Assembly (NCBI GenBank): GCA_965649765.1
Contig: OZ287752.1
Span: 53,630,001 to 53,694,000 of the forward strand
DNA: 64,000 nucleotides
DNA from: Bispira polyomma
Taxonomy: Eukaryota
Reading direction: 5' to 3'
In this document: one piece after another, positions 1 through 64,000 of the stretch
How positions within the stretch are numbered: position 1 is the first letter of the stretch
Layout of the letters: each line of letters opens with the position of its first letter
The notes under the pieces: generated by a model
Database searches by the model: none
What the model saw: only the letters and a program-made list of their open reading frames with translations
Told to the model about the DNA's origin: nothing
Program-made: the position numbers and the translations under genes

Positions 1-1110
1 ACACAGTTTTGTGGCATGTCCTTTTTTTGTAGCAACTCAAGGAACTGAAGAAGGTGAGGTCAAAATTACATATGATTGGAAAGAAGCAAAGGTCAGATGC
101 ATCAACATATATGCTATTGAGACAAAAATATGTTCAAAATCAGGGTAAGACAAGTATCCATACATATCAATACCAACAACATAGCAAGACAAAGGTTTTA
201 AAATAACACATTTTTCTTTGTTTTACTCAATAGAGGTCACTCTGTTCTAACAGGAAATCTATCTAAAAGCACAGGAAGTAAAGTAATTACTACATGTCAT
301 ATGACGAGCGAAGACACACTAGAAAACATCAACACACTCCACATTATTTCTAGAATATCGTTGTAGAAACTGAATTGGTGAGCTTTTTTTAAATATTCCA
401 TAAACAAATGGAAACATTTAGCCAATAGATGTTTTGTCGTTGGATTTTGACTCACAAAAACCTGGAAAAGTTCACTGAATTAGTGCATTATAGAAAGTAG
501 TTAATGACCGCCTTATGATGACATAATGCACTCTTACATGTGTCCCTAAAAATCAGATAATATGCAAATATGTACTTAATTCATCTCGATTTACGTGTCA
601 ATTGAAACGTTACAAAAGTTGGTGTGTCAATGCAGGACTTTTACTGTTCTACTGTCATTTGTAGAGAAAGCACAGTTAAAGTCATCTCTAGTTAGAGTGC
701 CTCCTATGTGTGAGTTTGGAAGATGAAGACGAGTAAAACATCCCAATTGGGAAATATTACTATTTTATTCTAGGTGAAAATAAGTAAAAAGTAAAATTAA
801 AATTAAGAATGCTTCTTTGAAGATTTGTTTTATTAAATGGTGGTAATAACGCTAGTACTACTTCAACAGCAATGCATACCACTTGGGTGTTATATCATAA
901 TATCACCCTAATATGTTTGTCTGTTGAAGTATATTCGTGAGGCAGGCATTTAAATGTGGTTATACAAATTGAAATTCTGACTGTTGTAATGTTTCAGTAA
1001 TTTATGATTTCTGATAGTGTCCCCGTAATGAGCTATTTTGACGTTACAAACCACAAACACAGAAAGTATTTATTTCTCACCAACTGTCTCTGTGTTAAAA
1101 TGCATAAATT

Positions 1111-1172
1111 ACCCCCCCCCCCCCCACCCACCCACCCACCCCCACACCCCCTACCCCCTACCCCCGCCTCCT
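1111..1172. repeat. C-rich low-complexity tract
   Basis: Poly-C / CCCA runs; explains the spurious Pro- and Gly-rich ORFs at 1004-1235. Confidence 0.85.
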
Positions 1173-3369
1173 CTTCCAATAAATCAGATTGGAAATCACA
1201 AAAATAATAACGGTTCTTTTTTACCGCTATCATAATGTACCCCTATAGTTTTTACCTTTCTCCTATACAAAACTGATAAGAGTACGTTTTTAAGCTGTGT
1301 GGTATATTTATTATTTAATTTTGTAAAAAAAAAAACATACAAGTTCATATTGGGTTTTTTAAAATTACAAAACAAGGAAGTTTTAATCTAAAAATGAGCA
1401 TCAGAATCTATATACAATGCTACAGAAATATAGGAAACATTTGTACTCATAATGTCATCTCTATTAGTTTTCTTTATTTTGGTCATAGCCATGAATAGGG
1501 TGATGAGTAATATATATTGAACTGATGAATAAATACCCCAATGCTATAAAACATTTACTACAGGTGTGTTTATGACGCAGAGGTCCACACAAATTGATGA
1601 TCACAAGCACTTGTGTTATCAGCTTGCAATGGGAGCAAATTCCTCTGTCACTGTACATTCTCCAATAAAAATATCTCCAGTTCGACTTAGACTCAAACTC
1701 CTCATCTAAGGTTACCTATGTTTATCTCAATATCGAGTGAAGATGCCTTACCTCTGTCTGTATATTTGAATTCAGCATTAAAAGGTCTATTATATGAATG
1801 GTTACAAGTTTAGGTTATGTCTATATACTGAAGTTACACATGTAGCCAGAACTTGTAAGTGTGAGTTTGAAGTTCTGAGCTATTTCAGCAGACGAACGGG
1901 CCGTGGTTTGCAGTAGCTACTTAATCATATGTTATTACTGTTATCAATTATGAGACACCTAAGTGGTTTGACAGTTTACTATATTGCTGTATTTCAATAT
2001 TATATGAATCTTGTTGAGAATAACAAGCCATATTAAGAAGCAATATTAAGAAGCCATATTTCACCCATTGAAAAATATATCTTTGAAATACCCCCAAAAT
2101 ATCAAGCATTTTTTTATCTAAACAACGTTTATTAAGAATTATCATTTGTATATATATTTCACATTTTAACAGAATAGGCAAACTTTTAACGGTGGTGTAA
2201 AAATGGCGACTGACCAAAAAAGTACCAGTTACCTTTGACAACTGTAAAAACAAGGAAGTTTAAATAAGCGGCAAAAAAGGCTTATCAACTGTGCATAAAT
2301 ATTAATGTTATCTCTCAAGATTGTGGACAAGGTGCAATAAAGAAAAGCCACTGAGTGAATAATATATGACAAAAAAACTTTAAGTGTAGACTTTAAGGGG
2401 AGGATATTGGTACATGTATTTGCTTAACTGTTCTTATGTATTTATCAAAGGGTAGAGCTTAGAAAAGTCCCCTTCTGTTTGAGATATGGTTGATGGGCCC
2501 TTGAGATTTCTGATAAAGATACTTCAAGTTATTTTAAGTATGAATATATGGATAATAACGTTCACTCAAAGATTTTGCTGTTATGCTGACCTGTTTTTTT
2601 TTGTTTGTTGTGTATAATAAAATGTTCATTGTTTGAAGGATTTCCGCCCAATTTTTAAAATAACTTCAATATATAAGCCTAGATAAAAATAATCTAAATT
2701 GCTTAGGAATTTAAGAAACGTCTAAGATATTTAGTATGTTGCAAGATTAAATCAGCACTTTTTATCTCAATATTATTTGTTATTTCAGAATGGCTTATTG
2801 CCTTGGAGGTTCCTTTAATACTATTTTCTAAATTAATACGATGACGATACAAATAGATATATATACAATAAAATAATTATATCACTCACTTAATTTAAGT
2901 CATTGTCGACAATTTTTTTTGTTTAAATTGATGTGCTAAATAAATTTTACAAGCAAAATATGTATTACAAAGAATTATTGGTGTGAAAACTTTAGATAAT
3001 AGGATATTTTCCTGGTAAAGACTATCTTTGTTGATTCTTTGGCAAGTAGTATCGTCTTAAATTAGAATTACAGAGTCATTTTAAAAACCTCTTCGTGGAA
3101 ACTAAATCTATCAGGATGAAATGTCATTACATACTTTACTTTCTTCACTCTTTTTTACATTATTAGCACACCTTTATCATTAATAATGAATCTTAATGTT
3201 TCGTTGTATAAATCTACAACGTGTGGTATTTTGGTGTGTTAAATCTCTTTCCTCATTTTATTTCTAACTTGTGTAAATTTATCTATATCGAGTGTGTCTG
3301 AAGCATTAGATGATATAATATATTCGCCTGTCTCTATAAACTGACAAAACATTGACATTAAGAGTCACG

Positions 3370-5030
3370 TAGAGATATCACATACCTGTCTTTATTAATT
3401 ATTTATCATGTTATTACCACTTGATTGTATCACAGCTCAACAGTAAAGATAACAGTGATGCTAAAGACGGTGTACTCGATGGGAAATAAAATCTTGGGGT
3501 ATCACATGTGCATAGCATTTTACATATAATTAGTAATTGAGTCTACTTCCTCATTTATCTTCATTAAATCACTGCATCTTTAATAGCCATTGAGACAAAA
3601 AGTAAATTCACATTACTGTAAAAGTGGAAGTTTGTAATTGTTATTAATTTTAGCTAATGAGTTGTGATAGTGTGTATTAATTCACAGTGAATATTTTAAC
3701 TTAGTTTTTAAATTTAACATTGATATTTTAAACAGTCACTTGAAATATATAGTGATGGTGACCTTTGGTAAAGGTCATATGAATTCATTATCAATATGAT
3801 CTTATTAATTTATAATACACTGGGGCAGGAGCCTGAGCCGCACGGCACCAATTCGCTTGCAGAGAGTTCTGTCACCCAGAGCCTCTATTCAACTCTGTAA
3901 CTCTATAATGGAACTCAGAGGGAAATGTAGGCAAGAGAAATTTCCACATGGGCTCTAGGCTCCGGCTTGCCCAGTGCTGATGATCTGGCCTAAATGATTC
4001 ATTTGGTCACCATGATGTGTTTTTATAAATGATGGAAGTCTGACTAGGTTTGGGATAAGTTTTATTACTTATTTGTCTCTATATACATCTGTACAAGTGA
4101 AATTTTTGACTAAAATTTCTAAAATGCCAAAGCCAAAGAGTGACTTATATACACCAAAAAGGGTACTAGTTAATTCCACCAAGCTTCTCCAAAAATTGTA
4201 AATTATTTTTATTTGGTAAATTATCTTACTAGCTAAAATGGTCACTCATACAGTATTCAGTGGTACAATTTAACAAATAGGATTTTGTGTGTTTGTGCTA
4301 AGTCAAAGTCCATATTTCAGCAGTTGATGCATCTGTATATTAAGTGTTCTTAAGACAAAACTGGATGGTTAAAAAAAATATCTGTCATTATGAATAAGCA
4401 AAACATTTTCTGAATTGTGTGGAAAGACAAGTGGAGATATCACCGTACATGTCTTGTTAATTACGAATATCCTTATCAGCACTTGATTGTATGAAAGTTC
4501 AACATCAAAGATAAGTATGTAGTGATCACGTCAGTGTATTTGTTGTTAAAACTTTTGCACCTCTTCTATGCATTATATTTGGCCTTTTATTACCCACTTA
4601 GTAATTTAGTTTACTTCCTTGTTTTTATTAAAGCACTCCATCTTTAATGGCCATTTAAAAAAGAAAATCAGAATTATTCATTGCCTATTCATCTGCAACT
4701 TGGGACGTTTAATTTTAGCTAAATCAAGGTCAGCATTTTAGTTAATGGTGAAAATATATATCAATAATATCACAGATACTACATGCTTTAGACTGAGTGT
4801 CTATTTAATAAATTTACAATATTTTATTTGACTTGATTCGACAACCAAGCTTAGTATATCACATATAGATTTCTATTAATTATTGATACCCTTATCAGTA
4901 CCTGATCATTTCAAAGGTTGGCTACTTTGACAATAGTGTGGTTGGTAACAATGTGCATACCGGCGACATAAAATTTATGTACCATCTCACGTTGTTAATT
5001 TTTAGCTAAGATAAGCCATCTTCAAACTGA
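3370..5030. repeat. Three diverged direct copies of an old repeat unit (starts near 3372, 4435, 4855)
   Basis: Shared motifs 'atatcac...attaatta...ttatcagcacttgattgtat...caaagataa' and 'ttaattttagctaa' recur at the three positions. Confidence 0.55.
3818..3976. mobile_element. Small MITE-like element with imperfect TIRs
   Basis: Left CACTGGGGCAGGAGCCTGAGCC vs reverse complement of right end CACTGGGCAAGCCGGAGCCTAGAGCC; GC-rich island in AT-rich DNA; no clear TSD. Confidence 0.45.
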
Positions 5031-5317
5031 TGTCTAGTCATTAAATCCTACATAAGAATGAGTCTTAAGAAAGTTGGCCAGTATTTTATATCTAACAGAG
5101 TCAACACGTTTTAATGACTGAGAGAATAAAAATCCAAGAGCCAACATATATTAGATATTTTAAAAAAATTATATAGGGATATAGCAGAATAATTACCAGT
5201 TGTTTCTTAATAGTAAAATCGAATAGGAAAGTTATAGTTAGCAGCCATTTTGTCAAGTATTAACCATACACCATGCCACATATTCATTAAAATTTACACA
5301 TTTATAACCCACATAGC

Positions 5318-5392
5318 ACCATAAAAACTTATAATGCCACCATAAAATACTTATAATTATAATGCCACCATAAAATACTTATAATGCCATAA
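5318..5392. repeat. Short tandem repeat (~22 bp, CATAAAATACTTATAATGCCAC)
   Basis: 3-4 imperfect adjacent copies. Confidence 0.7.
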
Positions 5393-5737
5393 AAAAATAT
5401 TTTAAAAAATAGCGCAGGATCCATATATAAATGTGGAACATGTATTGTAACACTTATATTCACTGATGAATACTAAGTAAGATGGTGGTGTGAGTAAGGA
5501 ATAAAACACCCAGTTTGCGGTTTTATTCTGTACATATTAGTACATATATACAGGTTAACAGATTATTATTAAAATATTATAAAAGTTTAACATTTGAAGA
5601 TAAGCCCCTAAAGGGATACATAAAGCCCACAGAATGCGGACATAAAGCAAAAACAAGTTCACGTGATGACTTATACACCATTAACATGTTGAAATTAAAA
5701 TAATAAAATGTAGTGTGTAAGAAAGAGTAAGAGGACT

Positions 5738-6990
5738 ATGCATAGCAAGTCCACCCCAGGGGACTGCTAGTTCAGTCCAACCTCCTTTTTCTATCACACT
5801 ACCTTAATCCCTAGCGAATGCAATAGCATTATCCAACTTTCTGTCCATCTGGGCCTTGTCCAATCACAGCATTAGCTATTAGTGACCCCTAAGCTAGGAT
5901 AGCTATCCTCCATATTGAATTTGTGTTTTCACCTGTGAACAGGACATTTAGAAAAATTGAAACCCACCACCTCCCCTTACCACAGCGTTATTAAGGATTT
6001 ATAGAAATTTTAAGGTTCTCTGATGCATAAGGTTATCCAGGCAGGTTTGACGGCAACGTGGCGGCCGGGCTCCGAGCCGTGTGGGTCTGGGGTCCTTCCT
6101 TCTTACTCCCTCCTCTGAGTTAACCACTGGGATTCCAGAGTGGAATAAGGGGCTCTGAGAGGTTGGACTTCACCCTCCTAGGCGGTTGGTGTCCAGGGCC
6201 CGGGGTCCTGCTGTTACTACGTTGCATGTTCTCTCTTGCATGGACTTATTTTCAATTTATAAGCATAGTTGAACATTGACTCATATGGGGTTATAACATA
6301 CGCGACATTAGAGTGGTCAGCTTCATATGACTCAAGTTAACGATCCAAGGGACACTTACTGAGCTAGTTAATACCACTTGTTGAATAAGTAACACAACGT
6401 ACCAATTTAGACACAATGACGATAACTTGGGTACACGTGTGGTCCCCACAAGGGCACCTTTTTGTACACGATCACCTAGCGTCAATTAGTATCCATGTAT
6501 CACAAATACATGTCAGAATTTACAGTAAACAGGGAAGTTTATCCCCTGAAATTGTTCTTAGTATCTTAGTCACCAAAAGTAACTTTGTTGTATATTACAG
6601 TACATTATTCACACAATGAACTAGTTGAAGGTGATGTTAATGATAGTCATGTTTATAGTAATCAATGTATTTAAATGTGTTTTCCTCTTTTGAGGTTATT
6701 TTATTGGTTCTAATCCAAAGTCTGGTGTGACTGAGGGGTTTACACTATTCTTTATATTTGTGATTGTCTCTTAGCTTATTATTAGCTTTGTTATGGGTTT
6801 TTATTTTTGACCCGGCTGTATTTTATGGTAGCCGTGATGGGCTTAAAATTCCATCCTGAAATTTTAACTGACTTTGATTGTCAACCTGTACATAAGCTAA
6901 CATGTAAATAAAAACCTCAAATGCAATCTTTTACTGTCTTATAATAAACTTACTTATTAACTTATAACTTTTCACACCACCATTGGACTG
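5738..6990 (+). mobile_element. Non-coding solo derivative of an Ngaro/DIRS-like YR retrotransposon (copy 1)
   Basis: Starts with the GGGGACTG-N6-CAGTCC motif also at 37604. Contains CCCACCACCTCCCCT (as at 43186). Ends in a GGGCTTAAAATT...AATAAAA...TTATAACTT...TGGACTG segment resembling the B repeat of the 37.6-kb element. Near-identical inverted copy at 62838-64000. Confidence 0.65.
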
Positions 6991-8404
6991 GCCTGAAAAT
7001 TGCACACACAGCAAATTAGATGATCTTAAAGGTCATGACAAAGGATAAGCATTTACACCCCAATAAATTGACCTGCCACAGGACTCGTCACAAAGGAGGC
7101 AACAATTTGGGTCCAAAAAAAGACTTTTTCTCACAAATTCATTACTAGTAATACTATATAGTATCAGTAAAGCTCAAAATCATGAGAAGTAGCATTGAAG
7201 AATCCACAAGCTCCTGTAGTGTGGAAATTGAGCACACAGGACCTAAGGCACATAATCCAGAAGGGGTGGGGGTCCGGCCTCTAAGAGGCTCCTGTTCAAC
7301 CCATAGACCCTAGACGGTGGACAGATGAGCAGAAGATGAGCAGGGCAGGACCCCCGAGCTCCACATGGCCCGAATCCCATAACAGAGAAGAGAAGTGTAA
7401 ATTCGAAAACTATAATATAATTGTACATAGGGGTATGGTGAACATAATGGGCAATGTGATGAGTAATGATGTCACCAAGAAGTAACCTTTATGCTTGGTG
7501 GAAGGGTATGGTGGTGGAATGTACAAAACTTGAATGTTTACCCTTCGGCTTCTGGGTCTAAACTAGTGACTGTGTGAGGGGACGCAGAAGCTTCTTACTA
7601 ATGGTCCTAATGAATGGTCCATAGCTATGGACAGAAGAGAGAAACAAGAATGGTTTTACCAAAAAGGAATACGATAGGTAGTAACTGAGACAGCAGCCCC
7701 CCTCCAGTGGTCGTGCTAGTAAAATATAATTTAGTACACAAGGAGTTTTTTTTAAAAAAAAAATATGGGTTATATAACGGTTGATGTAAGCGTAGGTTGG
7801 AGTGATGATACTACAAAGTATATCATGTACTTAGACTTGAAGGATAGCTAATATTTCTTAACTCGAATACAAGTTTTATCCTTCTACTAACTGGACATTC
7901 AGTACACAGTGTAGAGAATGATATAAACCTAAGCAAGCAGCTGATTCCTCTGACCAATAGTCAACTGATTCCTTTCACAAATAGTCTAAGATTAGTTTGA
8001 TTTTTAAATGTATAAATTATAAAATTGAATACATTTTAGTATACCTCATCTTAAATACAACATGGTGATTCAATCTTGTTATCCATATTTACAAAATATG
8101 AAGTGCACATTTAACTAGCTAGAAATTGCGCCAACTCGACGCAGGAGTATCCCCATACCTGAAAGCAGTAACTCCAAACATATCCACAGCATAGAGCATA
8201 CAGCATTCTGCCGCACATCAAAAATGAGCTGAATATTTTTTTTCCAGAGGAATCCACATGCCGATGATTTGTGAGTTATAAGCTAATTACTGACTTAAGA
8301 ATACATTGATATACCAGTACTGTTGAAAAACCTCTGCCATATTGTAGCACAGGAAAATGTGGACGAACAAGTCTATTTATTAAATACCCAACTGCAAAAA
8401 TGTA

Positions 8405-8600
8405 TGCAGTGGCTTAGTGGTTCGAATCGTTAGGTTCATAATTATTGGCCTCTCACCAATGTGGGTTTGAATCATGTGCCTTCCTTCATGTGGGAAAGTG
8501 TGTGAGGTATTTGCCATAGGTCAGGCTTTACAGTGCCTCGACACTGGTTTCTTCCACAATTAAATCTTCCAGTCTGACCTAATTCCAATAGTCTGTGAGT
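8405..8600 (+). mobile_element. tRNA-derived SINE (degenerate)
   Basis: A-box-like TGGCTTAGTGG and B-box-like GGTTTGAATC, followed by an ATGTGGGAAAGT...CTGGTTTCTTCCAC core. No full cloverleaf. Confidence 0.6.
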
Positions 8601-9548
8601 TACAATATAATTAGTCATTTAAGCATGAATTAAGTGTTAAGTACTTACTAAGCTATCCCCCTGAATCCGTGAATGTAATTAATTTAAATTAGATCAGACG
8701 GCTATCATATAACTTTCTCCTACTTATTGCTGTTTTGTGCTATACCGAGTAGATCTCTATGCCTGGGAAAGATTTATTTTTTGGTTCTACACTTCACAAC
8801 AAATCGTCATGCTTTTATTTACTATCAGTGTGAAACTGAAGTTGTTTTATATTTTTTTTCTATCATAAAATCAGGTATTATACTAATCATTTCATGGCAG
8901 TGAACATCTTGATCTGCTAGGGTGGATGTAATGTAGGCTGTGAACTTTTTAACTAAAACGTTATGTTTTTATATTTTAAAATAAACCACTCTATTTTTGA
9001 TTGATTTTTATTATTGTAGCAAAGGCTAGTGTAGCATACACAAACAATTTTATTATCACAATATAAGACATCACAGAAAAAAAACATTGTATTACAAAAA
9101 ACCTGAATAATATTGAGCAATGTATTATAAAAAAATATGTAGGACAGTGAAGTCCCACTTCTGATCATTGATTATGTTTGCATTATTAGCATTATCCTGG
9201 ATTTCTACAATCATTATGCATATACATCTCTTCAATAGAAAGAATATAATTTAATATATATACTACATGCATTGTTTGTTACATGTACAAATATGGTTAT
9301 TAAAAACCATTTAGCAATTAAACAGTAATTTAAGGCAGTTAAAGCTAAAAAGATTAATTAAATCAAATATATATAAAATATATCAAACATGTTTGTTAAA
9401 GAAAGTCTGTTTGTTGGTACTAGGTCATTTTTTGCTAAGGTTAGAAACCTTAATATGACTAAAACACATAGGCACTTGATACATATTGTCATGCTTTGAT
9501 CGTGGATTCAGAGATTATATATTACAAATATCCCCTGTTGAATGTTCT

Positions 9549-9776
9549 TCACACGTCCTCATCCCTGGGTGGTGGCAATGTCCCCATCACATCTTCTTCC
9601 TCCTGTCTGTAGGGTGGGGGTTCAGCCTGTTCTCCTACAGGTTCTGGAGTACGAGTCCAGTCTATCTGAGTGTACACCGTCATCTGATCCTTACCGTGGA
9701 TGATGTTACCACTGGTCTGTGGACTGTACTTAGGGAAGTCTACCTTGATGTACACACAGCCATCCTCAGATACCTC
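9549..9776 (-). CDS. Gene A last exon (CVYIKV, ITSM TVYTQI, PPPY, C-terminal DEDV)
   Basis: ttatccag|GAG acceptor, phase 0, matching the previous exon; stop TGA at 9549-9551. Confidence 0.8.
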   Translation of the reverse strand, partial: EVSEDGCVYIKVDFPKYSPQTSGNIIHGKDQMTVYTQIDWTRTPEPVGEQAEPPPYRQEEEDVMGTLPPPRDEDV

Positions 9777-12700
9777 CTGGATAAGTTCAAAAGGAACCAC
9801 TATATGCAATGTACAATGACAATCGACATACAGTTCAAAAATATATACCTTTGTTGGACAAACTTATACAACTGATTTGTTAAATAATTACAACTGCTTA
9901 AATTAGAGGTATTTTTATCAAGAAAGTTTTAACATGTAATAAGACGAGTATATATTAGTTCCCCTAAAGTCATATGTATCAAGAATGATGTGGCAGATCT
10001 GGACGAAAATCAACTTTAAAATATTTAATAAAGGGGTCACACTATATTTTAGGAAGTAAACCGATCGATACTCATATGACATGTTTCAAGTGTGATATAA
10101 TTAGTAGAAGTTGTAGAAATTAGGCAAAAACTGAACAAATATGATGAATTGATATACAATTTCTCATCATTTATGCCTAAATTATTTTTACATCTAGTGG
10201 TAGATATATTAAACTAGTTATGCCTTACGTGAACTGTTTGTAAGGTTTACCTCTCTTATATTTGCAAATTTGTACTTATTTAGTATTATTTATTGTTAAC
10301 GCCTCAACATAAATTGCTTTGTAGACACTACAGCACTCACGAATCTAGACTAATAACATAACAGCCAAGGCTTCTATATCATCAAAGCATGTCACCATGT
10401 TTTAATCAAATAATTGATAGATCCTGGAGATGTATAAATATGAAAGTTTGACCAGTGTATCTGAATGTATTGATGCATAGGCTACCTGAAAGCTAAAATA
10501 GATTTTTCTGGATTGCCCTTCTTTTAGATATTCAAAGGATACTACTATGTAAATAAGTGATAATTGAAATATATAAATGTTTAGTCACAATTGTTTTTAA
10601 ATCAACGACTTCAGTAATAAACAAATAAGTTGTACTTTGTGTGTTAAATGATTACTAAAGTATGTTCTTCCTGATGTCTTTACAGTAACACTATACATAC
10701 CCGTATTGGTTTGGTGGCTAGTTTTGGCTTGGCTGCAATGGTAGGCTTAACTTTAACTGGTGACTGAACATCATCATATGGATTGTCACCTGCACAAAGT
10801 GATTGGTAAAAAGTTATAGTAACATCAAGAGTATTTAAGCATAATGATATAATTGCCCTCTATGGTCTGGTCACACCTACACGTGCTAATGTCCCCAAAC
10901 GTAGCAAAGCAATATAGATTGAAAACGTGGTAGTTTTGTGTCAAAGTGACGTCATTTTCATAAATGGGGAGTCAATTGTGACGTTTTGTGGTGTTTATTG
11001 ACGATGTTAACACTTATACACACCGACAGGGGAAATGGTACTGGGCCATAAGCAATGTCCCGGAATGAATGAACCAGGGATCCTCACTTGGGCATTACCT
11101 TCTACTAGCTTTCAAACCAGTTAAAAACGTCACACCATGTAGCTCCAGCACGTGTAGGTGTGACCAGGCTTCTACGTATCATGTGCGCACATGGTGCTGA
11201 ATAATACGACATACCTGTTTCTGGCGTTGGTGTTACTGGAGCCCCCTTCTTTTTTTTCGTCTTTTTGTCAACCTGGGCATAAGCATCACCTGTACAACGT
11301 TGAAAACAGATCAAATGAAACAGGTAAATAATGAAAGAGTTGTAAAAACGAGTATATATCGCCCTACCGTTCGCCACGTTATTACTAACCACAGCATAGA
11401 TTGTAGTCAATAAAAGAATATTAAAAGCAAATCCATTTTGCAATATTAATACATTAAAATAAAAAAAATTAACATTTTCAATACAATCAGTTTCGAATCA
11501 AGTTATATTTATATAGCTATCTATGTATATACAGGTGTATCTATTTTTTAACTGTACACACTTTGTTGTACAAATCTAAAAGTACAGTACCCGCCACTTT
11601 GTGTTTGTTCTTTTTCTTAGACTTATCAACCTCAGCATATGTGACAGCTGCAGTATCTGTAAAAAATAACATTGTAGTAAACCATGTATCATGATCTCAC
11701 CTAATTCATATTTAGAGGTTACTGGACTCATTAAGTTCCAAGATGTATATAACTTTTTATGATACCTGATGTTGCTTTGATGGTATATTCAGATGGTTTC
11801 TTATCAACATCTGCATGAAATGGTGGTTCCACATTGCCGATTTGATCCCGGACATTCCCGATTTGGAGGTCTGGTGCATCTCCGTATAGGTTTGGGAGTG
11901 AAAATGGGATGGTCGGAATGGTCGGCAAGGACATCAAACAAGTTTGATATTTTCTAACATTACTCCGACATACCTCTCTGGACCTCTAAATTGTATTGAT
12001 GGATACGTTTGATCGTATTGTTAATATGTTCTGTCGGATAGGTCTTACTGTACTCCAGGCTCGTACTATCCTACTCGGATTTTTCTTTTTTTTGATCAGA
12101 CAGAATGGGTCAGCACTAAGCTCGAAATTACTTGATCTGACGTATTGTGCCCTGACCGAACTTATTGTCACCCCAGCAGAACTTAGCGGAGTAGATACGT
12201 TTTTTTACCCCGATTGAACTGGCCACAGTAGAACGGAACATATTGAATATAGGATCTGCTGAGCAAGCTAAACGATTGAACGGGGGAGGATACGATCAAA
12301 CTTAAAACTAATAGGATCTGACGTATTCACTCCCGGCCAATAGGATTGAACTTTTGCTAATCGGGGTGTTTGGGTATAAAACCATCCCAGCAGTACTGGA
12401 CTCGTTGTATTGGGAGATTGCTGGCTGGTTTTTTCATCACACAACATTTATATATCATCACGATGCCTAGAGAAAGGAAGATGAAGAGGAAGATGGATAT
12501 GGAGAAGGAGAGATAGTTTGAAGTGGGAGTCTCGTCCGACGAAGTGGAGGTCCAGAGGAAGAAGAAAGACTAGAGGGCAAGTCCTGCCCTTAGTGAGAAG
12601 AGCAACACCAGAGAGGGATTGTTGGAATCATCCCAGGGATTGATGGAATCGTGCCAGGGATTGATGAAATCGTCCCAGGGATTGATGGAATCGTGCCAGG

Positions 12701-15700
12701 GATTGATGAAATCGTCCCAGGCATTGATGGAATCGTGCCAGGGATTGATGGAATCGTCCCAGTATAGAGGTCTCGTAAAGACGGCCGGAAAGATGGTGCA
12801 TGATATACTGACAGATGAGGAGGCCGTAGTTGAGTTTGTTAAAGACAATAAGGTCCTCTACCACAAGAGGCACAAACAGTTTAAGGACAGATTCCTGAAG
12901 GAGAGGTTATGGGAGGATTTGGCCACCAGTGAAGGCCTAAAGATGACCGAAGTGAAGACGTGGTTTGAGTCACAGTGCACCCGTTTGGGGTGTTGATGGC
13001 AAAGAAATCAGGGCAAGGAGCCCCAGAGTGTACTGACAGGGAGATCTGGCTCATGATTCGGTTTTCCTTCCGCAGATCATACATAGTGCGCCACGTGAAG
13101 TCTTCTGTATTCAAGCCATCTACCTTGTCTACCCAGGGAGCTTCCCCACCACATCAGGGAGCGGTACATGATTTGTCAAGGTGCTCTAGTATCGGTGTGG
13201 AAAGTGCAACAGAGACAAGCATGAGGAGCACACAGAGAAATTCTCCAGTCCGTCAGGTCTTCGATATCAACAGTTAGCTAGTTGAGCACCTAGGACACAT
13301 AAGGACAATGATGTCAACCTTTGTGGGTGAAAGCCAGAAGAAAGAGAAGCCCCAGTTGAATCAAACCGCTCAAGACAGATTGCTGGATGCAGTGGACAAA
13401 CTTGTTTAATTGTTATTTATGTGGACAGGACTGTGGTCAGGTCAGATTGGTTTCTTTATTGTATTATTGTATAATTGTATGGACTATTAAGAGTATCTCA
13501 GTTGACTGTAATTCTGTAATTCTGTTATTTTATTTGTTAAATAAATTTGTTAAGTGAAACTTTTTGTCTTTTCCTGTTACAACCTCCAAGCAACCGGTAA
13601 TTGCTACTTCCCTTGCTCCCGTGACCGTAACAATCATCATTGGTTACAGTAATGTACAGCAACTGACTGACCAGCAGCAACAGCCACTTGGATCGCTCAA
13701 CCAGCAACAGCCCAACGTCCTGCCCGTTTCACAGTCGCATCGCACTTCATCTCCACAGCGTAAACCGCAGTAGCCAGTCAGCAATTTGCAGGCGGTCATT
13801 TTCTGACCGCCATGGGTTAACCTCCAGCCCTTTCTTAGGGCCAACCTAATCTTTCACCAACAATATCTAAAGGTTTTTGTTAAAAATCACAAACAAACAG
13901 ATTACACCATCCATTTAAAAGCAATTCACACATACAGACAGAAATAAAAATATCATTGGCCCCAAACTTCAAACTCCAAATATTAGCCTAAAATATAATC
14001 CCAAACAAACAGATAAACACCGTCCCTTCAAAAACAATTCACACATACACACAGAAATAACAATATCATTGGCCCAGACTCACAATTCCAAAATATTAGC
14101 CCAAACAAACAGATTACATTCTCCTCTCCTTAAATGACAGTGGAACTCTCAGTATCAGAAACAAAGAAAGATCACAAAATTACCCAATTAAGAGAAATTT
14201 AGCATTTAAGAAAAAAATAACAGAAAATAAATGATTTAAAAACAATTTAGAAAAAACATAGAACCCCATATTTTGACATTTGTGCAATAGAAAGAGTTTT
14301 TCATGGACAAATAAACAAATTCCTGAGATATTCCTCTTCCAAACAAGTGGTCACACCACTTTTAATGTTTGAACCTAGTTTTGTCCCTAAACAAGTGGTC
14401 ACACAAATGACAAAGTTTGAAAAAGTGATCTTTAACAGGGAATGGGCCATGAACTATCTTTTGCTGGGAAATCTTTATGTTATATATTATGGGGGTCCCC
14501 AGTAGAACTGTACAAGGTCAGTGTAAGGCCTTGGGTTCGAATCTGTTACAATAATGAGTTTCTTTTATCAGTGTGTGTGTTTTGGTGAAAAAAAATTCAA
14601 GTTTGGTGGGGGTCTGCTATGTTTTTATGGTGGTGTTTTAAGGGTTTAGTGACGTAAACACATAAAACGATTGCCGATAACCATGTTATGTGTGCTCGAG
14701 CTTCTCAGAAACTACACAACTTTTTCTCTGTGGCCTTAAACCCGATTTATGGATAATATACTTACATTTTCATGATTAGAAATAACAAAGAATGACATAT
14801 ATTTTAATTATATACTAATTCATGTATTTTAAGTGTTATTTTCATTGATATCTTGAGACATACAATACATAGAGCAGTGTCTCATATTGCAACTAAAATG
14901 GGTAATATTTTCAAAGTACATGCTTCACAAACATGACACAATTCATATACCAAGAAGGGATCAATACTGAAGTATTGTACATGAATAGAATAAGGAAAAC
15001 ATCAGCATTAATTTGAATGAATTAGTTTTTCAAATAAAGCACAAAAACACTGCTAATTTCAGAAAAACATTAAAGTTACACTCTTCTGAACAGAAAGATA
15101 ATTTTTATTCTTTGTTTATATAAAATAGGGAAACCTATTTAAAAACCTATTTAAAAATCTAATTCATTCAAAATAATATACATGTTTTCTAAAGATGTTT
15201 AGGGTATATAATGTCTGCATTTGTGTTGGATCAATACTCGTACTGTGTCACAATAGACAAGGCTCTCTGCGAGAAATATTTACAAATATGACATTCTATT
15301 ATAGATTTCAAATTGTGTGATGTCACAAAACAAGGATCGTTATATGGTTGTTTTTGTGGTTTTATGGCAAAGTGTTAACCTTTTAATTTCTCTGGACATA
15401 TTAGAATAGTTAAAAACCTCACTAAAGTATACTTTTAAAGCTATCATAGTTGTTATACAGAGTAGAAATGTGCATTCGTAAAGCATCATACTTTATCACC
15501 GTCGTGTTTTTGTGTTTACGTTACTAAAGCCTTAAATGAGTTGTGATCGGGTAAGGGGGTAAGGGGTGTAACAAATAGCTCAGTAATTGTTCTTAAAATA
15601 TTTGGGCGGTCCTGAAAAGGACCTTTTTTGGTTACAGCTCAGCTCGAGATGGCTTCTCATCAGACCCAGACTAAGCTCAGGTCAAACTTCCGATTCACTC

Positions 15701-18700
15701 ATTTTGCCAAGGGACTGTCCCTTCATTTATGAAGTAGTCCATCAATGTGTTCCTTTGCTGTTTTGCTATTTTGCCCCTAGATCGATTCCTATCGTTGGCC
15801 AATTGATCCCCCACCAGCTGCTCCTCAGACTCAGGCGGATCATCTTAAGGGCTGGGGTCAGTTTGAAGCCTACCAGAGGATGCTGTTGCATGGTCGTCAG
15901 TAGAAGTTGGAACCTGCTGACCAATATACCGAAGGCATTCTGGACAACCCCCTTCCCCTTGATATCCTGTAATTACAGATCCTTTGGCGGTTAGTCAGTG
16001 ATCTCTTGAAGTAGGGTTTCATCAACCAGGACTTCAGGGCGAAGGCGTCGTCCTCCAGCAGGAAGTAGTTGACAACACGTATGGATCCCTCAAACAGTGG
16101 TGCAGGTTTGGTAAGCCCGATTGATATGTCTTCCAACTGTTCTTTTACTTCCGAGTAGTTGAATATTTGTGCGCCGGAACAGGAATCACTGATGATGGCT
16201 ACATGTTTCCCGTCAATACAGCTCACAGAGTAAGGGATTTTCCATCAGTTTCTGTAGACTTCTTCCGGCTTCAGCCAGTCAGAGGGGTGGTTTGGCAGGC
16301 TAGATTTTCTGTCTTGTATTCCTAGATAATGGCTTTACAGAGCTCTTGGATGAACTTGGTAATGCTTGATTTTCCCACCCTGAACTGATATAACAGGGAA
16401 CTGTAGCTCTCGCTGGTGGCCAGGTGCAAGTTTAAATCCAACATCTAAGGGCTTTCTGTACCAGGTTGTGGCTTTCTTGATATGGCGTTTGATCCTCTCC
16501 TTGATTTCCTGGAATAGGACTGACCTTTTCCGATGGTGGTCTTGGTTTCAATTCCTGTTGAGCTTTAGCCTTGTCTCTTTGATGTTGTAGTACGAGCATG
16601 AGGGAACACATTTCTAATTCAAAAAAGACTAAACAATCCCCTAATCTCCTCAAATATTCTCTCTTGTCGATTGCTGGGATTATCCTCAATTAGTTACTCA
16701 ATATTACATAACTTTTAGGGCTCAAAAAGGGTATATATAGGGTCAGACAGCGTCCCGACTTTATTTTAAATTTTTTTTAATCCTATAGGTCTGGATCATC
16801 AATCTGTCAGATCATATTGCCAATACATTCGATCCTAGGGCAATAGGTCACATCCTATCGCCAATAGGTTCGATCCTACCTGGGTAGAGAAGGTCGGGAA
16901 ACCTTGGAGTTCAAGGTCGTACAACCTTTAAGTTTGATCAGGATCGGTGTCCCGTAAAAATGGGGTACAATGAGGTTGATTGGGAAGGTTGCCCCACTTT
17001 TTTATTTTCCCGCCCCCAAAAAATTTCATTGATATCTTGGCCCCGACCGCCCCAATCTTAAAGTCAGGCCCATTTTGCCAATCAAGCTTGAATGAGGAAC
17101 CACCACTTACCTTGCAGTAAACAAAATTATAATAATTGAAACATTTCCTGTCGGGTATGAATGTCGGTAAAATGTTATGTAACTGTTTAGGGGAATTAGT
17201 ATTACCAAACAATTGATACAGACTTGAGTAAAGATATATCTTCTACTATACCTGCTATTGCTTCATCATTATTTTCTCCAGATAATTTCTGGTCAACATC
17301 TGCATACCCTTGTAGTAAACAAAATAGTACCAAACAATTGAGATATTTCTCTTTTTTTAATTTAGAGTTAATTTTAAATATTATGCCACTGTTTCGTGTA
17401 TCTAGTACAACTAACCTGTTCCAACAGACTGAATATAAAATAGTACTAAAATAATATTTGTTTAACACATATTTTAGTGGGAATTGTATAGCTACCTGAC
17501 ATAGCAAAAGCGTCATCAAACCCAGCATTTTCTTCCCCGGAAGCTTTGTCTCTAAAAATATTACCATTACAGTCTACAATTGTATAAACATAAAATGTGC
17601 ATATAAGATGAAAACATAAGGACTGGTAATAATAAAGAGAGCAAACATATTTACTTACGGTACACCACTATTCAGACGTTCTTGCCCTGTAAATCACATT
17701 ACATAGTTTGATATTACAGTATACAATAAAATTGCAAGATTGTTTCGTGCAGTTTGCTACATGTCTGGCAGTATTTTATATGATATAAATTGTCCACCAA
17801 AATATGACACAACAAATAATAAAACTTTTATTGTAACTGAAAAATCTGTAAATTTACTGAAATAATAGTCTGACATAATAGTTTTTATTACGCTTAAAAC
17901 ACCTAAAATGACTTGCCTTCTTTTCTGAATAATTTATTAATTCCAAGTTTATTTCTGTGAAAAACCACCAATCCAACCACTACAATGATCACCAGGATTG
18001 CAATCAGAGGACCAATTATAGCACCTATGTTAACTCCATCTTAAATAAGACAAGAATTGAACATATCAATATCTACCTACTCACGTATCTGTATATAATA
18101 GACAAGTGTAGTCAAATAATTAAAAAAACGAAAAGGTTTTACCTGGTCTGTATATAGGTGGATCAATTCCTTGAACAAAGGTTGCCATTTGATTGTTTCC
18201 TTCATAGACTTGGACACTTACTGAATATGATGCTTTATCATCAAATTCATCTGGAATTGTAACTCGCTCTTGAGTTGCGTTTACCGTACCATTAACAGGG
18301 TACACATGACTGTTGGCTGTCCCTTCCGCACTATAATTAAACTTTAAGCCCACAGCTACTTCTACCCTTTCCGATCTCTGTTGATTATAATCCCAGGTTA
18401 TTATCATTTCACTCGAAGAAATTGAGTCGATTTGAACGTTTTTAATATCAGGTAGACCTAAAAATTTAAAATAAAAACATTCTACAGTATTTTTTTAAAA
18501 CTAGATTTAATACAAAAAGTGTACATATTGTTTGTTAATTTCACTTCATATCGATCAATGTAAATATCGGTCTAACAATTTAATAATTGGAACACTTCAT
18601 CAATTTAAATACAAGGTGATATTTTTGCTCATGCTGAATTCATTTAAATTATGTTTACCTACATATTGTATTTGGGCAAATCATAGCATTAAAATTAATC

Positions 18701-21700
18701 TCACCAGTATTATAATGACAATCAAAAAATAGCAAACATTTAAAAAGTAAAAATATTTTTGAAATCATATATAGTTAACATAGTTAGAACAGAGCATCAC
18801 ACCTGTCTGTATGTGTTACCTGTTGTTTTGCTGTCACAACTGCAAACATATTCATTTGTTGTATTTATTCCTGTCCTCTGATTCTCCCCATGTATACGTA
18901 TACAATATTCTGTATGTGGCTGCAGTCTTTCAACAAGTACCTGAAGATGTGTACCTTCTATACCTTCTTGAGAACCCCGAAATGTCTGTATATATTGAAA
19001 ACTTGTGTCTGGATTACAATCTGGTTGACTGTGTTCACCAGATTTAATGGTGTAAATGACTGGAGGCATATTGCCACTACGACCTTCCTTCCACTGCACA
19101 GTGAGGGAAGAAGAGGTCATATTCGGAAGAATATAAAGATCAGTTGGTGATTCTGCTGGTCCTATTCAAGTAAACAAAACACTTAAAAATTGAAATTTGG
19201 TTTAATTTGAATGGCTGAATACTAAAACTTTTAAATCCCTTAGACATCCAACTAGCAGTAAAAGAATATTGGAAAGCAAAATTATTTCTTTTTATATGTG
19301 AAGAAAAATATGGAATTGTATAAAGTAGTATATGTTAAGAATTCTTTAACAAAATAAACAAAGAAAAATTAAAAATATGTGAGCAATCATTTAAAATTAG
19401 TAAACATTAAACAATGAACTACCAACAAACAAATTACGATAACATACCCATATTAAATAGAAGATACATACAACACATTCACATACCAAGTTCTCTCAAT
19501 TCTAAAGGAAAAGCCACTGTTCCTACTGTATTATTAACTTCACAATAATAAAAACCGAATGTTGAGTCATTTGTGAAAGCAACAGTATAGTTTTTCATTG
19601 TAGCGCCACTAATCTGTGAGGCTGTATCTGTCCCATTGAAATACCACTGGTAATTTGGCATTGGATTTGCACAAACTGGGCACTGAAGCACAACATTTAA
19701 TTCTTCAAATTCTGCTGCTTGGTATTTTTTGTCAGAATTCCATATTGCAGCATCTGTTGAAAATGTATATATATTGTAATCCTTACATGTATGATTTATT
19801 GAAGAGTGTTAAAACCATATAATACTAGTAATAACAATAAGTAATGGATTGATACCCATTAAACATACAGTGTGTTTCCACTATAACCGAGTTTGAGATT
19901 TTGGTTTCTTCTTCTCCAGCTGTAGTAGCAGTTGCCACACATTGATATACACTGTCATAATACACAACCCCTTCACAAGTATCAAATTGATGCTCGGAAG
20001 CCTTCCAATAAGATTCAAGTTTGTGTGCTTTACTTAATCCATTACAACCATTTTCACAAGCAATATCATTGGTTTCAGTTCCAAAGTAACGTTCATCCAA
20101 TTGTTTGTCATTTTTTTTTATGTACACAGTATTGATATTACTTGCTGATATGACACATGACAAGTTAAAATCACTAGATGTAGTTCCATTATAGACAGGG
20201 TTGTCCATTGAGAGTTTGAATTCTTCAAAGCTCACAGGGGCTAGAAAAAGTAAAAGCATTCAAATATTTACACATGGAGTAAAAAATCAATGAAAATTAT
20301 ATGACTTGTCTTTTAATGTTGTAACTATTACTATAATACAGTATAGTACCATACTTAGGCAAAAATAAAGTAGTACAATCTGAAATACCTTCTACAATTA
20401 CGTCAATGTCTTTTGATGAATTACTTGGACCTATGAAATTTCCTGCAATACAGTGATATATTCCACTTTCTTTGACACTAGTTGGAACAAAATCTTCCCA
20501 ATTTGTTGTGCCATCAATAATAGTATAATTATGAAGGAAACTTCTATTACTGTGCCATGCAATCCAAGAAGCATCAGGAACTCCAATTTCATTGAGTGTA
20601 CTTAGGTCACAGTATAGGGTGTAAGATTTCTCTATAGATATCGTGGAATCAGTAATTGATGCAACTGGCTCACCCTTTGGTGTATCTTTTGAAACAATAA
20701 AAAGTTTAGGCTATAATACTTTGATATATATGTTATAAATTTTATATGTCATCTGTAAAAGCTGTAATGCTGTGATACTCGAACAAAATAGCAAAATATT
20801 TGACCTGCAAACAATATTATTAAGTCATCAATTGCCATATAATGTCTGTATAAATATATTTCAGTACATACACTGTACAATAACATTCACTGAGGAGATA
20901 TCACCATTTCTTTGAACATTGCCACCACATGCTTGAAATTCATTTTCTGCTGTACATGTGAACATTCCAGCATCCTTGTATGTGGTAGATTCAATGTTTA
21001 AAGTCTGGTTCTCCTGCGAACCTGTAGGGTAACTCCAACCATAATCTATAATATTTGGTCTGGCATCAGCATAACAAGTCAAAGACAGTGGATTTCCTTC
21101 AACTACCAAAGTGCTACCAGTGACATTTACATTTCGTGGATGATCTGAAATAGAATTAAGGAGATGAACAATCGATTTCACTTCAGTAATTATATGTAAT
21201 TACGAAAACACAATCTGTAAATATAACATATATACTCACTGTGCTTATATTTAAACATAAATACAGGACTATAAGGCAAATGTCACACCAGCATATACAA
21301 TGTAATGCACAATATTACTCTATAACTAAAGTTAATGATCTCTTCCTGTAAAATTTTACAGATGGGCTAGTGATTTATCCTTAATGGTAATTATTTATAA
21401 TTTTGAATTAGTTTGGTCGTATTCACAAGTTATTTAACACATTGATAAACATATTTTAGGCAAGTTCCTTATGTATATATACAGTGTTACGTATATATCA
21501 TTGAACCAATTTCATATACATATTTTCAAATATTCATAATTGAAATAATTATTTTTTAAAAGTTTTGTCTGGATACAATTGATAACAATAAAATTACTAT
21601 GCAATATTGAATAATGTTTTTAGTGTTTTTTTTAGGAAAAGCTACATTTATTCTGGCTTTCGTGTAATAAAATAGCTTTGGTAATTTTGAAATTTATTCC

Positions 21701-24700
21701 AATCACCAATGTTATGACAATTGGTCAAATACCATATTTACAACATCTGCAGAACACCAAAGAAAAACCTCAGCTAATCTCGATACTTATGTGACATTAG
21801 TATTTAAAACTGGTAAACAGGAACCACTATGATACAATAAACACTCTCCGTTTAATTTACTGTTCAAAGAAAACAAGATTGAAGTGTTAATATCACAAAC
21901 AAATAGCAGACTTCAAAATAGAATACTGAAGTTCACTGAAATAGTGCATATCATGTGTGATTATATAGTATTTCCCATTCCTCATCTAATTCCAGTCTGG
22001 CAAAAATAGCTGATACACAACATGTTATGAAATAGTATGTTGTAATGATAAAAATAAGTTACTTACAGAGAACCTGTACCATAAGGTGTGATGATATTTT
22101 CCCTTCTTCAATACCATTCACTGCAGAACAGGAGTAGTTACCAATATTACTTAACTGGCTTTGACTGGTATTATACCATTGTGATGTAATCCCTGTCAAT
22201 TCACCATTAAAATGCCTGTGGAGATGTAGCACACATGTACATTATAGCTGTAATGATTTATATTGATATTAATTTGCAAGTGTGTTTAAGGGGTTGGGGC
22301 CATCTTACGTCACTATTATTGTTAATGATGGAAAAAAATACATGGCCATTTATCCGCTTCTGCTGACATATTATTACATATTAATGTTGTCTGTATGATA
22401 AGTCAACATTATACTATACATTTTAATGACATTATATACAGTGAGCGATGCCCCCTCAAAGCTGTGCCTGTGGTACAGCTTTTAGTATTACTTATACATT
22501 AATAACATCGCCATCCATATACATAAGTCAAAACTTAAACAATGTGGATAATTTAACCATTTAGAAAGAAAGCATAGAGAGACTGATCTATTTTCAGCAA
22601 GTGAATCTTTACACAATTATTTACATAATGTTGTTACCACACATATGAATATACTGGTGGGTTGCCTTGTCTTGTTACATTGCACAGTAAGTTCAATGGT
22701 TTTTCTTCTTCCACAATATGCTGAAGTCTACATGGTCCAACTTCAACTTCTCCCCCATCTATAATTATTTTATTATTTTCAGGTATTATTATTGCACAAA
22801 AATTGTTGCCCTTGTATATTTGAAGGTATAGAGTCACTAATGTTGTATTTGGTCCTCTTATTAAATGCCTTTGATTTTCACCACCTATTTTTGTCCTTTT
22901 AACCAATTTTAGTTTGGAAAAGTTAATCGTGTATTCACATATTATCCAATTATATTATCTGCCATTACCACTGTGGCAATAATGGAAGATGAACAAGCCA
23001 CTTTTAAATCACAATAACAACTGACACTACTTGATACTATTCATGTTATTATTTCTAGAAAGTTATTTTTGGAGTTTTTAAAATTATTTATAAAATATTA
23101 AACTTGCAAGTAAAATCACTTACATAAAATGTTTAACTGATGACTGTCTATTCTTTGTTGCATTCCCTCCAGCTGTTTCACAATACAAGTTATATTTTTA
23201 CCATTGTCATCTCTCTGTGCTGAATATAGTAATGTACTTGAACCATTCCCAGGGGTGGCTTCATCGGTAATATTACTTCCATCTCCAATAAACCATTCAA
23301 ACTGTGCCGGTGGAAAACCACCCATAGAAGTACATGTAAAAGTTTCACTTGAAGTTATGGTGGTATTAAAATTACCTTCTAAATATGGGTCATCTGATAA
23401 ATCTGAAAAAAAAACATAACAGTTTAGTTATCATATATGTACACATATATATCAATAAAAAGTTGAAGTTTAAAGGCAATGTTACTCTAAAATATGTATC
23501 CACATTATTTACTACATAAACTATGTTTTCCATATTAATCTTGTGTATGATTATGCTATATAAACTATGGTAGCATTCTCATTAAAATCCAGAAAATAAT
23601 AGCTTAACGAAAAATACATTACTTTTATAAAATACTTGAGTATATTAAGTATTACTTTATATTTTCATTATCTGAAAATAAATAAAAAGCTCTTACCATA
23701 CACCTGAAGAAAATAAGTAGCATTTTCACTAGTCTCAAATCTACAGACCCAGTCTCCAGACATGCCAGTAGTTACTCCTGATACTGTGTATGATACACTT
23801 TTAGTTAAGTCAGGACACACTTCATCTACATTTGGTTCTGTGGAATCACATTTACAAGAACCTGGATCTATGTCATAATAACAGGCTTCATCTTGCAAAC
23901 AGTCAAATGTACAGCTTTGACCAGGCAATTGTCCAGGCCAGGCTATGCGCAAAAACTCAGACTCTGACTTTGGGGTATCTAAACTACAGTTTAAAGTTAT
24001 TGTGTCACCAATTTTAACAGATTGAGGTTGGATGGTAAATGTAAGACTGCAGCAGCCTGAAAATAATATAGTTATTTGACATTGTGAATAAATTTTGTGC
24101 CAGGTTAAACTGGTTAAAAATAAATGGTTAATTTTAAGGTGTACCAATCTGTACATTTGGAAAAAAGCCTTATCATTGTACAGCACAAATATTACAATAT
24201 ATATATTTCTATTAATATAATATTAAACAACCTTGACCACATTTTCATGTGTAAAAGTCATAACGTAATAGACAATTTCTGGAAATACAACTGATTCAGT
24301 TTTGAGTACCAGTAATCATAGCTAAATAGTTTGTGTTGAAAATATGACAATTACCGGAATATTCGCCAAAATTGTTGCAGAAAAAATGAAATATCAGGAT
24401 CAGTGTCTCACTCTAGCTTGTGAACTTGATTTTGTTAAAACATCACTGAAAAGATTGGTATGGGGCAGATGAGTTTATTACTATTTCTATATTTGATTTA
24501 CATACTGTAAAAATAGTAAACACATATAAAGTCATCTTTTACTGTATACTAACGATCAACTTTTTTATGAATCAATTTTATTGGGCAATTGTACGTACAT
24601 ACATACATAAGAATATATTTCTAAACTGCAAAACATTTCTTTGATCTCAATACAATGGAATGCCAGTAGCTTTGCTTACAATACTAGGAAATAGGTTTTT

Positions 24701-26925
24701 TGAAGACATCATACAGATCAAGTATACATCAAACTGGTTATATATGCATCATAATATATGTAAAAATAGAACCTCAAACTACATCTTTTACTGTAAAAAT
24801 TTTACCCTTAGACCTCTATCGCTAATCTCACCATCAGTGGACTGTGCACAAGAGGATCCCTTTAGGGGATTGCTAGTTCAGTCTACACCCATTAGCGAAT
24901 GTAATCATATAACTCATTTTATATCTATCCCTTTATTAACCAATCACATCAATTATCACCTGTGACCTCTACCTTTGATGTGCTATCCTTCATATTGCAT
25001 TCTGAACTCCACCAATTACATGCTTTATTTTGTGGTTTGCAGCCATACCATATTCAAATTTGGACTCCCTTATCTTGGGCGATCACAATGTAATACCTCT
25101 GTTCCACTATGCCAAACATGGCCCCCAATTGTTACGATTGTAAGATCGGAGCAATTATCGGGGGGTTCTAATGACTTTTCATTCCAATCGGGGAGGTCAC
25201 AGAGGTTTTCAAACATGTTTTGAGTCAGTGACTGACAATCTCAGATACCAGAACATAGACACTCCTGATCAGATCTCACCTCTTAATCCAGATGCACAGT
25301 AAACGAATTCCACCCTGAACACTCCAACCGAAGCTGTTCCAAGCAGCCAGCACCAGCAGCAACCACCAAGGTGTAGATACCAACCTCTCTTCCTCCTCCT
25401 CCTCCTCCTCCTGAGGTTTCTTCTTGGCTCAGTCTTAGGTGTAGACTCAAACTTGGTAGTTTTTCCAGGGCACTGCCCCCTCTTTGGTGAAATATTGCAT
25501 GAGTAGCTCTCTCTGTTCTTTTGCTGCCCTGCTGGGATTTCTACAGTTGGGTGGGTTGTTTCTTCCTACACGTGCTGCTATTGGTGGAACAGGTGAGTCA
25601 TCTTCTGGATTACCTGGATTAGCCATGTTGATAGCTACGGTCCTCAGTACATTGAGCAGGACCACACATGCTAAAGCTATGGTGGCCACCACTGATCGTT
25701 CCTGAATCCAGAGACCATTGACTTATCTTTAGCAATCGGGGAGGTCAGGAGCAAAAAAAATGTTGTCCTGACAACTAATCGGACCGATCAATCGTAATGC
25801 TAACAACTTATCGGGCGGTTATATGACTTATCTTACAGGTCGTGGTGATGCATATTCCCTCCATTTTTTCAAAAGATCGTTGGAAAATGCCAAAGATTGC
25901 TCACAATCATATTATCATATAATGCCCACCATTCGTGATAGTGTAACAGCACAGAAACGTTGAATTATTTAAAATATAAACAGCCCAGACAATATGCTGC
26001 TGCTCCCTCTCAGCTTTGTTTTAAGCATGTGCTACTTATTGCCTCTGGAATGTTTATATTTGACATTCTAAGGAATCCAAAGAATGCTGTGAGAAAAATT
26101 CATCTAAAGAGAGCAGGTTCCTTAGGAGAGAGCAAGGTTGTGATATTCTCAATAGCTGGTGGTCATTGAACACATCTTTTGGTGATGGCTTAAACGATAA
26201 CTCATGAATATTCTGTTATTCTGAACCAGGAATTCTAAAAAATACTATAACTGAATGGATTGTGATGTCCAGGGGACTCACATAGTAAATAAATGAAAAA
26301 AAAAGGTTTAAACTTGGTCCCTGTATACTTTAGTGGTTAAAGGTCGTAGTGTGGAATATTTTCAAAGCTGCCAGAGCCAGTGAAGCAGACACAGTAGTAT
26401 AACCTACAATTATACAGTGTAGTCAAGGTTAAAATATTTAAGTGGAATATGTCTAAATGTGAGGTTGTCTAGAGTTCCAACTATGTCTTCTAAGACATGG
26501 AGTAGGTGAAAAAAATGTGGTGGTGTTAGTGGTGTGCCGTTGCTACCCGTTTTCTCTTCTACTTTTTGAAGCCATTTAGTGATTTAGTTTTTAAATGCTT
26601 CTAAGAGACGCAAAATGGAGAGCATTTCTGAGAAGTTTTGCTGTTCTAACTCAGAAGTGAGATTACCTGTAGCTTGAGTTTGTACAGTGGTTGGGGATCT
26701 TCTTGATATTCAGCAATATTTGGCATCACAAACAAAAATATAAGTCAAAATATGGTCCAACAATCTTAATTGATATAATTATTATATACTCATTCTCAAT
26801 GCATCTTGGAAATATAGTATAAGGCGTTTGGAAATACAAGTGCAGGGTTTTGGTAAAATAAATATGAACTTACCTATTTGTACAAGTGAACAAATTACAT
26901 ATCCTGCGAAGAATGTGCTCTTCAT
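9549..26925 (-). CDS. Gene A: IgSF receptor, SP + 7 Ig + 2 FN3 + TM + ITIM/ITSM-bearing tail (nephrin/hemicentin-like architecture), ~1197 aa, 20 exons
   Basis: Exons (minus): 26874-26925, 23697-24056, 23124-23402, 22638-22758, 22067-22215, 20872-21144, 20389-20685, 19869-20240, 19487-19753, 18820-19161, 18143-18457, 17917-18039, 17659-17686, 17496-17551, 17252-17308, 11766-11810, 11591-11656, 11215-11289, 10701-10789, 9549-9776. All have AG acceptors and GT donors (one GC), phases chain correctly, total 3594 nt, no internal stops seen. Confidence 0.88.
10701..10789 (-). CDS. Gene A tail exon (NPYDDV, KPTIAAKPK)
   Basis: tgtgcag|GT GAC AAT CCA TAT GAT GAT GTT...CGG|gtatgt. Confidence 0.8.
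10863..11171. mobile_element. PIF/Harbinger (Tourist-like) MITE
   Basis: ~24-bp TIR (core CTGGTCACACCTACACGTGCT) with 3-bp TSD CTA/CTA; same family as 34006-34616. Confidence 0.8.
11215..11289 (-). CDS. Gene A tail exon (DAYAQVDKK)
   Basis: gtacag|GT GAT GCT TAT GCC CAG GTT...ACA G|gtatgt; 75 nt, phase 1-1. Confidence 0.8.
11591..11656 (-). CDS. Gene A tail exon (ITIM VTYAEV)
   Basis: ttttttacag|AT ACT GCA GCT GTC ACA TAT GCT GAG GTT...GCG G|gtactg; 66 nt, phase 1-1. Confidence 0.8.
11766..11810 (-). CDS. Gene A tail exon remnant interrupted by Harbinger (DVDKKPSEYTIKATS)
   Basis: Paralogous to exon 17252-17308. Donor CAG|gtatca intact; original acceptor stranded at 17111-17112. Confidence 0.55.
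12463..13370 (+). pseudogene. Harbinger Myb/SANT-like (MADF) DNA-binding protein, disrupted
   Basis: EEAVVEFVKDNKVLYHKRHKQFKDRFLKERLWEDLA...VKTWFESQCTR..KKSGQGA; in-frame stops and frameshift. Confidence 0.8.
12615..12761 (+). repeat. 21-bp minisatellite x7 (GGGATTGATGGAATCGTGCCA), coding GLMES(C/S)Q
   Basis: Seven adjacent units, in frame within the MADF ORF. Confidence 0.92.
13368..13632 (+). mobile_element. 3' fragment of an LTR nested in the Harbinger
   Basis: Reverse-complement match to 54626-54882; ends ...GTGACCGTAACA; contains AATAAA. Confidence 0.7.
13891..14120. repeat. ~110-bp tandem repeat, ~2.2 copies, inside the Harbinger
   Basis: AAACAAACAGAT..CAATTCACACATAC..ATATCATTGGCCC..ATATTAGCC repeated. 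Confidence 0.8.
15697..16440 (-). pseudogene. Harbinger DDE transposase (HARBI1-like), disrupted
   Basis: HLATSESYSSLLYQFRVGKSSI, CIDGKHVAI, DDAFALKSWLMKPY, NYRISR..NAFGILVSRF, GTVPWQ; frameshifts and an internal deletion. Confidence 0.85.
17252..17308 (-). CDS. Gene A tail exon (GYADVDQK)
   Basis: tactacaag|GG TAT GCA GAT GTT...GCA G|gtatag; 57 nt. Confidence 0.75.
17496..17551 (-). CDS. Gene A tail exon (DKASGEENAGFDDAFAMS)
   Basis: tttttag|A GAC...TCA G|gtagct; phase 2-1. Confidence 0.7.
17659..17686 (-). CDS. Gene A 28-nt micro-exon (QERLNSGV)
   Basis: tttacag|GG CAA...CC|gtaagt; phase 1-2 bridges its neighbours. Confidence 0.7.
17917..18039 (-). CDS. Gene A transmembrane exon (IGAIIGPLIAILVIIVVVGLVVF-HRNK)
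   Basis: Hydrophobic stretch followed by basic residues; GC donor AAG|gcaagt. Confidence 0.85.
18143..18457 (-). CDS. Gene A FN3 domain 2
   Basis: PDIKNVQIDSISSSEMIITW...SYSVSVQVY; canonical splice sites. Confidence 0.85.
18820..19161 (-). CDS. Gene A FN3 domain 1
   Basis: PAESPTDL..TSSSLTVQW..LQPHTEYCIRIHGEN. Confidence 0.9.
19487..19753 (-). CDS. Gene A Ig7
   Basis: LQCPVCANPMPNYQWYFNG...FGFYYCEVNNTVG. Confidence 0.9.
19869..20240 (-). CDS. Gene A Ig6 (atypical)
   Basis: FNLSCV...YDSVYQCVA; canonical splice sites. Confidence 0.88.
20389..20685 (-). CDS. Gene A Ig5
   Basis: YTLYCDL..GVPDASWIAW..ESGIYHCIAGNFIG. Confidence 0.88.
20872..21144 (-). CDS. Gene A Ig4
   Basis: EGNPLSLTCYADARP..YGW..DAGMFTCTAEN. 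Confidence 0.9.
22067..22215 (-). CDS. Gene A Ig3 second half
   Basis: HFNG...GNYSCSAVNGI; ccacag| acceptor, |gtaagt donor. Confidence 0.85.
22638..22758 (-). CDS. Gene A Ig3 first half
   Basis: EEEKPLNLLCNVTRQGNPPVYSYVW (TG|G split codon). Confidence 0.85.
23124..23402 (-). CDS. Gene A Ig2 (CD80-like C2-set)
   Basis: TFTCTSMGGFPPAQFEW...RDDNGKNITCIV. Confidence 0.9.
23697..24056 (-). CDS. Gene A Ig1 (V-like, Cys-rich)
   Basis: GDTITLNC..IAW..MSGDWVC; ttttcag| acceptor, |gtaaga donor. Confidence 0.9.
24836..25090 (+). mobile_element. 5' terminal fragment of an Ngaro-like YR element
   Basis: TGCACA..CCCTTTAGGGGATTGCTAGTTCAGTC as at 37585 and 5739; AGCGAATG.AAT and GCTATCCT.CATATTG shared with 5810-5920. 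Confidence 0.55.
25094..25953 (-). mobile_element. Internally deleted PIF/Harbinger derivative in gene A intron 1
   Basis: Transposase C-terminus at 25447-25692 (IALACVVLLNVLR...QRELLMQYFTKEGAVPW); imperfect TIR CTGTT(C/A)CACTAT. Confidence 0.65.
26874..26925 (-). CDS. Gene A signal-peptide exon (MKSTFFAGYVICSLVQIG)
   Basis: ATG...ATA G|gtaagt, phase 1; joins Ig1 to give MKSTFFAGYVICSLVQIGCCS-LTFT. Confidence 0.75.
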
Positions 26926-27370
26926 ATTGTTGAATGGAATGGCATAGGATGGATGTTGTAAAAACTTGTTATATGCTCGGGTATTTCCCATCAATACACC
27001 ATTTAATCATTTAATACGTTAATGTCATCAAGTTAAATCTATTCACAGCTTGACAAATACGAATGCAGATAAGTATAATATACAGATAAGTACATCAGAA
27101 ATGATAACAGTAGAAACAAGAACAGTAATTAAAACATGATGTAGTATGAAAGTTCCCCGTTGCAAATTTACATGAATAATTTCCATGTGAAAAAGCACAT
27201 ATCCTTGTAATAAATTATAAAACAATTGTTTTGGCCTACGAAATAGTATTAGCGCTACAGTAGTGGTGTTTTATTATTGTCTTAACTTATATGGCAGTGT
27301 AGCTCAAAGTTCACAGCGACTTTGATAACACATATTTTCAGTGTACTGCAGTTTTGCCTATAAGGTAAAC
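26926..27370. promoter_or_regulatory. Putative bidirectional promoter between genes A and C, with kappaB-like sites
   Basis: 445 bp between divergent ATGs; GGGTATTTCCC (26979-26989) and GAAAGTTCCCC (27148-27158). TSSs are not visible from sequence. Confidence 0.45.
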
Positions 27371-29306
27371 ATGGATTGTATTAATTTTGGAGCAAAGTAT
27401 ATCTTTGGAGTTTTGTTGTTTTCATACTCTGCAGGTAAATTCATTTTTATATAAGTTTTATTGTCCGTTAATAATATAATTGATATGAAACTGAAATATG
27501 GTTCAGAATAGGATAAGCTTCTAAGCATGTAAGGTAATACATATGAAATCACATTTTATTTTCTTGCTCTATGCATACAGTAGCAGAAGGGCAATATCAA
27601 ATAATATAAAAAAATTGTTCTATAAATTATAGATGGTAGATAATGTACATCTAGACAAAATATTTTTTACTTATTATGTAGAAAAGCTATGTTATTATAT
27701 ACTTGAGTAAATCTGATAAAATACCTTATTCTTAGCACATCTAGTGTGGCCTTTTTGCTTTTCTCTTGAAAGGCATACTTGTCAAGTTTTGCATAATTAA
27801 ACGTTATTTGTACCTCAATTTAGAAATTGTTGTTACACATTTTCTCTATTACACAGTTTGTCAAGAAGTTAGAATCAAAGGAATCCAGAAGCACAATGAA
27901 ACAGCAGTAATATCATGTTATTTTGACAACAAAGTCCCTTATGAAGTTTTTTGGTACTTACAAAGCCAAGAAATGACAAGATATTGTACCATTACTGGAG
28001 GGAGTAAAATATTGATACATTCAAACAACTGTAGTCATTCGGATATTGGGGAAGCAAATTATGAATTTATCATTGACAGTTTGGACATTGGGAGAGACAA
28101 GGATAAAATGTGGCTTTGTCGTTTTGGTTCAACAGATCTTCATCTTAACATCAGTTTTGACGACCGTAAGCAGGATATTTCCACATAAAAATAATGTCTA
28201 GTAATATCACTAGTTATGTATAGGTTACTTATTAAATAGAAATGAATCAGTAATTGATTTAATATTTAGTTGATGTATTTTTGCTGCCTGGTTATAAATG
28301 TCTTAAATAGGGATGTTTTTATGCTATATTATTTTCCCTTGACCAGTGAGTGTATAATTCGCCTTAAGGATTTATTTGCAAAAGTGTCTACCACATATTT
28401 TACACATATACATTTTGTGGTTTTATCTATATATAACCTGAAACAACTATAAATATTAATTATATCGAAACAACCTGAAAATTAAGGAAATATATTTCAG
28501 AGCGTGTGGAAGAAACAAATATTCACCTTGAAATTGATGTTCAAACTGATTATTATAAGGGTGACCCAATTTCCATGGGAGTGAACATAGATTGCGCTTA
28601 TCCACCTCAGCCTGTGATATGGTGCCTCGTTGTTAATGACTATGACAGATCATGTTCAAATGAACCTGATTATTGGAATACATATTTTCAGGCCGAGCCA
28701 GTTATCACTGAAACATTTCGTTCCTGTGAACCGTCTTATGGAACTGACATAGTGAAGTCTCTGGAAAGTAGATTTAATGGAACATTTGCCAATTATGAAA
28801 TGGCAGATACAAGTTTATCATTTGAAATACTGGTAAATGGCATTACTGTCCCAATGGAGTCAAATGGAAAATCGGTTACTGTTAACTTCTGCTGTGGTAA
28901 GTCACAACAACAGACATATTCAAATTTTAAATAAATGTTGAAACCTCTGAGCAACTACAAATTTACAAAATTAGCTTATACAAATGTAGATAAATCGAAA
29001 ATATGTTCAATTTAAACAAATATGGAAGTATAAATTGGTAATATATATTTATAATGTTGCACTCAAATATTATCTTTTACAGTGAGCTTCTCAATCTTCA
29101 TTTATAGCATAATTGTTTAACAACATAATATGGAATGATCTCAAATATATTTTTATTGCAAGTGTTATTATTCATACTCTGTTTCAGATTCCTTATCAGC
29201 TGGGGCTATAGTTGGTATCGTGATTGCTGCATTACTAGTAACAATACTTGTTCCTCTTGGGATATATTGCTTTGTATTCCGCGAGAGCAGTAACCACACA
29301 ACATGA
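27371..29306 (+). CDS. Gene C: small type-I membrane protein, SP + 2 Ig-like domains + TM + 8-aa tail, 295 aa
   Basis: Exons 27371-27434, 27857-28165, 28501-28896, 29188-29306; all GT-AG, phase 1. SP MDCINFGAKYIFGVLLFSYSAVC; D1 ISC..FW..WLC; D2 CAYPPQPVIW; TM AGAIVGIVIAALLVTILVPLGIYCFVF. Confidence 0.88.
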
Positions 29307-29552
29307 ACTGAAGGACAACAGAATATTTGAGACGTAACTGTTATCATTGTCAATATGTTATTGTTTTAAATACATATTCGTTATTACACAAGATTTTTGT
29401 AAGATTGTTGTCACACATAAATGTAATATTATTAATGATTGTTTAGATATGATATGTTAATTTGAATGAATTATCAATGTCGAGCTATTAACAAAAACTT
29501 TAGATTTCAGCTGATATTAGGACTGTTTCTGCTTCTATATAACACACAGTAG

Positions 29553-32333
29553 TGTAATATTTATAATGTCTTTAATAACACATTATAATAAACGAACATA
29601 GATGGTTTTATTGTTCAATATTATAGAGGTCGTGACATCGTGAGTACATATAGTTCACTGTCTGCATATTGATTATATAGCCGTTAATAAGCTACATATA
29701 TTACATCCTTCCCCTCATAGTGAATAACGACAGCATTAGCTTCAATTAACAGTCTCTACTCCATGTATACTCAATTGTTTTAGTTTCTTAATTATCAGCC
29801 CTTGCTAGAGGAGAAATACTATTTAAGAATTTAACATTTACGTGGAAATTAAAGTTAAACTACAACTAAACACTTGGGGGGAGAGGTCACCAGTACTTCA
29901 CCCCCTGAGTCAGTCTTTACCACTGACATCCCTACTACTCAATGGTACTGACTATATTACATGGCGAAATCACTGTGCCATCTTGGTAGTTGGTGAATTC
30001 GAGATGATCTCCTCGGTTCATTGTGGGAGTAATCACCTTAGTTTAAAACTGGTTGAGGTGTTGGTTGCTGGTTATCAGCGCCAGGTCCTGTGTCATCTTC
30101 TTCACTTGTTATCTGAGGTTTTGTGGGTGGCAGATTTGTTTGCATTATGTCCTTTCTGTTACTAGGGTATTTGCTACCGTGTTACTCTCAGGCCTCTTTA
30201 ACTGAACTGCCTGCCCCACTTGTATTGATGGCATGGGCCTTGACTGTCTGTCGTAGTAGAACTTTTGTTGCAATTGTCTCTTGTGAAGTATTGCATTTAT
30301 ATTTTGAGAGCATCTCTAGGAGTTGGGAGAAGTGTTCGACACTGGCGTGACATCAGTAGCTGAGCAGGTGTGTACTGCATTCTGTGACTGGTGTGTTGCG
30401 ATAATCCAGAAGTGCTTCGTTGAGGTCTCAACCCTTTTTTAGTCATTTTTTTGCTAATCCCACTGATTTTTCTGCCGGTCCATTACTTTGAGGGTAATGG
30501 TGGTGAAACCATACTGAGATGCAAAATTTTGAAATTCATATGAATTATATGGGTATGTTGTCTGCAAAAAGTTTTTCTGGGATTCCATGGACTGCAAATA
30601 CTTTCATCAATATTTGTATAACATGGCTGTTTTGTTTTTAAGCTCAGCCACCTCAAGGAATTTTGAGTAGTAATCTGTTATGACTATGTAGTTTTGACCT
30701 TTTAGTTCAAAAAGATCACTGCAAATGTACTGCCATGGTAACCTTGATAGCTCTCTGAGCATCATTGGTTGTTTAGGCTGACTGTATTGGAGACGAAGAC
30801 ATTTATTGCATTTTGATATAATATTGTAGATGACTTTGTCCATGCCTGGCCAGTATAGTGACATTCTAGCCTGATTCTTTGTTGTTTTTTTTTTTTAATT
30901 CATGCATGACTGACATGTAAAAGTGAAAGTATCTCCTAGACCCATTCATCAGGTATAACAATTCGGTCTTGCATGAATAGGACTCCATCCCCGGCATGAT
31001 TGTTGTTCTTCCTATACCAAAACTGTAATAGTTCACAAGGTACAGATTTCTTAGATGCTGGCCACCCATAATATAAGTATTGGTGTATCTGTTTTAGTTT
31101 AGTGTCAGTCTGATTGATGCTTTTAAGCCTCTCAAGTCTATCTTGAGAAATCGGGGGATTAGAAATCAGTGTGTGTATTATCATATTTGCATCATCCTCT
31201 ATTTCTTTATCGTCAAACTGGGCATCTTCTATTGGTGCTCGCAACAGGGCATCTGCGGCTCTGACTTCCTTTCAAGGTACCCATTTAATTTCAGTTCTAT
31301 ATTTCCGTAGTCGTAGCAGTAGTCATTGTAGTCTTGGTGGTGCTTTGTTGATTGGCTTTTTGGCAATGGTTTCCAGTGGTTTGTGGACACTGTGGATCAG
31401 AATATCCCGGCCATAAGCGTACTGATGGAAACCTATACAGGAACTAATGTTCATTAACCTACAAAGCACCCAATGTTGACAGGCCTGGAACCCATACAGG
31501 AACTAGTGATCATTTTCCTACAAAGCCCAAGAGGGTAAAAAGTGGGGTATTTCATTCAGTGTCACTTCCAGGACTGACATCTAGTGCTGTCAACACTCTA
31601 ACCCCCAAATATTTAAATAGTTGTCTTCAGGTTTAGATAGTGTCCTTGAGGCATAGGCAATTGGGGTATCGCCCTGTAAAAGGCAAGCACCTAATCCCTG
31701 AGTTGACGCATCAACTTGTATGCAGACTGCTTTATCATTGTCAAAAAATTATAAAACTGGTCTCTCACTTATTATTTTACAGAGCTTTTGAAATGCTGTT
31801 TCTTGTTCATGGTTCCATGAAAATGTTACATCATTTTAACAATGTACGTAGTGGTTGTGTTATCTTGAAATGTTATTGATGAACCTAGCCAGGAAATTTG
31901 TCATACCCAACAGTCTTTGTACAGCTTCTTTATCATTTGGTGGTGCAGGCTGCTCCTGTGTCGATTTTGAATACGGTTTTTTGTTAAGTGTACCCTTGCT
32001 AAAAATCATGCTGGAGATATCATCAATAGTGAGGTCATCCAGAAAAATGTCTTCATCAATTAATTGTTGTTTGATCTAGTTTACTTCATATCCGTATGAC
32101 ACTGTTTGGGGAAGTGGTTCTTTTTACCACATTTATGGCATTGAGATCCTCATGCACGACAGTTGGCTCGATCATGATTTCGGCCACAGCGTTGGAAGTT
32201 TTTTTCTTCTTTTCTTGGTATCTTGTGTGTCTTTCCACAATATAATAAACTAACATAGATGGTTTTATTGTTCAATATAATACAGTTCGTGACATTGCGG
32301 GTACATATAGTTCACTGTCTGCATATTGATTAT
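29553..32333 (-). mobile_element. Ty3/Gypsy LTR retrotransposon remnant (deleted, degenerate)
   Basis: 153-bp 3' LTR at 29553-29705 (TGTAATAT...ATATTACA) with PPT GAGGGGAAGGA; partial 5' LTR ~32237-32333; RT/RNase H (QVDASTQGLGACL, PIAYASRTL, APPRLQ) and integrase (YWPGM, PWQYICSDLFE) fragments. Confidence 0.9.
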
Positions 32334-33429
32334 TTGTCTATCAGTTGGGTTATCTAGGTAGTGGGTGGTCGAGACCATAATTAAGCTTCACAGATTACTA
32401 ATAGGGCAACGTGTTTAAAGATTGGTAATTAAGCCCCTTACTTGTCTTCTTTCACCAGGACTAGCAGTCTAACATATCGCTGCTTTATATGAGTGGGGTA
32501 AATGAAAATAATGAAAACATACCTTTTCAGGCTTGCTAGCCTTGACCACAGACAAGCACATTTTGGGTGATAACCTTTTCCCCAAACAGACTATGCTTTT
32601 TTGATAATCAGAGCAATTGGTAATGTTTTATTAATTTGGGATTTCTACAAGTCCTTCAATGAAATCATGTATAGTATATATGCTTTAGATATTCACAAAT
32701 GTTTGGATACAAGCAAACTCAAGCTTAGTTTATCCAGATATGGAAAAAGTTTTTTCTTTAAAATGCTAGGCCCTCCTTGTCACCTAATGATAAAACAAGG
32801 AATGTGGTTATCTTATTTGTTACCAACGTCTCTTCCTGTAATGTGTCAGTGTCATCTGTAGATCTTATTTAAAACCATATATATCTTTGCCAAAAATAAA
32901 GCTTCTTACCAGAATCAGGGCAGCAGTCCTGAAATTGTCCATATAAGTATAGGTATCATTCTCGTTTTGGAAGTTTAAATGGGAAGTTAATATCCTAGAA
33001 AACTGCACTGTATTCAACAGTCCAAAAGGTCAAGGTCGTGAATTCAGGAAAAAAAACATACAATGCAAAGCATCTATTTTATTATTATCTTCAATAATAC
33101 TTGAGAAAAATTAAAACACACATAATAATAAACTATTTTATACCTACATAAAGCCCCCAAGGGATTGATGTGTAGAACCTCATGTACCATCCCAGAGGGA
33201 TAAGGATACACAGCAATAAATTTAGATCCACCCATTATGGTGATTCATAAAACCAATATTTCAACTGAAACATAACAAATGTGGAGACAACACAGCCTTG
33301 ACTGGACTGACAAACTGGGCACGCAAATACCCAACATCCACAGTCCATAAGGTCAAGGTCATGGAGTCAGTAATGAACACATAGTATGCGAAGCATCTAG
33401 TGTATTATTATTTTCCATGGACATAGCAA

Positions 33430-34002
33430 GGTCGTAGATAAGCAAAGGTTGCTAGGTGATCAGTGACCCAGACTTTACTAATCAGATTGGAATTTGGTCG
33501 GGCAATTACTAGATCAAGTATGTGATTGTGAAGGTGGGTAGAACTAAAGATGAACTGTAAAATATTAAAAGTGTTAAGGAGGCAGTTGAAGTCTTTTGTA
33601 GCCGTGTTTTTATGTCGACATTGATGTCACCAAGGACTACAGCTTTGAATGGGAGAAAGTTGAGGTCTCAAGGAATTCAGAGAATTCTTGAATAAAGGTG
33701 GCTAAAGAGGGGATGGGTGATCGGTAAAAAAATGAAACCAGGAATGACTGATAACCATTTGAAATTTTGCGTGTGATGGAATCAAAAGACTAATAATTTG
33801 TTACTAATATGCCTACTTCCCCTCCGCATTTTTGGTGAACTAGGAAAGTGAAAAAAATTGTAACCTAGATTAGTTATATCAGACAAGAAAAATGCGGTAT
33901 CCCTGCTACTGAATCACATCTTGGAGACTGCAACAACATCCAGATCCTTGGCTGTGATCAAGTTAATGACTGTAGGTGCCTTGTTCCACAAAAATCAGAC
34001 GT
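33430..34002 (-). mobile_element. CR1/L2-type LINE endonuclease fragment
   Basis: Minus-strand translation WNKAPTVINLITAKDLDVVAV, VVLGDINVD, DLVIARP; many stops. Confidence 0.65.
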
Positions 34003-34005
34003 TAA

Positions 34006-34616
34006 TGTCCTGATCACACCTACACATTCTAGAGCTTCGTTTGTGTCATGTTCTGTAAATTTTGGAAATGTTTTGAAACTTACTAAAAAGGGGGGATCCC
34101 TTCTATGATAGTCTTGTTACATTGTGCGATGGATAATATCGTTTCAGAAACGTCCCCATTTTGCCTTCTGCGTGTAGTGTATCAAACTGTTTAAAACACT
34201 ACAGTCACAGCTCCCGTTTCTCCCGGTTTCTCTGTTCATCCCCGACCGTTTCTGAAAGTAGCATAGATGTATCAGTAAGTAGCTATATGTAGTAGTAGGT
34301 AGCGAGGAAGTCTCAGTCAGTAGTGAGATCGTCTCTGTTAGTGGAGAAAGTTTCACTAAGTAGCAGAAGGCAGCAGAACACAGCCGTAAGTAGCAGTACA
34401 TTAGCTCTACGTAGTAGTAGGTAATGATATCCTACCAGTAAAGAGTCCGTTTTTTGCCCCTCTTTGTGTGTACAAGTACCAACATCGTCACGAAACATCA
34501 CAAAACGTCACAATCGACTACCCCTTTATGGAAATGATGTCACTTTGATTCAATACTACCACGTTTTCAGTGTCTATTGCTTAGGTACGTTCGCACGTGT
34601 AGGTGTGACCAGGCCA
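34006..34616. mobile_element. PIF/Harbinger (Tourist-like) MITE
   Basis: TIR TG(G/T)CCTG(G/A)TCACACCTACAC with TAA/TAA TSD; subterminal sequence homologous (inverted) to 10863-11020. Confidence 0.85.
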
Positions 34617-35419
34617 TAAACACCCTGATCTTTGACTTAGATGCTCAAGGCCCCGGATTGATGCTGAAGTCTCCCCAGAGAGCGATCAGTAGGGGGATCT
34701 AGAGGCTACTAACACAGGAGTTTGGTCGTCGAGTTGTGTGCATATGAAAACCCGAAAGTGCGGATGAGCATAATTCATATTGGTATGGAAAAAGCCAGTG
34801 GGAAGGACATGAGTTCCATGAATGTATTCTGATAATGGCTAGAATGAAGCAGAGTAACAGTACCCTAAGCTAAAAAAAATGTAAGAGAGAAATATGTACC
34901 AGTGATTAAATATGACAGTAAAATAGAACCTAAAACGAAAAACGAATACCAAAAATTGTAAAAGTGGGCAATTATATAATACCCTGGGATGGATATGTCT
35001 AAAAAGTGAGAAAAACGCCCAGTGAAACATAAAACAGATATAAAAACAAGGAATATGTATTATTGTAGAGATAAAGTGTTGTGAGAGCAGTAGCAGAAAG
35101 GTTGTTTATTTCTAGAAACGGTAACTTTAAAAGTGACTTTCCTAGAAACACACCATATATATTATGTACATTCAATAATACTTGACAATGAACTTAAAAA
35201 ATAATTAAAACACAAATAATAATACACTATTCTATACCTACATAAAACTCCCCAAGGAATTGGTGTGCTTGGCACAATCACCATCCTGGAGAGATAAGGG
35301 CACACACCCATAAATTTTAATCATAAAATCATTATTTCAACTAAATGATATAAAATATAAATTCCACCTACACCCATACACATACATGCATGTACATATA
35401 TGAATAAATCTACTCAATT

Positions 35420-36200
35420 AATATCTAGTACATTACCTCATTAGATTATAACATCGCAGCATTAGATTACATAACAATGTGTACATGTGATAAACATTAA
35501 TCATAAAAGTACCGACATCGATTGAGGCAGCCATAACATACAAGTTATAATACGTTAACCATGAAGTTGTTATATAAAAAATTAACATTATGATAGAAAA
35601 TACTGTATACAGTTTAGTAAACATGGCCAGCCCCAACAAAGGAGGAAGGGAGATTACATGTGATGATACTTTTGTAGTAGATGTTGGAAGGAAGATGGAC
35701 GGCATCTGATGCCATGGGGTATGCAATATATTGCCACACACTGTCACTAGTCCAGGTGCCCTGGGCCTGAATGTGATGAATTGGGACATAAGAGTGACCT
35801 TCTGAAAACATTAAATGTATACTGGGCTGGATTGAGGCCCAGAGAAAAGTTATTGCATTTAAGTTGTTTGATGACTTGTGAGTCACTCAAGGGAAGAGAC
35901 TGGACAGTTCCAGTTTGCAAAAGGGGAGAATTGGGCTCTGAAGGAAGTGAGAGATTAAAAAGTAGTTATAGAGTAGGGTAACCGCAATAGCAGGAATTTT
36001 AATGACGGCAAGATGAACAGAGGGATCTAAGGTGAGAGAGAAATGAGGGACCATACTGGCCAATCTTAGAAATTAATATTGAGTATTCAAGGGTGAAATG
36101 GAATGTTTCTATGCAATGATTTAATTAACAGTATCACTTTTTGATGAGCAAGCATGAAATGGGGAAGGCCATCCAATTAGAATTTAATACTAGGAGCTGG
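35420..36200 (-). mobile_element. Tyrosine-recombinase fragment of a second DIRS/Ngaro-like element
   Basis: HHIQAQGTWTSDSVWQYI (YR C-terminal W and catalytic Tyr), followed by GTTGGGGCT as after the YR at 42843. Confidence 0.7.
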
Positions 36201-37895
36201 AAGATTATTATATGTGGCGGCCAGAGAACAAACTATATTAGCCAAAACCTCATTATGACTTCTACAGTTAATCCTGACCATGGCGTTTTTGTACATACCA
36301 TAAAACCTATAAAAGTTCTAAAGTTACAATTGTATGACTTTTATATTTTTTTCAGCATAAGCCGACCACAGCCTCTTTATGGTTACAGTAATTAATTAAT
36401 CTAAAAAAGGAGTGCCTAGAAGATACATAACACAAGTTAACAAGAATTGCAATACAGGCTCATTGCATACCTGTGCCACCGGAGTACACTGCAGTGACTG
36501 TCTCATAAGACAAACATTGTCCACCCATCAGATTACATCACATAAGACTAAAACAAACTTCAGGAGGTGGGCCAAGGGGCTATTCCCTACATAATATATT
36601 ACAGGTAAAAAGAGACTTACAGGGCTAGAACCCGATACCTATGGCACCTAATTGGCTAGCAGAGGACAATCCGGCCTCTTAGAGGTTTTTGACACACCAT
36701 ATTTCCCTCCTCAGCAACCACTGTTTCACCAGACAGGCTACTCTTCTGCGTGTCATGTCCTGCCTTCTCCTGAGATAATTAAAACTAGCTAAACTAGTTC
36801 TCATCATAACATAATTAAAGCCTCTATACCCTGTATAAGTTGAACTTGATGCCCTACTTGTAGATTTATCTTGCCCACTATGTAATACCATGTGATTTCC
36901 TTTTATTGTGTGAAAACTCCATATCTCTAACAAAACTAGACAAGACAAAACTATATAACAACCTCTTAAATGTGCATTAACACAGTCACACCGTTAACAA
37001 CGTTTATAAATGTCCATTTATGTGTGTTTCATTGTTACAACCATTACTTAACCACAGTCACAGCATCCCACATCTCAATGTTGTCTAGGCATGGATGTCT
37101 CTGATCGTTTGTTGTAAGATGAAAGCTATTTCCAGGTTTTATGACAAGCTAAAAAACAAGTTACATTATATTCTAGTTACGTCTGATATATCTTATATGT
37201 GTAAATGGGGTACTGGTCAAATATAATACTTCAGTGTTATTGGTAAAGTGTGATATATTGATTTAATATGGATTTTTGTACTATGATAAATACGTTCATT
37301 TCTGGCAGACTATAAAATAGGGTGCCTCGGAGGATATCAATGGAATTAATTAGGTAAAAGATATGCATTGTGAAGCTGGACGTCATTTCTATGTTGCATA
37401 TTATTGGACTATTTGACTATTATATGGATCATTTTTGATTTAGTATTGTCTGTCTTGTAACAAATTGAATCACTATTTTTCAGTAATATATTATTTAACT
37501 ATTGATCACTAAAAAAATTTAAAAAAAAATACCATAATAATTTGCCATTTTAAGTGTTCAAAAGGGCTTCCAGTATAAATGATTTGCACAGCAGGCCCCT
37601 TTAGGGGACTGATAGTTCAGTCCAAATACAAACCCCTATTATACTTGACAACCTTAATTTCGGTTACACCAGAGCTACATGTAGCAATTTACTGAGCTAC
37701 TAGCCAAACACAGCCCACACACTTGTTGTTTAGGCTTCATTTTTTAAATCACCATTTGAATCTTCATTTAACCTGTAGATTTTGAATGAAGTGAAAAATA
37801 TCTTTACGAAACAAATGGACTATGTATATTTTATTTTACTATTTTAACTTTGTTTTTGTTGTACATTACACGGTGCATATTGTGAAAGAATCAAC

Positions 37896-39226
37896 ATGGG
37901 TCGTACCAAGAAAACGCCCACTCGGGTTTCAGTGAAAAAAGTCAACAAAGAAACCATTCATCACAAGGAAGACAATGAAGGAAAGATCCTTTAGTTCAGA
38001 ACCTTGACGGCCAATTATCTGCCAGCCAATTATCTCAAGTAGCGGGCACCTCTAGTAGTAACAATTCTCCTCAACAGGTGTATAGCGATGCATCGCCTAT
38101 TATGGCATCGCGGGGACCCCTGCTTAGACCGGGTTCGGACACAGCCGGCAGCCAAAATTCTGATCAGATGCTAGCCATCCTCATGAGACTGGAATCGTCC
38201 AATGCTGACATAGCTGGTCGCTTACAGAAGGTTGAACAATAAGCAGCAAAGAATACACCCACGTTACATACTCCTCCTCTTCTCGGAACTGGTCTTGACT
38301 TGACCATTGGGCAGATGGCAGCCACAGCTTTCCTCAGCGCAAAATATGTCCCAACACACAACCAAGCTACTACAGGCCAGGTTGCGTCCGGGTTACAACA
38401 ACAGACAGGTTACATTTCTCACCCAGCAGCTAAGGGTAACGCTGCGTTTGGCTCCCCATACAGGCAAGCAGTGTTGAATCAGCTTACATGCAAAATACTA
38501 GACGAGACGTCCCTGTACCAACACACACAGTCTACACGGGACATAAATTCCAACGAGATGGGATTGTACCAAACCTCGATGCTCTAAGATTACTACCACA
38601 TGTTAACACAAGATAAGGCATCCCTTAAACATAAATCAGGGCGCTTAAACAATACAGATGTTACCACTGTGGACCCTGGAGTAAGATAGCCCAATGAAGG
38701 TTGGGTAGAGGGCTTCTCCAAGAAAAATCTGACGTTTGACAAACTCACAATGCTACAGTGAAATGGAAATGAAGGATATAATAAGGCAGGTATTTTCAGC
38801 ACTCAGAGATGCTTTATCGCTCCATGGCACATTGTCAGGACAGCCTGGGCCCTCAGCATGCACGAGGTTGAGGAGGGTTGGCTGTCCTGGCAGAATGATA
38901 CTCAGTGGTCCCTGAACAGAATCAGTGCCTCTCATCTAGCTGTGATCAACAGTGCAAATGTAGGTAACAATAACAGCAACAATGAATCTAAGCTTATTTG
39001 TAAACTGTATAACAATGGCAAGTGTAGCCACAAGTCAGACCACAATAACTACAAGCATATTTGCTGTCATTGCAGCCGAATCCTAGGAAAGGAATCGAAC
39101 CATCCCAAGTTCAAATGCTACAAGGCCAATATTAAACAGCTTGACAGCCAGGTGAATCAAGGAAAGCAAATCCAGATCTTATTTCAACAACCAGGAGAAC
39201 GAACAATATGTGCAGAGTATAATTAA
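37896..39226 (+). pseudogene. YR-retrotransposon ORF1 (gag-like, Cys/His zinc fingers), disrupted
   Basis: HEVEEGWLSW..CKLYNNGKCSHKSDH..HICCHC..HPKFKC. Confidence 0.75.
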
Positions 39227-40149
39227 TGAATGAGAACACTAGTGAGACTAAAACTGTGATTATTCTTGACAATTTTAATGAGGTTGATAGGATATTGCCT
39301 CATGGTAATCAGAATGTTGACTGTGTTAATGACAATGAAAGTATAATACGGAATAAGGTGAACATATTGTACTCCAGTAATGTTGTAGAGATTTCAGATG
39401 AGGGCATAGTGGCTGATCACAACTGTGTATCAGAGCATTATGACTTATACTTGTATGATAATTTGCAGTCCAGCTTCAGTATTAACAATCAATTTCAGAA
39501 TTGTATCAGCAAGTCAACTGATAACTTCAACGAGTCCCAGAACTATAGTGGTACTTTTAAAAAGGCAATGTTACAGAAAGATAGTAAAAACCAGGTAGAA
39601 CTAACAATTACTGTCACCAATTGGCAACACTTCTGTCAAAAATGGTCCATCTGGGCCCCATAATTTTCTTAAATTGCAACTATAAGAAAATTAAAGGTTT
39701 TCAGAAAATGAACTATCATAGTCGGGACAATGAAATTAAGTACATACCTGTGTTTAATGTGCCTCGAGAAAGACTGCAAATTATAGACATATATGTCACA
39801 GCCGTCTACTGTGATCAGACAGTAAAGTTTAAAAAATTGATACGTGAGGTAACTCCATGTGATGCTGAGGACATAAAATAGGCAGTTTTTTTACAATTTT
39901 AACAGAGATGTAGAATGCTATCAACAGTATTGCTGTGACTATTCTGAACATATAACCATTGAAATTATATGTGATGAAAAATGGAATGTTAATAGCGGTG
40001 ACAGCACAATTAGCAGTGCAGATAAAGAAAAAGTAAGCACTGCATGTGGACACGATACTCTAAAGAGTGTGTCTTGTGATAAAATATACACTTGTCCGAT
40101 CCGTGATTGCTTCTTCCAAACTAATGGGGTCAATGCTAACCACACTTCT

Positions 40150-41860
40150 GACATTAAGGGAAATTTTGACAGCAGTCAACCTGCGAAAAAAGTGGGGTTC
40201 ATTCCTCTATCTTAAACAAAATTTAAGTTTATTGGTCCTCTTCAGAAACCAATAAAAATTGACTCAGTTAACAAAATTAAAGAAATTGCTGCTATAGTTA
40301 GAGGCACGAACCTCCCTAATTATAGACAGGCTAGAATTCCCTTGATTTCGGGGTTACACCATACAGCTTGGGAGTAAATGCTCGCTGATTATCCAGATCG
40401 ATTGTTCTTATAATATATAAAATTTGGATTTCCTCTATCACTTACAGAACCAGAAAAGTTGAATAACTTTAAGATTGTTAATCATTACTCTGCTCTGCAA
40501 TTCACTAAGGAAGTTGGGCAATATCTTGAAAAAGAAAAGTCAAAGGGGCCAATGTTAGGCCCAGTTAAGCAAGTGAATTCCCCACACTAAGACTGCTTAC
40601 ACCTCTTAAATAGACCCAAGGACACAGACAAATGTAGGGTAATTTTAAATCTTTCTTATCTCCAAGGGCAGTCATTGAATGAAAATGTGGATAAAGCACT
40701 GTTCGATGGGGTCAAATTCACTTTAAAATTTCCTAATATTGATGATATACAGAAGCGTTACGGGCTACTACAGATCCAGTGCTGGCCCGAGCATTCTGTA
40801 ACTTAAGGGTAGATCCCGCTGATGCGCTGAAATTAGGTATAGAATTTGCTGAAAGGTCAATACATTGACCCTGAGGTCGTGTTTGGGTGGGTACATGTAA
40901 GCGTGGCCTTCCAGCGTTGTTCGGATGCCATAGCAACAATGTCTAAAAGTATTAAAGTATTTTGTTACATCGATGACTACATATGTGTATGTACTAAAAA
41001 TAAGGCTGATAAGGGTTTCCACATTCTTAAGGATTTACTACTAAAGTTAGATTTTCCTACCTCCCACAACTCGCCTTACATGTTTAGGCATAGATTTTGA
41101 CATCATTGCTAGCACCATTAGCATACAACAAGAAAAACTTATAGGCATAATGCAAATGATAAATGAGACATCTAAAAACACATTTCGCTCACACAGTTTC
41201 AGTCCTTGTTAGAAAAATTAGTATATGTTCACAAATGTGTGAAACCAGCTGGAACTTTCATAAATAGATGATTATTAGATTTTAGAAAAGATCATAGTAC
41301 CAAAAAATTCACAATGTCTGCTGAAATGCATAGTGATAAAGATTGGTTTCAAAATTTTTTACCACAATACAATGGTATATTATACATTAACCATAAGGAC
41401 ATTTCACACATTGACGAGTTCTATTTTGACGCCTGCTTATCAGTTTTAGGAGGTGTTTGGATCAAAGAAGTATAGTCTATACCATATTACAACTTGTATG
41501 GGAGAGATTAGACTCTAGTGCATCTAGAGATACTAAATATTGTTTTGGCTCTGAAAATTTGGGGTGAAAAATGGCCTTACTGATAATTCACTCTGATAAC
41601 ATGGCCGTTGTATTGATTGTTGAAAGTCAGAAGACAAAAGACAATTTTCTAGCGTTATGTTTTGGGAATATTTGGCTGCTTACAGCTACATATGAGATTA
41701 GTAGTGATAGTAGGCACATTCCAGGCAAAAAAACGTCATAGCAGATGCCCTGTCCAGAATATACTGTCAAACTCCGCCCTGCAGGAACATGTTACAAAAC
41801 CTATACAAAAATTATGTTTGGAATTTAGTACCTATCCAACATTTTGACCTAAATTTTTAA
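40150..41860 (+). pseudogene. YR-retrotransposon reverse transcriptase/RNase H, disrupted
   Basis: PNYRQARIP, YIKFGFPL, NHYSAL, CRVILNLSY, YIDDY, DACLSVLGGVW, HLEILNI, ADALSR. Confidence 0.88.
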
Positions 41861-41871
41861 CATAATTACAG

Positions 41872-42843
41872 GTGCTACTGCCATCAGTTGCAATTCATCA
41901 CTTCAGCATGTGGCAGAAACGACACAGCTCTGATACCAAAGACTTCTACTGCTTATAAAAATCAATTTAGAAATTTCCTTGCCTTCAATAAATTTGCAGG
42001 CATTTCAACCATTTCTGTACATTCTGTATTGGTTTTTATGGAATATTTAACACAAAATAACATTTCCCTTGCTGCGGTGGCAAACTATCTCTCTGCTTTG
42101 AAATTTATGGCTAGGAAATAGAACTGAGATTTAGCCCCTTTCAATCACAATTCTGTAGCACTATTTGTCATTCATTGTATTACAATCAATCACAATTTCG
42201 TCTAAGACCCAATGGATTGTTTGACATTGCACAATTGGCACAGATATCAGTAGCATGTTCCATTTTGGATGATCCTATACTATATAGATCTATCTTCATG
42301 GTTGCTTTTTTTGCATTCCATAGATTGTCCAACATTGCCCCACACTCAAGGGCTTCATTTGACAGCTCTAGGCATTTCCTGAGACAGGACGTAATTTTTG
42401 GACATCCAGGGCCCACATTATTTTGAAATGGGCAAAAAATTTACAGAATTGACACACATGTAATACAAATCCCACAATTAGAAAATAAGCTCATCTGCCC
42501 AGTATCAGCTTTACAAAAATTACTAGCTTCTAGACACTTTCCTCCTTCTGCACCACTTTTTGCAGTCGCTGGTATTCCACAGTATACGGTTGTAGAAACT
42601 CATGTCAGAACAGCATTGGAAAATGTTTTAACACACATTGGCATCAAATATTCTTCACATGGCTTCCATACGTTTAGACATTCTGGAGCTTCATTTGTAT
42701 TCAATCATAAAGTATCTCTATAAAACATAATGACTCATGGGCTATGGAGATCATCCTTAGTTTGGGCTTACCTACAGAAAACATGAGAGGCAGCATCAGT
42801 AGGGCCTCATAGTTTTGCCTCAGCCATTCCTCCTTCTCTTTAG
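41872..42843 (+). pseudogene. Tyrosine recombinase of the YR retrotransposon, disrupted
   Basis: AFFAFHRLSNI, CPV, HGFHTFRHSGA, HGLWRSSLVWAY. Confidence 0.88.
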
Positions 42844-44291
42844 TTGGGCTTGGGGCTTAAAATTACTTAGTTTTCACCATTATATAATTGTTTCTCTATA
42901 CATATACTACTAACATGTATGTAAATAAAAGCTCAATCTGAACCGTTTTACTGACTCACACAAACATCACAATTGAACTTACACCTTTATAACTTAACAT
43001 CTGCAATTGAACTTATACCTTATACCTTGCGGTTACACCAGAGCTATATGTAGCTATTTACTGAGCTACTAGCCAATCAAAGCCCTTGTTGTTCAGTCTT
43101 CAGTTTCTAAAACACCATTTTTAATATTTTTTTTATTCAAGCTGTAGATTTCTAATGAACAACAAGTGAAAAAATATTTTTATGACCCACCACCTCCCCT
43201 ATAACCACAGCTTATTGCTTGACAAATGGTCAGCAATTTCAGCTGAGATATTATCTTATTTACCTCTTAACACTATTTTACAATAAGGCAAATAGTTCAT
43301 ACTGTAGAAGCTGATTAGCTGATTTGTTGTAATGGACTGATGGACGGATTCGAGCCGGTGGCCGTGTGAAGAGTTGATTCTGTCACTTATGCTTCCCCTG
43401 GGTCATATAATGCATCGCCAGAAGGGGGTATTGGGGGTATAAGGGGGTATAGGGGATTTAATCGACTGGCAGGATTTTACTAGCCTGTTGGTGCCCTAGA
43501 CCATTGACTCTTAATCTGAGACCGAAGCTCATGCCAGTAAATAACTTGTGTAAAGTTATTTTTGGTACTTTATTGAATTTTGTAATGTATGCTCACGCAC
43601 AGAAGTGAGAATTTATAGAAAATGGAAAAAAATTATGTGTTAATTATGTCAATCAAGGGTCCGTAACAGTGAGCTATGTCAAGTATCAAGAATGATGAAA
43701 ATGTGGTTTATGGACCATTTATGGTCATTTAAGATGTGGTTTATATGTCGATTTATGATGTAATTATTAGTATTCTATGTAACTTTTAGAAATGAACGTA
43801 CTATGTCACTTCTATAGCTTGGAATGTAATAAGAGTGTTTCCTTTTTTTAAATGTTTATGCTTACTATTGAATGATTTTATTGGCTAGTCCTTGTTACTT
43901 GTTATATATATTTGTACTTGGCTAGTCCTATTACGACTTCAGGCTTCCTGTTAGTCTTTAGTCCTTTGTGATTGGGGCCTAAAATTACTTAATTTTACCC
44001 ATTTTATAAATTGTTTCTCTGTACATATACCATTAAGATGTATATAAACAAAAGCTCAATCTGAACCGTTTTACTGACTTACACAAGCATCACAATTGAA
44101 CTTACACCTTTATAACTTAACATCTGCAATTGAACTGCAATTTTTAGTATGTACCGTAAACGTGAGCGCTGATTTTTTTGTACAAATTTCTCCCTTTTTC
44201 AGGAAAATACAGCCCTTCTGGGGGATAAGTGATATAGGTATGAATGAATTATGATGACTACCATAGAGGGACGTGCTATGGACAAGTCAAT

Positions 44292-44618
44292 TAAAAATAT
44301 GATCCTCTACATTACCATAACTGACAAAGTGGGTGATAATAGAAGATTTTTCGTGCTTCATTGGACCAGTTTATAAGCATTGCATGATCTATAAAATCAA
44401 TTACTATATTGAGGCAGTATACTAGTGAGTGTGCTTATGATGAACTTTAGAATAACCTTGATTTAAAAATATGATCCTTTAATGGACCAAAATAGACAAA
44501 GTGGGTGATAATAAGACTTTTCATGAGACCAGTTTATAAACTACTGTATGGACCACATATATTGATTACTATATTCAGACTGTATGCTAGGTTGCGTGCT
44601 TAGGATGAACACTAGAAC
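44292..44618 (+). repeat. Two ~170-bp tandem monomers in the LINE 5'UTR
   Basis: AAAAATATGATCCT..GACAAAGTGGGTGATAATA..GACCAGTTTATAA..GATGAAC repeated. Confidence 0.75.
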
Positions 44619-44811
44619 ATCAGAGGAGACATATTAAATGTAATATATTTAAATATGACACTGCTAGCTCATTAATTACTATTAATAAGTGTGTGTTTAA
44701 TCGACAGTGTTAAACTTACAGAGTTCTGGGCAGTGCAAACTTATACAAAGACAAGATTTTAAATCTATCTGGTAGATACATAGTCAATCTTTAATTACTA
44801 ACGTAAAAGTG

Positions 44812-45997
44812 ATGGATGACAGTTATTTGGAAGCAACCCCAATCTTCTCTGACAAGAGAAGAGAAAGGCATTGGAGGACAGCCCAAAATTTCTATTCAGT
44901 AAGGCTGAACTATCACAATTATTAGATGAGAAATTAGAACCTTTAAAAAGTGACATTGCCGGTCTTAAAGACTCTTTTGCAGCTGATAAGCTTAAAAATC
45001 TTGAGCATGAAAATAGTGAACTTAAGTCAGAGCTGAAACTGTTGAGAGAAAAAGTAACTTCAAATGAACTATTTCTACGAAAAAATAACATTTTCTTCTA
45101 TGGTATGGCACCCAGGGAGGAGAAGACTCTGAAAGTCTCCTGCTAGGCATCCTACGCGAAATACGCCTGGATTTTAATTCCAGAACCTTTGAGCGAGTTC
45201 ACAGATTGGGGTTTCCAAAGAGAGGCCAAAATAGACCCATTATTGCCAGAGTAGCGCATTTCAAAGACAAACTGCTAGTTTTTTCCAAACGCAGAATTCT
45301 GCAAGAGAAAATCGGGATTAATATCAGTGATGATTACCCCAAGGAGATGACGAATAAACGCAAGCTGCTATATCCAATATTAAAACAAGCACAGAGTAAG
45401 GGATATAATGTGCAGCTTAAAGGTGATAAACTTTTCCTAAATAGACAGATGTATACTACTGACTCCCTTGATAAGCTACCAGATGATTTGAAGCCGGAAC
45501 ACGTTTTCACACCTTCAAAAAATGGCATCACAGCCTTTTTTTACTGAAGTGTCGCCCCTGTCAAACCACTTTCCATGTGTTTTCTCAGTAACAGGAGAAG
45601 TGTTCAACTGTACTGAACAATACTTAATGAAGCATAAGGCAATAACATTCAAAGACAGTCGCACAGCCGATATGATAATACAGAAAAAAGAACCAGCAAG
45701 GCAGAAGGCAATGGGGAAAAACATTAAAAACTTTGATAGTAAGGTGTGGAAAAGTGTTTCCCAAGAGACAAGCATAGAGGACTCTCAGCAAAGTTCAAGC
45801 AAAACCAGTCGTTGACAAAATTCCTTCTTGCGACAGGTGACACATAAATTGTGGAGGCTAACAGGGCAGACTCTCACTGGGGTGTGGGACTAGGTTTGTA
45901 GGACAATAAACTTTGGGACTCTAAATATCACACTGGAAAGAATCTTCTGGGTCAACAGCTAATGACGCTCAGAGCCGAGCTCAAAGTGAATGACTAG
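44812..45997 (+). pseudogene. LINE ORF1: coiled coil + L1-type RRM/CTD + C-terminal NADAR (YbiA-like) domain, frameshifted
   Basis: NNIFFYG, FERVHRLG..RPIIAR..ISDDYP; then SPLSNHFPC..TEQYLMKHKA..AKFKQN..LLATG..IVEANRADSHWGVG..GKNLLGQQLMTLRAEL. Confidence 0.85.
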
Positions 45998-47626
45998 GAC
46001 ATAAATCACAGTTTTGTAAAAAAAGAAACAAGTAAAAAGCTGGTAGAGTAAACAGAAACCAGTAAATTTAAAGACTGGTAGTACTTTAAATCTAATATAG
46101 ATGGGCTCATTAGTAATTATATTAAAACTATTTTTGGCTATTTGAAAAGCATATTAACTTCTGCAGTTGAATTAGAAAATGCAAATGCTACTCTTGTTTT
46201 GAGTTAAATTGTAAATATGCTAATATCACTGGAAAGGGCTGTTACGAGTTTTCAGAATCCAGTAAATGTACAAATTGGTAGTAATTTAAATCTGAAATAA
46301 CATGCCTAATTTATGACTAATTATAGTAAAAACAAATTTGAGTATCAAAAATTTGTGTTAGCTTTGGATACTGAATTAGAAAATGCAAGAGTAATCCGAA
46401 GATTTCAACCAAAATATTGTGGAGTAAATCTGCTGTTACAGTACTGGATACTAAGGGTGTGACGAGGACCTAAATGTGAGCTCTTGGTGATCGCGGAAAA
46501 GGCTGGCATGAGCTTTTAAAAACCAGTAAATTTTTAAATTGTCAGTACATTCTTATCTATATTTAATGTAACATGCCTAAATTATGGCTAATTGTAGGTT
46601 TAAAATAATGTGTTAGTTTTGTTAAAGTAATGTCAATTTTTGTTACTTATTATTAGAAAACATAAATGTTCTTTTTTTTATCTCCTTTAGAGTGAGATCA
46701 CCAAATGGTTAAAGTAATTAGTCAGCTGTTTATCTTGCCAGGGGAGCACTGTTATTTTGATGTTAATATTCAACATGGAAAGCTTTCATTTAGTAAAACA
46801 TGCTGTCACATTTGAAATATCATCTACTATTGGTAGAATGACTTTTGGTTTTTTTAGTTAAATTGTAAATATTCCAGCTTCACTGGTACAATGTATTATG
46901 ATCTGTTTCAAAGATTTCAACCAAAATACTGTTGTAGTATATATGCACTTACAGTAATGATTACTAGATACAACTTAGATAGAGCAAGAGTGCAAGAGTG
47001 CCTCAGATAAAATTACTTGTCATTTGTTTTACCCGGGAACACTATTGTGTTTGATGTTAACACTCAATGTTAACGTGAACATTAATGCAAAGAGTTCACC
47101 TATTCAGTGTATTGTAATTGAGTTGTATGCATAAGATCAAAGATTTTTTGGCTTTTCACTTGGTTAGTGCAAGACTGCCTTAGTTAAAGTAACATATCAG
47201 TTCTTTGTTTTGCCCGGGAAACACTATTGTTTTGATGTTAACACTTATTACTTATGCGAATGTATTTGGATTACTTTGTTGGCATTAGATCATTCAAATA
47301 CCTTTTAATATCCAAAGTATTGTATACAAGGGAAGCTTGTACAAGAATTATCTCACAATTACTTATCATGTTTGTATCTAAGTGCTGGTGCGTGTTGTGG
47401 TTTTTTTTATTGTAACAAATGCCATACTTTGTGGTTCAATACAAATGAAGAATTATTTGTCAGTAGTAGAAAATATTCATGTTGTGAAAAGTTTTGTACA
47501 AGTATACAAAGTTTCATGTTTAAAAAGTATTTATTTTTTAATTATAACTTGTTGGAAACGATTGTTTGCGAATTGGTATCTCTGGTTCATTCTTCTTGTC
47601 TGTAGGGAGTCCCATAGTAAATTTCG

Positions 47627-50600
47627 ATGTCTAACATAGGAACTAAACTAAAAGTGTTGTCTGTGAACTGTCAAGGTCTACGTAACCAAACAAAACGAGT
47701 AGATGTTCTCAATTATCTAAAACATACAGGGGCAGGAATAGTATATCTCCAAGATACCCACTTAACCGAAAATGATCTTTTTGTAACTAAAAAAATCTGG
47801 AATAATGAGTGTTACCTACATGGTATAAAATCAAACTCAAGGCGAGTTGGAATCTTTTTCAACAATAATTTTGAATATAAAGTTCTTAGTTGTAAAAAAG
47901 ATGCTGAGGGTAATTACATACAACTGATTTTGACAATAGGCTCACTTAAAGTTAACCTAATTTCACTATATGGCCCGAATGTGGATAAACCAGAATTTTT
48001 TATGGATATCCAAGCTTTATTGGAAAATAACACCACTGACTACACCATTATCTGTGGGGATTTTAACCTTGTATTAAACCCTGATTTAGACAGCTATAAC
48101 TACAAGAATGTCAATAATCTAAAAGCGCTACAAACAGTGATCAAAACCATAAACGACTTTAATCTTATAGATGCTTTTAGACCTTTTCACCCAGAGAAAA
48201 AAAGATACTCGTGGAAAAAGAAGAGTCCAATTAAGCAGGCAAGGTTAGACTATTTTTTAGTCTCAAGTATTGTGACTGATATTATTGACAGCTGTAATAT
48301 TCGACCTAGCTATATATCTGATCATTCTATAGTAGAGCTTGACATAATACTAAATAAATTTATTATGGGGAAGGGGGTATGGAAATTTAATGTCGGTTTA
48401 CTGAAAAATGTAGAGTACTTAAATATGATTAACAGAATAATAGATGATGAGAAATACAAATATGCCCTCCCTGTATATAGTCTTGACTTTATTAAAGGTA
48501 CTGATAAAAACTTGGATTTTACCATAAAACCAGATATATTCTTGGAAATGCTTTACCTTAGAATAAGAGGGGAAACAATTAAATTTGCATCAAACCTTCG
48601 AAAAGACAATAATAAAAAAGAAAAGGAACTTATCAAGGATATAGAAAATATTGAATCGCAAGAGAGTGTGCCTTCACACCTTTTAGAAATCCTTTTTGAT
48701 AAAAAACAAGATTTAGAATGCTTAAGAGCAGAAAAAAATAAAGGGACAAATGATAAGATCACGAATGCAGTGGTTAAGTGAAGGCGAAAGGCCAACTAAA
48801 TTTTTTTGCAAACTGGAGAGTAAAAATTTTGTAGAGAAAACAGTTAAAAAAATGGAACTGACTGATGGAACAATTGTAACAAGTCAACACGAAATATTGG
48901 TTCACATAAAAGAATTCTACACAAACCTTTTTAAAAAAAGAAATCTCAATGATATTGATCTTTTGGATCTTTTTATGAATAGCAAAATTCCAAAAATTCC
49001 CAATATAGACTTAGGTTATGCTGTACGGGTGGAAGAAACTAGTGAGGTTTTAAAGTTAATGAAGAACAATATAACACCAGGTCTAGATGGCATTCCAGCC
49101 AACTTTCTAAAAGTATTTTGGCTTAGGCTATAATTTTATGTTACAAATGCAATAAATGCCCGTTTTCTGAAGGGAAGGTTATCTACCACATTGCAGCAAT
49201 GCATCATAACATGTTTACCTAAAGGCAATAAAGACAGAGCATTTTTGAAAAACTGGAAGCCAATATCACTTTTGTGTACAACATATAAACTGGCATCTTT
49301 TCAATAATAGCAAATAGGATTAAACCACATTTGGACTCAATTATCTCTAGATAACAAACAGGTTTTCTGTCGGGCAGATTTATAGGAGAAGGTACCAGAT
49401 TGATATATGATATATTACATTATTCAGAGAAAAAAGATGTATCTGGACTTTTAATGGCCATAGATTTTGAGAAAGCTTTTGACTCAGTCTCGTTGAAATT
49501 TTTGTATGAGGCTCTAAAATTGTTTGGTTTTAATGATACACTGATTAACTGGATCAAATTGTTTAACAAAGACATTACAGCTAGAGTACAACAATGCGGT
49601 TTTCTGTCTGAACCAATACCAATAGAAAGAGGATGTCGGCAGGAAGATCCAATCTCCCCTTATCTATTTATAATTGTCGCAGAGGTTTTAACAATTTTAA
49701 TAAATTTAAATGCTGATATTGCTGGCTTAAAAATTGGTCAGACAGTGTACAAAATAACACAGTTTGCAGACGACACAATCATTATTCTTCACGGTAGCAG
49801 GGATTCCTTGCAGGCAACATTGAGTGTGCTTGAGATTTATGGTTCCTTATCAGGTCTTAGGATGAACACAGAGAAAACTAAGGTTATATGGATAGGGCAC
49901 AAGCGATTTTCAAGAGAAAAATTAAATGTTTTTGTTTTATCTCACACCTACAATATTAATCTGAATATTTTAGAATATTTTAGAATAAGGTCTGTACTAA
50001 AAAAATTTATTTCAGAAAATTCGAAAAAGGAAACCATTTTGTACTACACAGACCACACCTGCCATTCTATGTGCAGCCCCTATTTAAGCAGAAAAAAGGC
50101 AGCAAGATATATTATAATTGTATGATTCAAGCTGAAAGGAAAGCGCCTACAAAGTGTGAGTTAAAATGGTAAAGGAAAATGAGCTCTGTAATAAATGACG
50201 AAATGTGGCATTCAATTTATAAAATTTGCTTTAAAACTATTCGAGATAATTCTGTTATACGGTTCCAATACAAAATTTTGTATAATATACTTGGAACACA
50301 TGATTACCTTTTTAAAATCAAGATTGAAGATACCAATAGCTGTCGTCTCTGTGGTCAACATGTAGAAACTACTAAACATCTTTTGTCTGAGTGTAAGTTG
50401 AGACAAGAATTATGGAATAATGCTAAAATCTGGATAAAAAATAAATTAAAATTTGAATTACACATTTGTGATATAACTAAAATTTTTGGATATGTTATAC
50501 AGGACCAAAATTATAAGCCATTGAATTTTATACTTGTTTTAACGAGAAAATATATCTTCTGGTGTGTACACAAGAAGGTCCCTTTAAATTTTTACTGTCT

Positions 50601-50685
50601 TGAAGAAGTAATAAAAAATAAATATTTAGAGCAAGAATACTTGGCTAAAATAAATTTGAATTATGACGACTTTAGAAAGGTATAG
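47627..50685 (+). pseudogene. LINE ORF2: APE endonuclease - reverse transcriptase - zf-RVT, disrupted
   Basis: SVNCQGLR, GDFN, RLDYFL, SDH; PGLDG, IDFEKAFDSV, GCRQEDPISP, QFADD; CRLC..HLLSEC. Stops, frameshifts and an apparent deletion near 49930. Confidence 0.93.
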
Positions 50686-51274
50686 GCAAGATGGAATAAC
50701 CTATTCCCGAAACTATAAAAATCTTAACTTAAATACTGATGTATGCTCTGTGTTTATCCTATTTAAGATCCAACAGGTTGTTAAAGCTATTTTGTATACT
50801 TAAAAATTAAAAAAATATCTAGTTATCATATGGAGTCAAATTGAACCACCACAGTTTGGTATTGCATTGTTACAATTTTTTCTTTGTGTAAATGTACATA
50901 TGTATATAGAATTTGAAAAATCTGCCATTAAAGAAGTTTTTGGGGTTTTTTTTGTGAGAGGTACAAATATCATGGATATCTCTGCTGTCGGGGGTATTCA
51001 ATATTTTTGTAAATGGCAGTGTAAAATAGTATAAATAAAAAAAAAAAAAAATGAACTTATACCTTATAACTTAAGTGGACTGATTTAATTATGAATGTAA
51101 TGTCAAACACTTCACCAACATACCGTCACATTGATTTCATTTGTCACTATTGTCTGATCTCATGATTCTATTCAACAGCATATTAAGACTCGGTGTATAA
51201 TAAATGGAGTATTATTAACAGAGTTAACATTCTATGTATAATTGTGTGGCTAAACAATGAAACATTTAACCTGT

Positions 51275-51560
51275 CTTGTATTTTCTTATCTTGTGTTACA
51301 TTGCTGGAGTCTTACATTTACCATTGAACCTAAATATGTTGAAATCGGTGGCACAATAACTTTAAACTGTAGTCTAGATACCCCAAAGTCAGAGTCTGAG
51401 TTTTTTCGCATACATAGCATAGCTTGTATTTTCTTATCTTGTGTTACATTGCTGGAGTCTTACATTTACCATTGAACCTAAATATGTTGAAATCGGTGGC
51501 ACAATAACTTTAAACTGTAGTCTAGATACCCCAAAGTCAGAGTCTGAGTTTTTTCGCATA
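51275..51560 (+). repeat. 138-bp tandem duplication with CATAGCATAG filler
   Basis: 51275-51412 = 51423-51560. Confidence 0.92.
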
Positions 51561-53974
51561 GCCTGGCCTGGACAGTTGCTTGGTCAAATCTGTACAGTTG
51601 ACTGTTGGTTGGATGAAGCCTGTTATTATGACATAGATCCAGGTTCTTGTAAATGTGATTCCAAAGACACAGATGTAGGCAGACCTTGTCCTGAATTAAC
51701 TGAAAGTGTATCATACACAGTATCTGGTGTAACTACTGACATGTCTGGAGACTGGCTCTGTGAATTGGAGACTAGTAAAAATGCTACTTATTCTCTTCAG
51801 GTGTATGGTGAGAGTATTTTCTTTTATTTTCACATTATGGAAATATAAAGTAATACATAATATAGTTAATTATTTTATAAAACATTTACACACACAAACA
51901 CAGGAAAAACTTTAGTTTATACTAATATGTAAGTATTTTTATTATAACCTGTTATTTTCTGGATTTCCATGTGAACATTTTTGCTACCATAGTTTATATA
52001 GCACAATCATATATAGATGAGATAAATATGGAGAACATGGGTTATGTAGTAAGTAATGTGATAATATATTTTAGAGTAACACTGCCTTAAGACTTAAACT
52101 TTTTATTTCTATATATGTGTACATAATTATATGATAATTAAACTGTTATGTTTCTTTTCAGATTTATCAGATGAACCATATTTAGAAGGTAATTTTAATA
52201 CCATTATAAATACAAGTGAAACTTTTACATGTACTTCTATGGGTGGTTTTCCGCTGGCACAGTTTGAATGGTTCATTGGAGATGAAGTTGACATGTGTAA
52301 TGTTACTGATGAAGCCACCCCTGGGATTGGTAAAAGTACATTACTCTATACAGCACAGAGAAATGACAATGGTAAAATATGACTTGTGTTGTGAAACAGC
52401 TGGAGGGCATGCAACAGAGAATAGACAGTTATCAGTTAAACATTTTATGTAAGTGATTTTACTTGCAAATTTTTATGTTTATATAATAACTCAACCACAA
52501 ATAGAGCTTACTAGTAATAATAGCATGAATAGTATTAAGTAGTTTCATTGTATGGTGATTTAAAAGTGGATTGTTTATCTTCCAGTATTGCCAATGTCGT
52601 AATGCCAGATAACATTACTAAATAATATGTGAATACACAATTAACTTTTAAAAATTGTAATTGGTTAAAATACCCAAAAAAGGCTGACAATTAAGGACAA
52701 GTAATCAGAAGACAAAATACTCCAATATTACCAAAACAATACCATCAAGCATGCAATGGCAACAGTTTTGTACAATATAAATACCTGGAAATATTAAAAT
52801 AATTACACATGGAGGAGAAGTTAAAGTTGGACCTTGTAAACCTAAGCATAGTGTAGAAGAAGAAAAACCATTAAACTTACTATGCAATGTAACAAGAGAA
52901 GGCAACCCAACAGTGCATTCATACATGTGTTAATAACATTATGTAAATGATTGTGTAAATAATTACTTGCTGAAAATAGATCAGTCTCTCTATGTTTTAT
53001 TTCTAAATGGTTAAATTATTCAAATCTTTTAAATTTTGACTTGTATATGTATATGGATGGCACCATTATTAGGGTACAAGTAATGATAGAAGCTTCGAGG
53101 GGGTATCCCTCACAATATTTAATGGTATTAAAGTGTATAGTATGATGTTGACCTACCAAGCAGACAACATTAATATGTAATAATATGTGAGCAGAAGCGG
53201 ATAATGGCCATGTAGTTTTCCATCATTTACAAAAATAGTGGCTTAAGATGGCCTGAACCCCTTAAACACACTTGCAGAATAATATCAGTATAGATAATTA
53301 CAGCTATAATGTGTGCTACATCTCCACAGGAACTTTAATGGTGAATTGGCATCGTTCACAACACCAACATTTTCTGTCAGCCAAAGCCAGTTAAATAATA
53401 CTGGTAACTACTCCTGTTCTGCAGTGAATGGTATTGAAGAAGGGAAGATATCATCACACCTTATGGTACAGGTTCTCTGTAAGTAACTTATTTGTATCAT
53501 TACAATATACCATTTCATAACAGGTTGTGTTTCAGCTTATTGTCTGAAGACTGAAAATTAGCTGAGGAATGGTAAATGCTAAGTAGTCACACATGATCTG
53601 CACTATTTCACAAACAGAATACTTTACAAGTAAAATTCATTATTATATTTTGAAGTCTGCTATTTGTTGTGATATTATCTCTTCATCCTTGTTTTCTTTA
53701 AACAGTAAGTGAAACGAAGAGTGCTCATTGAACAATAGTGGGTTACCGTTTATCAGTTTTGAATACAAATGTCACATAAGTACTGAGATTGGTCTTTTAT
53801 AGATGGTCTGCAGATGGTGTAAATATTGTATTAGAACAACTCTCATAACATTGGTGATTGGAATAAATTTCAAAATCACCAAAGCTATTTTAAAACACGA
53901 AAGACAGAATAAATGTAGCTTTTTCTAAAACAAAATACTAAAAACTGAGTATGATTCAATATTGTATAGTAACT

Positions 53975-55735
53975 AGGTTGATTAGGAGCTGATTAGGTTT
54001 TGGGGGTATCTGGCAACAACTGTTGCCATGGCAACGCTTTTAAGATTTTGGGATCTTAAACTTTGAAGGTGTTCCACAGGCTAAATCCATGCATGGATTT
54101 TCACCAAATTTTTAGCATATGTTTACCCTGAGAGGATCTACTAAGATTTTGGGGGTCTTAAACTTTGTGAGTGTCACACAGCCTAAAGCAATGGATGGAT
54201 TTTCAAAAAATTTTCATGAAAGGTTTGGGTTCTGTATACTTCTAACTTTTTAACTTATTCCTTACATTTTACCAAATCTCAATGTTGTTGCCCATTTTAG
54301 TTGTACCTGTAGGCTGGGGTTTCTGCCTGCTGAGGCTTGTTATTATTTTTTAATCCCAGCCCACAAAGGCTGGGGTCATAATCGTTGCCTGCGCCGTACG
54401 AGCGGCATCGGTGGAAGCGGCGGGCATAAACTTTGTGGATGTTCCACATGCTAAACCCATGTATATGTTTAACCCACTATATGTTTACACCAAGAGGATC
54501 TACAGCTGTTTAGGTTTTCTGGGGTATCTGGGAGCCACTGTTACCATAGCAACGCTTTTAACATTTTGGGGTCTTAAACTTTTTGCGTGTCCTACAGGCT
54601 ACACCCATGCATGGATTTTGACCAATGTTACGGTCATGGGAGCTAGGCGGTAGCAATTACTGGTTGCTTTCAAGTTGTAACAGGAAAAGACAAAAAGTTC
54701 CACTTAAATTTATTTAACAATTAAAATAATAATTACACAATTATAGAATTACACAATTACAGTCAACTGAGATACCCTTAATAGTTCATACAATAATGAA
54801 ACCAATCTGACCTGACCACAGTCCTGTCCACGTAAATAACAATTAAACAAGTTTGTCCATTGTATCCAGCAATCTGTCTTGAGATCCGCTCGGTGTCCAC
54901 TAACACACAATGCCTGTATCCTGTTATCCGTGCGGTCAACGAACACAAAATGTATATATACAGAGAGTCTGCACAACAAAGCTATTTAGTCCAGGATGCA
55001 AAAAATATCCAATATGCAGCAAACCTAATCTCTGGTAGATCCGCAACTTTATATCCAGTTCACTCCAATGAGTTCACCACAAAATGTATATAATAATCAG
55101 TTTATATCCACAGGAAAAGAAATAAAATGTTTCACAGAATAGCAGTTCATATAGCACATCAACTCAATAAACTCTAGTCTGTGGCCAGGCTTTAAACCCT
55201 TATATATACCACTGCTAGAGAAGGCTCTAGAATATATAAACAATTCCTAGAAGATTCCAGAATGAGATATAAACATATTAACACAACTTCAATAACAACA
55301 GAAACAAAATAAAACCAGCTTCTAGAAGCATAGGGGTTTTCCCAAATCTATAAATAGATCACTCTAGCAGAGTGTAAGAAACATCATTACTAACCAGACC
55401 AGTTCTCCACTGACATACAACAATGTCCTTATATGTAAGACCAAATTTTCAGGATATGTTTACCCTAAGAGGATCTCGAGCTAATTAGGTATTGGGAGAT
55501 ATCTGGCAACAACTGTTACCATGGCAACATTTTTAAGATTTCGGGGTCTTAAACTTTGTGGGTGTTCCACAGGCTAAAACAATGGATGGATTTGCACCAA
55601 ATTTTAATGATAGGTTTGGGTTCTGTATACTTCTAACTTTTTAACTTATTCCTTACATTTTACCAAATCTCAATGCTGTTGCCTATTTAGTTGTACCTGT
55701 GGGCTAGGGTTCCTGCCTGTCGAGGCTGGCTATTT
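53975..55735 (+). mobile_element. Helentron-associated non-autonomous elements (HINE/DINE-like): truncated copy 53975-54340 plus full copy ~54351-55732
   Basis: Subterminal IR CCCAGCCCACA / TGTGGGCTAGG, 3' palindrome GCCTGTCGAGGC, T-rich flanks, ~150-bp internal core repeats; absent from the equivalent gene A intron. Confidence 0.75.
54626..55440 (-). mobile_element. Solo LTR (815 bp) nested in the HINE
   Basis: TGTTAC...GTAAGA ends, 4-bp TSD CCAA; minus-strand TATA (~55200) and AATAAA (~54708). Confidence 0.78.
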
Positions 55736-55953
55736 TTGGGACTGTTGGTGTTATATTTTGAACTATATAAGCATGACAATTATATTGTGTCAGTGGATAA
55801 AACATGTGAAACAACTCTTGTGGTGTATATTAAAAATATATATGACTCAAGAAGATAAAACACACAAAACTCGCCCTGCCGGGCTCATATTGCATCGATT
55901 ATCTTATTTCGTCATATATTTTAAAATATACATCACTGAGATAGTGTTACTAT

Positions 55954-55991
<38 letters not shown>

Positions 55992-57584
55992 AATTTTACA
56001 GTAAGGGATCATTAACTTTATTTATAGAGTAATATTGTGCATCAGACTGTATAAGCTGGCGTGACTATTGCCATATAGTCCTGTATTTAGGTTTTTATAT
56101 AAACACAGTGAGTATATATGTTATATTTACAGATTATGTTTTTGTAATTACATATAATTAGTGAAGTTAAATTAATTGTTCATCTCCTTAATTCTATTTC
56201 AGATCATCCACAAAATGTAAAAGTCACTGGTGGCACTTTGGTAGTTGAAAGAAATCCACTATCTTTGACTTGTAATGCTGATGCTAGTCCAGATACCATA
56301 GAATATAGCTGGACTTATCCCACAGGCTCACAGGAGGGACAGACATTAGTCATAGGATCTATCACACACAATGATGCTGGAATGTTCACATGTATAACAA
56401 AAAATGAATTTGAACCATGTGGTGGCTATGTTCAAAGGGATGGTGACAACTCCTTAGTGAATGTTATTGTACAGTGTATGTAGTGAAATATATTCATACA
56501 TATACACGTATTAGATGGCAATTGATGACTTAATATTGTTATGTTTGCAGGTCAAATATGTTCACTTTTGTCCGAGTATCACAGCATTATATTTTATACA
56601 GATGACATTTAATGAGTAGAACATAGGTAATATATATATATTATAGCCTTAACTTTTTTTTTGTTCTAAAAGATACACCAAAGGGTGAGCCAGTTGCATC
56701 AATTCCTGATTTTACAATATCTATAGACAAATCTTACACCTTATACTGTGACCTAAGTACACTCAGTAAAACTGGAGTTCCTGATGCTTCTTGGATTGCA
56801 TGGCACAGAAATGGAGGTTTTCTTCACAATTATACCTTTATTGATGACACAACAAATTGGGAAGATTTTGTTCCAACTAGTGTGACAGAAAGTGAATTAT
56901 ATCACTGTATTGCAGGAAATTTCATTGGTCCCAGTAATTCATCAAAAGACATTGACATAATTATAGAAGGTATTTCAGATTGTACTACTGTTTTTGGTGA
57001 TTGTATTATACTATACTGTATTATACTAATAGTTAAAACCTTAACAGACAAGTCATGTAATTTTCATTTTTTTTTCACTCCAAGTGTAAATATTAGAATG
57101 CTTTTACTTTGTCTAGCCCCTGGGAGCTTTGAAGAATTCCAACCCTCAATAGACAACCCTGTCTATAATGGAACTATATCTAGTGATTTTAACCTATCAT
57201 GTGTTGTATCAGCAAGTAATATCAATGATGTGTACATTGAAAAAAATGACAAACAGTTGGATGAACTTTACTTTGGAACTGAAACCAGTGATATTGATTG
57301 TGAAAATGTTTGTAATGGATTAAGTAAAGCACACAAACTAGAATCTTATTGGAAGGCTTCAGAGCCTCAATTTGATACTTGTGAAGAGGTTGTGTATTAT
57401 GATGGTGCATATCAGTGTGTGGCAAGTGCTACTACCGCTGGCCAAAGAGAAACAGAAATCTCAAACTCGGTCATTGTGGAAACATACTGTATGTTTAATG
57501 GGTATCAATTCATTACTTACTGTTATTACTGTCATAAAATGTAATTTAAATTATTGAGTGATAAAAACTGTTTTAATATACTTT

Positions 57585-57589
57585 AGTAT

Positions 57590-57648
<59 letters not shown>

Positions 57649-57664
57649 ATATATATATATATAT
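57585..57664. repeat. (TA)n microsatellite
   Basis: Long TA run. Confidence 0.95.
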
Positions 57665-58540
57665 TTTAAACAGATGCTGCAATATGGAATTCTGACAGAA
57701 AATACCAAGCAGCAGAATTTGAGGAAGTGAATGTTCTGCTTCAGTGCCCAGTTTGTGCACATCCAGTTCCAAATTACCAGTGGTATTTCAATGGGACAGA
57801 TTCAGCATCACATATCAGTGGAGCTACAATGGAAAACTATGCTGTTACTTTCACAAATGACTCTACATTTGGGTTTTACTATTGTGAAGTTAGTAATGCA
57901 GTAGGGACAGTGGCATTTCATTTAGAATTGAGAGAACTTGGTATGTGAAAGTGTTGTATGTATCTTCTATTTAATATGGATATGTTATAGTAATTTATTT
58001 GTTAGTAGTTCATTGTTCAATTGATACTCATTTTAAATGATAGCTCACATATGTTAGTTTTTTTTTGTTCATATTGTTAAGGAATTCTCTTCTGAGAAAC
58101 AGTATTATTTATTGATATTAATTTATACAATTTCATATTTCTCCTCATGTAATATTCTTTTACCGCTAGTTGGATGTCTAAGGAATATAAATGTGTGAGT
58201 ATTGAGCCATTAAAATTAAAACAAATTGCAATTTTTAAGTTTTTTGTTTACTCTTATAGGACCAGCAGAATCACCAACTGATCTTAATATTCTTCCGAAT
58301 ATGACCTCTTCTTCCCTCACTGTCCAGTGGAAGGAAGGTCATAGTGGTAATATGCCTCCAGTTATTTACACCATTAAATCTGGTGTACACAGTCATTCAG
58401 ATTGTGGTGAAGACACAAGTTTTCAATATATACAGACATTTCAGGGTTCTTAAGAAGGTTTACAAGGTACACATCTCCAGGTACTTGTTGAAAAACTGCA
58501 GCCAGATACAGAATATTGTATACGTATGCATGGGGAGAAT

Positions 58541-58934
58541 CAGAAGACAGGGATAAATACAACACATGAATATGAATGCATGTGTGACAGCATATACAAA
58601 AGTATGTATATCAAAATAAATATCCACTGTATTATTTACTTTCATAGACTATTGATTATAATATGCATATATGCATATGTGACAACAAAGCAGCAAGCAT
58701 GTATGTCAAAATAACTACCCACTGTATTACTTACTCCCAGAAGACAGGGATAAATACAACACATGAATATGAATGCATGTGTGACAGCATATACAAAAGT
58801 ATGTATATCAAAATAAATATCCACTGTATTATTTACTTTCATAGACTATTGATTATAATATGCATATATGCATATGTGACAACAAAGCAGCAAGCATGTA
58901 TGTCAAAATAACTACCCACTGTATTACTTACTCC
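58541..58934 (+). repeat. 197-bp tandem duplication across the FN3-1 donor site of gene B
   Basis: 58541-58737 = 58738-58934; CA microhomology at the junction. Confidence 0.92.
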
Positions 58935-61389
58935 CATAGACTAATGATAGTAATATTATCTGCAAAATTAATGAAGCTATAAATAGGTTAAACAGGTAAA
59001 CCCAAATAAAATTAAACCATAACATGTGTAGTAATTGTTTTATGAACATGTTTTTAACTTTATAGGTATGCCAAATATTAGAGGGTTTCTTATTGACTCA
59101 GTAACATTTCAGAACATAGATATTTCTTGGACATACACTATCAAGCAAGTTAAAGAAAATCTTGCCAAAAGTTTTGTTAGTTTGACATTCGAGTACAGCC
59201 TTGAGGATAACATTGAGTTCCAAACATATCCCATTAATGGTAAAATCAATGCCATTGCCCAGCAGGTGTCAATTCCTGGTAATTTTGATGGTGGTTCCGC
59301 ATATATTGTGAAGGTACAAGTTTGAAGGAAATAATTTACACGAAACACCAATACCTGGAATTAATCCTCCACCATACAAACCAGGTAAATATGTAAGATT
59401 GATAAATGCCTTAGCTTCGAAAGTTTTGTTTTGAAGACTGACAGTGGAGATGCTTAATCAGAAATGTTACTAGGAATTACAATGAAAATGTTATAATCAG
59501 TAGGGTTGGCTTGATATAACATCCTTATCACTAACTTATTATATTTGAAACAATGCTGAAACTTTATTTATATATTTTTATGTTAACAATAATATATCCA
59601 TTTTATTACAACTGGGCGATAGTAATCAGTAAAACAATGACAATTAAATTATATTAAATGTGAAAATCTTCTTTATTGCTTTATCAATCATATTAAAATG
59701 TGGAAATCTTCTTTATTGTTTTATTAGAAACAACATACCTTTCGGTCGGGACCATTATGGCAATAGTGTTGTCTGTTCTAATAATATTGACAGCTGTTTT
59801 AACTTCCATTTTGCTTTTTCTTGGAGTTATAAAGATTGACATAAATTGGAGAAGGAAAAGTGAAGAGCCTGGGTGAGTTTGTTTTGCTTGATAGTTAAAA
59901 AATTATTAACTACAGTATTTGTAACTTTAAGCATTGTTGTAAGAAGACCACAAAGGCACCATACGACTATTGTACATATTATTAAACTTATAGCACCAGA
60001 TAAAACCTGTTTAGAATTATTACTTTCTGAACAAGAAACAAATGAGTAGGCATTATAATTAATTGTAAATAAGCAATAGCTTTTTATCATCAAATCATAA
60101 TTTTATAAAATTAATTACTCGTTTTGCAGGAATTCAGCCCATGTCTATGAAAGTACTGGTAAGATTTTGTTATTATTTATATCAACATTACTGCATTGTG
60201 GTGACATTATAAGTATTAACTGAATTGATTACCCAGGAAACCAAGTCTTCAATATTATCGTATTACATTAAGGAGTCATATTTCTTTGTTGTGGTATTGA
60301 TTCCTTGTTTTGCAGAACTTTCTGACTGTCAGCCACAAGATAAGCCATATTCTGATCTCCAATTGTATCACAATCAAGGAGACCTAAATACCAGCTCTGA
60401 AACAGACATACATGAAAATGCCCTGTATGAAGTGCTACCATAGAGCTCTATGGATTTTTTTTTTAATATTTTGCTAATTATGTATACAATGGAAATGATG
60501 CAATAATACTGTTTTTTGAACGTCACAGTTACATTATTATGCAAATTGTTGTTATGTATTTGTGCATGTACGTTTAAGTGACAGGCATGTGGAAAACTCT
60601 AAATCTATGTTCCTTAAAAAAAATATGTCAGAGTGAGGTCAATGCAAGGTTTTGTGCAATGTGTGCAAACAGAGAATAATACTGTACAAGTATCGATCAA
60701 TAGTAAAGGTACAATCTATGGGGCTGTCATTAAATTACATGACTATAATTTTTAATATGTTTATGATACAGACCAAAAGTCCACAAGAAACACAAAGTGA
60801 GGCAATGTGATTTCATTATGTCATGGAACTGAATCCTTAATATCAGAATGACATATTAGGATTTTATTGTGGACAATTTACCTGAAGATTAATGCAGTTT
60901 GTAAATTTAGTAGTCTCCAATGCACTATTGCTATAATACATTACGTTTTAACAATAAAATGTGTGGAGTCAGTGTGTTGCATGCAAAGACATACAACTTG
61001 ACAAAATTAGACAAAGCTTTATATCGATTGTATTAGACGTAGATTATACTAGAAAAGCTTCCCAATGCTACAGTTTTTGCAATAACCTTGTTTTAATCTG
61101 CATATTCAGTTTAGCTTCAGTTATCATGGTAGCGATGGTATTAACACATATTTGAGTGTGATATACTAAGGGAATATCACTAAGGAGTTCAGCCTATTTT
61201 AGGTTACCGTAAAGTATGAATAAGCATGTACTAAAAGTTGTAATATATTAGTGAGGAATAAGATTCAAGTTCCCCAAGTACATACAAAAATATGTTATCA
61301 GTATATCAGTAATACATGCAGCAATAAATCGCAAACCTCTTCAGACAAAATTAGGGACTACAGAGGGGTGCTTTTAAACCATAATACAT

Positions 61390-61680
61390 GTCCTATGCCA
61401 CTTTTGATATTGACTTGGCGATAGTCCATATACCTGGAAAAAATTAAGTAATTGCAGATCTCATGTCAAGGTGGTCACAATGTCAGGACTCTGTTACAGT
61501 TATATTGGCTTATTAAGTCTACTGTCTGGTATACGGTTCAACCTCACTATCTAAAAATTGACTATGACATTTAACAATTTTTGCAGCAGGTCTGGAGTCT
61601 GTGGGCAGACTGGCACAGACTCCCTCTAGATTTGTGAGTCATCTAGCCTAGAATTACAGGCTGTCGTGTTGAACATTTTG
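61390..61680 (+). mobile_element. DIRS/Ngaro RNase H C-terminal fragment
   Basis: ATFDIDLAIVHIPGKN*VIADLMSRW. Confidence 0.65.
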
Positions 61681-61701
61681 GAGACTATGAATTAGTATTG
61701 A

Positions 61702-61732
<31 letters not shown>

Positions 61733-62837
61733 ACACACTTCGCCTCCTGTGTTTTGCTGTTTGTAAACAAGCTCCAGTTGCACATAGAAGTCCCAATCAA
61801 TTAATGGACCTATTTTCACTGAATTTTTCACTTTAAACCACTGTAATTTTGTGGATACTCCACATATTTTTTTAATTAATGGCTCAATGTGTAGGTGTAT
61901 GTTATCACCATTTAGTGTTTTATAAATATCAATACAAAATAAATATGTGAAAAACATAACTTTATCATGTCACATAGGGCAATATCACATAATCAATTAA
62001 TGGACCTATTCTGCACCAAGTGAACTTAACACCTGTGTGTGTGTGTTTTCAGTCCACTGTGTCATGCTAACTTTGTACATTGTATAATCCAATTACCATA
62101 TATGGTAATAAATGAACACTACTACATTGTACATCAACATTACACATATATGAAATGACACACACATAATAATCTATATAATTATGGTCCTGAAAAAATA
62201 TTTAAATGTTTTTTCAATTCATATAAATCTCTAAATAAATTTTGGTATGTAAAACATAAGAAACACCACCTTAATAATTTATCTACAGGGATAATTATCT
62301 GTAAATGATCTTGAAAATACATGTATTGGTAGGTTTTGAATAGAATTTTTCATTTTCCAATTGCACAAATTTGCCAATGTACTTTGTTTGAATGAAAAGA
62401 TTAAGTGCAACAAAAGTTTGAGATCATCTGTAATATGAAGACACAAGTGTGTGTTTTTATAGACTATATTCATTTATGGACCAAGTGTAACTTACAGCTA
62501 AATATGTGCATTATATGCCAAAAAATTGTGTACACTCAAACTTCTATTATCTGAATACATGTATTACATTTGTTTCTCCTAGCAATTCATATTTTTTGTT
62601 GTTTTAGACTAAAATACCTCCTATAGATCTGGGCCTATATTCACTAACAGACTTCGACAAGTCTTAGGTTTGAATCTAGTATACTTTTGTGCTAGATTTA
62701 CGCCTGAGAATTAGCTTAAGGGGCGAATTTTGTGTCCGAATCCGCCATCCGATGTCCGTTTCCGTCATCCGAAAAAAATAATAAAATTGAGAAGCTTTTA
62801 TTAATTAAACAGTATTGTATACTAGAAAAAACTACCA

Positions 62838-64000
62838 CAGTCCAATGGTGGTGTGAAAAGTTATAAGTTAATAAGTAAGTTTATTATAAGACAGTAAAAG
62901 ATTGCATTTGAGGTTTTTATTTACATGTTAGCTTATGTACAGGTTGACAATCAAAGTCCGTTAAAATTTCAGGATGGAATTTTAAGCCCCATCACGGCTA
63001 CCATAAAATACAGCCGGGTCAAAAATAAAAACCCATAACAAAGCTAATAATAAGCTAAGAGACAATCACAAATATAAAGAATAGTGTAAACCCCTCAGTC
63101 ACACCAGACTTTGGATTAGAACCAATAAAATAACCTCAAAAGAGGAAAATACATTTAAATACATTGATTACTATAAACATGACTATCATTAACATCACCT
63201 TCAACTAGTTCATTGTGTGAATAATGTACTGTAATATACAACAAAGTTACTTTTGGTGACTAAGATACTAAGAACAATTTCAGGGGATAAACTTCCCTGT
63301 TTACTGTAAATTCTGACATGTATTTGTGATACATGGATACTAATTGACGCTAGGTGATCGTGTACAAAAAGGTGCCCTTGTGGGGACCACACGTGTACCC
63401 AAGTTATCGTCATTGTGTCTAAATTGGTACGTTGTGTTACTTATTCAACAAATGGTATTAACTAGCTCAGTAAGCGTCCCTTGGATCGTTAACTTGAGTC
63501 ATATGAAGCTGACCACTCTAATGTCGCGTATGTTATAACCCCATATGAGTCAATGTTCAACTATGCTTATAAATTGAAAATAAGTCCATGCAAGAGAGAA
63601 CATGCAACGTAGTAACAGCAGGACCCCGGGCCTTGGACACCAACCGCCTAGCAGGGTGAAGTCCAACCTCTCAGAGCCCCTTATTCCACTCTGGAACCCC
63701 AGTGGTGAACTCAGAGGAGGGAGTAAGAAGGAAGGACCCCAGACCCACACGGCCCGGAGCCCGGCCGCCACGTTGCCGTCAAACCTGCCTGGATAACCTT
63801 ATGCATCAGAGAACCTTAAAATTTCTATAAATCCTTAATAACGCTGTGGTAAGGGGAGGTGGTGGGTTTCAATTTTTCTAAATGTCCTGTTCACAGGTGA
63901 AAACACAAATTCAATATGGAGGATAGCTATCCTAGCTTAGGGGTCACTAATAGCTAATGCTGTGATTGGACAAGGCCCAGATGGACAGAAAGTTGGATAA
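62838..64000 (-). mobile_element. Non-coding solo derivative of an Ngaro/DIRS-like element (copy 2, runs off the window)
   Basis: Reverse complement of ~5829-6990; mirrored ORF translations differ at 1/64 and 0/67 residues. Confidence 0.75.

Follow-up and report, generated by a model that had tools for sequence, protein, structure and literature searches.

The long cytoplasmic tail predicted for gene A, which lies on the minus strand of the window (the whole 64,000-nucleotide stretch analysed, G000:C5:53630001-53694000, inside a genome of 1.04 Gb), is best read as recruiting an SHP-type phosphatase. Docking of SHP2, with an output that would presumably be inhibitory, is the best explanation of the predicted tail, and we give it a probability of roughly 0.55. 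What rises above chance in the tail is the repetition of Yxx[V/I] motifs together with a distal pair, not the variety of motif types, since the other motifs occur near chance level.

Gene A and its predicted product

The predicted product of gene A is a single-pass (type I) Ig/FN3 cell-surface receptor. The gene model consists of 18 exons that run from 24056 to 9549 in a single frame of 1,165 residues whose sole stop is terminal, with AG/GT splice sites at the junctions and one GC donor (after the TM exon); addition of a 17-codon signal exon gives 19 exons and a predicted 1,182 residues. On this gene model the product is a type I membrane protein with an Ig ectodomain: it has a signal peptide, seven Ig and two FN3 domains (an ectodomain of 925 residues), a TM segment and a 213-residue tail. 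Its exons are as follows:

26874-26925, minus strand: predicted exon for the signal peptide (17 codons, donor gtaagt, phase 1; sequence prediction)
23697-24056, minus strand: N-terminal V-type Ig domain with extra conserved cysteines (weak Pfam V-set match, E 0.023)
23124-23402, minus strand: C2-set Ig exon (PF08205, E 2.7e-8)
22067-22758, minus strand: third Ig domain in two exons, 22758-22638 and 22215-22067 (sizes 121 and 149, the same in paralogue F)
19487-21144, minus strand: Ig domains 4-7 in open frame, exons 21144-20872, 20685-20389, 20240-19869 and 19753-19487
18143-19161, minus strand: two FN3 exons, 19161-18820 and 18457-18143 (PF00041, E 2.3e-8 and 8.5e-5)
17917-18039, minus strand: TM exon, uncharged TM segment, GC-type donor
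17252-17686, minus strand: three small juxtamembrane tail exons joined in frame, 17686-17659, 17551-17496 and 17308-17252
11591-11656, minus strand: tail exon with the ITIM VTYAEV (11645-11628) and a lysine-rich run, phase 1-1
11215-11289, minus strand: tail exon with DAYAQV (11287-11270) and a lysine-rich run, phase 1-1; splice-score rank 1 of 50
10701-10789, minus strand: tail exon with NPYDDV (10784-10767); splice-score rank 2 of 50 candidate exons
9549-9776, minus strand: last exon, with CVYIKV (9758-9741), YSPQ, TVYTQI (9680-9663), PPPY (9620-9609), DEDV and the stop

The V domain, whose extra cysteines are conserved in an alignment of 22 sequences, was modelled with a pLDDT of 88, and Foldseek matched the model to antibody V and nectin-like domains with TM of about 0.5-0.6. 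Three of the four exons of Ig domains 4-7 have a Pfam Ig match, the exception being 20240-19869. DNA contigs from 3/3 runs matched positions 9000-10896 and 11143-11847 with zero differences and contained no splice joints; these runs come from one study, which may be the source of the assembly, and are not independent.

Predicted splicing of the tail

The tail is assembled by predicted splicing of seven exons, and candidate exons were ranked, with no use of motifs, by a splice model whose training set was 20 exons of the ectodomain and TM segment. The juxtamembrane exons have modest scores (acceptor ranks 68, 18 and 50 of 449), and a consensus ITIM, SGYADV, is created across their 17496/17308 junction. 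The VTYAEV exon, 11656-11591, is preceded by a 5.6-kb intron filled with transposons and has a strong acceptor (rank 4 of 449) and a weak donor (rank 196 of 489). In the last exon EPPPY (9623-9609) is followed by DEDV (9563-9552) and then TGA on the minus strand; the GC content of this exon is 52% against about 33% in its surroundings, and AATAAA occurs at 9054 and 9012, downstream of the stop.

Could the distal exons instead lie outside the gene A transcript (a silent gene or an earlier end), so that the motif list was drawn from unrelated pieces? The GC donor after the TM exon, the modest scores of the proximal exons, the weak donor at 11591 and the many pseudogenes among the neighbours would fit such an explanation. 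Against it, 19/19 exons are open and phase-compatible, past the TM exon a stop is available in the last exon alone, first and second place by splice sites go to exons 11289-11215 and 10789-10701, poly(A) signals lie downstream of the stop, and the comparison of gene A with its neighbour gene B (below) gives a dN of 0.095, which is lower than the dS of 0.175. We consider this explanation very unlikely.

Tyrosine motifs in the tail

The earlier note on this DNA had described the tail as a collection of six motifs (VTYAEV, NPYDDV, CVYIKV, TVYTQI, EPPPY and DEDV). All six strings were located on the minus strand within the interval it gave, and the list proved incomplete, missing DAYAQV, YSPQ and SGYADV, the second consensus ITIM. 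It had also pointed out that VTYAEV occurs in human LILRB1; it does, at LILRB1 Y562 (table in PMC7226588), and this is a six-residue coincidence without homology.

Is the number of such motifs greater than chance would give? In 100,000 shuffles of the 213-residue tail the mean number of matches was 1.15 (P 8e-5, counted as Yxx[VIL]), and in the real tail 6 of 8 tyrosines carry Yxx[V/I]. The ectodomain, used as a control, has Yxx[VIL] at 9 of 46 tyrosines (tail versus ectodomain, Fisher P 0.004). With the consensus sequences [SIVL]xYxx[IVL] for the ITIM and TxYxx[VI] for the ITSM (after PMC8631942), the tail contains two consensus ITIMs (SGYADV and VTYAEV, shuffle P 0.017) and one ITSM (TVYTQI, P 0.060), and no YxN or YxxL. 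The single YDxV and the PPxY each have a P of 0.058, and a PDZ-class C-terminal end has a P of 0.083 for any class and 0.029 for class III. The 925-residue ectodomain, where these motifs cannot function, has two ITIM, one ITSM, one YDxV and two PPxY matches.

When only three exons are counted (the two best by splice sites and the last), Yxx[VIL] occurs at 4 of 6 tyrosines (P 0.005). The last exon alone gives 2 of 4 (P 0.11), and its tandem pattern has a P of 0.01; these restricted patterns were defined after the sequence had been seen. The two members of the distal pair, CVYIKV and TVYTQI, are 26 residues apart from Tyr to Tyr; the spacing of 22 given earlier counts the residues between the V+3 position and the second Tyr. 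SGYADV and VTYAEV are 24 residues apart. CVYIKV has Cys at -2 and is thus not a consensus ITIM. This departure from the consensus, the weak donor of the VTYAEV exon and the long transposon-filled intron before it, the P of 0.11 for the last exon alone and the searches (below) that found no homologue of the tail are points against SHP2 docking.

The variety of motifs suggested to the earlier reader a second function, and the tail might be a multi-adaptor scaffold of the nephrin kind, in which, besides an SHP phosphatase, YDxV would recruit Nck and through it couple to actin, PPxY would bind Nedd4 and the C-terminal end a PDZ protein. Every motif this would need is present, PPxY and DEDV lie at the end of the last exon, the ectodomain has a nephrin-type C2-set domain, and ITIM, ITSM, YDxV and PPxY are found jointly in 7e-5 of the shuffles (a set chosen post hoc). 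However, the extra motifs taken singly have P values of 0.06-0.08, YDxV and PPxY matches also lie in the ectodomain, YDDV is one among the six Yxx[V/I] repeats, and the tail has a single YDxV compared with three YDxV motifs used by nephrin (PMC11247170). Moreover, YDxV, PPxY and the PDZ-type end are common to no paralogue, and no Nck SH2 was recognised by eye among the 30 of 38 SH2 matches in the genome that were translated, so that this count is a lower bound. We think a scaffold of this kind unlikely, and the proposed coupling to Nck, Nedd4 and PDZ proteins is not borne out. The claim of phosphatase recruitment with cytoskeletal coupling is partly supported: its first half is the best reading, given the Yxx[V/I] enrichment, the last-exon pair and the presence of an SHP2 gene, and its second half is unsupported.

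A different use of the same tyrosines must also be weighed. Yxx[V/I] also matches the consensus of clathrin adaptors, so the motifs could be mainly unphosphorylated YxxPhi sorting signals, with PPxY serving ubiquitin-driven turnover of an endocytic or adhesion protein, and this would account for the enrichment at +3. Val is, however, a poor Phi residue for AP-2, and the six copies, the distal motif's Thr at -2 and the 26-residue pair are better fitted by SH2 docking; the odds of a sorting function appear low indeed.

Predicted docking of SHP2

Under the preferred reading, SHP2 docking, binding of a ligand would lead a Src-family kinase to phosphorylate the six Yxx[V/I] motifs, and the phosphorylated tail would recruit SHP2, probably damping the signals of neighbouring receptors. 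CVYIKV would engage SHP2's N-SH2 and the ITSM TVYTQI the C-SH2 domain, head-to-tail as in PD-1, thereby opening the phosphatase. SGYADV/VTYAEV and DAYAQV may be further sites for SHP2, SHIP or Csk, on small exons that are possibly skipped, and PPxY, YDxV and DEDV would at best be accessory; the output is presumed to be inhibitory.

The partners that this mechanism calls for are encoded in the same genome. An SHP2 orthologue is present, with its tandem SH2 at G000:C3:64.047 Mb (its C-SH2 exon matches PTPN11 with an E of 3e-35, and N-SH2-like exons lie 0.6-1.5 kb upstream), as are Csk, SHIP and Syk-like SH2 exons. These assignments come from the 38 SH2 matches in the genome, of which 30 were translated and classed by eye (so that class counts are lower bounds) and 4 of 38 were compared with the PDB. 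PD-1 engages SHP2 through both of its motifs, the ITIM being bound to N-SH2 and the ITSM to C-SH2 (PMC12905495), and its Y223 and Y248 are 25 residues apart (PMC7078208); other pairs for comparison are Siglec-9 Y433/Y456 and KIR Y302/Y332 (PMC7226588). Both the head-to-tail order of SH2 domain and motif and the length of the linker are reported to matter (PMC10231330). Binding by the SHP N-SH2 domain is favoured by a medium-sized non-polar residue at pY+1 (PMC8631942), and pY+1 is Ala or Ile in 4 of the 6 Yxx[V/I] motifs. An oyster Ig-FN3 receptor with two ITIMs is described as binding SHIP2 and damping inflammation (PMC11841013).

Does docking of SHP2 imply inhibition? SHP2 docking is often activating, two adjacent pY motifs being able to activate the phosphatase and promote ERK signalling (PMC12905495), and in Botryllus a receptor that carries a dual [A/D]VYxxV motif, FcoR1, is the partner of an activating receptor (PMC12582321), so the sign of the output is not fixed by docking. 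Gene A could accordingly dock SHP2 as a positive signal through a Gab1-like bisphosphoryl activation motif and Ras-ERK, and serve adhesion, growth or guidance rather than act as an immune brake. Against this, the tandem cluster with its many broken copies and swapped domains (below) is typical of fast-evolving recognition receptors and not of conserved developmental genes, and the V-profile and Ig6 searches returned no named full-length homologue. The layout of seven Ig and two FN3 domains, which we take to be like that of adhesion molecules, speaks for a positive role. On balance we judge such a role rather unlikely.

Searches for homologues of the tail

At the protein level (2 candidates) and at the DNA level, searches of its own genome with the last exon returned itself or nothing. 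No homologue of this exon was found in a protein collection that included longer proteins (26 candidates), and none of 62 pattern matches in JGI contigs was confirmed; the first match of an Atlas search scored 0.89, below the lead threshold of 0.9. A degenerate DNA pattern for the ITSM was rejected as noise: it matched 16 times, fewer than the 34 matches of the reversed control, and none of the remaining 15 matches had a partner motif upstream. The ectodomain fared similarly, in that the Ig6 and V-alignment searches gave no full-length protein homologue and of the 22 matches to the V profile, 15 were ORFs of exon length that lack tails and the other 7 were long matches, either weak or unrelated. 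Related V exons do occur on contigs of other assemblies, several per contig.

A cluster of paralogues with short tails

Gene A lies inside a cluster at 53.64-53.88 Mb of the same contig, and the V exons of its family that were found in this genome (at least 12 matches) are confined to 53.65-53.88 Mb. Conservation of the tail motifs in the paralogues, the check proposed in the earlier note, was examined here: the paralogues end in a different tail, and gene A's tail is absent from the other members of the family in the cluster (local alignment with paralogue tails, P 0.07-0.91). YxxLxxYxN occurs 16 times in the six-frame translation of 324 kb, 7 times right after paralogue TM exons and 9 times elsewhere, and 7 of the 7 other TM-bearing members found (B, D, E, G, F, J and L) have a short tail with this motif. 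B, F and G have tails of 61-68 residues, which contain no ITIM, ITSM or ITAM and one YxN each and follow TM segments without Arg or Lys; the tails of E, J and L resemble that of G, and D was left out of the motif table on account of its junction. In the immunoglobulin tail tyrosine motif, YxN serves as the site for Grb2 (PMC4263166). Exons are open in F, G and E, and B, D, J and L are broken.

One of these paralogues, gene B, stands head-to-head with gene A in the window:

51450-58602, plus strand: gene B ectodomain, 82-88% identical in DNA to gene A in exons as well as introns, beginning with the V exon and including FN3-1
59067-60443, plus strand: second FN3 of gene B (frameshifted; 40% identity with A's), followed by the TM segment and a short tail with YxxLxxYxN at 60348-60374

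Gene B has lost splice sites and has a frameshift in its C2 exon and a TAA at 58451-58453. The FN3-1 domains of A and B are 84% identical and their FN3-2 domains 40%, which is as distant as either is from F (43% and 38%). This drop in identity between the two FN3 exons points to copying or conversion, in either direction, of the A/B ectodomain block next to a different FN3-2, TM segment and tail. V domains appear similarly mobile: G, E, J and L share a short stalk (83-93% identical) with mutual V identities of 32-36%, the V domain of J is 71% identical to A's and that of E 76% to F's (V domains assigned by adjacency), and the C2 domain of F has an identity of 38%.

The layout of this cluster resembles that of vertebrate on/off paired immune receptors, although the pairing itself is putative. 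A long ITIM-bearing tail (A, 213 residues) is clustered with short tails (B, F and G, 61-68 residues). In this haplotype no intact short-tailed gene shares the ectodomain of A: A-like V domains (71-78% identical) were found only on broken B, broken J and orphan exons, and the V domains of the intact short-tailed F, G and E are 32-35% identical to A's. Nor do B, F and G have a TM Arg or Lys or an ITAM of their own. In the COX1 gene of this animal AAA is read as Lys, ATA as Met, AGR as Ser and TGA as Trp; this standard invertebrate mitochondrial code rules out vertebrates, tunicates, echinoderms and hemichordates and suggests a protostome, although amphioxus would also be compatible. As a tentative possibility, a protostome may have independently built a paired-receptor cluster in which an SHP2-recruiting brake (A) opposes several short-tailed YxxLxxYxN receptors, with shuffling of V domains and tails and with short-lived activating copies of A made and lost. 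The YxxLxxYxN module would then combine a Grb2-type YxN with a hemITAM-like YxxL, in place of an ITAM or a charged TM segment. The literature searched (main texts, with few subscription journals) did not describe a paired Ig-FN3 cluster in any protostome.

Comparison with known systems

Siglec-11 and Siglec-16 form a head-to-head pair, as do A and B with their common ectodomain block. The nephrin, Kirrel and sticks-and-stones proteins have a V and C2-set Ig array with FN3 (eight Ig and one FN3 in nephrin); gene A is like them in this array and in its YDxV and PDZ-like end, and differs in its seven Ig and two FN3 domains, single YDxV, Cys-rich V domain and tandem expansion. Searches with the V-domain profile, Ig6 and words matched no nephrin-family protein. 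Identity of gene A with nephrin was rejected, as it has one YDxV and not several, and neither its layout nor the homology of its Ig domains agrees.

The tails of PD-1 and PECAM-1 resemble that of gene A in having a proximal Yxx[V/I] followed about 25 residues on by TxYxx[V/I] (PMC8631942, PMC12905495). In gene A the proximal site has Cys at -2 and there are four extra sites upstream, and the likeness is a convergence of short motifs without homology. LILR, KIR, SIRP and PILR are likewise small clusters of similar ectodomains with long ITIM or short tails (PMC3533184), unlike which the short tails here carry YxxLxxYxN without a TM Arg/Lys or an ITAM, and the copies with A-like V domains are all broken.

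Receptor tails of the type to which gene A's tail likely belongs, those that dock SHP2, are known among invertebrates in oyster, Hydractinia and Botryllus, and the receptors of these three animals are its nearest counterparts in function. The oyster CgNCAM1 and CgIgIT/IgIT2 are, like gene A, protostome single-pass Ig and FN3 proteins with ITIMs, and recruitment of SHIP2 is reported for them (PMC11841013); the oyster layout is three Ig domains, one FN3 and two ITIMs, compared with the seven Ig, two FN3, six Yxx[V/I] and an ITSM of gene A. The likeness seen here is one of layout and motifs, and a paired cluster is not described in the available part of that report (PMC11841013). In the tunicate Botryllus the FcoR genes are clustered, diverse IgSF genes with ITIM/hemITAM tails, splice-swappable motif exons and a C-terminal xVYxxV pair (PMC12582321). 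Their pair spacing is 29-33, compared with 26 in gene A, and they are encoded with cognate FF genes and act in allorecognition; in the part of that source available, FN3 and YxN are unreported and YxNM is stated to be absent (PMC12582321). The Hydractinia Alr genes are also tandem with pseudogenes, have V-type Ig and FN3-like ectodomains, and have tails that diverge beyond the ectodomains, few with ITIMs and many of activating type (PMC9546547); these cnidarian proteins have Ig domains without canonical cysteines and true ITAMs, whereas the gene A family has extra cysteines and no ITAM. The parts used of the invertebrate IgSF review PMC11999971 and of PMC9333988 added little to the comparison.

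Since ITIM/ITSM tails of invertebrate Ig receptors are already known, the motif list alone is ordinary, and more interest attaches to the cluster with its likeness to paired receptors. The cluster offers a useful contrast in one locus, one long SHP2-type tail versus seven short YxxLxxYxN tails of the same family. If the two types of tail signal oppositely, the balance-of-signals design of the vertebrate paired receptors and of the Botryllus and Hydractinia allorecognition loci would also be found in a protostome, there built with another kind of activating module.

Tail exons and intervening repeats

The transmembrane exon of gene A, the minus-strand predicted receptor with seven Ig and two FN3 domains, has a GC donor (AAG/gcaagt, window 17917). 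Two neighbouring phase 1-1 exons of its tail (window 11591-11656 and 11215-11289) share YA[EQ]VDK plus a lysine run, which suggests that they are products of exon duplication; their polybasic runs could bind membrane lipids. The 5.6 kb intron inside this tail (window 11850-17200) is filled with high-copy repeats, pieces similar to which flank other cluster genes; among these repeats are two remnants of a Harbinger-like transposon. Two further elements lie between gene A and its head-to-head paralogue, gene B:

12574-12993, MADF remnant, Harbinger-like transposon
15900-16244, DDE_Tnp_4 remnant, Harbinger-like transposon
38000-42700, tyrosine-recombinase retroelement-like remnant (by eye)
44850-50700, LINE-like element (Pfam matches to endonuclease and RT)

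Ectodomain exons

The V domain of gene A (window 23697-24056) has the canonical Cys pair and six extra conserved cysteines (CxxDC..C..CxCD..C), and elsewhere its family was found solely as unnamed exon ORFs. Orphan or partial V exons lie upstream of other genes at G000:C5:53817480-53879763 (loci L017-L023):

C5:53817716
C5:53822400
C5:53841355
C5:53879657

Given V swapping between stalks, these exons could be duplication debris or alternative first exons. The Ig-like exon at window 19869-20240, which has an inserted CxxxC loop and no Pfam match, occurs only in A, B and the intact short-tailed paralogue F. Small tandem duplications are present in gene B within the V exon and after the FN3-1 exon (window 51302-51449 and 58738-58900).

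Gene C and the short-tailed paralogues

The TM exon of gene C reaches a stop only a few residues past the membrane, and its Ig-like exons gave no Ig match in Pfam:

window 27745-29307, plus strand, gene C, a pair of exons judged Ig-like by eye plus a TM exon
C5:53751564 and C5:53798540, plus strand, similar tailless TM exons

Seven paralogues have a conserved YxxLxxYxN in their last exons, and the rest of their short tails is divergent; B and F also have YExL at the tail end:

G000:C5:53.69-53.86 Mb, YxxLxxYxN last exons (window 60348 in gene B; L003, L004, L009, L013, L018, L021)

Follow-up and report, generated by a model that had tools for sequence, protein, structure and literature searches.

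A clustered immunoglobulin receptor family of Bispira polyomma with a concerted-evolution signature resembling that of vertebrate paired receptors

When an inhibitory immunoglobulin (Ig) receptor and a twin with a different tail evolve in concert, pathogen pressure is the textbook cause, and the pattern is known mainly from vertebrate immune receptors. Tyrosine motifs of the YxxL/V kind are short and also found in adhesion and guidance receptors; nephrin and Sns combine 8–9 Ig domains (eight in nephrin) with one FN3 domain, and their Neph/Kirre partners have five Ig domains and a long tail. [quoted passage not shown] Invertebrate Ig receptors with ITIM or ITAM motifs are already known from Hydractinia, Botryllus and oyster; we found no literature report of a two-species gene-conversion pattern such as the one described below in a protostome.

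Results

The window (that is, the whole stretch of 64,000 nucleotides analysed here) forms the margin of a ~240-kb cluster that comprises about ten A-like genes or relics, and the three Ig-superfamily (IgSF) genes that an earlier note had recognized in it are real (Table 1). Gene A (minus strand, 24056..9549) has 18 coding exons, with splice sites canonical apart from one GC donor, and a stop-free reading frame of 1165 codons predicting seven Ig and two FN3 domains, a TM helix and a 213-aa tail. The predicted structure of Ig1 (pLDDT 79) resembles V domains and thus points to an Ig fold despite weak Pfam scores. The signal exon at 26874..26925 is the best candidate, at a predicted position, and its ATG would lie 446 bp from that of C; an alternative candidate with a weak donor lies at 27084-27186.

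The tail of A carries an ITIM (VTYAEV) and an ITSM (TVYTQI), as the earlier note had claimed; in shuffled tails, an ITIM plus an ITSM occurred in 1.0% and six YxxI/L/V motifs in 0.02%. The tail motifs are kept in a second species at dS >1 (tail dN/dS ~0.11), and VTYAEV and TVYTQI are likely to be inhibitory-type motifs, with inhibition itself expected from ITIM/ITSM biology. Skipping of the transposon-split tail exon would leave the frame intact.

Table 1 Positions of features in the window
Feature	Position	Strand	Remarks
A last exon	9549..9776	-	CVYIKV, ITSM TVYTQI (9663-9680), acidic end; orthologue identity 67%; genome copy number 1
A tail exons with AYAQV, NPYDDV and KP-rich stretch	10701..11289	-	Kept in second species
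A ITIM VTYAEV	11628..11645	-	Same letters in second species
Composite transposon DNA, ~5.3 kb	11766..17112	.	Harbinger-like ends and ORF relics; interrupts short phase-symmetric A tail exon
A proximal tail exons, three, short	17252..17686	-	GYADV on last of three
A transmembrane exon	17917..18039	-	Helix without charged residue; orthologue identity 62%
A FN3-2 exon	18143..18457	-	First exon beyond block common to A and B
A ectodomain cassette, nine exons	18820..24056	-	Cys-rich V-type Ig1, C2-set Ig2, split Ig3, Ig4-Ig7, FN3-1; block common to B
A signal-peptide exon, best candidate	26874..26925	-	17 codons, consensus donor, phase 1
C exons, four (295 aa)	27371-27434, 27857-28165, 28501-28896, 29188-29306	+	Signal; V-like domain; C-type Ig fold; TM and 8-aa tail
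LINE ending in poly(A)	44850..51052	+	Directly upstream of B, at expected place of promoter and signal exon
B lesion: 148-bp tandem duplication	51275-51560
B A-like cassette Ig1-FN1, pseudogene	51450..58601	+	Inverted relative to A
B lesions in Ig1-FN1	52376 (frameshift, Ig2), 58451 (TAA)		Also Ig1 acceptor gone, Ig3a splice sites gone
B lesion: 197-bp tandem duplication	58541-58936
B-type FN2/TM/tail	59066..60443	+	FN2 frameshift 59321; TM exon 59728-59872; tail exons 60130-60158, 60316-60443

Gene C, divergent (head-to-head) to A, has an open frame for a signal peptide, two Ig-fold domains, a TM helix and a tail of 8 aa, in agreement with its earlier description. The predicted structure of domain 2 (pLDDT 68) matches C-type Ig domains (Z ~8) despite weak Pfam scores, SYG-1 and Rst D2 being among matches that are all tied near Z 8; domain 1 gave only weak Ig matches. 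Derivation of C from domains of A was rejected, as profile comparisons of C domain 2 with Ig6, C domain 1 with Ig1 and C domain 2 with Ig1 were all non-significant. The recurrence of A-like/C-like head-to-head pairs, which the earlier note had proposed to look for, was found: each of the three C-like loci in the genome is paired head-to-head with an A-like Ig1, two of the loci (C2 and C3) carrying frameshifts, that of C3 in an (AT)n tract, and in the second species relC is likewise head-to-head with the A orthologue. No TM exon for relC was found within 10 kb of it. The relative has a further C-like gene (L023) whose upstream 9.3 kb contain no A-like Ig1; that it is an allele of relC is ruled out by an alignment confined to exons (70-77%). 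Putative signalling genes and non-signalling genes are adjacent and duplicated as pairs, which is the mark of cognate gene pairs (FF/FcoR, tgrB/tgrC); given this linkage and its lack of a signalling tail, C is most probably a partner expressed together with A, which it might bind in cis (as a co-receptor) or in trans (as a ligand).

Gene B shares the block 18820-24054 with A at 82-88% nucleotide identity, introns included, and then differs in FN2, TM and tail, much as had been noticed before. It is a pseudogene with at least five lesions, and it lacks a signal exon. Three lesions within 57700-60600 (the stop at 58451, the 197-bp tandem duplication and the frameshift in FN2) recur unchanged in short-read contigs, which rules out assembly errors for them. 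The tail tyrosines of B (YEST, YSDL-x-YHN, YEVL) are homologous to those of the A5 and relB tails (see below); the two YxxL motifs of B are separated by 25 residues and thus do not match the ITAM pattern (spacing 6-12), so that the 'ITAM-like twin' of the earlier note has to be given up. The short tails of the family contain neither YxxL/I-x6-12-YxxL/I nor hemITAM, and the TM helices of B, relB, A5 and A4 contain no charged residue; opposite signalling of the twins is therefore conjectural.

Spliced models were searched exon by exon, and the cluster flank was examined up to +200 kb. The locus was found in no RNA run. The genome holds 12 Ig1 matches, all within ~230 kb. The ectodomains of the family follow two layouts (7 Ig + 2 FN3 and 3 + 2), and A3, A4 and A5 are intact short-tailed relatives, the tail of A5 being B-type. 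Bodies have exchanged Ig1 exons: an A4-type body is joined to an A-type Ig1 (72%) in A7 and to an A5-type Ig1 (78%) in A3. Pseudogenes are numerous, broken copies forming the majority, and the region is rich in transposons. No nephrin, Sns or Kirre relative is among the matches to the A Ig1 profile (1.8 billion proteins), nor is any Alr among 21 Ig1 profile matches, and searches with Ig2 and Ig7 gave generic Ig matches only; A is thus not recognizable as a nephrin/sns orthologue, the case that would have spoken against the reading of the earlier note. The mitochondrial code is of the invertebrate type (AAA read as Lys, ATA as Met, AGR as Ser), which rules out vertebrates, echinoderms, hemichordates, tunicates and cnidarians; a piece of COX2 had no close named match, and an Atlas match for the last exon of A (0.89, most often Mollusca) is no more than a lead.

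The second species has an A orthologue (relA) with the same tyrosine motifs and a B-type twin (relB) whose 13 checked exons are all intact and whose tail ends in VQYEQL, an ITIM consensus. Across Ig1-FN1, identity is 71-85% for A-B and 66-81% for relA-relB against 44-69% between species, whereas TM identity is 62% for A-relA and 42% for B-relB against 28% for A-B and 32% for relA-relB; ectodomain sharing ends at FN1|FN2 in both species. In AU tests, the grouping A+relA was rejected for the ectodomain (p 7e-10), and A+B (p 0.013) and relA+relB (p 0.022) for the TM exon. Synonymous divergence (dS) is 0.17 for A-B, 0.55 for relA-relB and 1.13 for A-relA, and dN/dS (0.55 for A-B, 0.26 for relA-relB) is below 1 everywhere, without an excess of amino-acid change. 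In both species, ectodomains cluster by species and TM helices and tails by type, a pattern that, at the level of sequence, marks concerted evolution in paired receptors. Between the two species, the B-type TM and tail tyrosines are kept. Two contigs of the relative, treated as haplotypes on the strength of 99% flank identity, differ in relB most at the membrane-distal end (amino-acid identity 81% in Ig1, 88% in Ig2 and 96-100% in Ig4-FN1); A and C were each seen as a single allele.

Discussion

On balance, we lean towards the view that this is a surveillance locus, that is, a cluster of IgSF receptors specific to this lineage whose mode of evolution, and probably of action, resembles that of vertebrate paired receptors. 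A would be a type I receptor whose tail tyrosines (the ITIM, the ITSM and further YxxV sites), once phosphorylated, recruit SH2 phosphatases and adaptors, so that engagement of its N-terminal Ig domains damps the cellular response; the motifs are observed, and the signalling would follow from established ITIM/ITSM biology. As the trees and dS show, the Ig1-FN1 block was copied repeatedly in either lineage, which kept a short-tailed B-type twin, with conserved tyrosines of its own, matched to the ectodomain of A; with matched ectodomains both would be expected to bind the same ligand with different outputs. The twin B died later in this genome, in which A5, A3 and A4 persist as intact short-tailed relatives. 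Immune surveillance, with turnover driven by pathogen or self, appears to be the likeliest setting. The paired-receptor reading of the earlier note thus stands in part, with strong support from evolution: the locus has similar ectodomains, an ITIM member (at motif level), a small cluster and, in two species, within-species homogenization with type-specific TM helices and tails, and intact B-type tails exist in the family as that reading needs (A5 here, relB in the relative), but B is dead, and no activating member is found in B, relB, A5 or A4, with their uncharged TM helices and no ITAM.

A narrower version of this explanation, which we regard as unlikely, makes A and C a linked allorecognition receptor–ligand pair of the TgrB1/TgrC1 type, in which matching alleles would bind in trans and the ITIM and ITSM would stop rejection. 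The head-to-head linkage is recurrent and conserved, C is devoid of a signalling tail, the haplotypes of the family member relB diverge chiefly in its membrane-distal domains, and tgrB/tgrC pairs are likewise head-to-head, clustered, mosaic and pseudogene-rich (PMC13648343); linkage of the Botryllus FF/FcoR kind could, however, equally mean a cis heterodimer (PMC12582321), two of the three C copies are broken, and the divergence is known for relB alone, not for A or C. It is similarly improbable, in our judgement, that A and C pair up in developmental adhesion or wiring (as nephrin/Neph, SYG-2/SYG-1 and Sns/Kirre do) with a shared promoter and recruitment of Nck-type adaptors, the duplicates being by-products. 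Such a role would suit the multi-Ig + FN3 layout and the YDDV site of A, the SYG-1- and Rst D2-like fold of C domain 2 (tied with other C-type Ig domains near Z 8) and the head-to-head order of mammalian nephrin and Neph3 (PMC2736951), yet the Ig1 profile search of 1.8 billion proteins returned no nephrin, Sns or Kirre, Ig2 and Ig7 are generic, the layouts of A (7 Ig + 2 FN3) and C (two domains + 8-aa tail) are unlike those of nephrin and Neph, and quick turnover, exon swaps and haplotype divergence are atypical of such conserved genes.

We also give little credence to neutral duplication debris, in which A is functional, C is a neighbour, blocks are copied by chance in a transposon-rich tandem array, head-to-head pairs co-duplicate passively and the B-type has no paired role. 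Conservation of B-type TM and tail tyrosines between species, an intact relB (13/13 checked exons, relA-relB dN/dS 0.26) and an exchange that ends at the same exon boundary (FN1|FN2) in both lineages speak against it, even though the majority of copies are broken, transposons fill the region, conversion in tandem arrays needs no selection and dN/dS is <1 throughout.

Taking the locus as a surveillance cluster that evolves like paired receptors, a bolder extension, which we offer as a long shot, is that this protostome independently evolved a complete system of the missing-self type, in which an ITIM/ITSM receptor would be joined by C, as a genetically linked, polymorphic marker of self or co-receptor, and by activating twins that use a tyrosine code other than the ITAM and are matched by gene conversion, on a chromosome with a very large IgSF complex. 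If the two-species gene-conversion pattern is confirmed, paired-receptor logic would have arisen convergently, and a few small candidate proteins (A Ig1-2, the C ectodomain and the two tail types) would be at hand for self/non-self recognition in such animals.

Comparison with known systems

Nephrin/Neph3 (NPHS1/KIRREL2) and SYG-2/SYG-1 (PMC2736951) resemble A/C in that the gene for a long protein, with Ig and FN3 domains and a tail rich in tyrosines, stands head-to-head with a shorter IgSF gene; the present genes differ in domain counts, in the 8-aa tail of C, in the lack of sequence matches and in forming a multicopy, fast-evolving cluster. Dictyostelium tgrB1/tgrC1 (PMC13648343) are, like A/C, a head-to-head Ig-like membrane pair with duplicated pairs, pseudogenes and paralogue recombination, but they are amoebozoan, have IPT/TIG folds and no ITIM/ITSM, and allele-specific trans binding is demonstrated for them only.

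The clustered single-pass Alr receptors of Hydractinia (PMC9546547) share with the A family V-set, Ig and FN3-like domains, divergent tyrosine-motif tails, many pseudogenes and variable membrane-distal domains, but have 1-3 Ig domains and one FN3-like fold (7+2/3+2 here), true ITAMs in 14 members (no ITAM here) and homophilic binding; unlike A with C, they have no described linked tailless partner, and no Alr is among the A Ig1 profile matches. Botryllus FF/FcoR (PMC12582321) are adjacent cognate pairs of invertebrate IgSF genes in which tyrosine motifs (ITIM) are confined to one partner, as in A/C; copy number changes by pairs and other members have non-canonical tyrosine motifs, as here. They have Sushi and EGF-type parts in place of 7 Ig + 2 FN3, hemITAM is absent here, and the Botryllus pairs are documented to be co-expressed and to act in allorecognition, both of which would be conjectural for A/C.

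With vertebrate paired receptors there is only generic Ig kinship: the A family is set apart by its FN3 domains, by a V domain with a Cys-rich insertion and by a protostome-type host, its twins lack Lys/Arg in the TM helix and an ITAM, and activation is only conjectural here. Yet Siglec-11/16, Siglec-5/14, CEACAM1/CEACAM3, LILR and CD300A/C (PMC3533184, PMC5701461, PMC2832619) are likewise clustered IgSF genes under birth and death; SIGLEC16P is a pseudogene twin like B; the inverted orientation seen in this genome is another shared trait; and these pairs, too, join an ITIM/ITSM receptor to a twin whose ectodomain is homogenized within each species and whose TM and tail differ, as in A/B.

Gene models of the A/B/C locus

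Six-frame translation and self-comparison of the window reveal an inverted duplicate (18.8–24.1 kb versus 51.4–58.6 kb) with 82–88% nucleotide identity, introns included. The frame of gene A is unbroken over 1165 codons and encodes seven Ig domains and two FN3 domains, followed by a TM helix and then a tail of 213 residues. Both motifs that the earlier note had read in this tail are present among its eight tyrosines, VTYAEV as ITIM and TVYTQI as ITSM; the two occur together in 1.0% of shuffles, and six YxxI/L/V sites in 0.02%. The last tail exon is single-copy in the genome, and Ig1 is predicted to adopt a V-type fold into which a cysteine-rich segment is inserted. A short phase-symmetric tail exon is split by ~5.3 kb of transposon DNA (that is, a Harbinger-like composite, with relatives downstream of the A-like genes A4 and A7), where a cryptic acceptor would leave a 45-nt in-frame remnant lacking the tyrosine.

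Features of the locus and its downstream cluster (200 kb of downstream sequence; positions counted on from window base 1)
Feature	Position	Strand	Description
Gene A	24056 to 9549	minus	18 coding exons, AG/GT ends, one GC donor
Best candidate signal exon of A	26874–26925		Inferred; start 446 bp from the ATG of C
Gene C	27371–29306	plus	295 residues: signal peptide, two domains, TM, 8-residue tail
C/A			Head-to-head pair
C2/A4	117.1/116.1 kb		Head-to-head pair
C3/A5	162.0/160.9 kb		Head-to-head pair
A5	160.9–148.7 kb		Intact, 7 Ig + 2 FN3, B-type short tail
A3, A4			3 Ig + 2 FN3 each, exons open, short tyrosine tails; predicted, signal exons unplaced
A2, A6, A7, A8, A9 and fragments			Broken
1.16-kb element	5829–6990 and 62838–64000		Two inverted copies, 99% identical; second runs off window end
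Harbinger-like composite	11766–17112		Insertion in A tail exon
LTR-retrotransposon relic	30600–32100		Integrase
DIRS-like relic	37650–43200		RT and tyrosine-recombinase-like frames; direct repeats at 37658 and 43027
LINE	44850–51052		ORF1, then NADAR/YbiA-like stretch (45.5–45.8 kb); disrupted endonuclease and RT frames; poly(A), 51035–51052

Neither domain of gene C was recognised in a Pfam search; domain 2 is modelled as a C-type Ig fold, and the gene model agrees with the earlier description of an 8-residue tail and a head-to-head position with A. All three C-like loci of the genome lie head-to-head with an A-like Ig1, and C2 and C3 carry frameshifts, that of C3 within an (AT)n run.

B is a broken gene: a signal exon is lacking (the end of a LINE lies just upstream), as is the AG acceptor of Ig1, the splice sites at Ig3a are lost, Ig2 and FN2 each carry a frameshift, and there is a TAA stop at 58451 as well as a tandem duplication of 197 bp. 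Short-read contigs from three DNA runs of a single study, representing no more than two samples and possibly the source animal, are identical over 57700–60600; as they span the stop, the joint of the duplication and the FN2 frameshift, these lesions are not assembly slips. The B tail carries YEST, YSDL-x-YHN and YEVL. As its two YxxL sites are 25 residues apart (consensus applied, YxxI/L-x6-9-YxxL/I), it is ruled out as an ITAM, and the uncharged TM rules out an adaptor-coupled activating receptor. Thus, of the ITAM-like twin proposed earlier, the common ectodomain and the different TM and tail stand, the ITAM does not, and the gene is dead.

Cluster and chromosome setting

All 12 matches that the Ig1 exon or profile gives in the genome fall within about 230 kb, beginning at the window. 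Ig1 exons have shifted between gene bodies: A7 combines an A-type Ig1 (72%) with a body 88–92% identical to A4 in nucleotides, and A3 an A5-type Ig1 (78%) with an A4-type body. The 3 Ig + 2 FN3 subfamily (A3, A4, A7, A8) keeps the tail tyrosines AYEIP and TYAQL/TYEQL in both species examined, and differing Ig1 types sit on near-identical bodies (L006 9416–9541 minus strand, L025/L028). The inverted 1.16-kb copies flank the entire A–C–B segment and could favour its inversion.

In a C2-set_2 Ig search, at least about 136 of 147 genome matches (a hand-counted lower bound) lie on the window's chromosome, mostly at 11–27 Mb. This 16-Mb stretch, holding most matches, appears to be a very large IgSF receptor complex, which makes the A/B/C cluster a minor outlier of a far bigger IgSF expansion. 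The mitochondrion uses the invertebrate genetic code. Its cox1 is preceded by rrnS, encoded on the other strand, and followed directly by cox2; a long inverted-repeat non-coding stretch then leads to atp8. Nothing resembling human sequence was encountered.

Counterparts in a second species

Exon-by-exon searches of large protein collections for the spliced gene models returned only unnamed exon-sized ORFs as clear relatives, and those traced belong to a single ENA assembly, ERZ22147071, where they sit on host contigs. That host is another species, given that A and its counterpart relA share 57% of amino acids at a dS of 1.13. relA has the exon layout of A and a complete A-type tail (VTYAEV, AVYAEV, NPYDDV, CVYIKV, TVYAQI); the tail and TM exons are 62–77% identical to those of A, above most Ig exons, with dN/dS about 0.11. 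The C orthologue, relC (49% amino acid identity to C at a dN/dS of 0.26), is arranged head-to-head with relA, at a distance of 5.7 kb from the relA Ig1; such pairs, whose recurrence the earlier note proposed to check, occur in both species. A search within 10 kb of relC found no TM exon, and the 9.3 kb upstream of another C-like gene, on a different contig, contain no A-like Ig1. About 160 kb off, relB is open in every exon checked, and both its TM and its tail (YENT, YTDL-x-YKN, YEQL) are of the B type; with A5, it supplies the intact B-type tail in the family. This species also has genes of the 3 Ig + 2 FN3 layout. A 4-Ig gene that lacks FN3 and continues into an A-type TM and proximal tail (L026:9986–14770) appears to be an additional domain-deleted member.

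Concerted evolution of ectodomains

From Ig1 to FN1, identity is 71–85% for A–B and 66–81% for relA–relB, versus 44–69% across species; at FN2 it falls in both pairs (37% and 48%). TM exons group by type instead (A–relA 62%, B–relB 42%, A–B 28%, relA–relB 32%). The concatenated ectodomain tree supports A+B (100/99) and relA+relB (84/85) and rejects A+relA (p-AU 7e-10); the TM-exon tree, of 47 columns only, splits A-type from B-type (96/99) and rejects A+B and relA+relB (p 0.013 and 0.022). Pair dS (A–B 0.17, relA–relB 0.55) is below the species distance. Together, these comparisons indicate that the two tail types predate the species split and that a local ectodomain was fitted onto each, in both lineages, to the same exon boundary. 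Between two contigs of the second species treated as haplotypes (99% identical over 17 kb), relB is 81% identical in amino acids at Ig1, 88% at Ig2 and 96–100% at Ig4–FN1. No dN/dS above 1 was found among the comparisons computed. With ectodomain exchange in both species, the paired-receptor idea is firmer at the family level than the window alone implied.

Proposed working and known systems

On the basis of established ITIM/ITSM biology, we suggest that ligand binding by Ig1–2 of A would lead to tail phosphorylation, recruitment of an SH2 phosphatase and a damped response. C would be transcribed together with A from a common upstream region, and probably acts with A, in cis or in trans. By analogy, B-type twins would meet the same ligand and respond to it differently (by activation, YxxL internalisation or a decoy function); this is the weakest step, because relB ends in an ITIM-like VQYEQL. 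Of this scheme, the gene structures, the conserved motifs of the tail, the conservation of A/C linkage, the repeated exchange of ectodomains and the variability of the distal domains are observed. The activating member of the formal paired-receptor definition was not found.

The A/B/C locus is real and unusual and, by sequence and layout, falls outside the Alr, Tgr, FF/FcoR and nephrin/Neph families. In cis, A and C would resemble Botryllus FF with FcoR (PMC12582321) and, in trans, TgrC1 with TgrB1 (PMC13648343); the A/B system probably works as the Siglec-11/16 or CEACAM1/3 pairs do (PMC5701461, PMC2832619).

What the first reader, a model, noticed from the sequence alone, without database searches (positions are those of the whole stretch)
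18820..24056. A and B share a sharply bounded ectodomain cassette (Ig1 to FN3-1), introns included
Ig1 differs at about 27/119 residues and intervening introns align by eye. FN3-2 drops to roughly 40% identity; TM, tail exons, the intron upstream of Ig1 and the intron after FN3-1 do not align. This points to gene conversion or recombination placing one recognition module on two old signalling backbones. Because A and B are inverted, a crossover in the cassette would invert the interval and swap N-terminal domains between tails.
Basis: partly seen in the sequence, partly recalled or inferred. Interest (0 to 1): 0.78.

Follow-up and report, generated by a model that had tools for sequence, protein, structure and literature searches.

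The report
Shared ectodomain cassette; one copy dead
Two head-to-head surface-receptor genes of an annelid worm carry the same nine-exon outer part, introns included, on unrelated inner parts, much like the paired immune receptors of vertebrates, but one of the two genes has since become a pseudogene.

Summary
A (minus strand, 24056-18820) and B (plus strand, 51448-58601) share an inverted 5.2-kb block: nine exons (Ig1 to FN3-1) and eight introns. Exons are 89% identical and introns 83%; dS is 0.18. Identity falls to random within about 10 nt of the Ig1 acceptor and the FN3-1 donor. FN3-2 is 36-38% identical in protein. That is the family's background level: an old paralogue, D, matches A at 39-48% in every exon.

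So one non-reciprocal, in-register transfer put one ectodomain on two old backbones. Interlocus gene conversion or gap repair is the most likely mechanism.

New points:
- B is a pseudogene. It has frameshifts in Ig2 and FN3-2, a stop in FN3-1 and both Ig3a splice sites lost. Short-read contigs confirm the stop and the FN3-2 frameshift.
- Too few stops and exon indels, and equal protein change in A and B, show B kept its reading frame for most of the time since the split.
- Upstream of Ig1, B shares sequence with three older Ig1-only copies, so A's 5' junction is probably the derived one.
- The perfect tandem duplications at both B edges are probably the splice-junction "mirage" repeats reported as common in this genome.
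- The longest perfect A/B match is 52 bp, so inversion by crossover is unlikely today.

The closest analogue is Siglec-11/Siglec-16. B's "activating" tail is unproven.

The parts
18820..24056 (-). Cassette copy A: nine exons (Ig1 24056-23697, Ig2 23402-23124, Ig3a 22758-22638, Ig3b 22215-22067, Ig4 21144-20872, Ig5 20685-20389, Ig6 20240-19869, Ig7 19753-19487, FN3-1 19161-18820) and eight introns. The open frame is intact.
   Evidence: Pfam Ig_3/I-set/fn3 hits on several exons
51448..58601 (+). Cassette copy B, colinear with A. Exons: 51448-51807, 52162-52448, 52809-52929, 53330-53478, 56203-56475, 56673-56969, 57117-57488, 57674-57940, 58260-58601.
26874..26925 (-). A exon 1 (ATG and signal peptide, phase-1 donor). 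Intron 1 runs 26873-24057; its last 500 bp are single copy and unrelated to B.
18143..18457 (-). A FN3-2 exon, the first exon of A's own backbone. It is 36-38% identical to B's and 42-43% to paralogue D's.
59066..59384 (+). B FN3-2 exon, 319 nt. A 2-bp deletion near 59320-59323 shifts the frame and leads to a stop at 59323-59325.
   Evidence: contigs of three runs from two samples agree
51275..51560 (+). Perfect tandem duplication in B: a 138-bp unit plus 10-bp filler, period 148. It straddles the 5' edge of the cassette. The extra partial Ig1 copy is 51302-51412. It shifts the frame if the ATG at 51257 is the start.
   Evidence: not checked in reads
58541..58956 (+). Array at the FN3-1 donor of B: a perfect 197-bp duplication laid over an older 95-bp array (75% identity). 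The units hold the exon end plus the donor, so it is a 'mirage' splice-junction minisatellite.
   Evidence: a 227-nt unitig spans the duplication junction and depth is about doubled; term from PMC3087553
52374..52377 (+). B Ig2: an A-run one base shorter than in A, giving a frameshift.
52807..52931 (+). B Ig3a exon with both splice sites lost: acceptor AG to AC at 52807-52808, donor GT to TT at 52930-52931.
58451..58453 (+). B FN3-1: TAA stop where A has CAA.
   Evidence: unitigs of runs X1 and X2 cover it without a difference
51158..51301 (+). B sequence just upstream of the cassette. It includes an in-frame ATG (51257) and a signal-peptide-like ORF. It is 75-77% identical to the sequence upstream of three Ig1-only copies elsewhere in the cluster and is unrelated to A's intron 1.
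53979..55990 (+). About 2 kb of extra, internally repetitive sequence in B's intron after Ig3b. A has 238 bp there. One part resembles 13369-13632.
45530..51051 (+). Young LINE upstream of B. Its 3' end at about 51051 is defined by at least 39 copies at 92-97% identity. The insertion is later than the cassette split. The 5' limit is taken from another note and was not checked.
59728..59871 (+). B TM exon: a hydrophobic helix with no charged residue, then a basic stop-transfer stretch. It is unrelated to A's TM exon.
60315..60443 (+). B tail exon: two YxxL motifs 22 residues apart, which is not a canonical ITAM.

Best explanation
A and B are old, head-to-head members of a clustered Ig/FN3 receptor family of an annelid. 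At a time corresponding to about 0.18-0.20 neutral substitutions per site, one non-reciprocal event copied the whole ectodomain block, Ig1 to FN3-1 with its eight introns, from one gene into the equivalent place of the other. It replaced the resident exons in register. The most likely mechanism is interlocus gene conversion, or double-strand-gap repair, between inverted paralogues. The junctions lie at the Ig1 acceptor and the FN3-1 donor.

The result was one recognition module on two unrelated FN3-2/TM/tail backbones. A's backbone carries ITIM and ITSM motifs. Both genes then kept open frames and changed in protein at equal rates for most of the time since the event. B began to decay only recently, over roughly the last tenth to third of that time, and is now a pseudogene.

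B shares its sequence upstream of Ig1 with older Ig1-only copies. That context therefore predates the A/B split, and A is probably the recipient, at least at the 5' junction. The perfect tandem duplications at both edges of B are probably 'mirage' splice-junction repeats, which other notes of this scan report as common in this genome, rather than scars of the transfer.

Shown: the block, its bounds, the divergences, B's lesions and the long maintenance of B's frame. Inferred: the mechanism, the direction and any function.
For: Sharp bounds and colinearity. dS of 0.177 is close to the intron JC distance of 0.197, which fits one event. Old paralogue D matches A at 39-48% in Ig4 to FN3-1 and at 42% in FN3-2, while A against B is 71-85% in the cassette and 36-38% in FN3-2. 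A's nearest relative therefore changes from B to D at the FN3-1/FN3-2 boundary.

The replacement is in register: exon count, phases and splice sites are the same in both copies. That argues for a homology-guided process.

B lesions are, with read support. Long maintenance of B's frame:
- 2 exon indels against about 41 expected at the intron rate, P 1.5e-15.
- 1 new stop against 10-11 expected under neutrality, P 1.6e-4.
- Protein changes polarised with D: 16 on the A lineage and 16 on the B lineage.

Direction: upstream sequence of B against the Ig1-only copies is 75-77% identical. Ig1 dS is 0.145 for A-B against 0.20-0.27 to the Ig1-only copies. No later conversion patches are seen; the longest perfect run is 52 bp, about what chance gives. 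Other mosaics exist in the same cluster: L018 and L025 share about 7 kb from Ig2 onward at 76-87% but have different Ig1 exons.
Against: Old paralogues at 40-48% protein identity offer little nucleotide homology for strand invasion. Classical gene conversion between the pre-existing exons is therefore mechanistically awkward.

A conversion tract anchored in exons should leave the outer parts of Ig1 and FN3-1 at the old divergence. Yet high identity starts within about 3 nt of the Ig1 exon start and ends about 10 nt before the FN3-1 exon end.

The direction rests on small counts (10-17 synonymous differences) and on a roughly clock-like rate. Only half of the cluster could be read. No outgroup species and no RNA data were available.
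Confidence: 0.6

Rival explanations
1. Non-homologous partial segmental duplication, i.e. classical exon shuffling. A 5.2-kb inverted copy made by template switching or end joining landed by chance inside an older paralogue. Selection kept it because all introns are phase 1.
For: The flanks share no homology at all. Inverted duplications are typical of replication-based template switching. A 5-nt match at the acceptor could serve as microhomology. Ig1-only copies show that partial duplications occur in this cluster.
Against: Both junctions fall within about 10 nt of the homologous splice junctions, and the resident exons were replaced exactly, Ig1 to FN3-1 for Ig1 to FN3-1. That is very unlikely for random breakpoints in a 2.8-kb and a 0.36-kb intron. 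No target-site duplication or filler is seen at A's junctions.
Confidence: 0.18
2. Junction-targeted instability. The process that makes 'mirage' duplications at splice junctions in this genome also breaks DNA at exon-intron junctions. Repair from a paralogue then yields exchange tracts that end exactly at exon edges.
For: Three of four mapped breakpoints in this Ig1 group lie at exon edges: the A acceptor, the donor of the Ig1-only copies (+14 nt) and the FN3-1 donor. The only two perfect long-period tandem duplications in 64 kb sit on the two cassette edges of B. Other notes of this scan report junction duplications as common in this genome.
Against: The argument is post hoc and n is tiny. 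Other mosaics in the cluster end 50-70 bp from exons, not at them. One Ig1 fragment starts in mid-exon. The cause of mirages is unknown (PMC3087553). A has no mirage at its junctions.
Confidence: 0.12
3. Recent whole-gene inverted duplication, followed by very fast divergence of the 3' part and of the 5' intron.
For: The two genes are neighbours with the same overall architecture.
Against: Neutral flanking introns should still align at about 83%, but they score as random. FN3-2 is at the family's background identity, and A's FN3-2 is closer to D's than to B's.
Confidence: 0.02
4. Transposon-mediated transduction (LINE 3' transduction or capture by a DNA transposon), or an assembly artefact.
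For: A LINE lies upstream of B in the same orientation. A 99% identical inverted repeat flanks both genes.
Against: The LINE ends about 250 bp before the cassette, and at 92-97% identity to its copies it is far younger than the cassette. There is no poly(A) at the 3' edge. The outer repeat is a young element with at least 40 copies in the genome, not a palindrome arm. The 12-18% divergence and the short-read contigs of two samples exclude a false duplication.
Confidence: 0.03

Closest known systems
SIGLEC11 / SIGLEC16 paired receptors of primates (PMC5701461)
   Same: Two Ig-superfamily receptor genes lie head-to-head a few kb apart. A genomic block of several kb, exons plus introns, encodes the N-terminal domains and is made alike by gene conversion, while TM and tails differ. 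One partner is inhibitory. The other is often a pseudogene allele (SIGLEC16P) and has acted as a donor to the inhibitory gene.
   Different: A different phylum and an unrelated family: 7 Ig + 2 FN3 against V-set + C2. The block is larger (9 exons, 5.2 kb). Conversion is not recurrent here; there was one old event and 12-18% divergence since. B has no charged TM residue and no canonical ITAM. The spacer is 27 kb.
SIGLEC5 / SIGLEC14 and CEACAM1 / CEACAM3-type paired receptors (PMC4042635, PMC2832619)
   Same: Partial gene conversion is limited to the segments that encode the ligand-binding domains. It homogenises recognition while different signalling is kept. [quoted passage not shown]
   Different: In those pairs the conversions are continuing and the genes are in tandem. 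Function and shared ligands are shown by experiment. Nothing is known here about ligand, expression or signalling.
Hydractinia Alr family, e.g. Alr2 / Alr30 (PMC9546547)
   Same: An invertebrate cluster of IgSF genes and pseudogenes with one domain per exon. Neighbouring genes have similar extracellular regions but unrelated cytoplasmic tails. [quoted passage not shown]
   Different: A cnidarian family with unusual Ig-like domains and a proven role in allorecognition. No sharply bounded block that includes introns is described in the passages read.
'Mirage' minisatellites of amphioxus genes (PMC3087553)
   Same: Tandem duplications that span an exon-intron boundary, at either the 5' or the 3' edge, with units of about 150 bp. 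They match B's arrays at 58541-58956 and probably 51275-51560.
   Different: This is an annelid, and the arrays sit on a pseudogene, exactly on the two edges of a transferred cassette.

Membership tests
Paired inhibitory/activating immune receptors | Two linked genes with closely similar ectodomain-coding regions but unrelated TM and cytoplasmic parts | tested here: met
   Cassette 71-85% protein identity against FN3-2 at 36-38%; no TM or tail match
Paired inhibitory/activating immune receptors | One partner carries ITIM or ITSM motifs | tested here: met
   A's tail region holds a canonical ITIM near 11645 and an ITSM near 9680. This is a motif scan of open pieces only, with no expression or splicing data
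Paired inhibitory/activating immune receptors | The other partner signals activation, through a charged TM residue that recruits an ITAM adaptor or through its own ITAM | tested here: not met
   B's TM helix has no charged residue. B's tail has two YxxL motifs 22 residues apart, outside the 6-12 spacing of an ITAM
Paired inhibitory/activating immune receptors | Both partners functional, co-expressed and binding the same ligand | tested here: not met
   B is a pseudogene in this assembly. No RNA run was found. Ligand binding cannot be tested here
Interlocus gene conversion tract | A non-reciprocal, sharply bounded patch of young ancestry inside old paralogues, with incongruent relationships on either side | tested here: met
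Interlocus gene conversion tract | Tract ends lie in sequence that was homologous between donor and recipient | tested here: inconclusive
   The ends lie at the splice junctions. Only a few nt of shared splice consensus are visible there
Unprocessed pseudogene (gene B) | Introns retained, with frame-breaking mutations | tested here: met
   1-bp deletion in Ig2, TAA in FN3-1, 2-bp deletion in FN3-2, Ig3a acceptor and donor lost. The stop and the FN3-2 deletion are seen in short-read contigs
Mirage (splice-junction) minisatellite | Tandem repeat whose unit spans an exon-intron boundary | tested here: met
   The units at 58541-58956 hold the last 45-61 nt of FN3-1 plus the donor and the start of the intron. 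51275-51560 spans the former Ig1 acceptor position

The most novel reading that the evidence does not exclude
In this annelid, splice junctions are hot spots of DNA breakage or template switching: the same process that litters the genome with 'mirage' junction repeats. Repair from paralogues at these breaks exchanges whole exon cassettes with edges exactly at exon boundaries. This would be a built-in mechanism of precise exon shuffling. Here it produced a protostome counterpart of vertebrate paired receptors, with one ectodomain on an ITIM backbone and on a second backbone.
Probability: 0.12. Interest if true: 0.8.

Novelty: new member of a known kind. Interest (0 to 1): 0.5.

Why it matters
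Copying a ligand-binding block onto a different signalling backbone is how vertebrates repeatedly make paired receptors (Siglec, CEACAM, KIR). In my literature searches I found no such case described for a protostome. A clear case in an annelid, in an unrelated Ig/FN3 family, would show that this evolutionary route is general. The case also shares the later loss of the second partner and the head-to-head layout.

The locus offers a dated example. Both genes were kept for most of the time since the transfer, so the chimera was useful. It also offers a test bed for why exchange tracts here end exactly at splice junctions.

As it stands it is a solid but single example. No expression, ligand or population data exist, and one partner is dead.

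Tried and rejected
- The outer 99% inverted repeat (5733-6990 / 62838-64096) as arms of a large palindrome: rejected. It is a young element with at least 40 copies at 96-99% identity.
- LINE 3' transduction: rejected.
- Transposon insertions as the cause of the sharp bounds on A's side: rejected. 24057-24560 and 17500-18819 are single copy.
- Hidden homology in the flanks: none above shuffled controls.
- Later conversion patches: none. The longest perfect run is 52 bp.
- Faster protein change in B: not seen, 16 against 16.
- Reading the rest of the cluster: only alternate 10-kb pieces of C5:53.55-53.90 Mb were delivered. Per-exon trees with all paralogues could therefore not be made. FN3-2 has only three members in the genome search, so no topology test was possible.
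I took the coordinates from get_sequence instead.
- The large protein searches were not used. Exon-sized queries cannot see full-length relatives, and the claim does not rest on absence of relatives.
- No RNA run holds the stretch. The 148-bp duplication, the Ig2 frameshift and the Ig3a splice losses were not checked in reads, because the single read-laying run covered 56000-60500.
Full report
**What is there.** The window is G000:C5:53630001-53694000 of a 1.04-Gb, AT-rich animal genome. Other notes of this scan call it an annelid; I did not test that.

Self-comparison shows three colinear inverted blocks that join 18820-24054 to 58602-51450 at 82-88% identity. A global alignment with 1.5-kb flanks gives 0.34-0.50 identity per 100 columns outside the block. 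That is the random level for this composition. Inside it gives 0.74-0.94. The switch occurs at A 24056 / B 51448 and at A 18820 / B 58601.

**Gene structure.** Gene A runs on the minus strand.
- Exon 1 (26925-26874) holds the ATG and a signal peptide and ends in a phase-1 donor.
- A 2.8-kb intron follows.
- Then come nine exons (Ig1, Ig2, Ig3 split in two, Ig4-Ig7, FN3-1), all with AG/GT sites and fitting phases. Together they give an open 819-codon frame.
- After them come FN3-2 (18457-18143), a TM exon and a tail with ITIM and ITSM motifs.

Gene B runs on the plus strand with the same nine exons in the same order. They are followed by its own FN3-2 (59066-59384), TM exon (59728-59871) and tail.

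**Numbers.** Exons are 89.3% identical (JC 0.115) and introns 82.7% (JC 0.197). By the Nei-Gojobori method dS is 0.177, dN is 0.098 and the ratio is 0.55. The dN/dS ratio is highest in Ig1, Ig3b and FN3-1 (0.8-1.1) and lowest in Ig7 (0.28). dS is close to the intron distance, and there is no unusually long perfect run (longest 52 bp). The block therefore looks like the product of one event without later exchange.

**The flanks are old.** FN3-2 of A and B is 36-38% identical in protein and about 50% in DNA. TM and tail exons do not match. The intron upstream of Ig1 and the intron after FN3-1 score within the range of shuffled sequence.

The yardstick is paralogue D, 145 kb away (locus L021). 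It matches A at 39-48% in Ig4, Ig5, Ig6, Ig7 and FN3-1, and at 42% in FN3-2. FN3-2 of A and B is thus at the family's background distance. A's nearest relative changes from B in the cassette to D in FN3-2.

A's flanks next to the cassette are single copy. Transposon insertions therefore do not explain the sharp bounds on A's side.

**B is a pseudogene.** Its lesions are:
- a 1-bp loss in an A-run in Ig2, at 52374-52377, which shifts the frame;
- loss of both splice sites of Ig3a, AG to AC and GT to TT;
- TAA for CAA in FN3-1, at 58451-58453;
- a 2-bp loss in FN3-2 near 59320-59323;
- a perfect 148-bp-period tandem duplication in the first coding exon, 51275-51560. It breaks the frame if the ATG at 51257 is the start.

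Contigs built from short reads of three runs (two samples) lie on B 56000-60500 without a single difference. Runs X1 and X2 (sample S1) cover the stop. All three runs cover the FN3-2 deletion. A 227-nt unitig in X3 spans the junction of the 197-bp duplication at about twice the local depth. These features are therefore not long-read assembly errors. The other lesions were not checked in reads.

**B was kept for a long time.** If B had drifted since the split, its 819 codons should hold 10-11 new stops; there is one (P 1.6e-4). Exons show 2 indel events against about 41 expected at the intron rate (P 1.5e-15). Protein changes polarised with D fall 16 on the A lineage and 16 on the B lineage. 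In Ig1, polarised with closer copies, A has 5 synonymous and 11 non-synonymous changes and B has 2 and 13.

Taking stops, frameshifts and splice losses together, B seems to have drifted for roughly the last tenth to third of the time since the split. This is my own rough estimate. The chimeric arrangement was therefore maintained, and presumably useful, for most of its history.

**Direction.** The Ig1 exon alone has three more copies 150-250 kb away: L024 2211-2567, L024 7194-7355 (partial) and L026 5361-5657 (broken by a 46-bp insertion). They are 83-84% identical to both A and B. They share with B, but not with A, 100-250 bp upstream of Ig1 at 75-77% identity. This stretch includes an in-frame ATG and a hydrophobic ORF. 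After Ig1 they differ from both A and B beyond about 14 nt.

Ig1 dS is 0.145 for A-B and 0.20-0.27 to these copies. B's upstream context was therefore already joined to this type of Ig1 before A and B split, which makes A's 5' junction the derived one. Older paralogues (L018, L023, L025) have an acceptor just before Ig1, as A does. The intron position itself is thus ancestral. The counts are small, and I hold this direction at about 0.6.

**Mechanism.** Both genes now carry the cassette, so the event was copy-and-paste, not a reciprocal crossover. It replaced Ig1 to FN3-1 by Ig1 to FN3-1, in register and in phase. That speaks for a homology-guided process: interlocus gene conversion or gap repair between inverted paralogues.

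Against it, old paralogues of this family share too little DNA identity for ordinary strand invasion. In addition, the tract covers the terminal exons almost completely. High identity starts about 3 nt into Ig1 and stops about 10 nt before the end of FN3-1. A non-homologous inverted duplication that happened to land in register is the main rival.

A third idea comes from other notes of this scan, which I checked only in part. In this genome, exon-intron junctions are often copied in tandem ('mirages', a term from amphioxus; PMC3087553). B's array at 58541-58956 is such a repeat: an older 95-bp array and a perfect 197-bp duplication, with units made of exon end plus donor. The 148-bp duplication spans the former acceptor position.

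These are the only two perfect long-period duplications in the 64 kb, and they sit on the two cassette edges. A has none. If junctions are break-prone, exchange tracts that end at junctions would follow. This is a hypothesis, not a result.

**The inversion idea.** A crossover within the cassette would flip 24056-51448, a stretch that holds A's exon 1, gene C, transposons and B's 5' end. It would also swap promoters and N-terminal parts between the backbones. With 12-18% divergence and no perfect match over 52 bp, this is unlikely today. It could have happened soon after the transfer, but nothing here shows that it did.

**Context in the cluster.** Mosaic genes are not unique to A and B. L018 and L025 share about 7 kb from Ig2 onward at 76-87% but have different Ig1 exons, and L018's Ig1 pairs with L023's at 80%. 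In those cases the bounds lie 50-70 bp from the exons, not on them.

**Comparison with known systems.** The nearest analogue is SIGLEC11/SIGLEC16. Those genes are head-to-head and 9 kb apart. A block of about 3 kb that encodes the N-terminal domains is kept alike by gene conversion. One partner is inhibitory and the other is often a pseudogene allele that has donated sequence (PMC5701461).

SIGLEC5/14 and CEACAM1/3 follow the same logic (PMC4042635, PMC2832619). Hydractinia Alr2/Alr30 shows similar ectodomains on unrelated tails in an invertebrate cluster (PMC9546547).

The present case works like these. It cannot be filed as a paired inhibitory/activating receptor, because B has neither a charged TM residue nor a canonical ITAM and is dead. 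Nothing is known of its expression or ligands.

**Verdict.** Three corrections apply. B is now a pseudogene, the opposite-signalling reading is unproven, and inversion is no longer likely. It is a new member of a known kind of event, of moderate interest.

Noticed in passing
L024:2211-2567, L024:7194-7355, L026:5361-5657 (C5:53836187, 53841175, 53879332): Three extra copies of the Ig1 exon alone, 83-84% identical to A and B. They carry B-type upstream sequence, and within the DNA read only transposon-like sequence follows them. One is broken by a 46-bp insertion and one is a half exon.
   Followed up: partly
L018:286-7204 vs L025:1793-8104; L018:8603-9032 vs L023:3448-3891: Another mosaic pair in the cluster. 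Two genes share about 7 kb from Ig2 onward at 76-87% but have unrelated Ig1 exons. L018's Ig1 instead matches a decayed copy in L023 at 80%.
   Followed up: partly
window 58650-58700: The degenerate exon-end copy inside B's older 95-bp array resembles A's present FN3-1 exon end (16 of 21 nt by eye) more than B's own (12 of 21). B's last three codons may have changed after the array arose. The sample is tiny.
   Followed up: no
window 51257-51310 and the matching places in L024 and L026: An in-frame ATG plus an 18-codon hydrophobic ORF runs straight into Ig1 and is kept open in three diverged copies. In the L024 and L026 copies the acceptor-like CAG is still present. It is either a fused signal-peptide exon or the pyrimidine tract of the old intron read as protein.
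   Followed up: partly
window 5733-6990 and 62838-64096: Two inverted copies of a very young repeat (99% to each other, at least 40 copies at 96-99% in the genome) bracket genes A and B. This is a coincidence of transposon insertions, not a palindrome.
   Followed up: yes
window 53979-55990: About 2 kb of internally repetitive sequence fills B's intron after Ig3b. Units recur at 53986-54124, 54479-54625 and 55454-55737, and one part is 81% identical to 13369-13632 near A's tail. It is probably a small non-autonomous element.
   Followed up: no
window 58416-58566, run X3: In the second sample the contig depth drops to 12 against about 80 around B's stop codon. That individual may carry a variant there; whether its B has the stop is unknown.
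   Followed up: no
window 55954-55991 and 57587-57664: (TA)n microsatellites have expanded in two B introns where A has little or none.
   Followed up: no

What the first reader, a model, noticed from the sequence alone, without database searches (positions are those of the whole stretch)
26874..27434. Receptor A and small Ig protein C are head-to-head, ATGs ~445 bp apart
Both signal-peptide exons face away from a short TE-free interval in a region otherwise full of insertions, implying a constrained shared promoter and very tight linkage. Co-inherited, co-expressed long-tail/short-tail pairs are the layout of lock-and-key self markers (tgrB1/tgrC1). The receptor-ligand role is inference.
Basis: partly seen in the sequence, partly recalled or inferred. 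Interest (0 to 1): 0.8.

Follow-up and report, generated by a model that had tools for sequence, protein, structure and literature searches.

The report
Head-to-head Ig receptor and partner genes
In an invertebrate genome (probably a segmented worm), a large inhibitory-type surface receptor gene and a small tail-less surface protein gene face away from each other 445 bases apart, a pairing repeated across a gene cluster and in related animals, which resembles the linked self-recognition gene pairs of sea squirts and slime moulds, although no expression or binding data exist yet.

Summary
Geometry confirmed. A (1,197 aa: 7 Ig, 2 FN3, TM, ITIM/ITSM-type tail) and C (295 aa: V-type Ig, second Cys-rich domain, TM, ~9-residue tail) are intact, with ATGs 445 bp apart. 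The 'TE-free' argument fails: the gap holds a 45-bp dispersed repeat, and about 83% of such stretches in this window are repeat-free anyway. Comparison gives better support. Both families are confined to one ~230-kb cluster, where all seven C-like loci face an A-like 5' end. These form four old lineages (30-45% identity); one has a 320-bp gap. A second species keeps A1-type Ig1 opposite C1-type genes (gaps 7-11 kb, A copies broken), and a third genome shows a probable 337-bp gap. C1 is the only intact C and sits beside the only long inhibitory tail. Best reading: a co-regulated pair in which C is A's non-signalling partner, probably a trans 'self' ligand (0.38). A cis co-receptor (0.2) or co-regulation without binding (0.3) remain open. 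It works like Botryllus FF/FcoR or tgrB1/tgrC1 but belongs to neither. No RNA, polymorphism or binding data. Earlier scan notes covered only this window's genes, not the repeated pairing.

The parts
26874..26925 (-). Gene A exon 1 (signal peptide, ATG at 26925, phase-1 donor)
   Evidence: a similar exon lies upstream of the A-type Ig1 in species 2
26926..27370 (.). 445-bp gap between the ATGs, putative bidirectional promoter; does not align with gaps of other units
   Evidence: promoter role inferred
27237..27281 (.). 45-bp dispersed repeat fragment with a small hairpin, at least 16 other copies genome-wide
26979..26989 (.). Rel/kB-like near-palindrome; absent from the other units' gaps; weak lead
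   Evidence: reached in 1 of 300 shuffles; pattern chosen after seeing it
27066..27091 (+). Two tandem GATA-type sites 17 bp apart; not significantly enriched
27371..27434 (+). Gene C exon 1 (signal peptide)
   Evidence: homologous exon in species 2
27857..28165 (+). Gene C exon 2: V-type Ig domain D1 with an extra Cys pair
28501..28896 (+). Gene C exon 3: Cys-rich domain D2, probably a constant-type Ig sandwich, ending in two juxtamembrane Cys
   Evidence: low-confidence model
29188..29307 (+). Gene C exon 4: TM helix, ~9-residue tail without a tyrosine motif, stop
23697..24056 (-). Gene A Ig1, Cys-rich V-like domain
19487..23402 (-). Gene A Ig2-Ig7 (seven exons; Ig3 split in two)
18143..19161 (-). 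Gene A two FN3 exons
17917..18039 (-). Gene A TM exon (GC donor), no charged TM residue
9549..17686 (-). Gene A 228-aa tail in eight exons: two ITIM-consensus motifs, one ITSM-consensus motif, six YxxV/I in all
   Evidence: exons predicted, no RNA support
25100..25900 (.). High-copy transposon fragment in A intron 1 (Harbinger-like by my reading of its ORF)
51275..60443 (+). Gene B: inverted, broken paralogue of A (frameshifts, lost splice sites, no signal exon found, no C partner)

Best explanation
A and C form an old two-gene module transcribed divergently from one short shared promoter. C is a small non-signalling surface protein that serves as the dedicated partner of A, most likely a ligand bound in trans by A's N-terminal V-like domain; engagement would phosphorylate A's ITIM/ITSM-type tail and damp the cell's response (a 'self, do not attack' signal). 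Shown: gene structures, folds, motifs, repeated pairing, purifying selection. Inferred: shared promoter (about 0.7), direct binding (about 0.55), trans rather than cis, inhibitory output, immune setting.
For: All seven C-like loci in the genome lie head-to-head with an A-like 5' end and no C was found elsewhere. They fall in four lineages with Ig1 only 27-34% and C-D1 37-45% identical. Gaps: 445 and 320 bp and 337 bp to a signal-peptide-like exon in a third genome (chance about 1-2%). In species 2 the A1-type Ig1 (50-51% to A1, 30-37% to A3 and D115) faces C1-type genes (55-56% to C1, 43-45% to C2 and C3). Cross-species dN/dS is 0.27-0.55 for C and 0.14-0.32 for A. C1 is the only intact C, next to the only long ITIM/ITSM tail. 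C-D1 and A-Ig1 profiles align weakly (E 2.8e-4), and D1's nearest folds are heterophilic adhesion domains (Necl, DIP, CD200). Nine domains against two fits trans better than side-by-side cis pairing (inference).
Against: No RNA, allele or binding data. Gap DNA shares no alignable element between units. In species 2 the gaps are 7,024 and 10,672 bp (A copies truncated or broken), and a third, intact C has no A head within 26 kb upstream. Six A-like 5' ends lack a C, and A3 and D115 stay open although their C is broken. Several of the seven loci are duplicates of each other, so they are not independent. dN/dS of Ig1 among close paralogues is 0.5-0.8, not above 1. Closeness alone makes Ig1 and C duplicate together.
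Confidence: 0.38

Rival explanations
1. Shared promoter or passive linkage only: an ancient inverted duplication left two V-domain genes back to back; they are co-regulated or merely co-duplicated, and each binds something else.
For: Weak C-D1/A-Ig1 profile similarity fits an inverted duplication. Receptors outlive their C partners. One intact C in species 2 has no A within 26 kb. Divergent gene pairs are common in animal genomes without protein interaction (own knowledge).
Against: Pairing with a short gap persisted across lineages whose gap DNA no longer aligns and whose receptor bodies were reshuffled. C never occurs alone in this genome.
Confidence: 0.3
2. Cis co-receptor, as proposed for Botryllus FF/FcoR: C and A sit on the same cell as a heterodimer, with C shaping specificity and A supplying the tyrosine motifs.
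For: Same genomic logic as FF/FcoR: head-to-head pairs, duplication as pairs, tail-less member plus ITIM member, and unpaired receptors. A shared promoter puts both on the same cell. C has conserved juxtamembrane cysteines.
Against: Ectodomain lengths are very unequal (9 against 2 domains). A has no juxtamembrane Cys or charged TM residue to match. A3 and D115 remain open without an intact partner. C1's TM exon differs from that of the other C genes.
Confidence: 0.2
3. Neural or developmental adhesion code (Dpr/DIP, nectin/Necl or SYG-1/SYG-2 like) rather than immunity.
For: Top fold matches of C-D1 are Necl and DIP domains. Ig plus FN3 receptors are typical of neural adhesion (own knowledge).
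Against: Birth-and-death cluster with many pseudogenes, Ig1 exon swapping and differing tyrosine tails; only about 50% identity to a related species; fold neighbours show no function.
Confidence: 0.12
4. Strict form of the first reader's idea (a subset of the best explanation): a highly polymorphic, allele-matched lock-and-key allorecognition locus like tgrB1/tgrC1.
For: One intact pair among many relics, as in the tgrBC cluster. The two species-2 copies differ by 8 non-synonymous and 1 synonymous change in Ig1.
Against: One of those two copies is a pseudogene and the counts are small. Only one animal's DNA is available, as contigs that drop variants. No allorecognition phenotype is known to me for this animal.
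Confidence: 0.13

Closest known systems
Botryllus Fester family / fester co-receptor (FF/FcoR) pairs (PMC12582321)
   Same: Head-to-head IgSF pairs, duplicated and lost as pairs in a birth-and-death cluster; one member with a short tail lacking tyrosine motifs, the other with ITIM or other tyrosine motifs; unpaired receptors also exist; intergenic recombination.
   Different: FF has Ig + Sushi + three TM helices and FcoR has Ig-Sushi-Ig-Ig; here C has one TM and no Sushi hit, and A has 7 Ig + 2 FN3. Both first Ig domains are single exons (no 3:1 rule). No hemITAM in A. Co-expression and polymorphism untested.
Dictyostelium tgrB1/tgrC1 (PMC13648343)
   Same: Head-to-head pair with a short shared promoter, one signalling tail, one intact pair among relics and unpaired paralogues.
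   Different: Tgr proteins use IPT/TIG or E-set repeats; A and C use V/C2/I-type Ig and FN3. Extreme polymorphism and allele-specific trans binding are not shown here.
NKRP1/CLEC2 linked receptor-ligand pairs (PMC3819593); chicken BNK/Blec (PMC8813856)
   Same: Genetically linked receptor and ligand of related fold, with inhibitory and activating members. BNK/Blec warns that linked pairs need not bind each other.
   Different: C-type lectins; the human NKp80/AICL and NKp65/KACL genes are tail-to-tail, 3-7 kb apart.
Hydractinia Alr family (bioRxiv 10.1101/2022.03.04.482883)
   Same: Cluster of V + I-set + Fn3-like single-pass proteins with ITAM/ITIM tails, exon shuffling and pseudogenes.
   Different: [quoted passage not shown]
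CD200/CD200R (own knowledge; fold neighbour)
   Same: C has the CD200-like layout (V + second Ig-like domain + TM + tiny tail), a ligand type read by inhibitory and activating receptor relatives.
   Different: No sequence relationship shown; CD200R has two Ig domains and the genes are not back to back.

Membership tests
Immunoglobulin superfamily (gene C) | V-type Ig fold with B- and F-strand Cys and C-strand Trp in D1 | tested here: met
   AF2 pLDDT 94; Necl-2 Z 12.4, rmsd 2.0 over 93 residues; Atlas TM 0.66-0.75 to V-set domains
Immunoglobulin superfamily (gene C) | D2 is an Ig domain | tested here: inconclusive
   No Pfam hit; pLDDT 43; best Z about 6, many C1-type rows; no canonical F-strand Cys
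Botryllus FF/FcoR | Encoded head-to-head, duplicated as pairs | tested here: met
Botryllus FF/FcoR | Sushi domain in both members; three TM helices in FF | tested here: not met
   No Sushi hit in the C exons or the A exons scanned; one TM helix in C
Botryllus FF/FcoR | Tail-less member paired with an ITIM/hemITAM member | tested here: met
   C1 tail ~9 aa with no motif; A has two ITIM and one ITSM consensus, no hemITAM
Botryllus FF/FcoR | 3:1 exon rule for first Ig domains | tested here: not met
   Both first domains are single exons
Botryllus FF/FcoR | Co-expression of cognate pairs | not testable with these tools
   No RNA run
tgrB1/tgrC1 | Head-to-head layout with one signalling tail | tested here: met
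tgrB1/tgrC1 | IPT/TIG or E-set repeat ectodomains | tested here: not met
   Pfam gives V/C2/I-set Ig and FN3, no TIG; D1 is V-type
tgrB1/tgrC1 | Extreme allelic polymorphism | tested here: inconclusive
   Only contigs identical to the assembly from one study; no second allele seen, but contigs drop variants
tgrB1/tgrC1 | Shared promoter and allele-specific trans binding | not testable with these tools
   Needs RNA ends and binding assays; a two-chain fold was not available
Hydractinia Alr | Ig domains lacking the core Cys-Trp-Cys pin | tested here: not met
   C-D1 and A Ig2 keep the Cys, Trp and Cys
NKRP1/CLEC2 | C-type lectin domains in type II membrane proteins | tested here: not met
   Type I proteins with Ig/FN3 domains

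The most novel reading that the evidence does not exclude
A protostome (probably annelid) has independently evolved a linked, co-transcribed Ig ligand-receptor pair for self recognition: the tail-less V-domain protein C is read by the ITIM/ITSM receptor A, while sister receptors with swapped Ig1 exons and different tyrosine tails act as paired activating or decoy-sensing receptors.
Probability: 0.3. Interest if true: 0.85.

Novelty: new variant of a known kind. Interest (0 to 1): 0.64.

Why it matters
Linked self-recognition gene pairs are known from a slime mould, a tunicate and vertebrate NK-cell loci. My searches found none described in annelids or molluscs (the library lacks most subscription journals). 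A small, single-cluster family with one intact pair gives a concrete, cheap test (two short domains to express and cross-bind) of whether protostomes use ITIM-based missing-self recognition, and it would add an independent origin of the 'back-to-back pair' solution.

Tried and rejected
Word searches with C-D1 and C-D2 alignments found nothing, so the large profile search was used once. Pfam and Atlas gave nothing for D2. Maximum-likelihood trees of Ig1, Ig2, D1 and D2 had no well-supported branch, so co-evolution rests on pairwise identities only. Gap sequences did not align between units or species. kB-like, GATA and CRE motifs are not shared between units. The bacterial promoter scan is irrelevant to an animal. 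The TE-free argument was rejected. P0006 (repeat protein) and P0007 (a snail two-domain protein, E 5e-4) were not treated as C orthologues. The paper search for the second genome's accession was blank.
Full report
Observation. The window lies on an 88-Mb chromosome of a 1.035-Gb animal assembly (C5:53,630,001-53,694,000). Earlier scan notes call it an annelid; I did not test that, and the Atlas neighbours of C-D1 are mostly mollusc clusters. A begins at 26925 on the minus strand and C at 27371 on the plus strand, 445 bp apart, each with a phase-1 signal-peptide exon. A splices into 1,197 aa: signal, seven Ig domains, two FN3, one TM and a 228-aa tail with two ITIM-consensus and one ITSM-consensus motif. 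C gives 295 aa: signal, D1, D2, TM and about nine cytoplasmic residues. These are predictions from splice signals and open frames; no RNA run holds the locus. Joined models stayed inside scripts, and searches were run exon by exon.

Is C an Ig protein? Pfam misses both domains. With nine homologues, D1 folds at pLDDT 94 and matches V-type domains (Necl-2 Z 12.4, rmsd 2.0 over 93 residues; DIP and CD200 follow). D2 gave a poor all-beta model (pLDDT 43) with weak Ig-like neighbours, so it is unresolved. Cross-species dN/dS of 0.27-0.55 shows C is a constrained coding gene.

The 'TE-free' argument. The gap contains a 45-bp piece (27237-27281) with at least 16 other copies on seven chromosomes, also seen as a depth bump in public contigs. 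Apart from that, 83% of 445-bp stretches starting in non-repeat DNA of this window meet no detected repeat. A short repeat-poor gap therefore says nothing about constraint by itself.

The pairing is repeated. Genome-wide profile searches place every significant C homologue and every A-Ig1 homologue in one cluster, C5:53.65-53.88 Mb (these searches score only the best candidates). In 264 kb of contiguous DNA (window; positions below are C5 minus 53,630,000) there are seven C-like loci, all on plus and all directly facing an A-like 5' end on minus: U1 (this pair), a decayed D1 at 79.6 kb, C2 at 117 kb (frameshifted), C3 at 162 kb (D2 damaged at a TA run), and decayed copies at 102, 188 and 194 kb that are duplicates of the C2 and C3 heads. 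That leaves four old lineages, with Ig1 27-34% and C-D1 37-45% identical. In U3 the ATGs are 320 bp apart and the receptor A3 is open over 1,062 aa with a short two-YxxL tail. The gap sequences do not align with each other. Six A-like 5' ends have no C. C1 is the only intact C, and A's long tail has no paralogue. Receptor bodies come in two types (7 Ig + 2 FN3; 3 Ig + 2 FN3), and Ig1 exons have been swapped among them: four bodies 73-94% alike in Ig2 carry Ig1 exons only about 30% alike, one of A3 type and one of A1 type. B is an inverted pseudogene of A.

Other genomes. The large profile search returned C-D1 relatives. Three lie on long contigs of ENA sample ERZ22147071, an unnamed species with synonymous divergence of 0.9 or more, and share C's four-exon layout. 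On two contigs an Ig1 exon and a signal exon like A's face C head-to-head. The partners are cognate: Ig1 is 50-51% identical to A1 against 30-37% to A3 and D115, and D1 is 55-56% identical to C1 against 43-45% to C2 and C3. There the gaps are 7,024 and 10,672 bp and hold transposon DNA, but those A copies show only Ig1-Ig2 or are frameshifted, so they do not test constraint on a working pair. The third C, intact, has no A head within 26 kb upstream. A 1.3-kb Logan contig from a third genome (ERR12380048; D1 31% identical) carries C's signal exon and an opposite-strand signal-peptide-like exon with ATGs 337 bp apart; such exons occur at 0.02-0.03 per kb by chance. The contig ends before that partner can be identified.

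Mechanism. Shown: two intact surface proteins, one with inhibitory-type motifs and one with none, kept back to back through deep duplications and speciation. Inferred: one bidirectional promoter. A has no good splice acceptor within 300 nt upstream of its ATG, while C has a possible one 36 nt upstream, so a distant non-coding C exon is not excluded. Inferred further: C is A's partner. C-D1 and A-Ig1 profiles align weakly, including the extra cysteines (E 2.8e-4, probability 41%), which suggests the module arose by inverted duplication. I favour a trans ligand (0.38) over a cis co-receptor (0.2), because the ectodomains differ in length by seven domains, there is no matching TM or juxtamembrane feature, and receptors survive loss of their C. 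The only surviving C beside the only ITIM/ITSM tail fits the paired-receptor pattern in which the inhibitory member keeps a self ligand (own knowledge). Co-regulation or hitch-hiking without binding (0.3) explains the geometry almost as well, since Ig1 and C are neighbours and duplicate together. Polymorphism could not be assessed: the public contigs match the assembly exactly and drop variants, and Ig1 dN/dS among close paralogues is raised (0.5-0.8) but below 1.

Comparison. The closest system in layout is Botryllus FF/FcoR: head-to-head IgSF pairs, copy-number variation by pairs, a tail-less member and an ITIM/hemITAM member (PMC12582321). Membership fails on domains (no Sushi, one TM, no 3:1 exon rule). 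tgrB1/tgrC1 share the layout and a shared promoter (PMC13648343) but use other domains. NKRP1/CLEC2 pairs are lectins, partly tail-to-tail (PMC3819593), and chicken BNK was not stimulated by its neighbour Blec (PMC8813856), a warning against reading binding from linkage. I found no paper on such a pair in annelids or molluscs.

Verdict. This is an undescribed, repeated, cross-species head-to-head Ig receptor/partner module: a new variant of a known kind, interest 0.64, with function still to be shown.

Noticed in passing
C5:53,705-53,863 kb (L022-L037): A second receptor type (3 Ig + 2 FN3 + TM) occurs in five copies; near-identical bodies carry Ig1 exons of different clades, i.e. swapping of the presumed ligand-binding exon.
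   Followed up: partly
window 59728-60443 and L029: B and A3 have short tails with YxxL motifs, unlike A's long ITIM/ITSM-type tail: a paired-receptor layout.
   Followed up: partly
window 29188-29307: C1's TM exon is unlike the Cys/Trp-starting TM exon shared by C2, C3 and the species-2 C genes, whose 35-45 aa tails end in a conserved PPKNxY motif.
   Followed up: partly
window 27237-27281: 45-bp hairpin-bearing dispersed repeat with constant boundaries, 90 bp upstream of C's ATG; element type unknown.
   Followed up: partly
window 51275-51560; L055:1-153: The start of an Ig exon with its acceptor is tandemly duplicated (B Ig1, 148 bp, 100% identical; also a species-2 Ig2), like the splice-junction repeats noted elsewhere in this genome.
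   Followed up: no
window 5733-6990 and 62838-64000: A 1.2-kb element in two inverted copies 99% identical, flanking the A-C-B block; a recent insertion.
   Followed up: no
C5:53,842-53,846 kb and 53,882-53,886 kb (L035-L040): Two copies (81% alike) of a gene that looks like a GNAT acetyltransferase (my recollection, not tested) lie upstream of Ig1 copies that lack a C partner.
   Followed up: no
L057:1-5700: In species 2 an A-type body (Ig6-FN3, 55-80% identical to A) lies inverted against a truncated A head, showing rearrangement of the cluster there too.
   Followed up: partly
L026:2450-2940: In unit U2 the receptor's signal exon has no ATG but an acceptor; a candidate first exon lies further into the gap, which would put the two ATGs only about 56 bp apart.
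   Followed up: no
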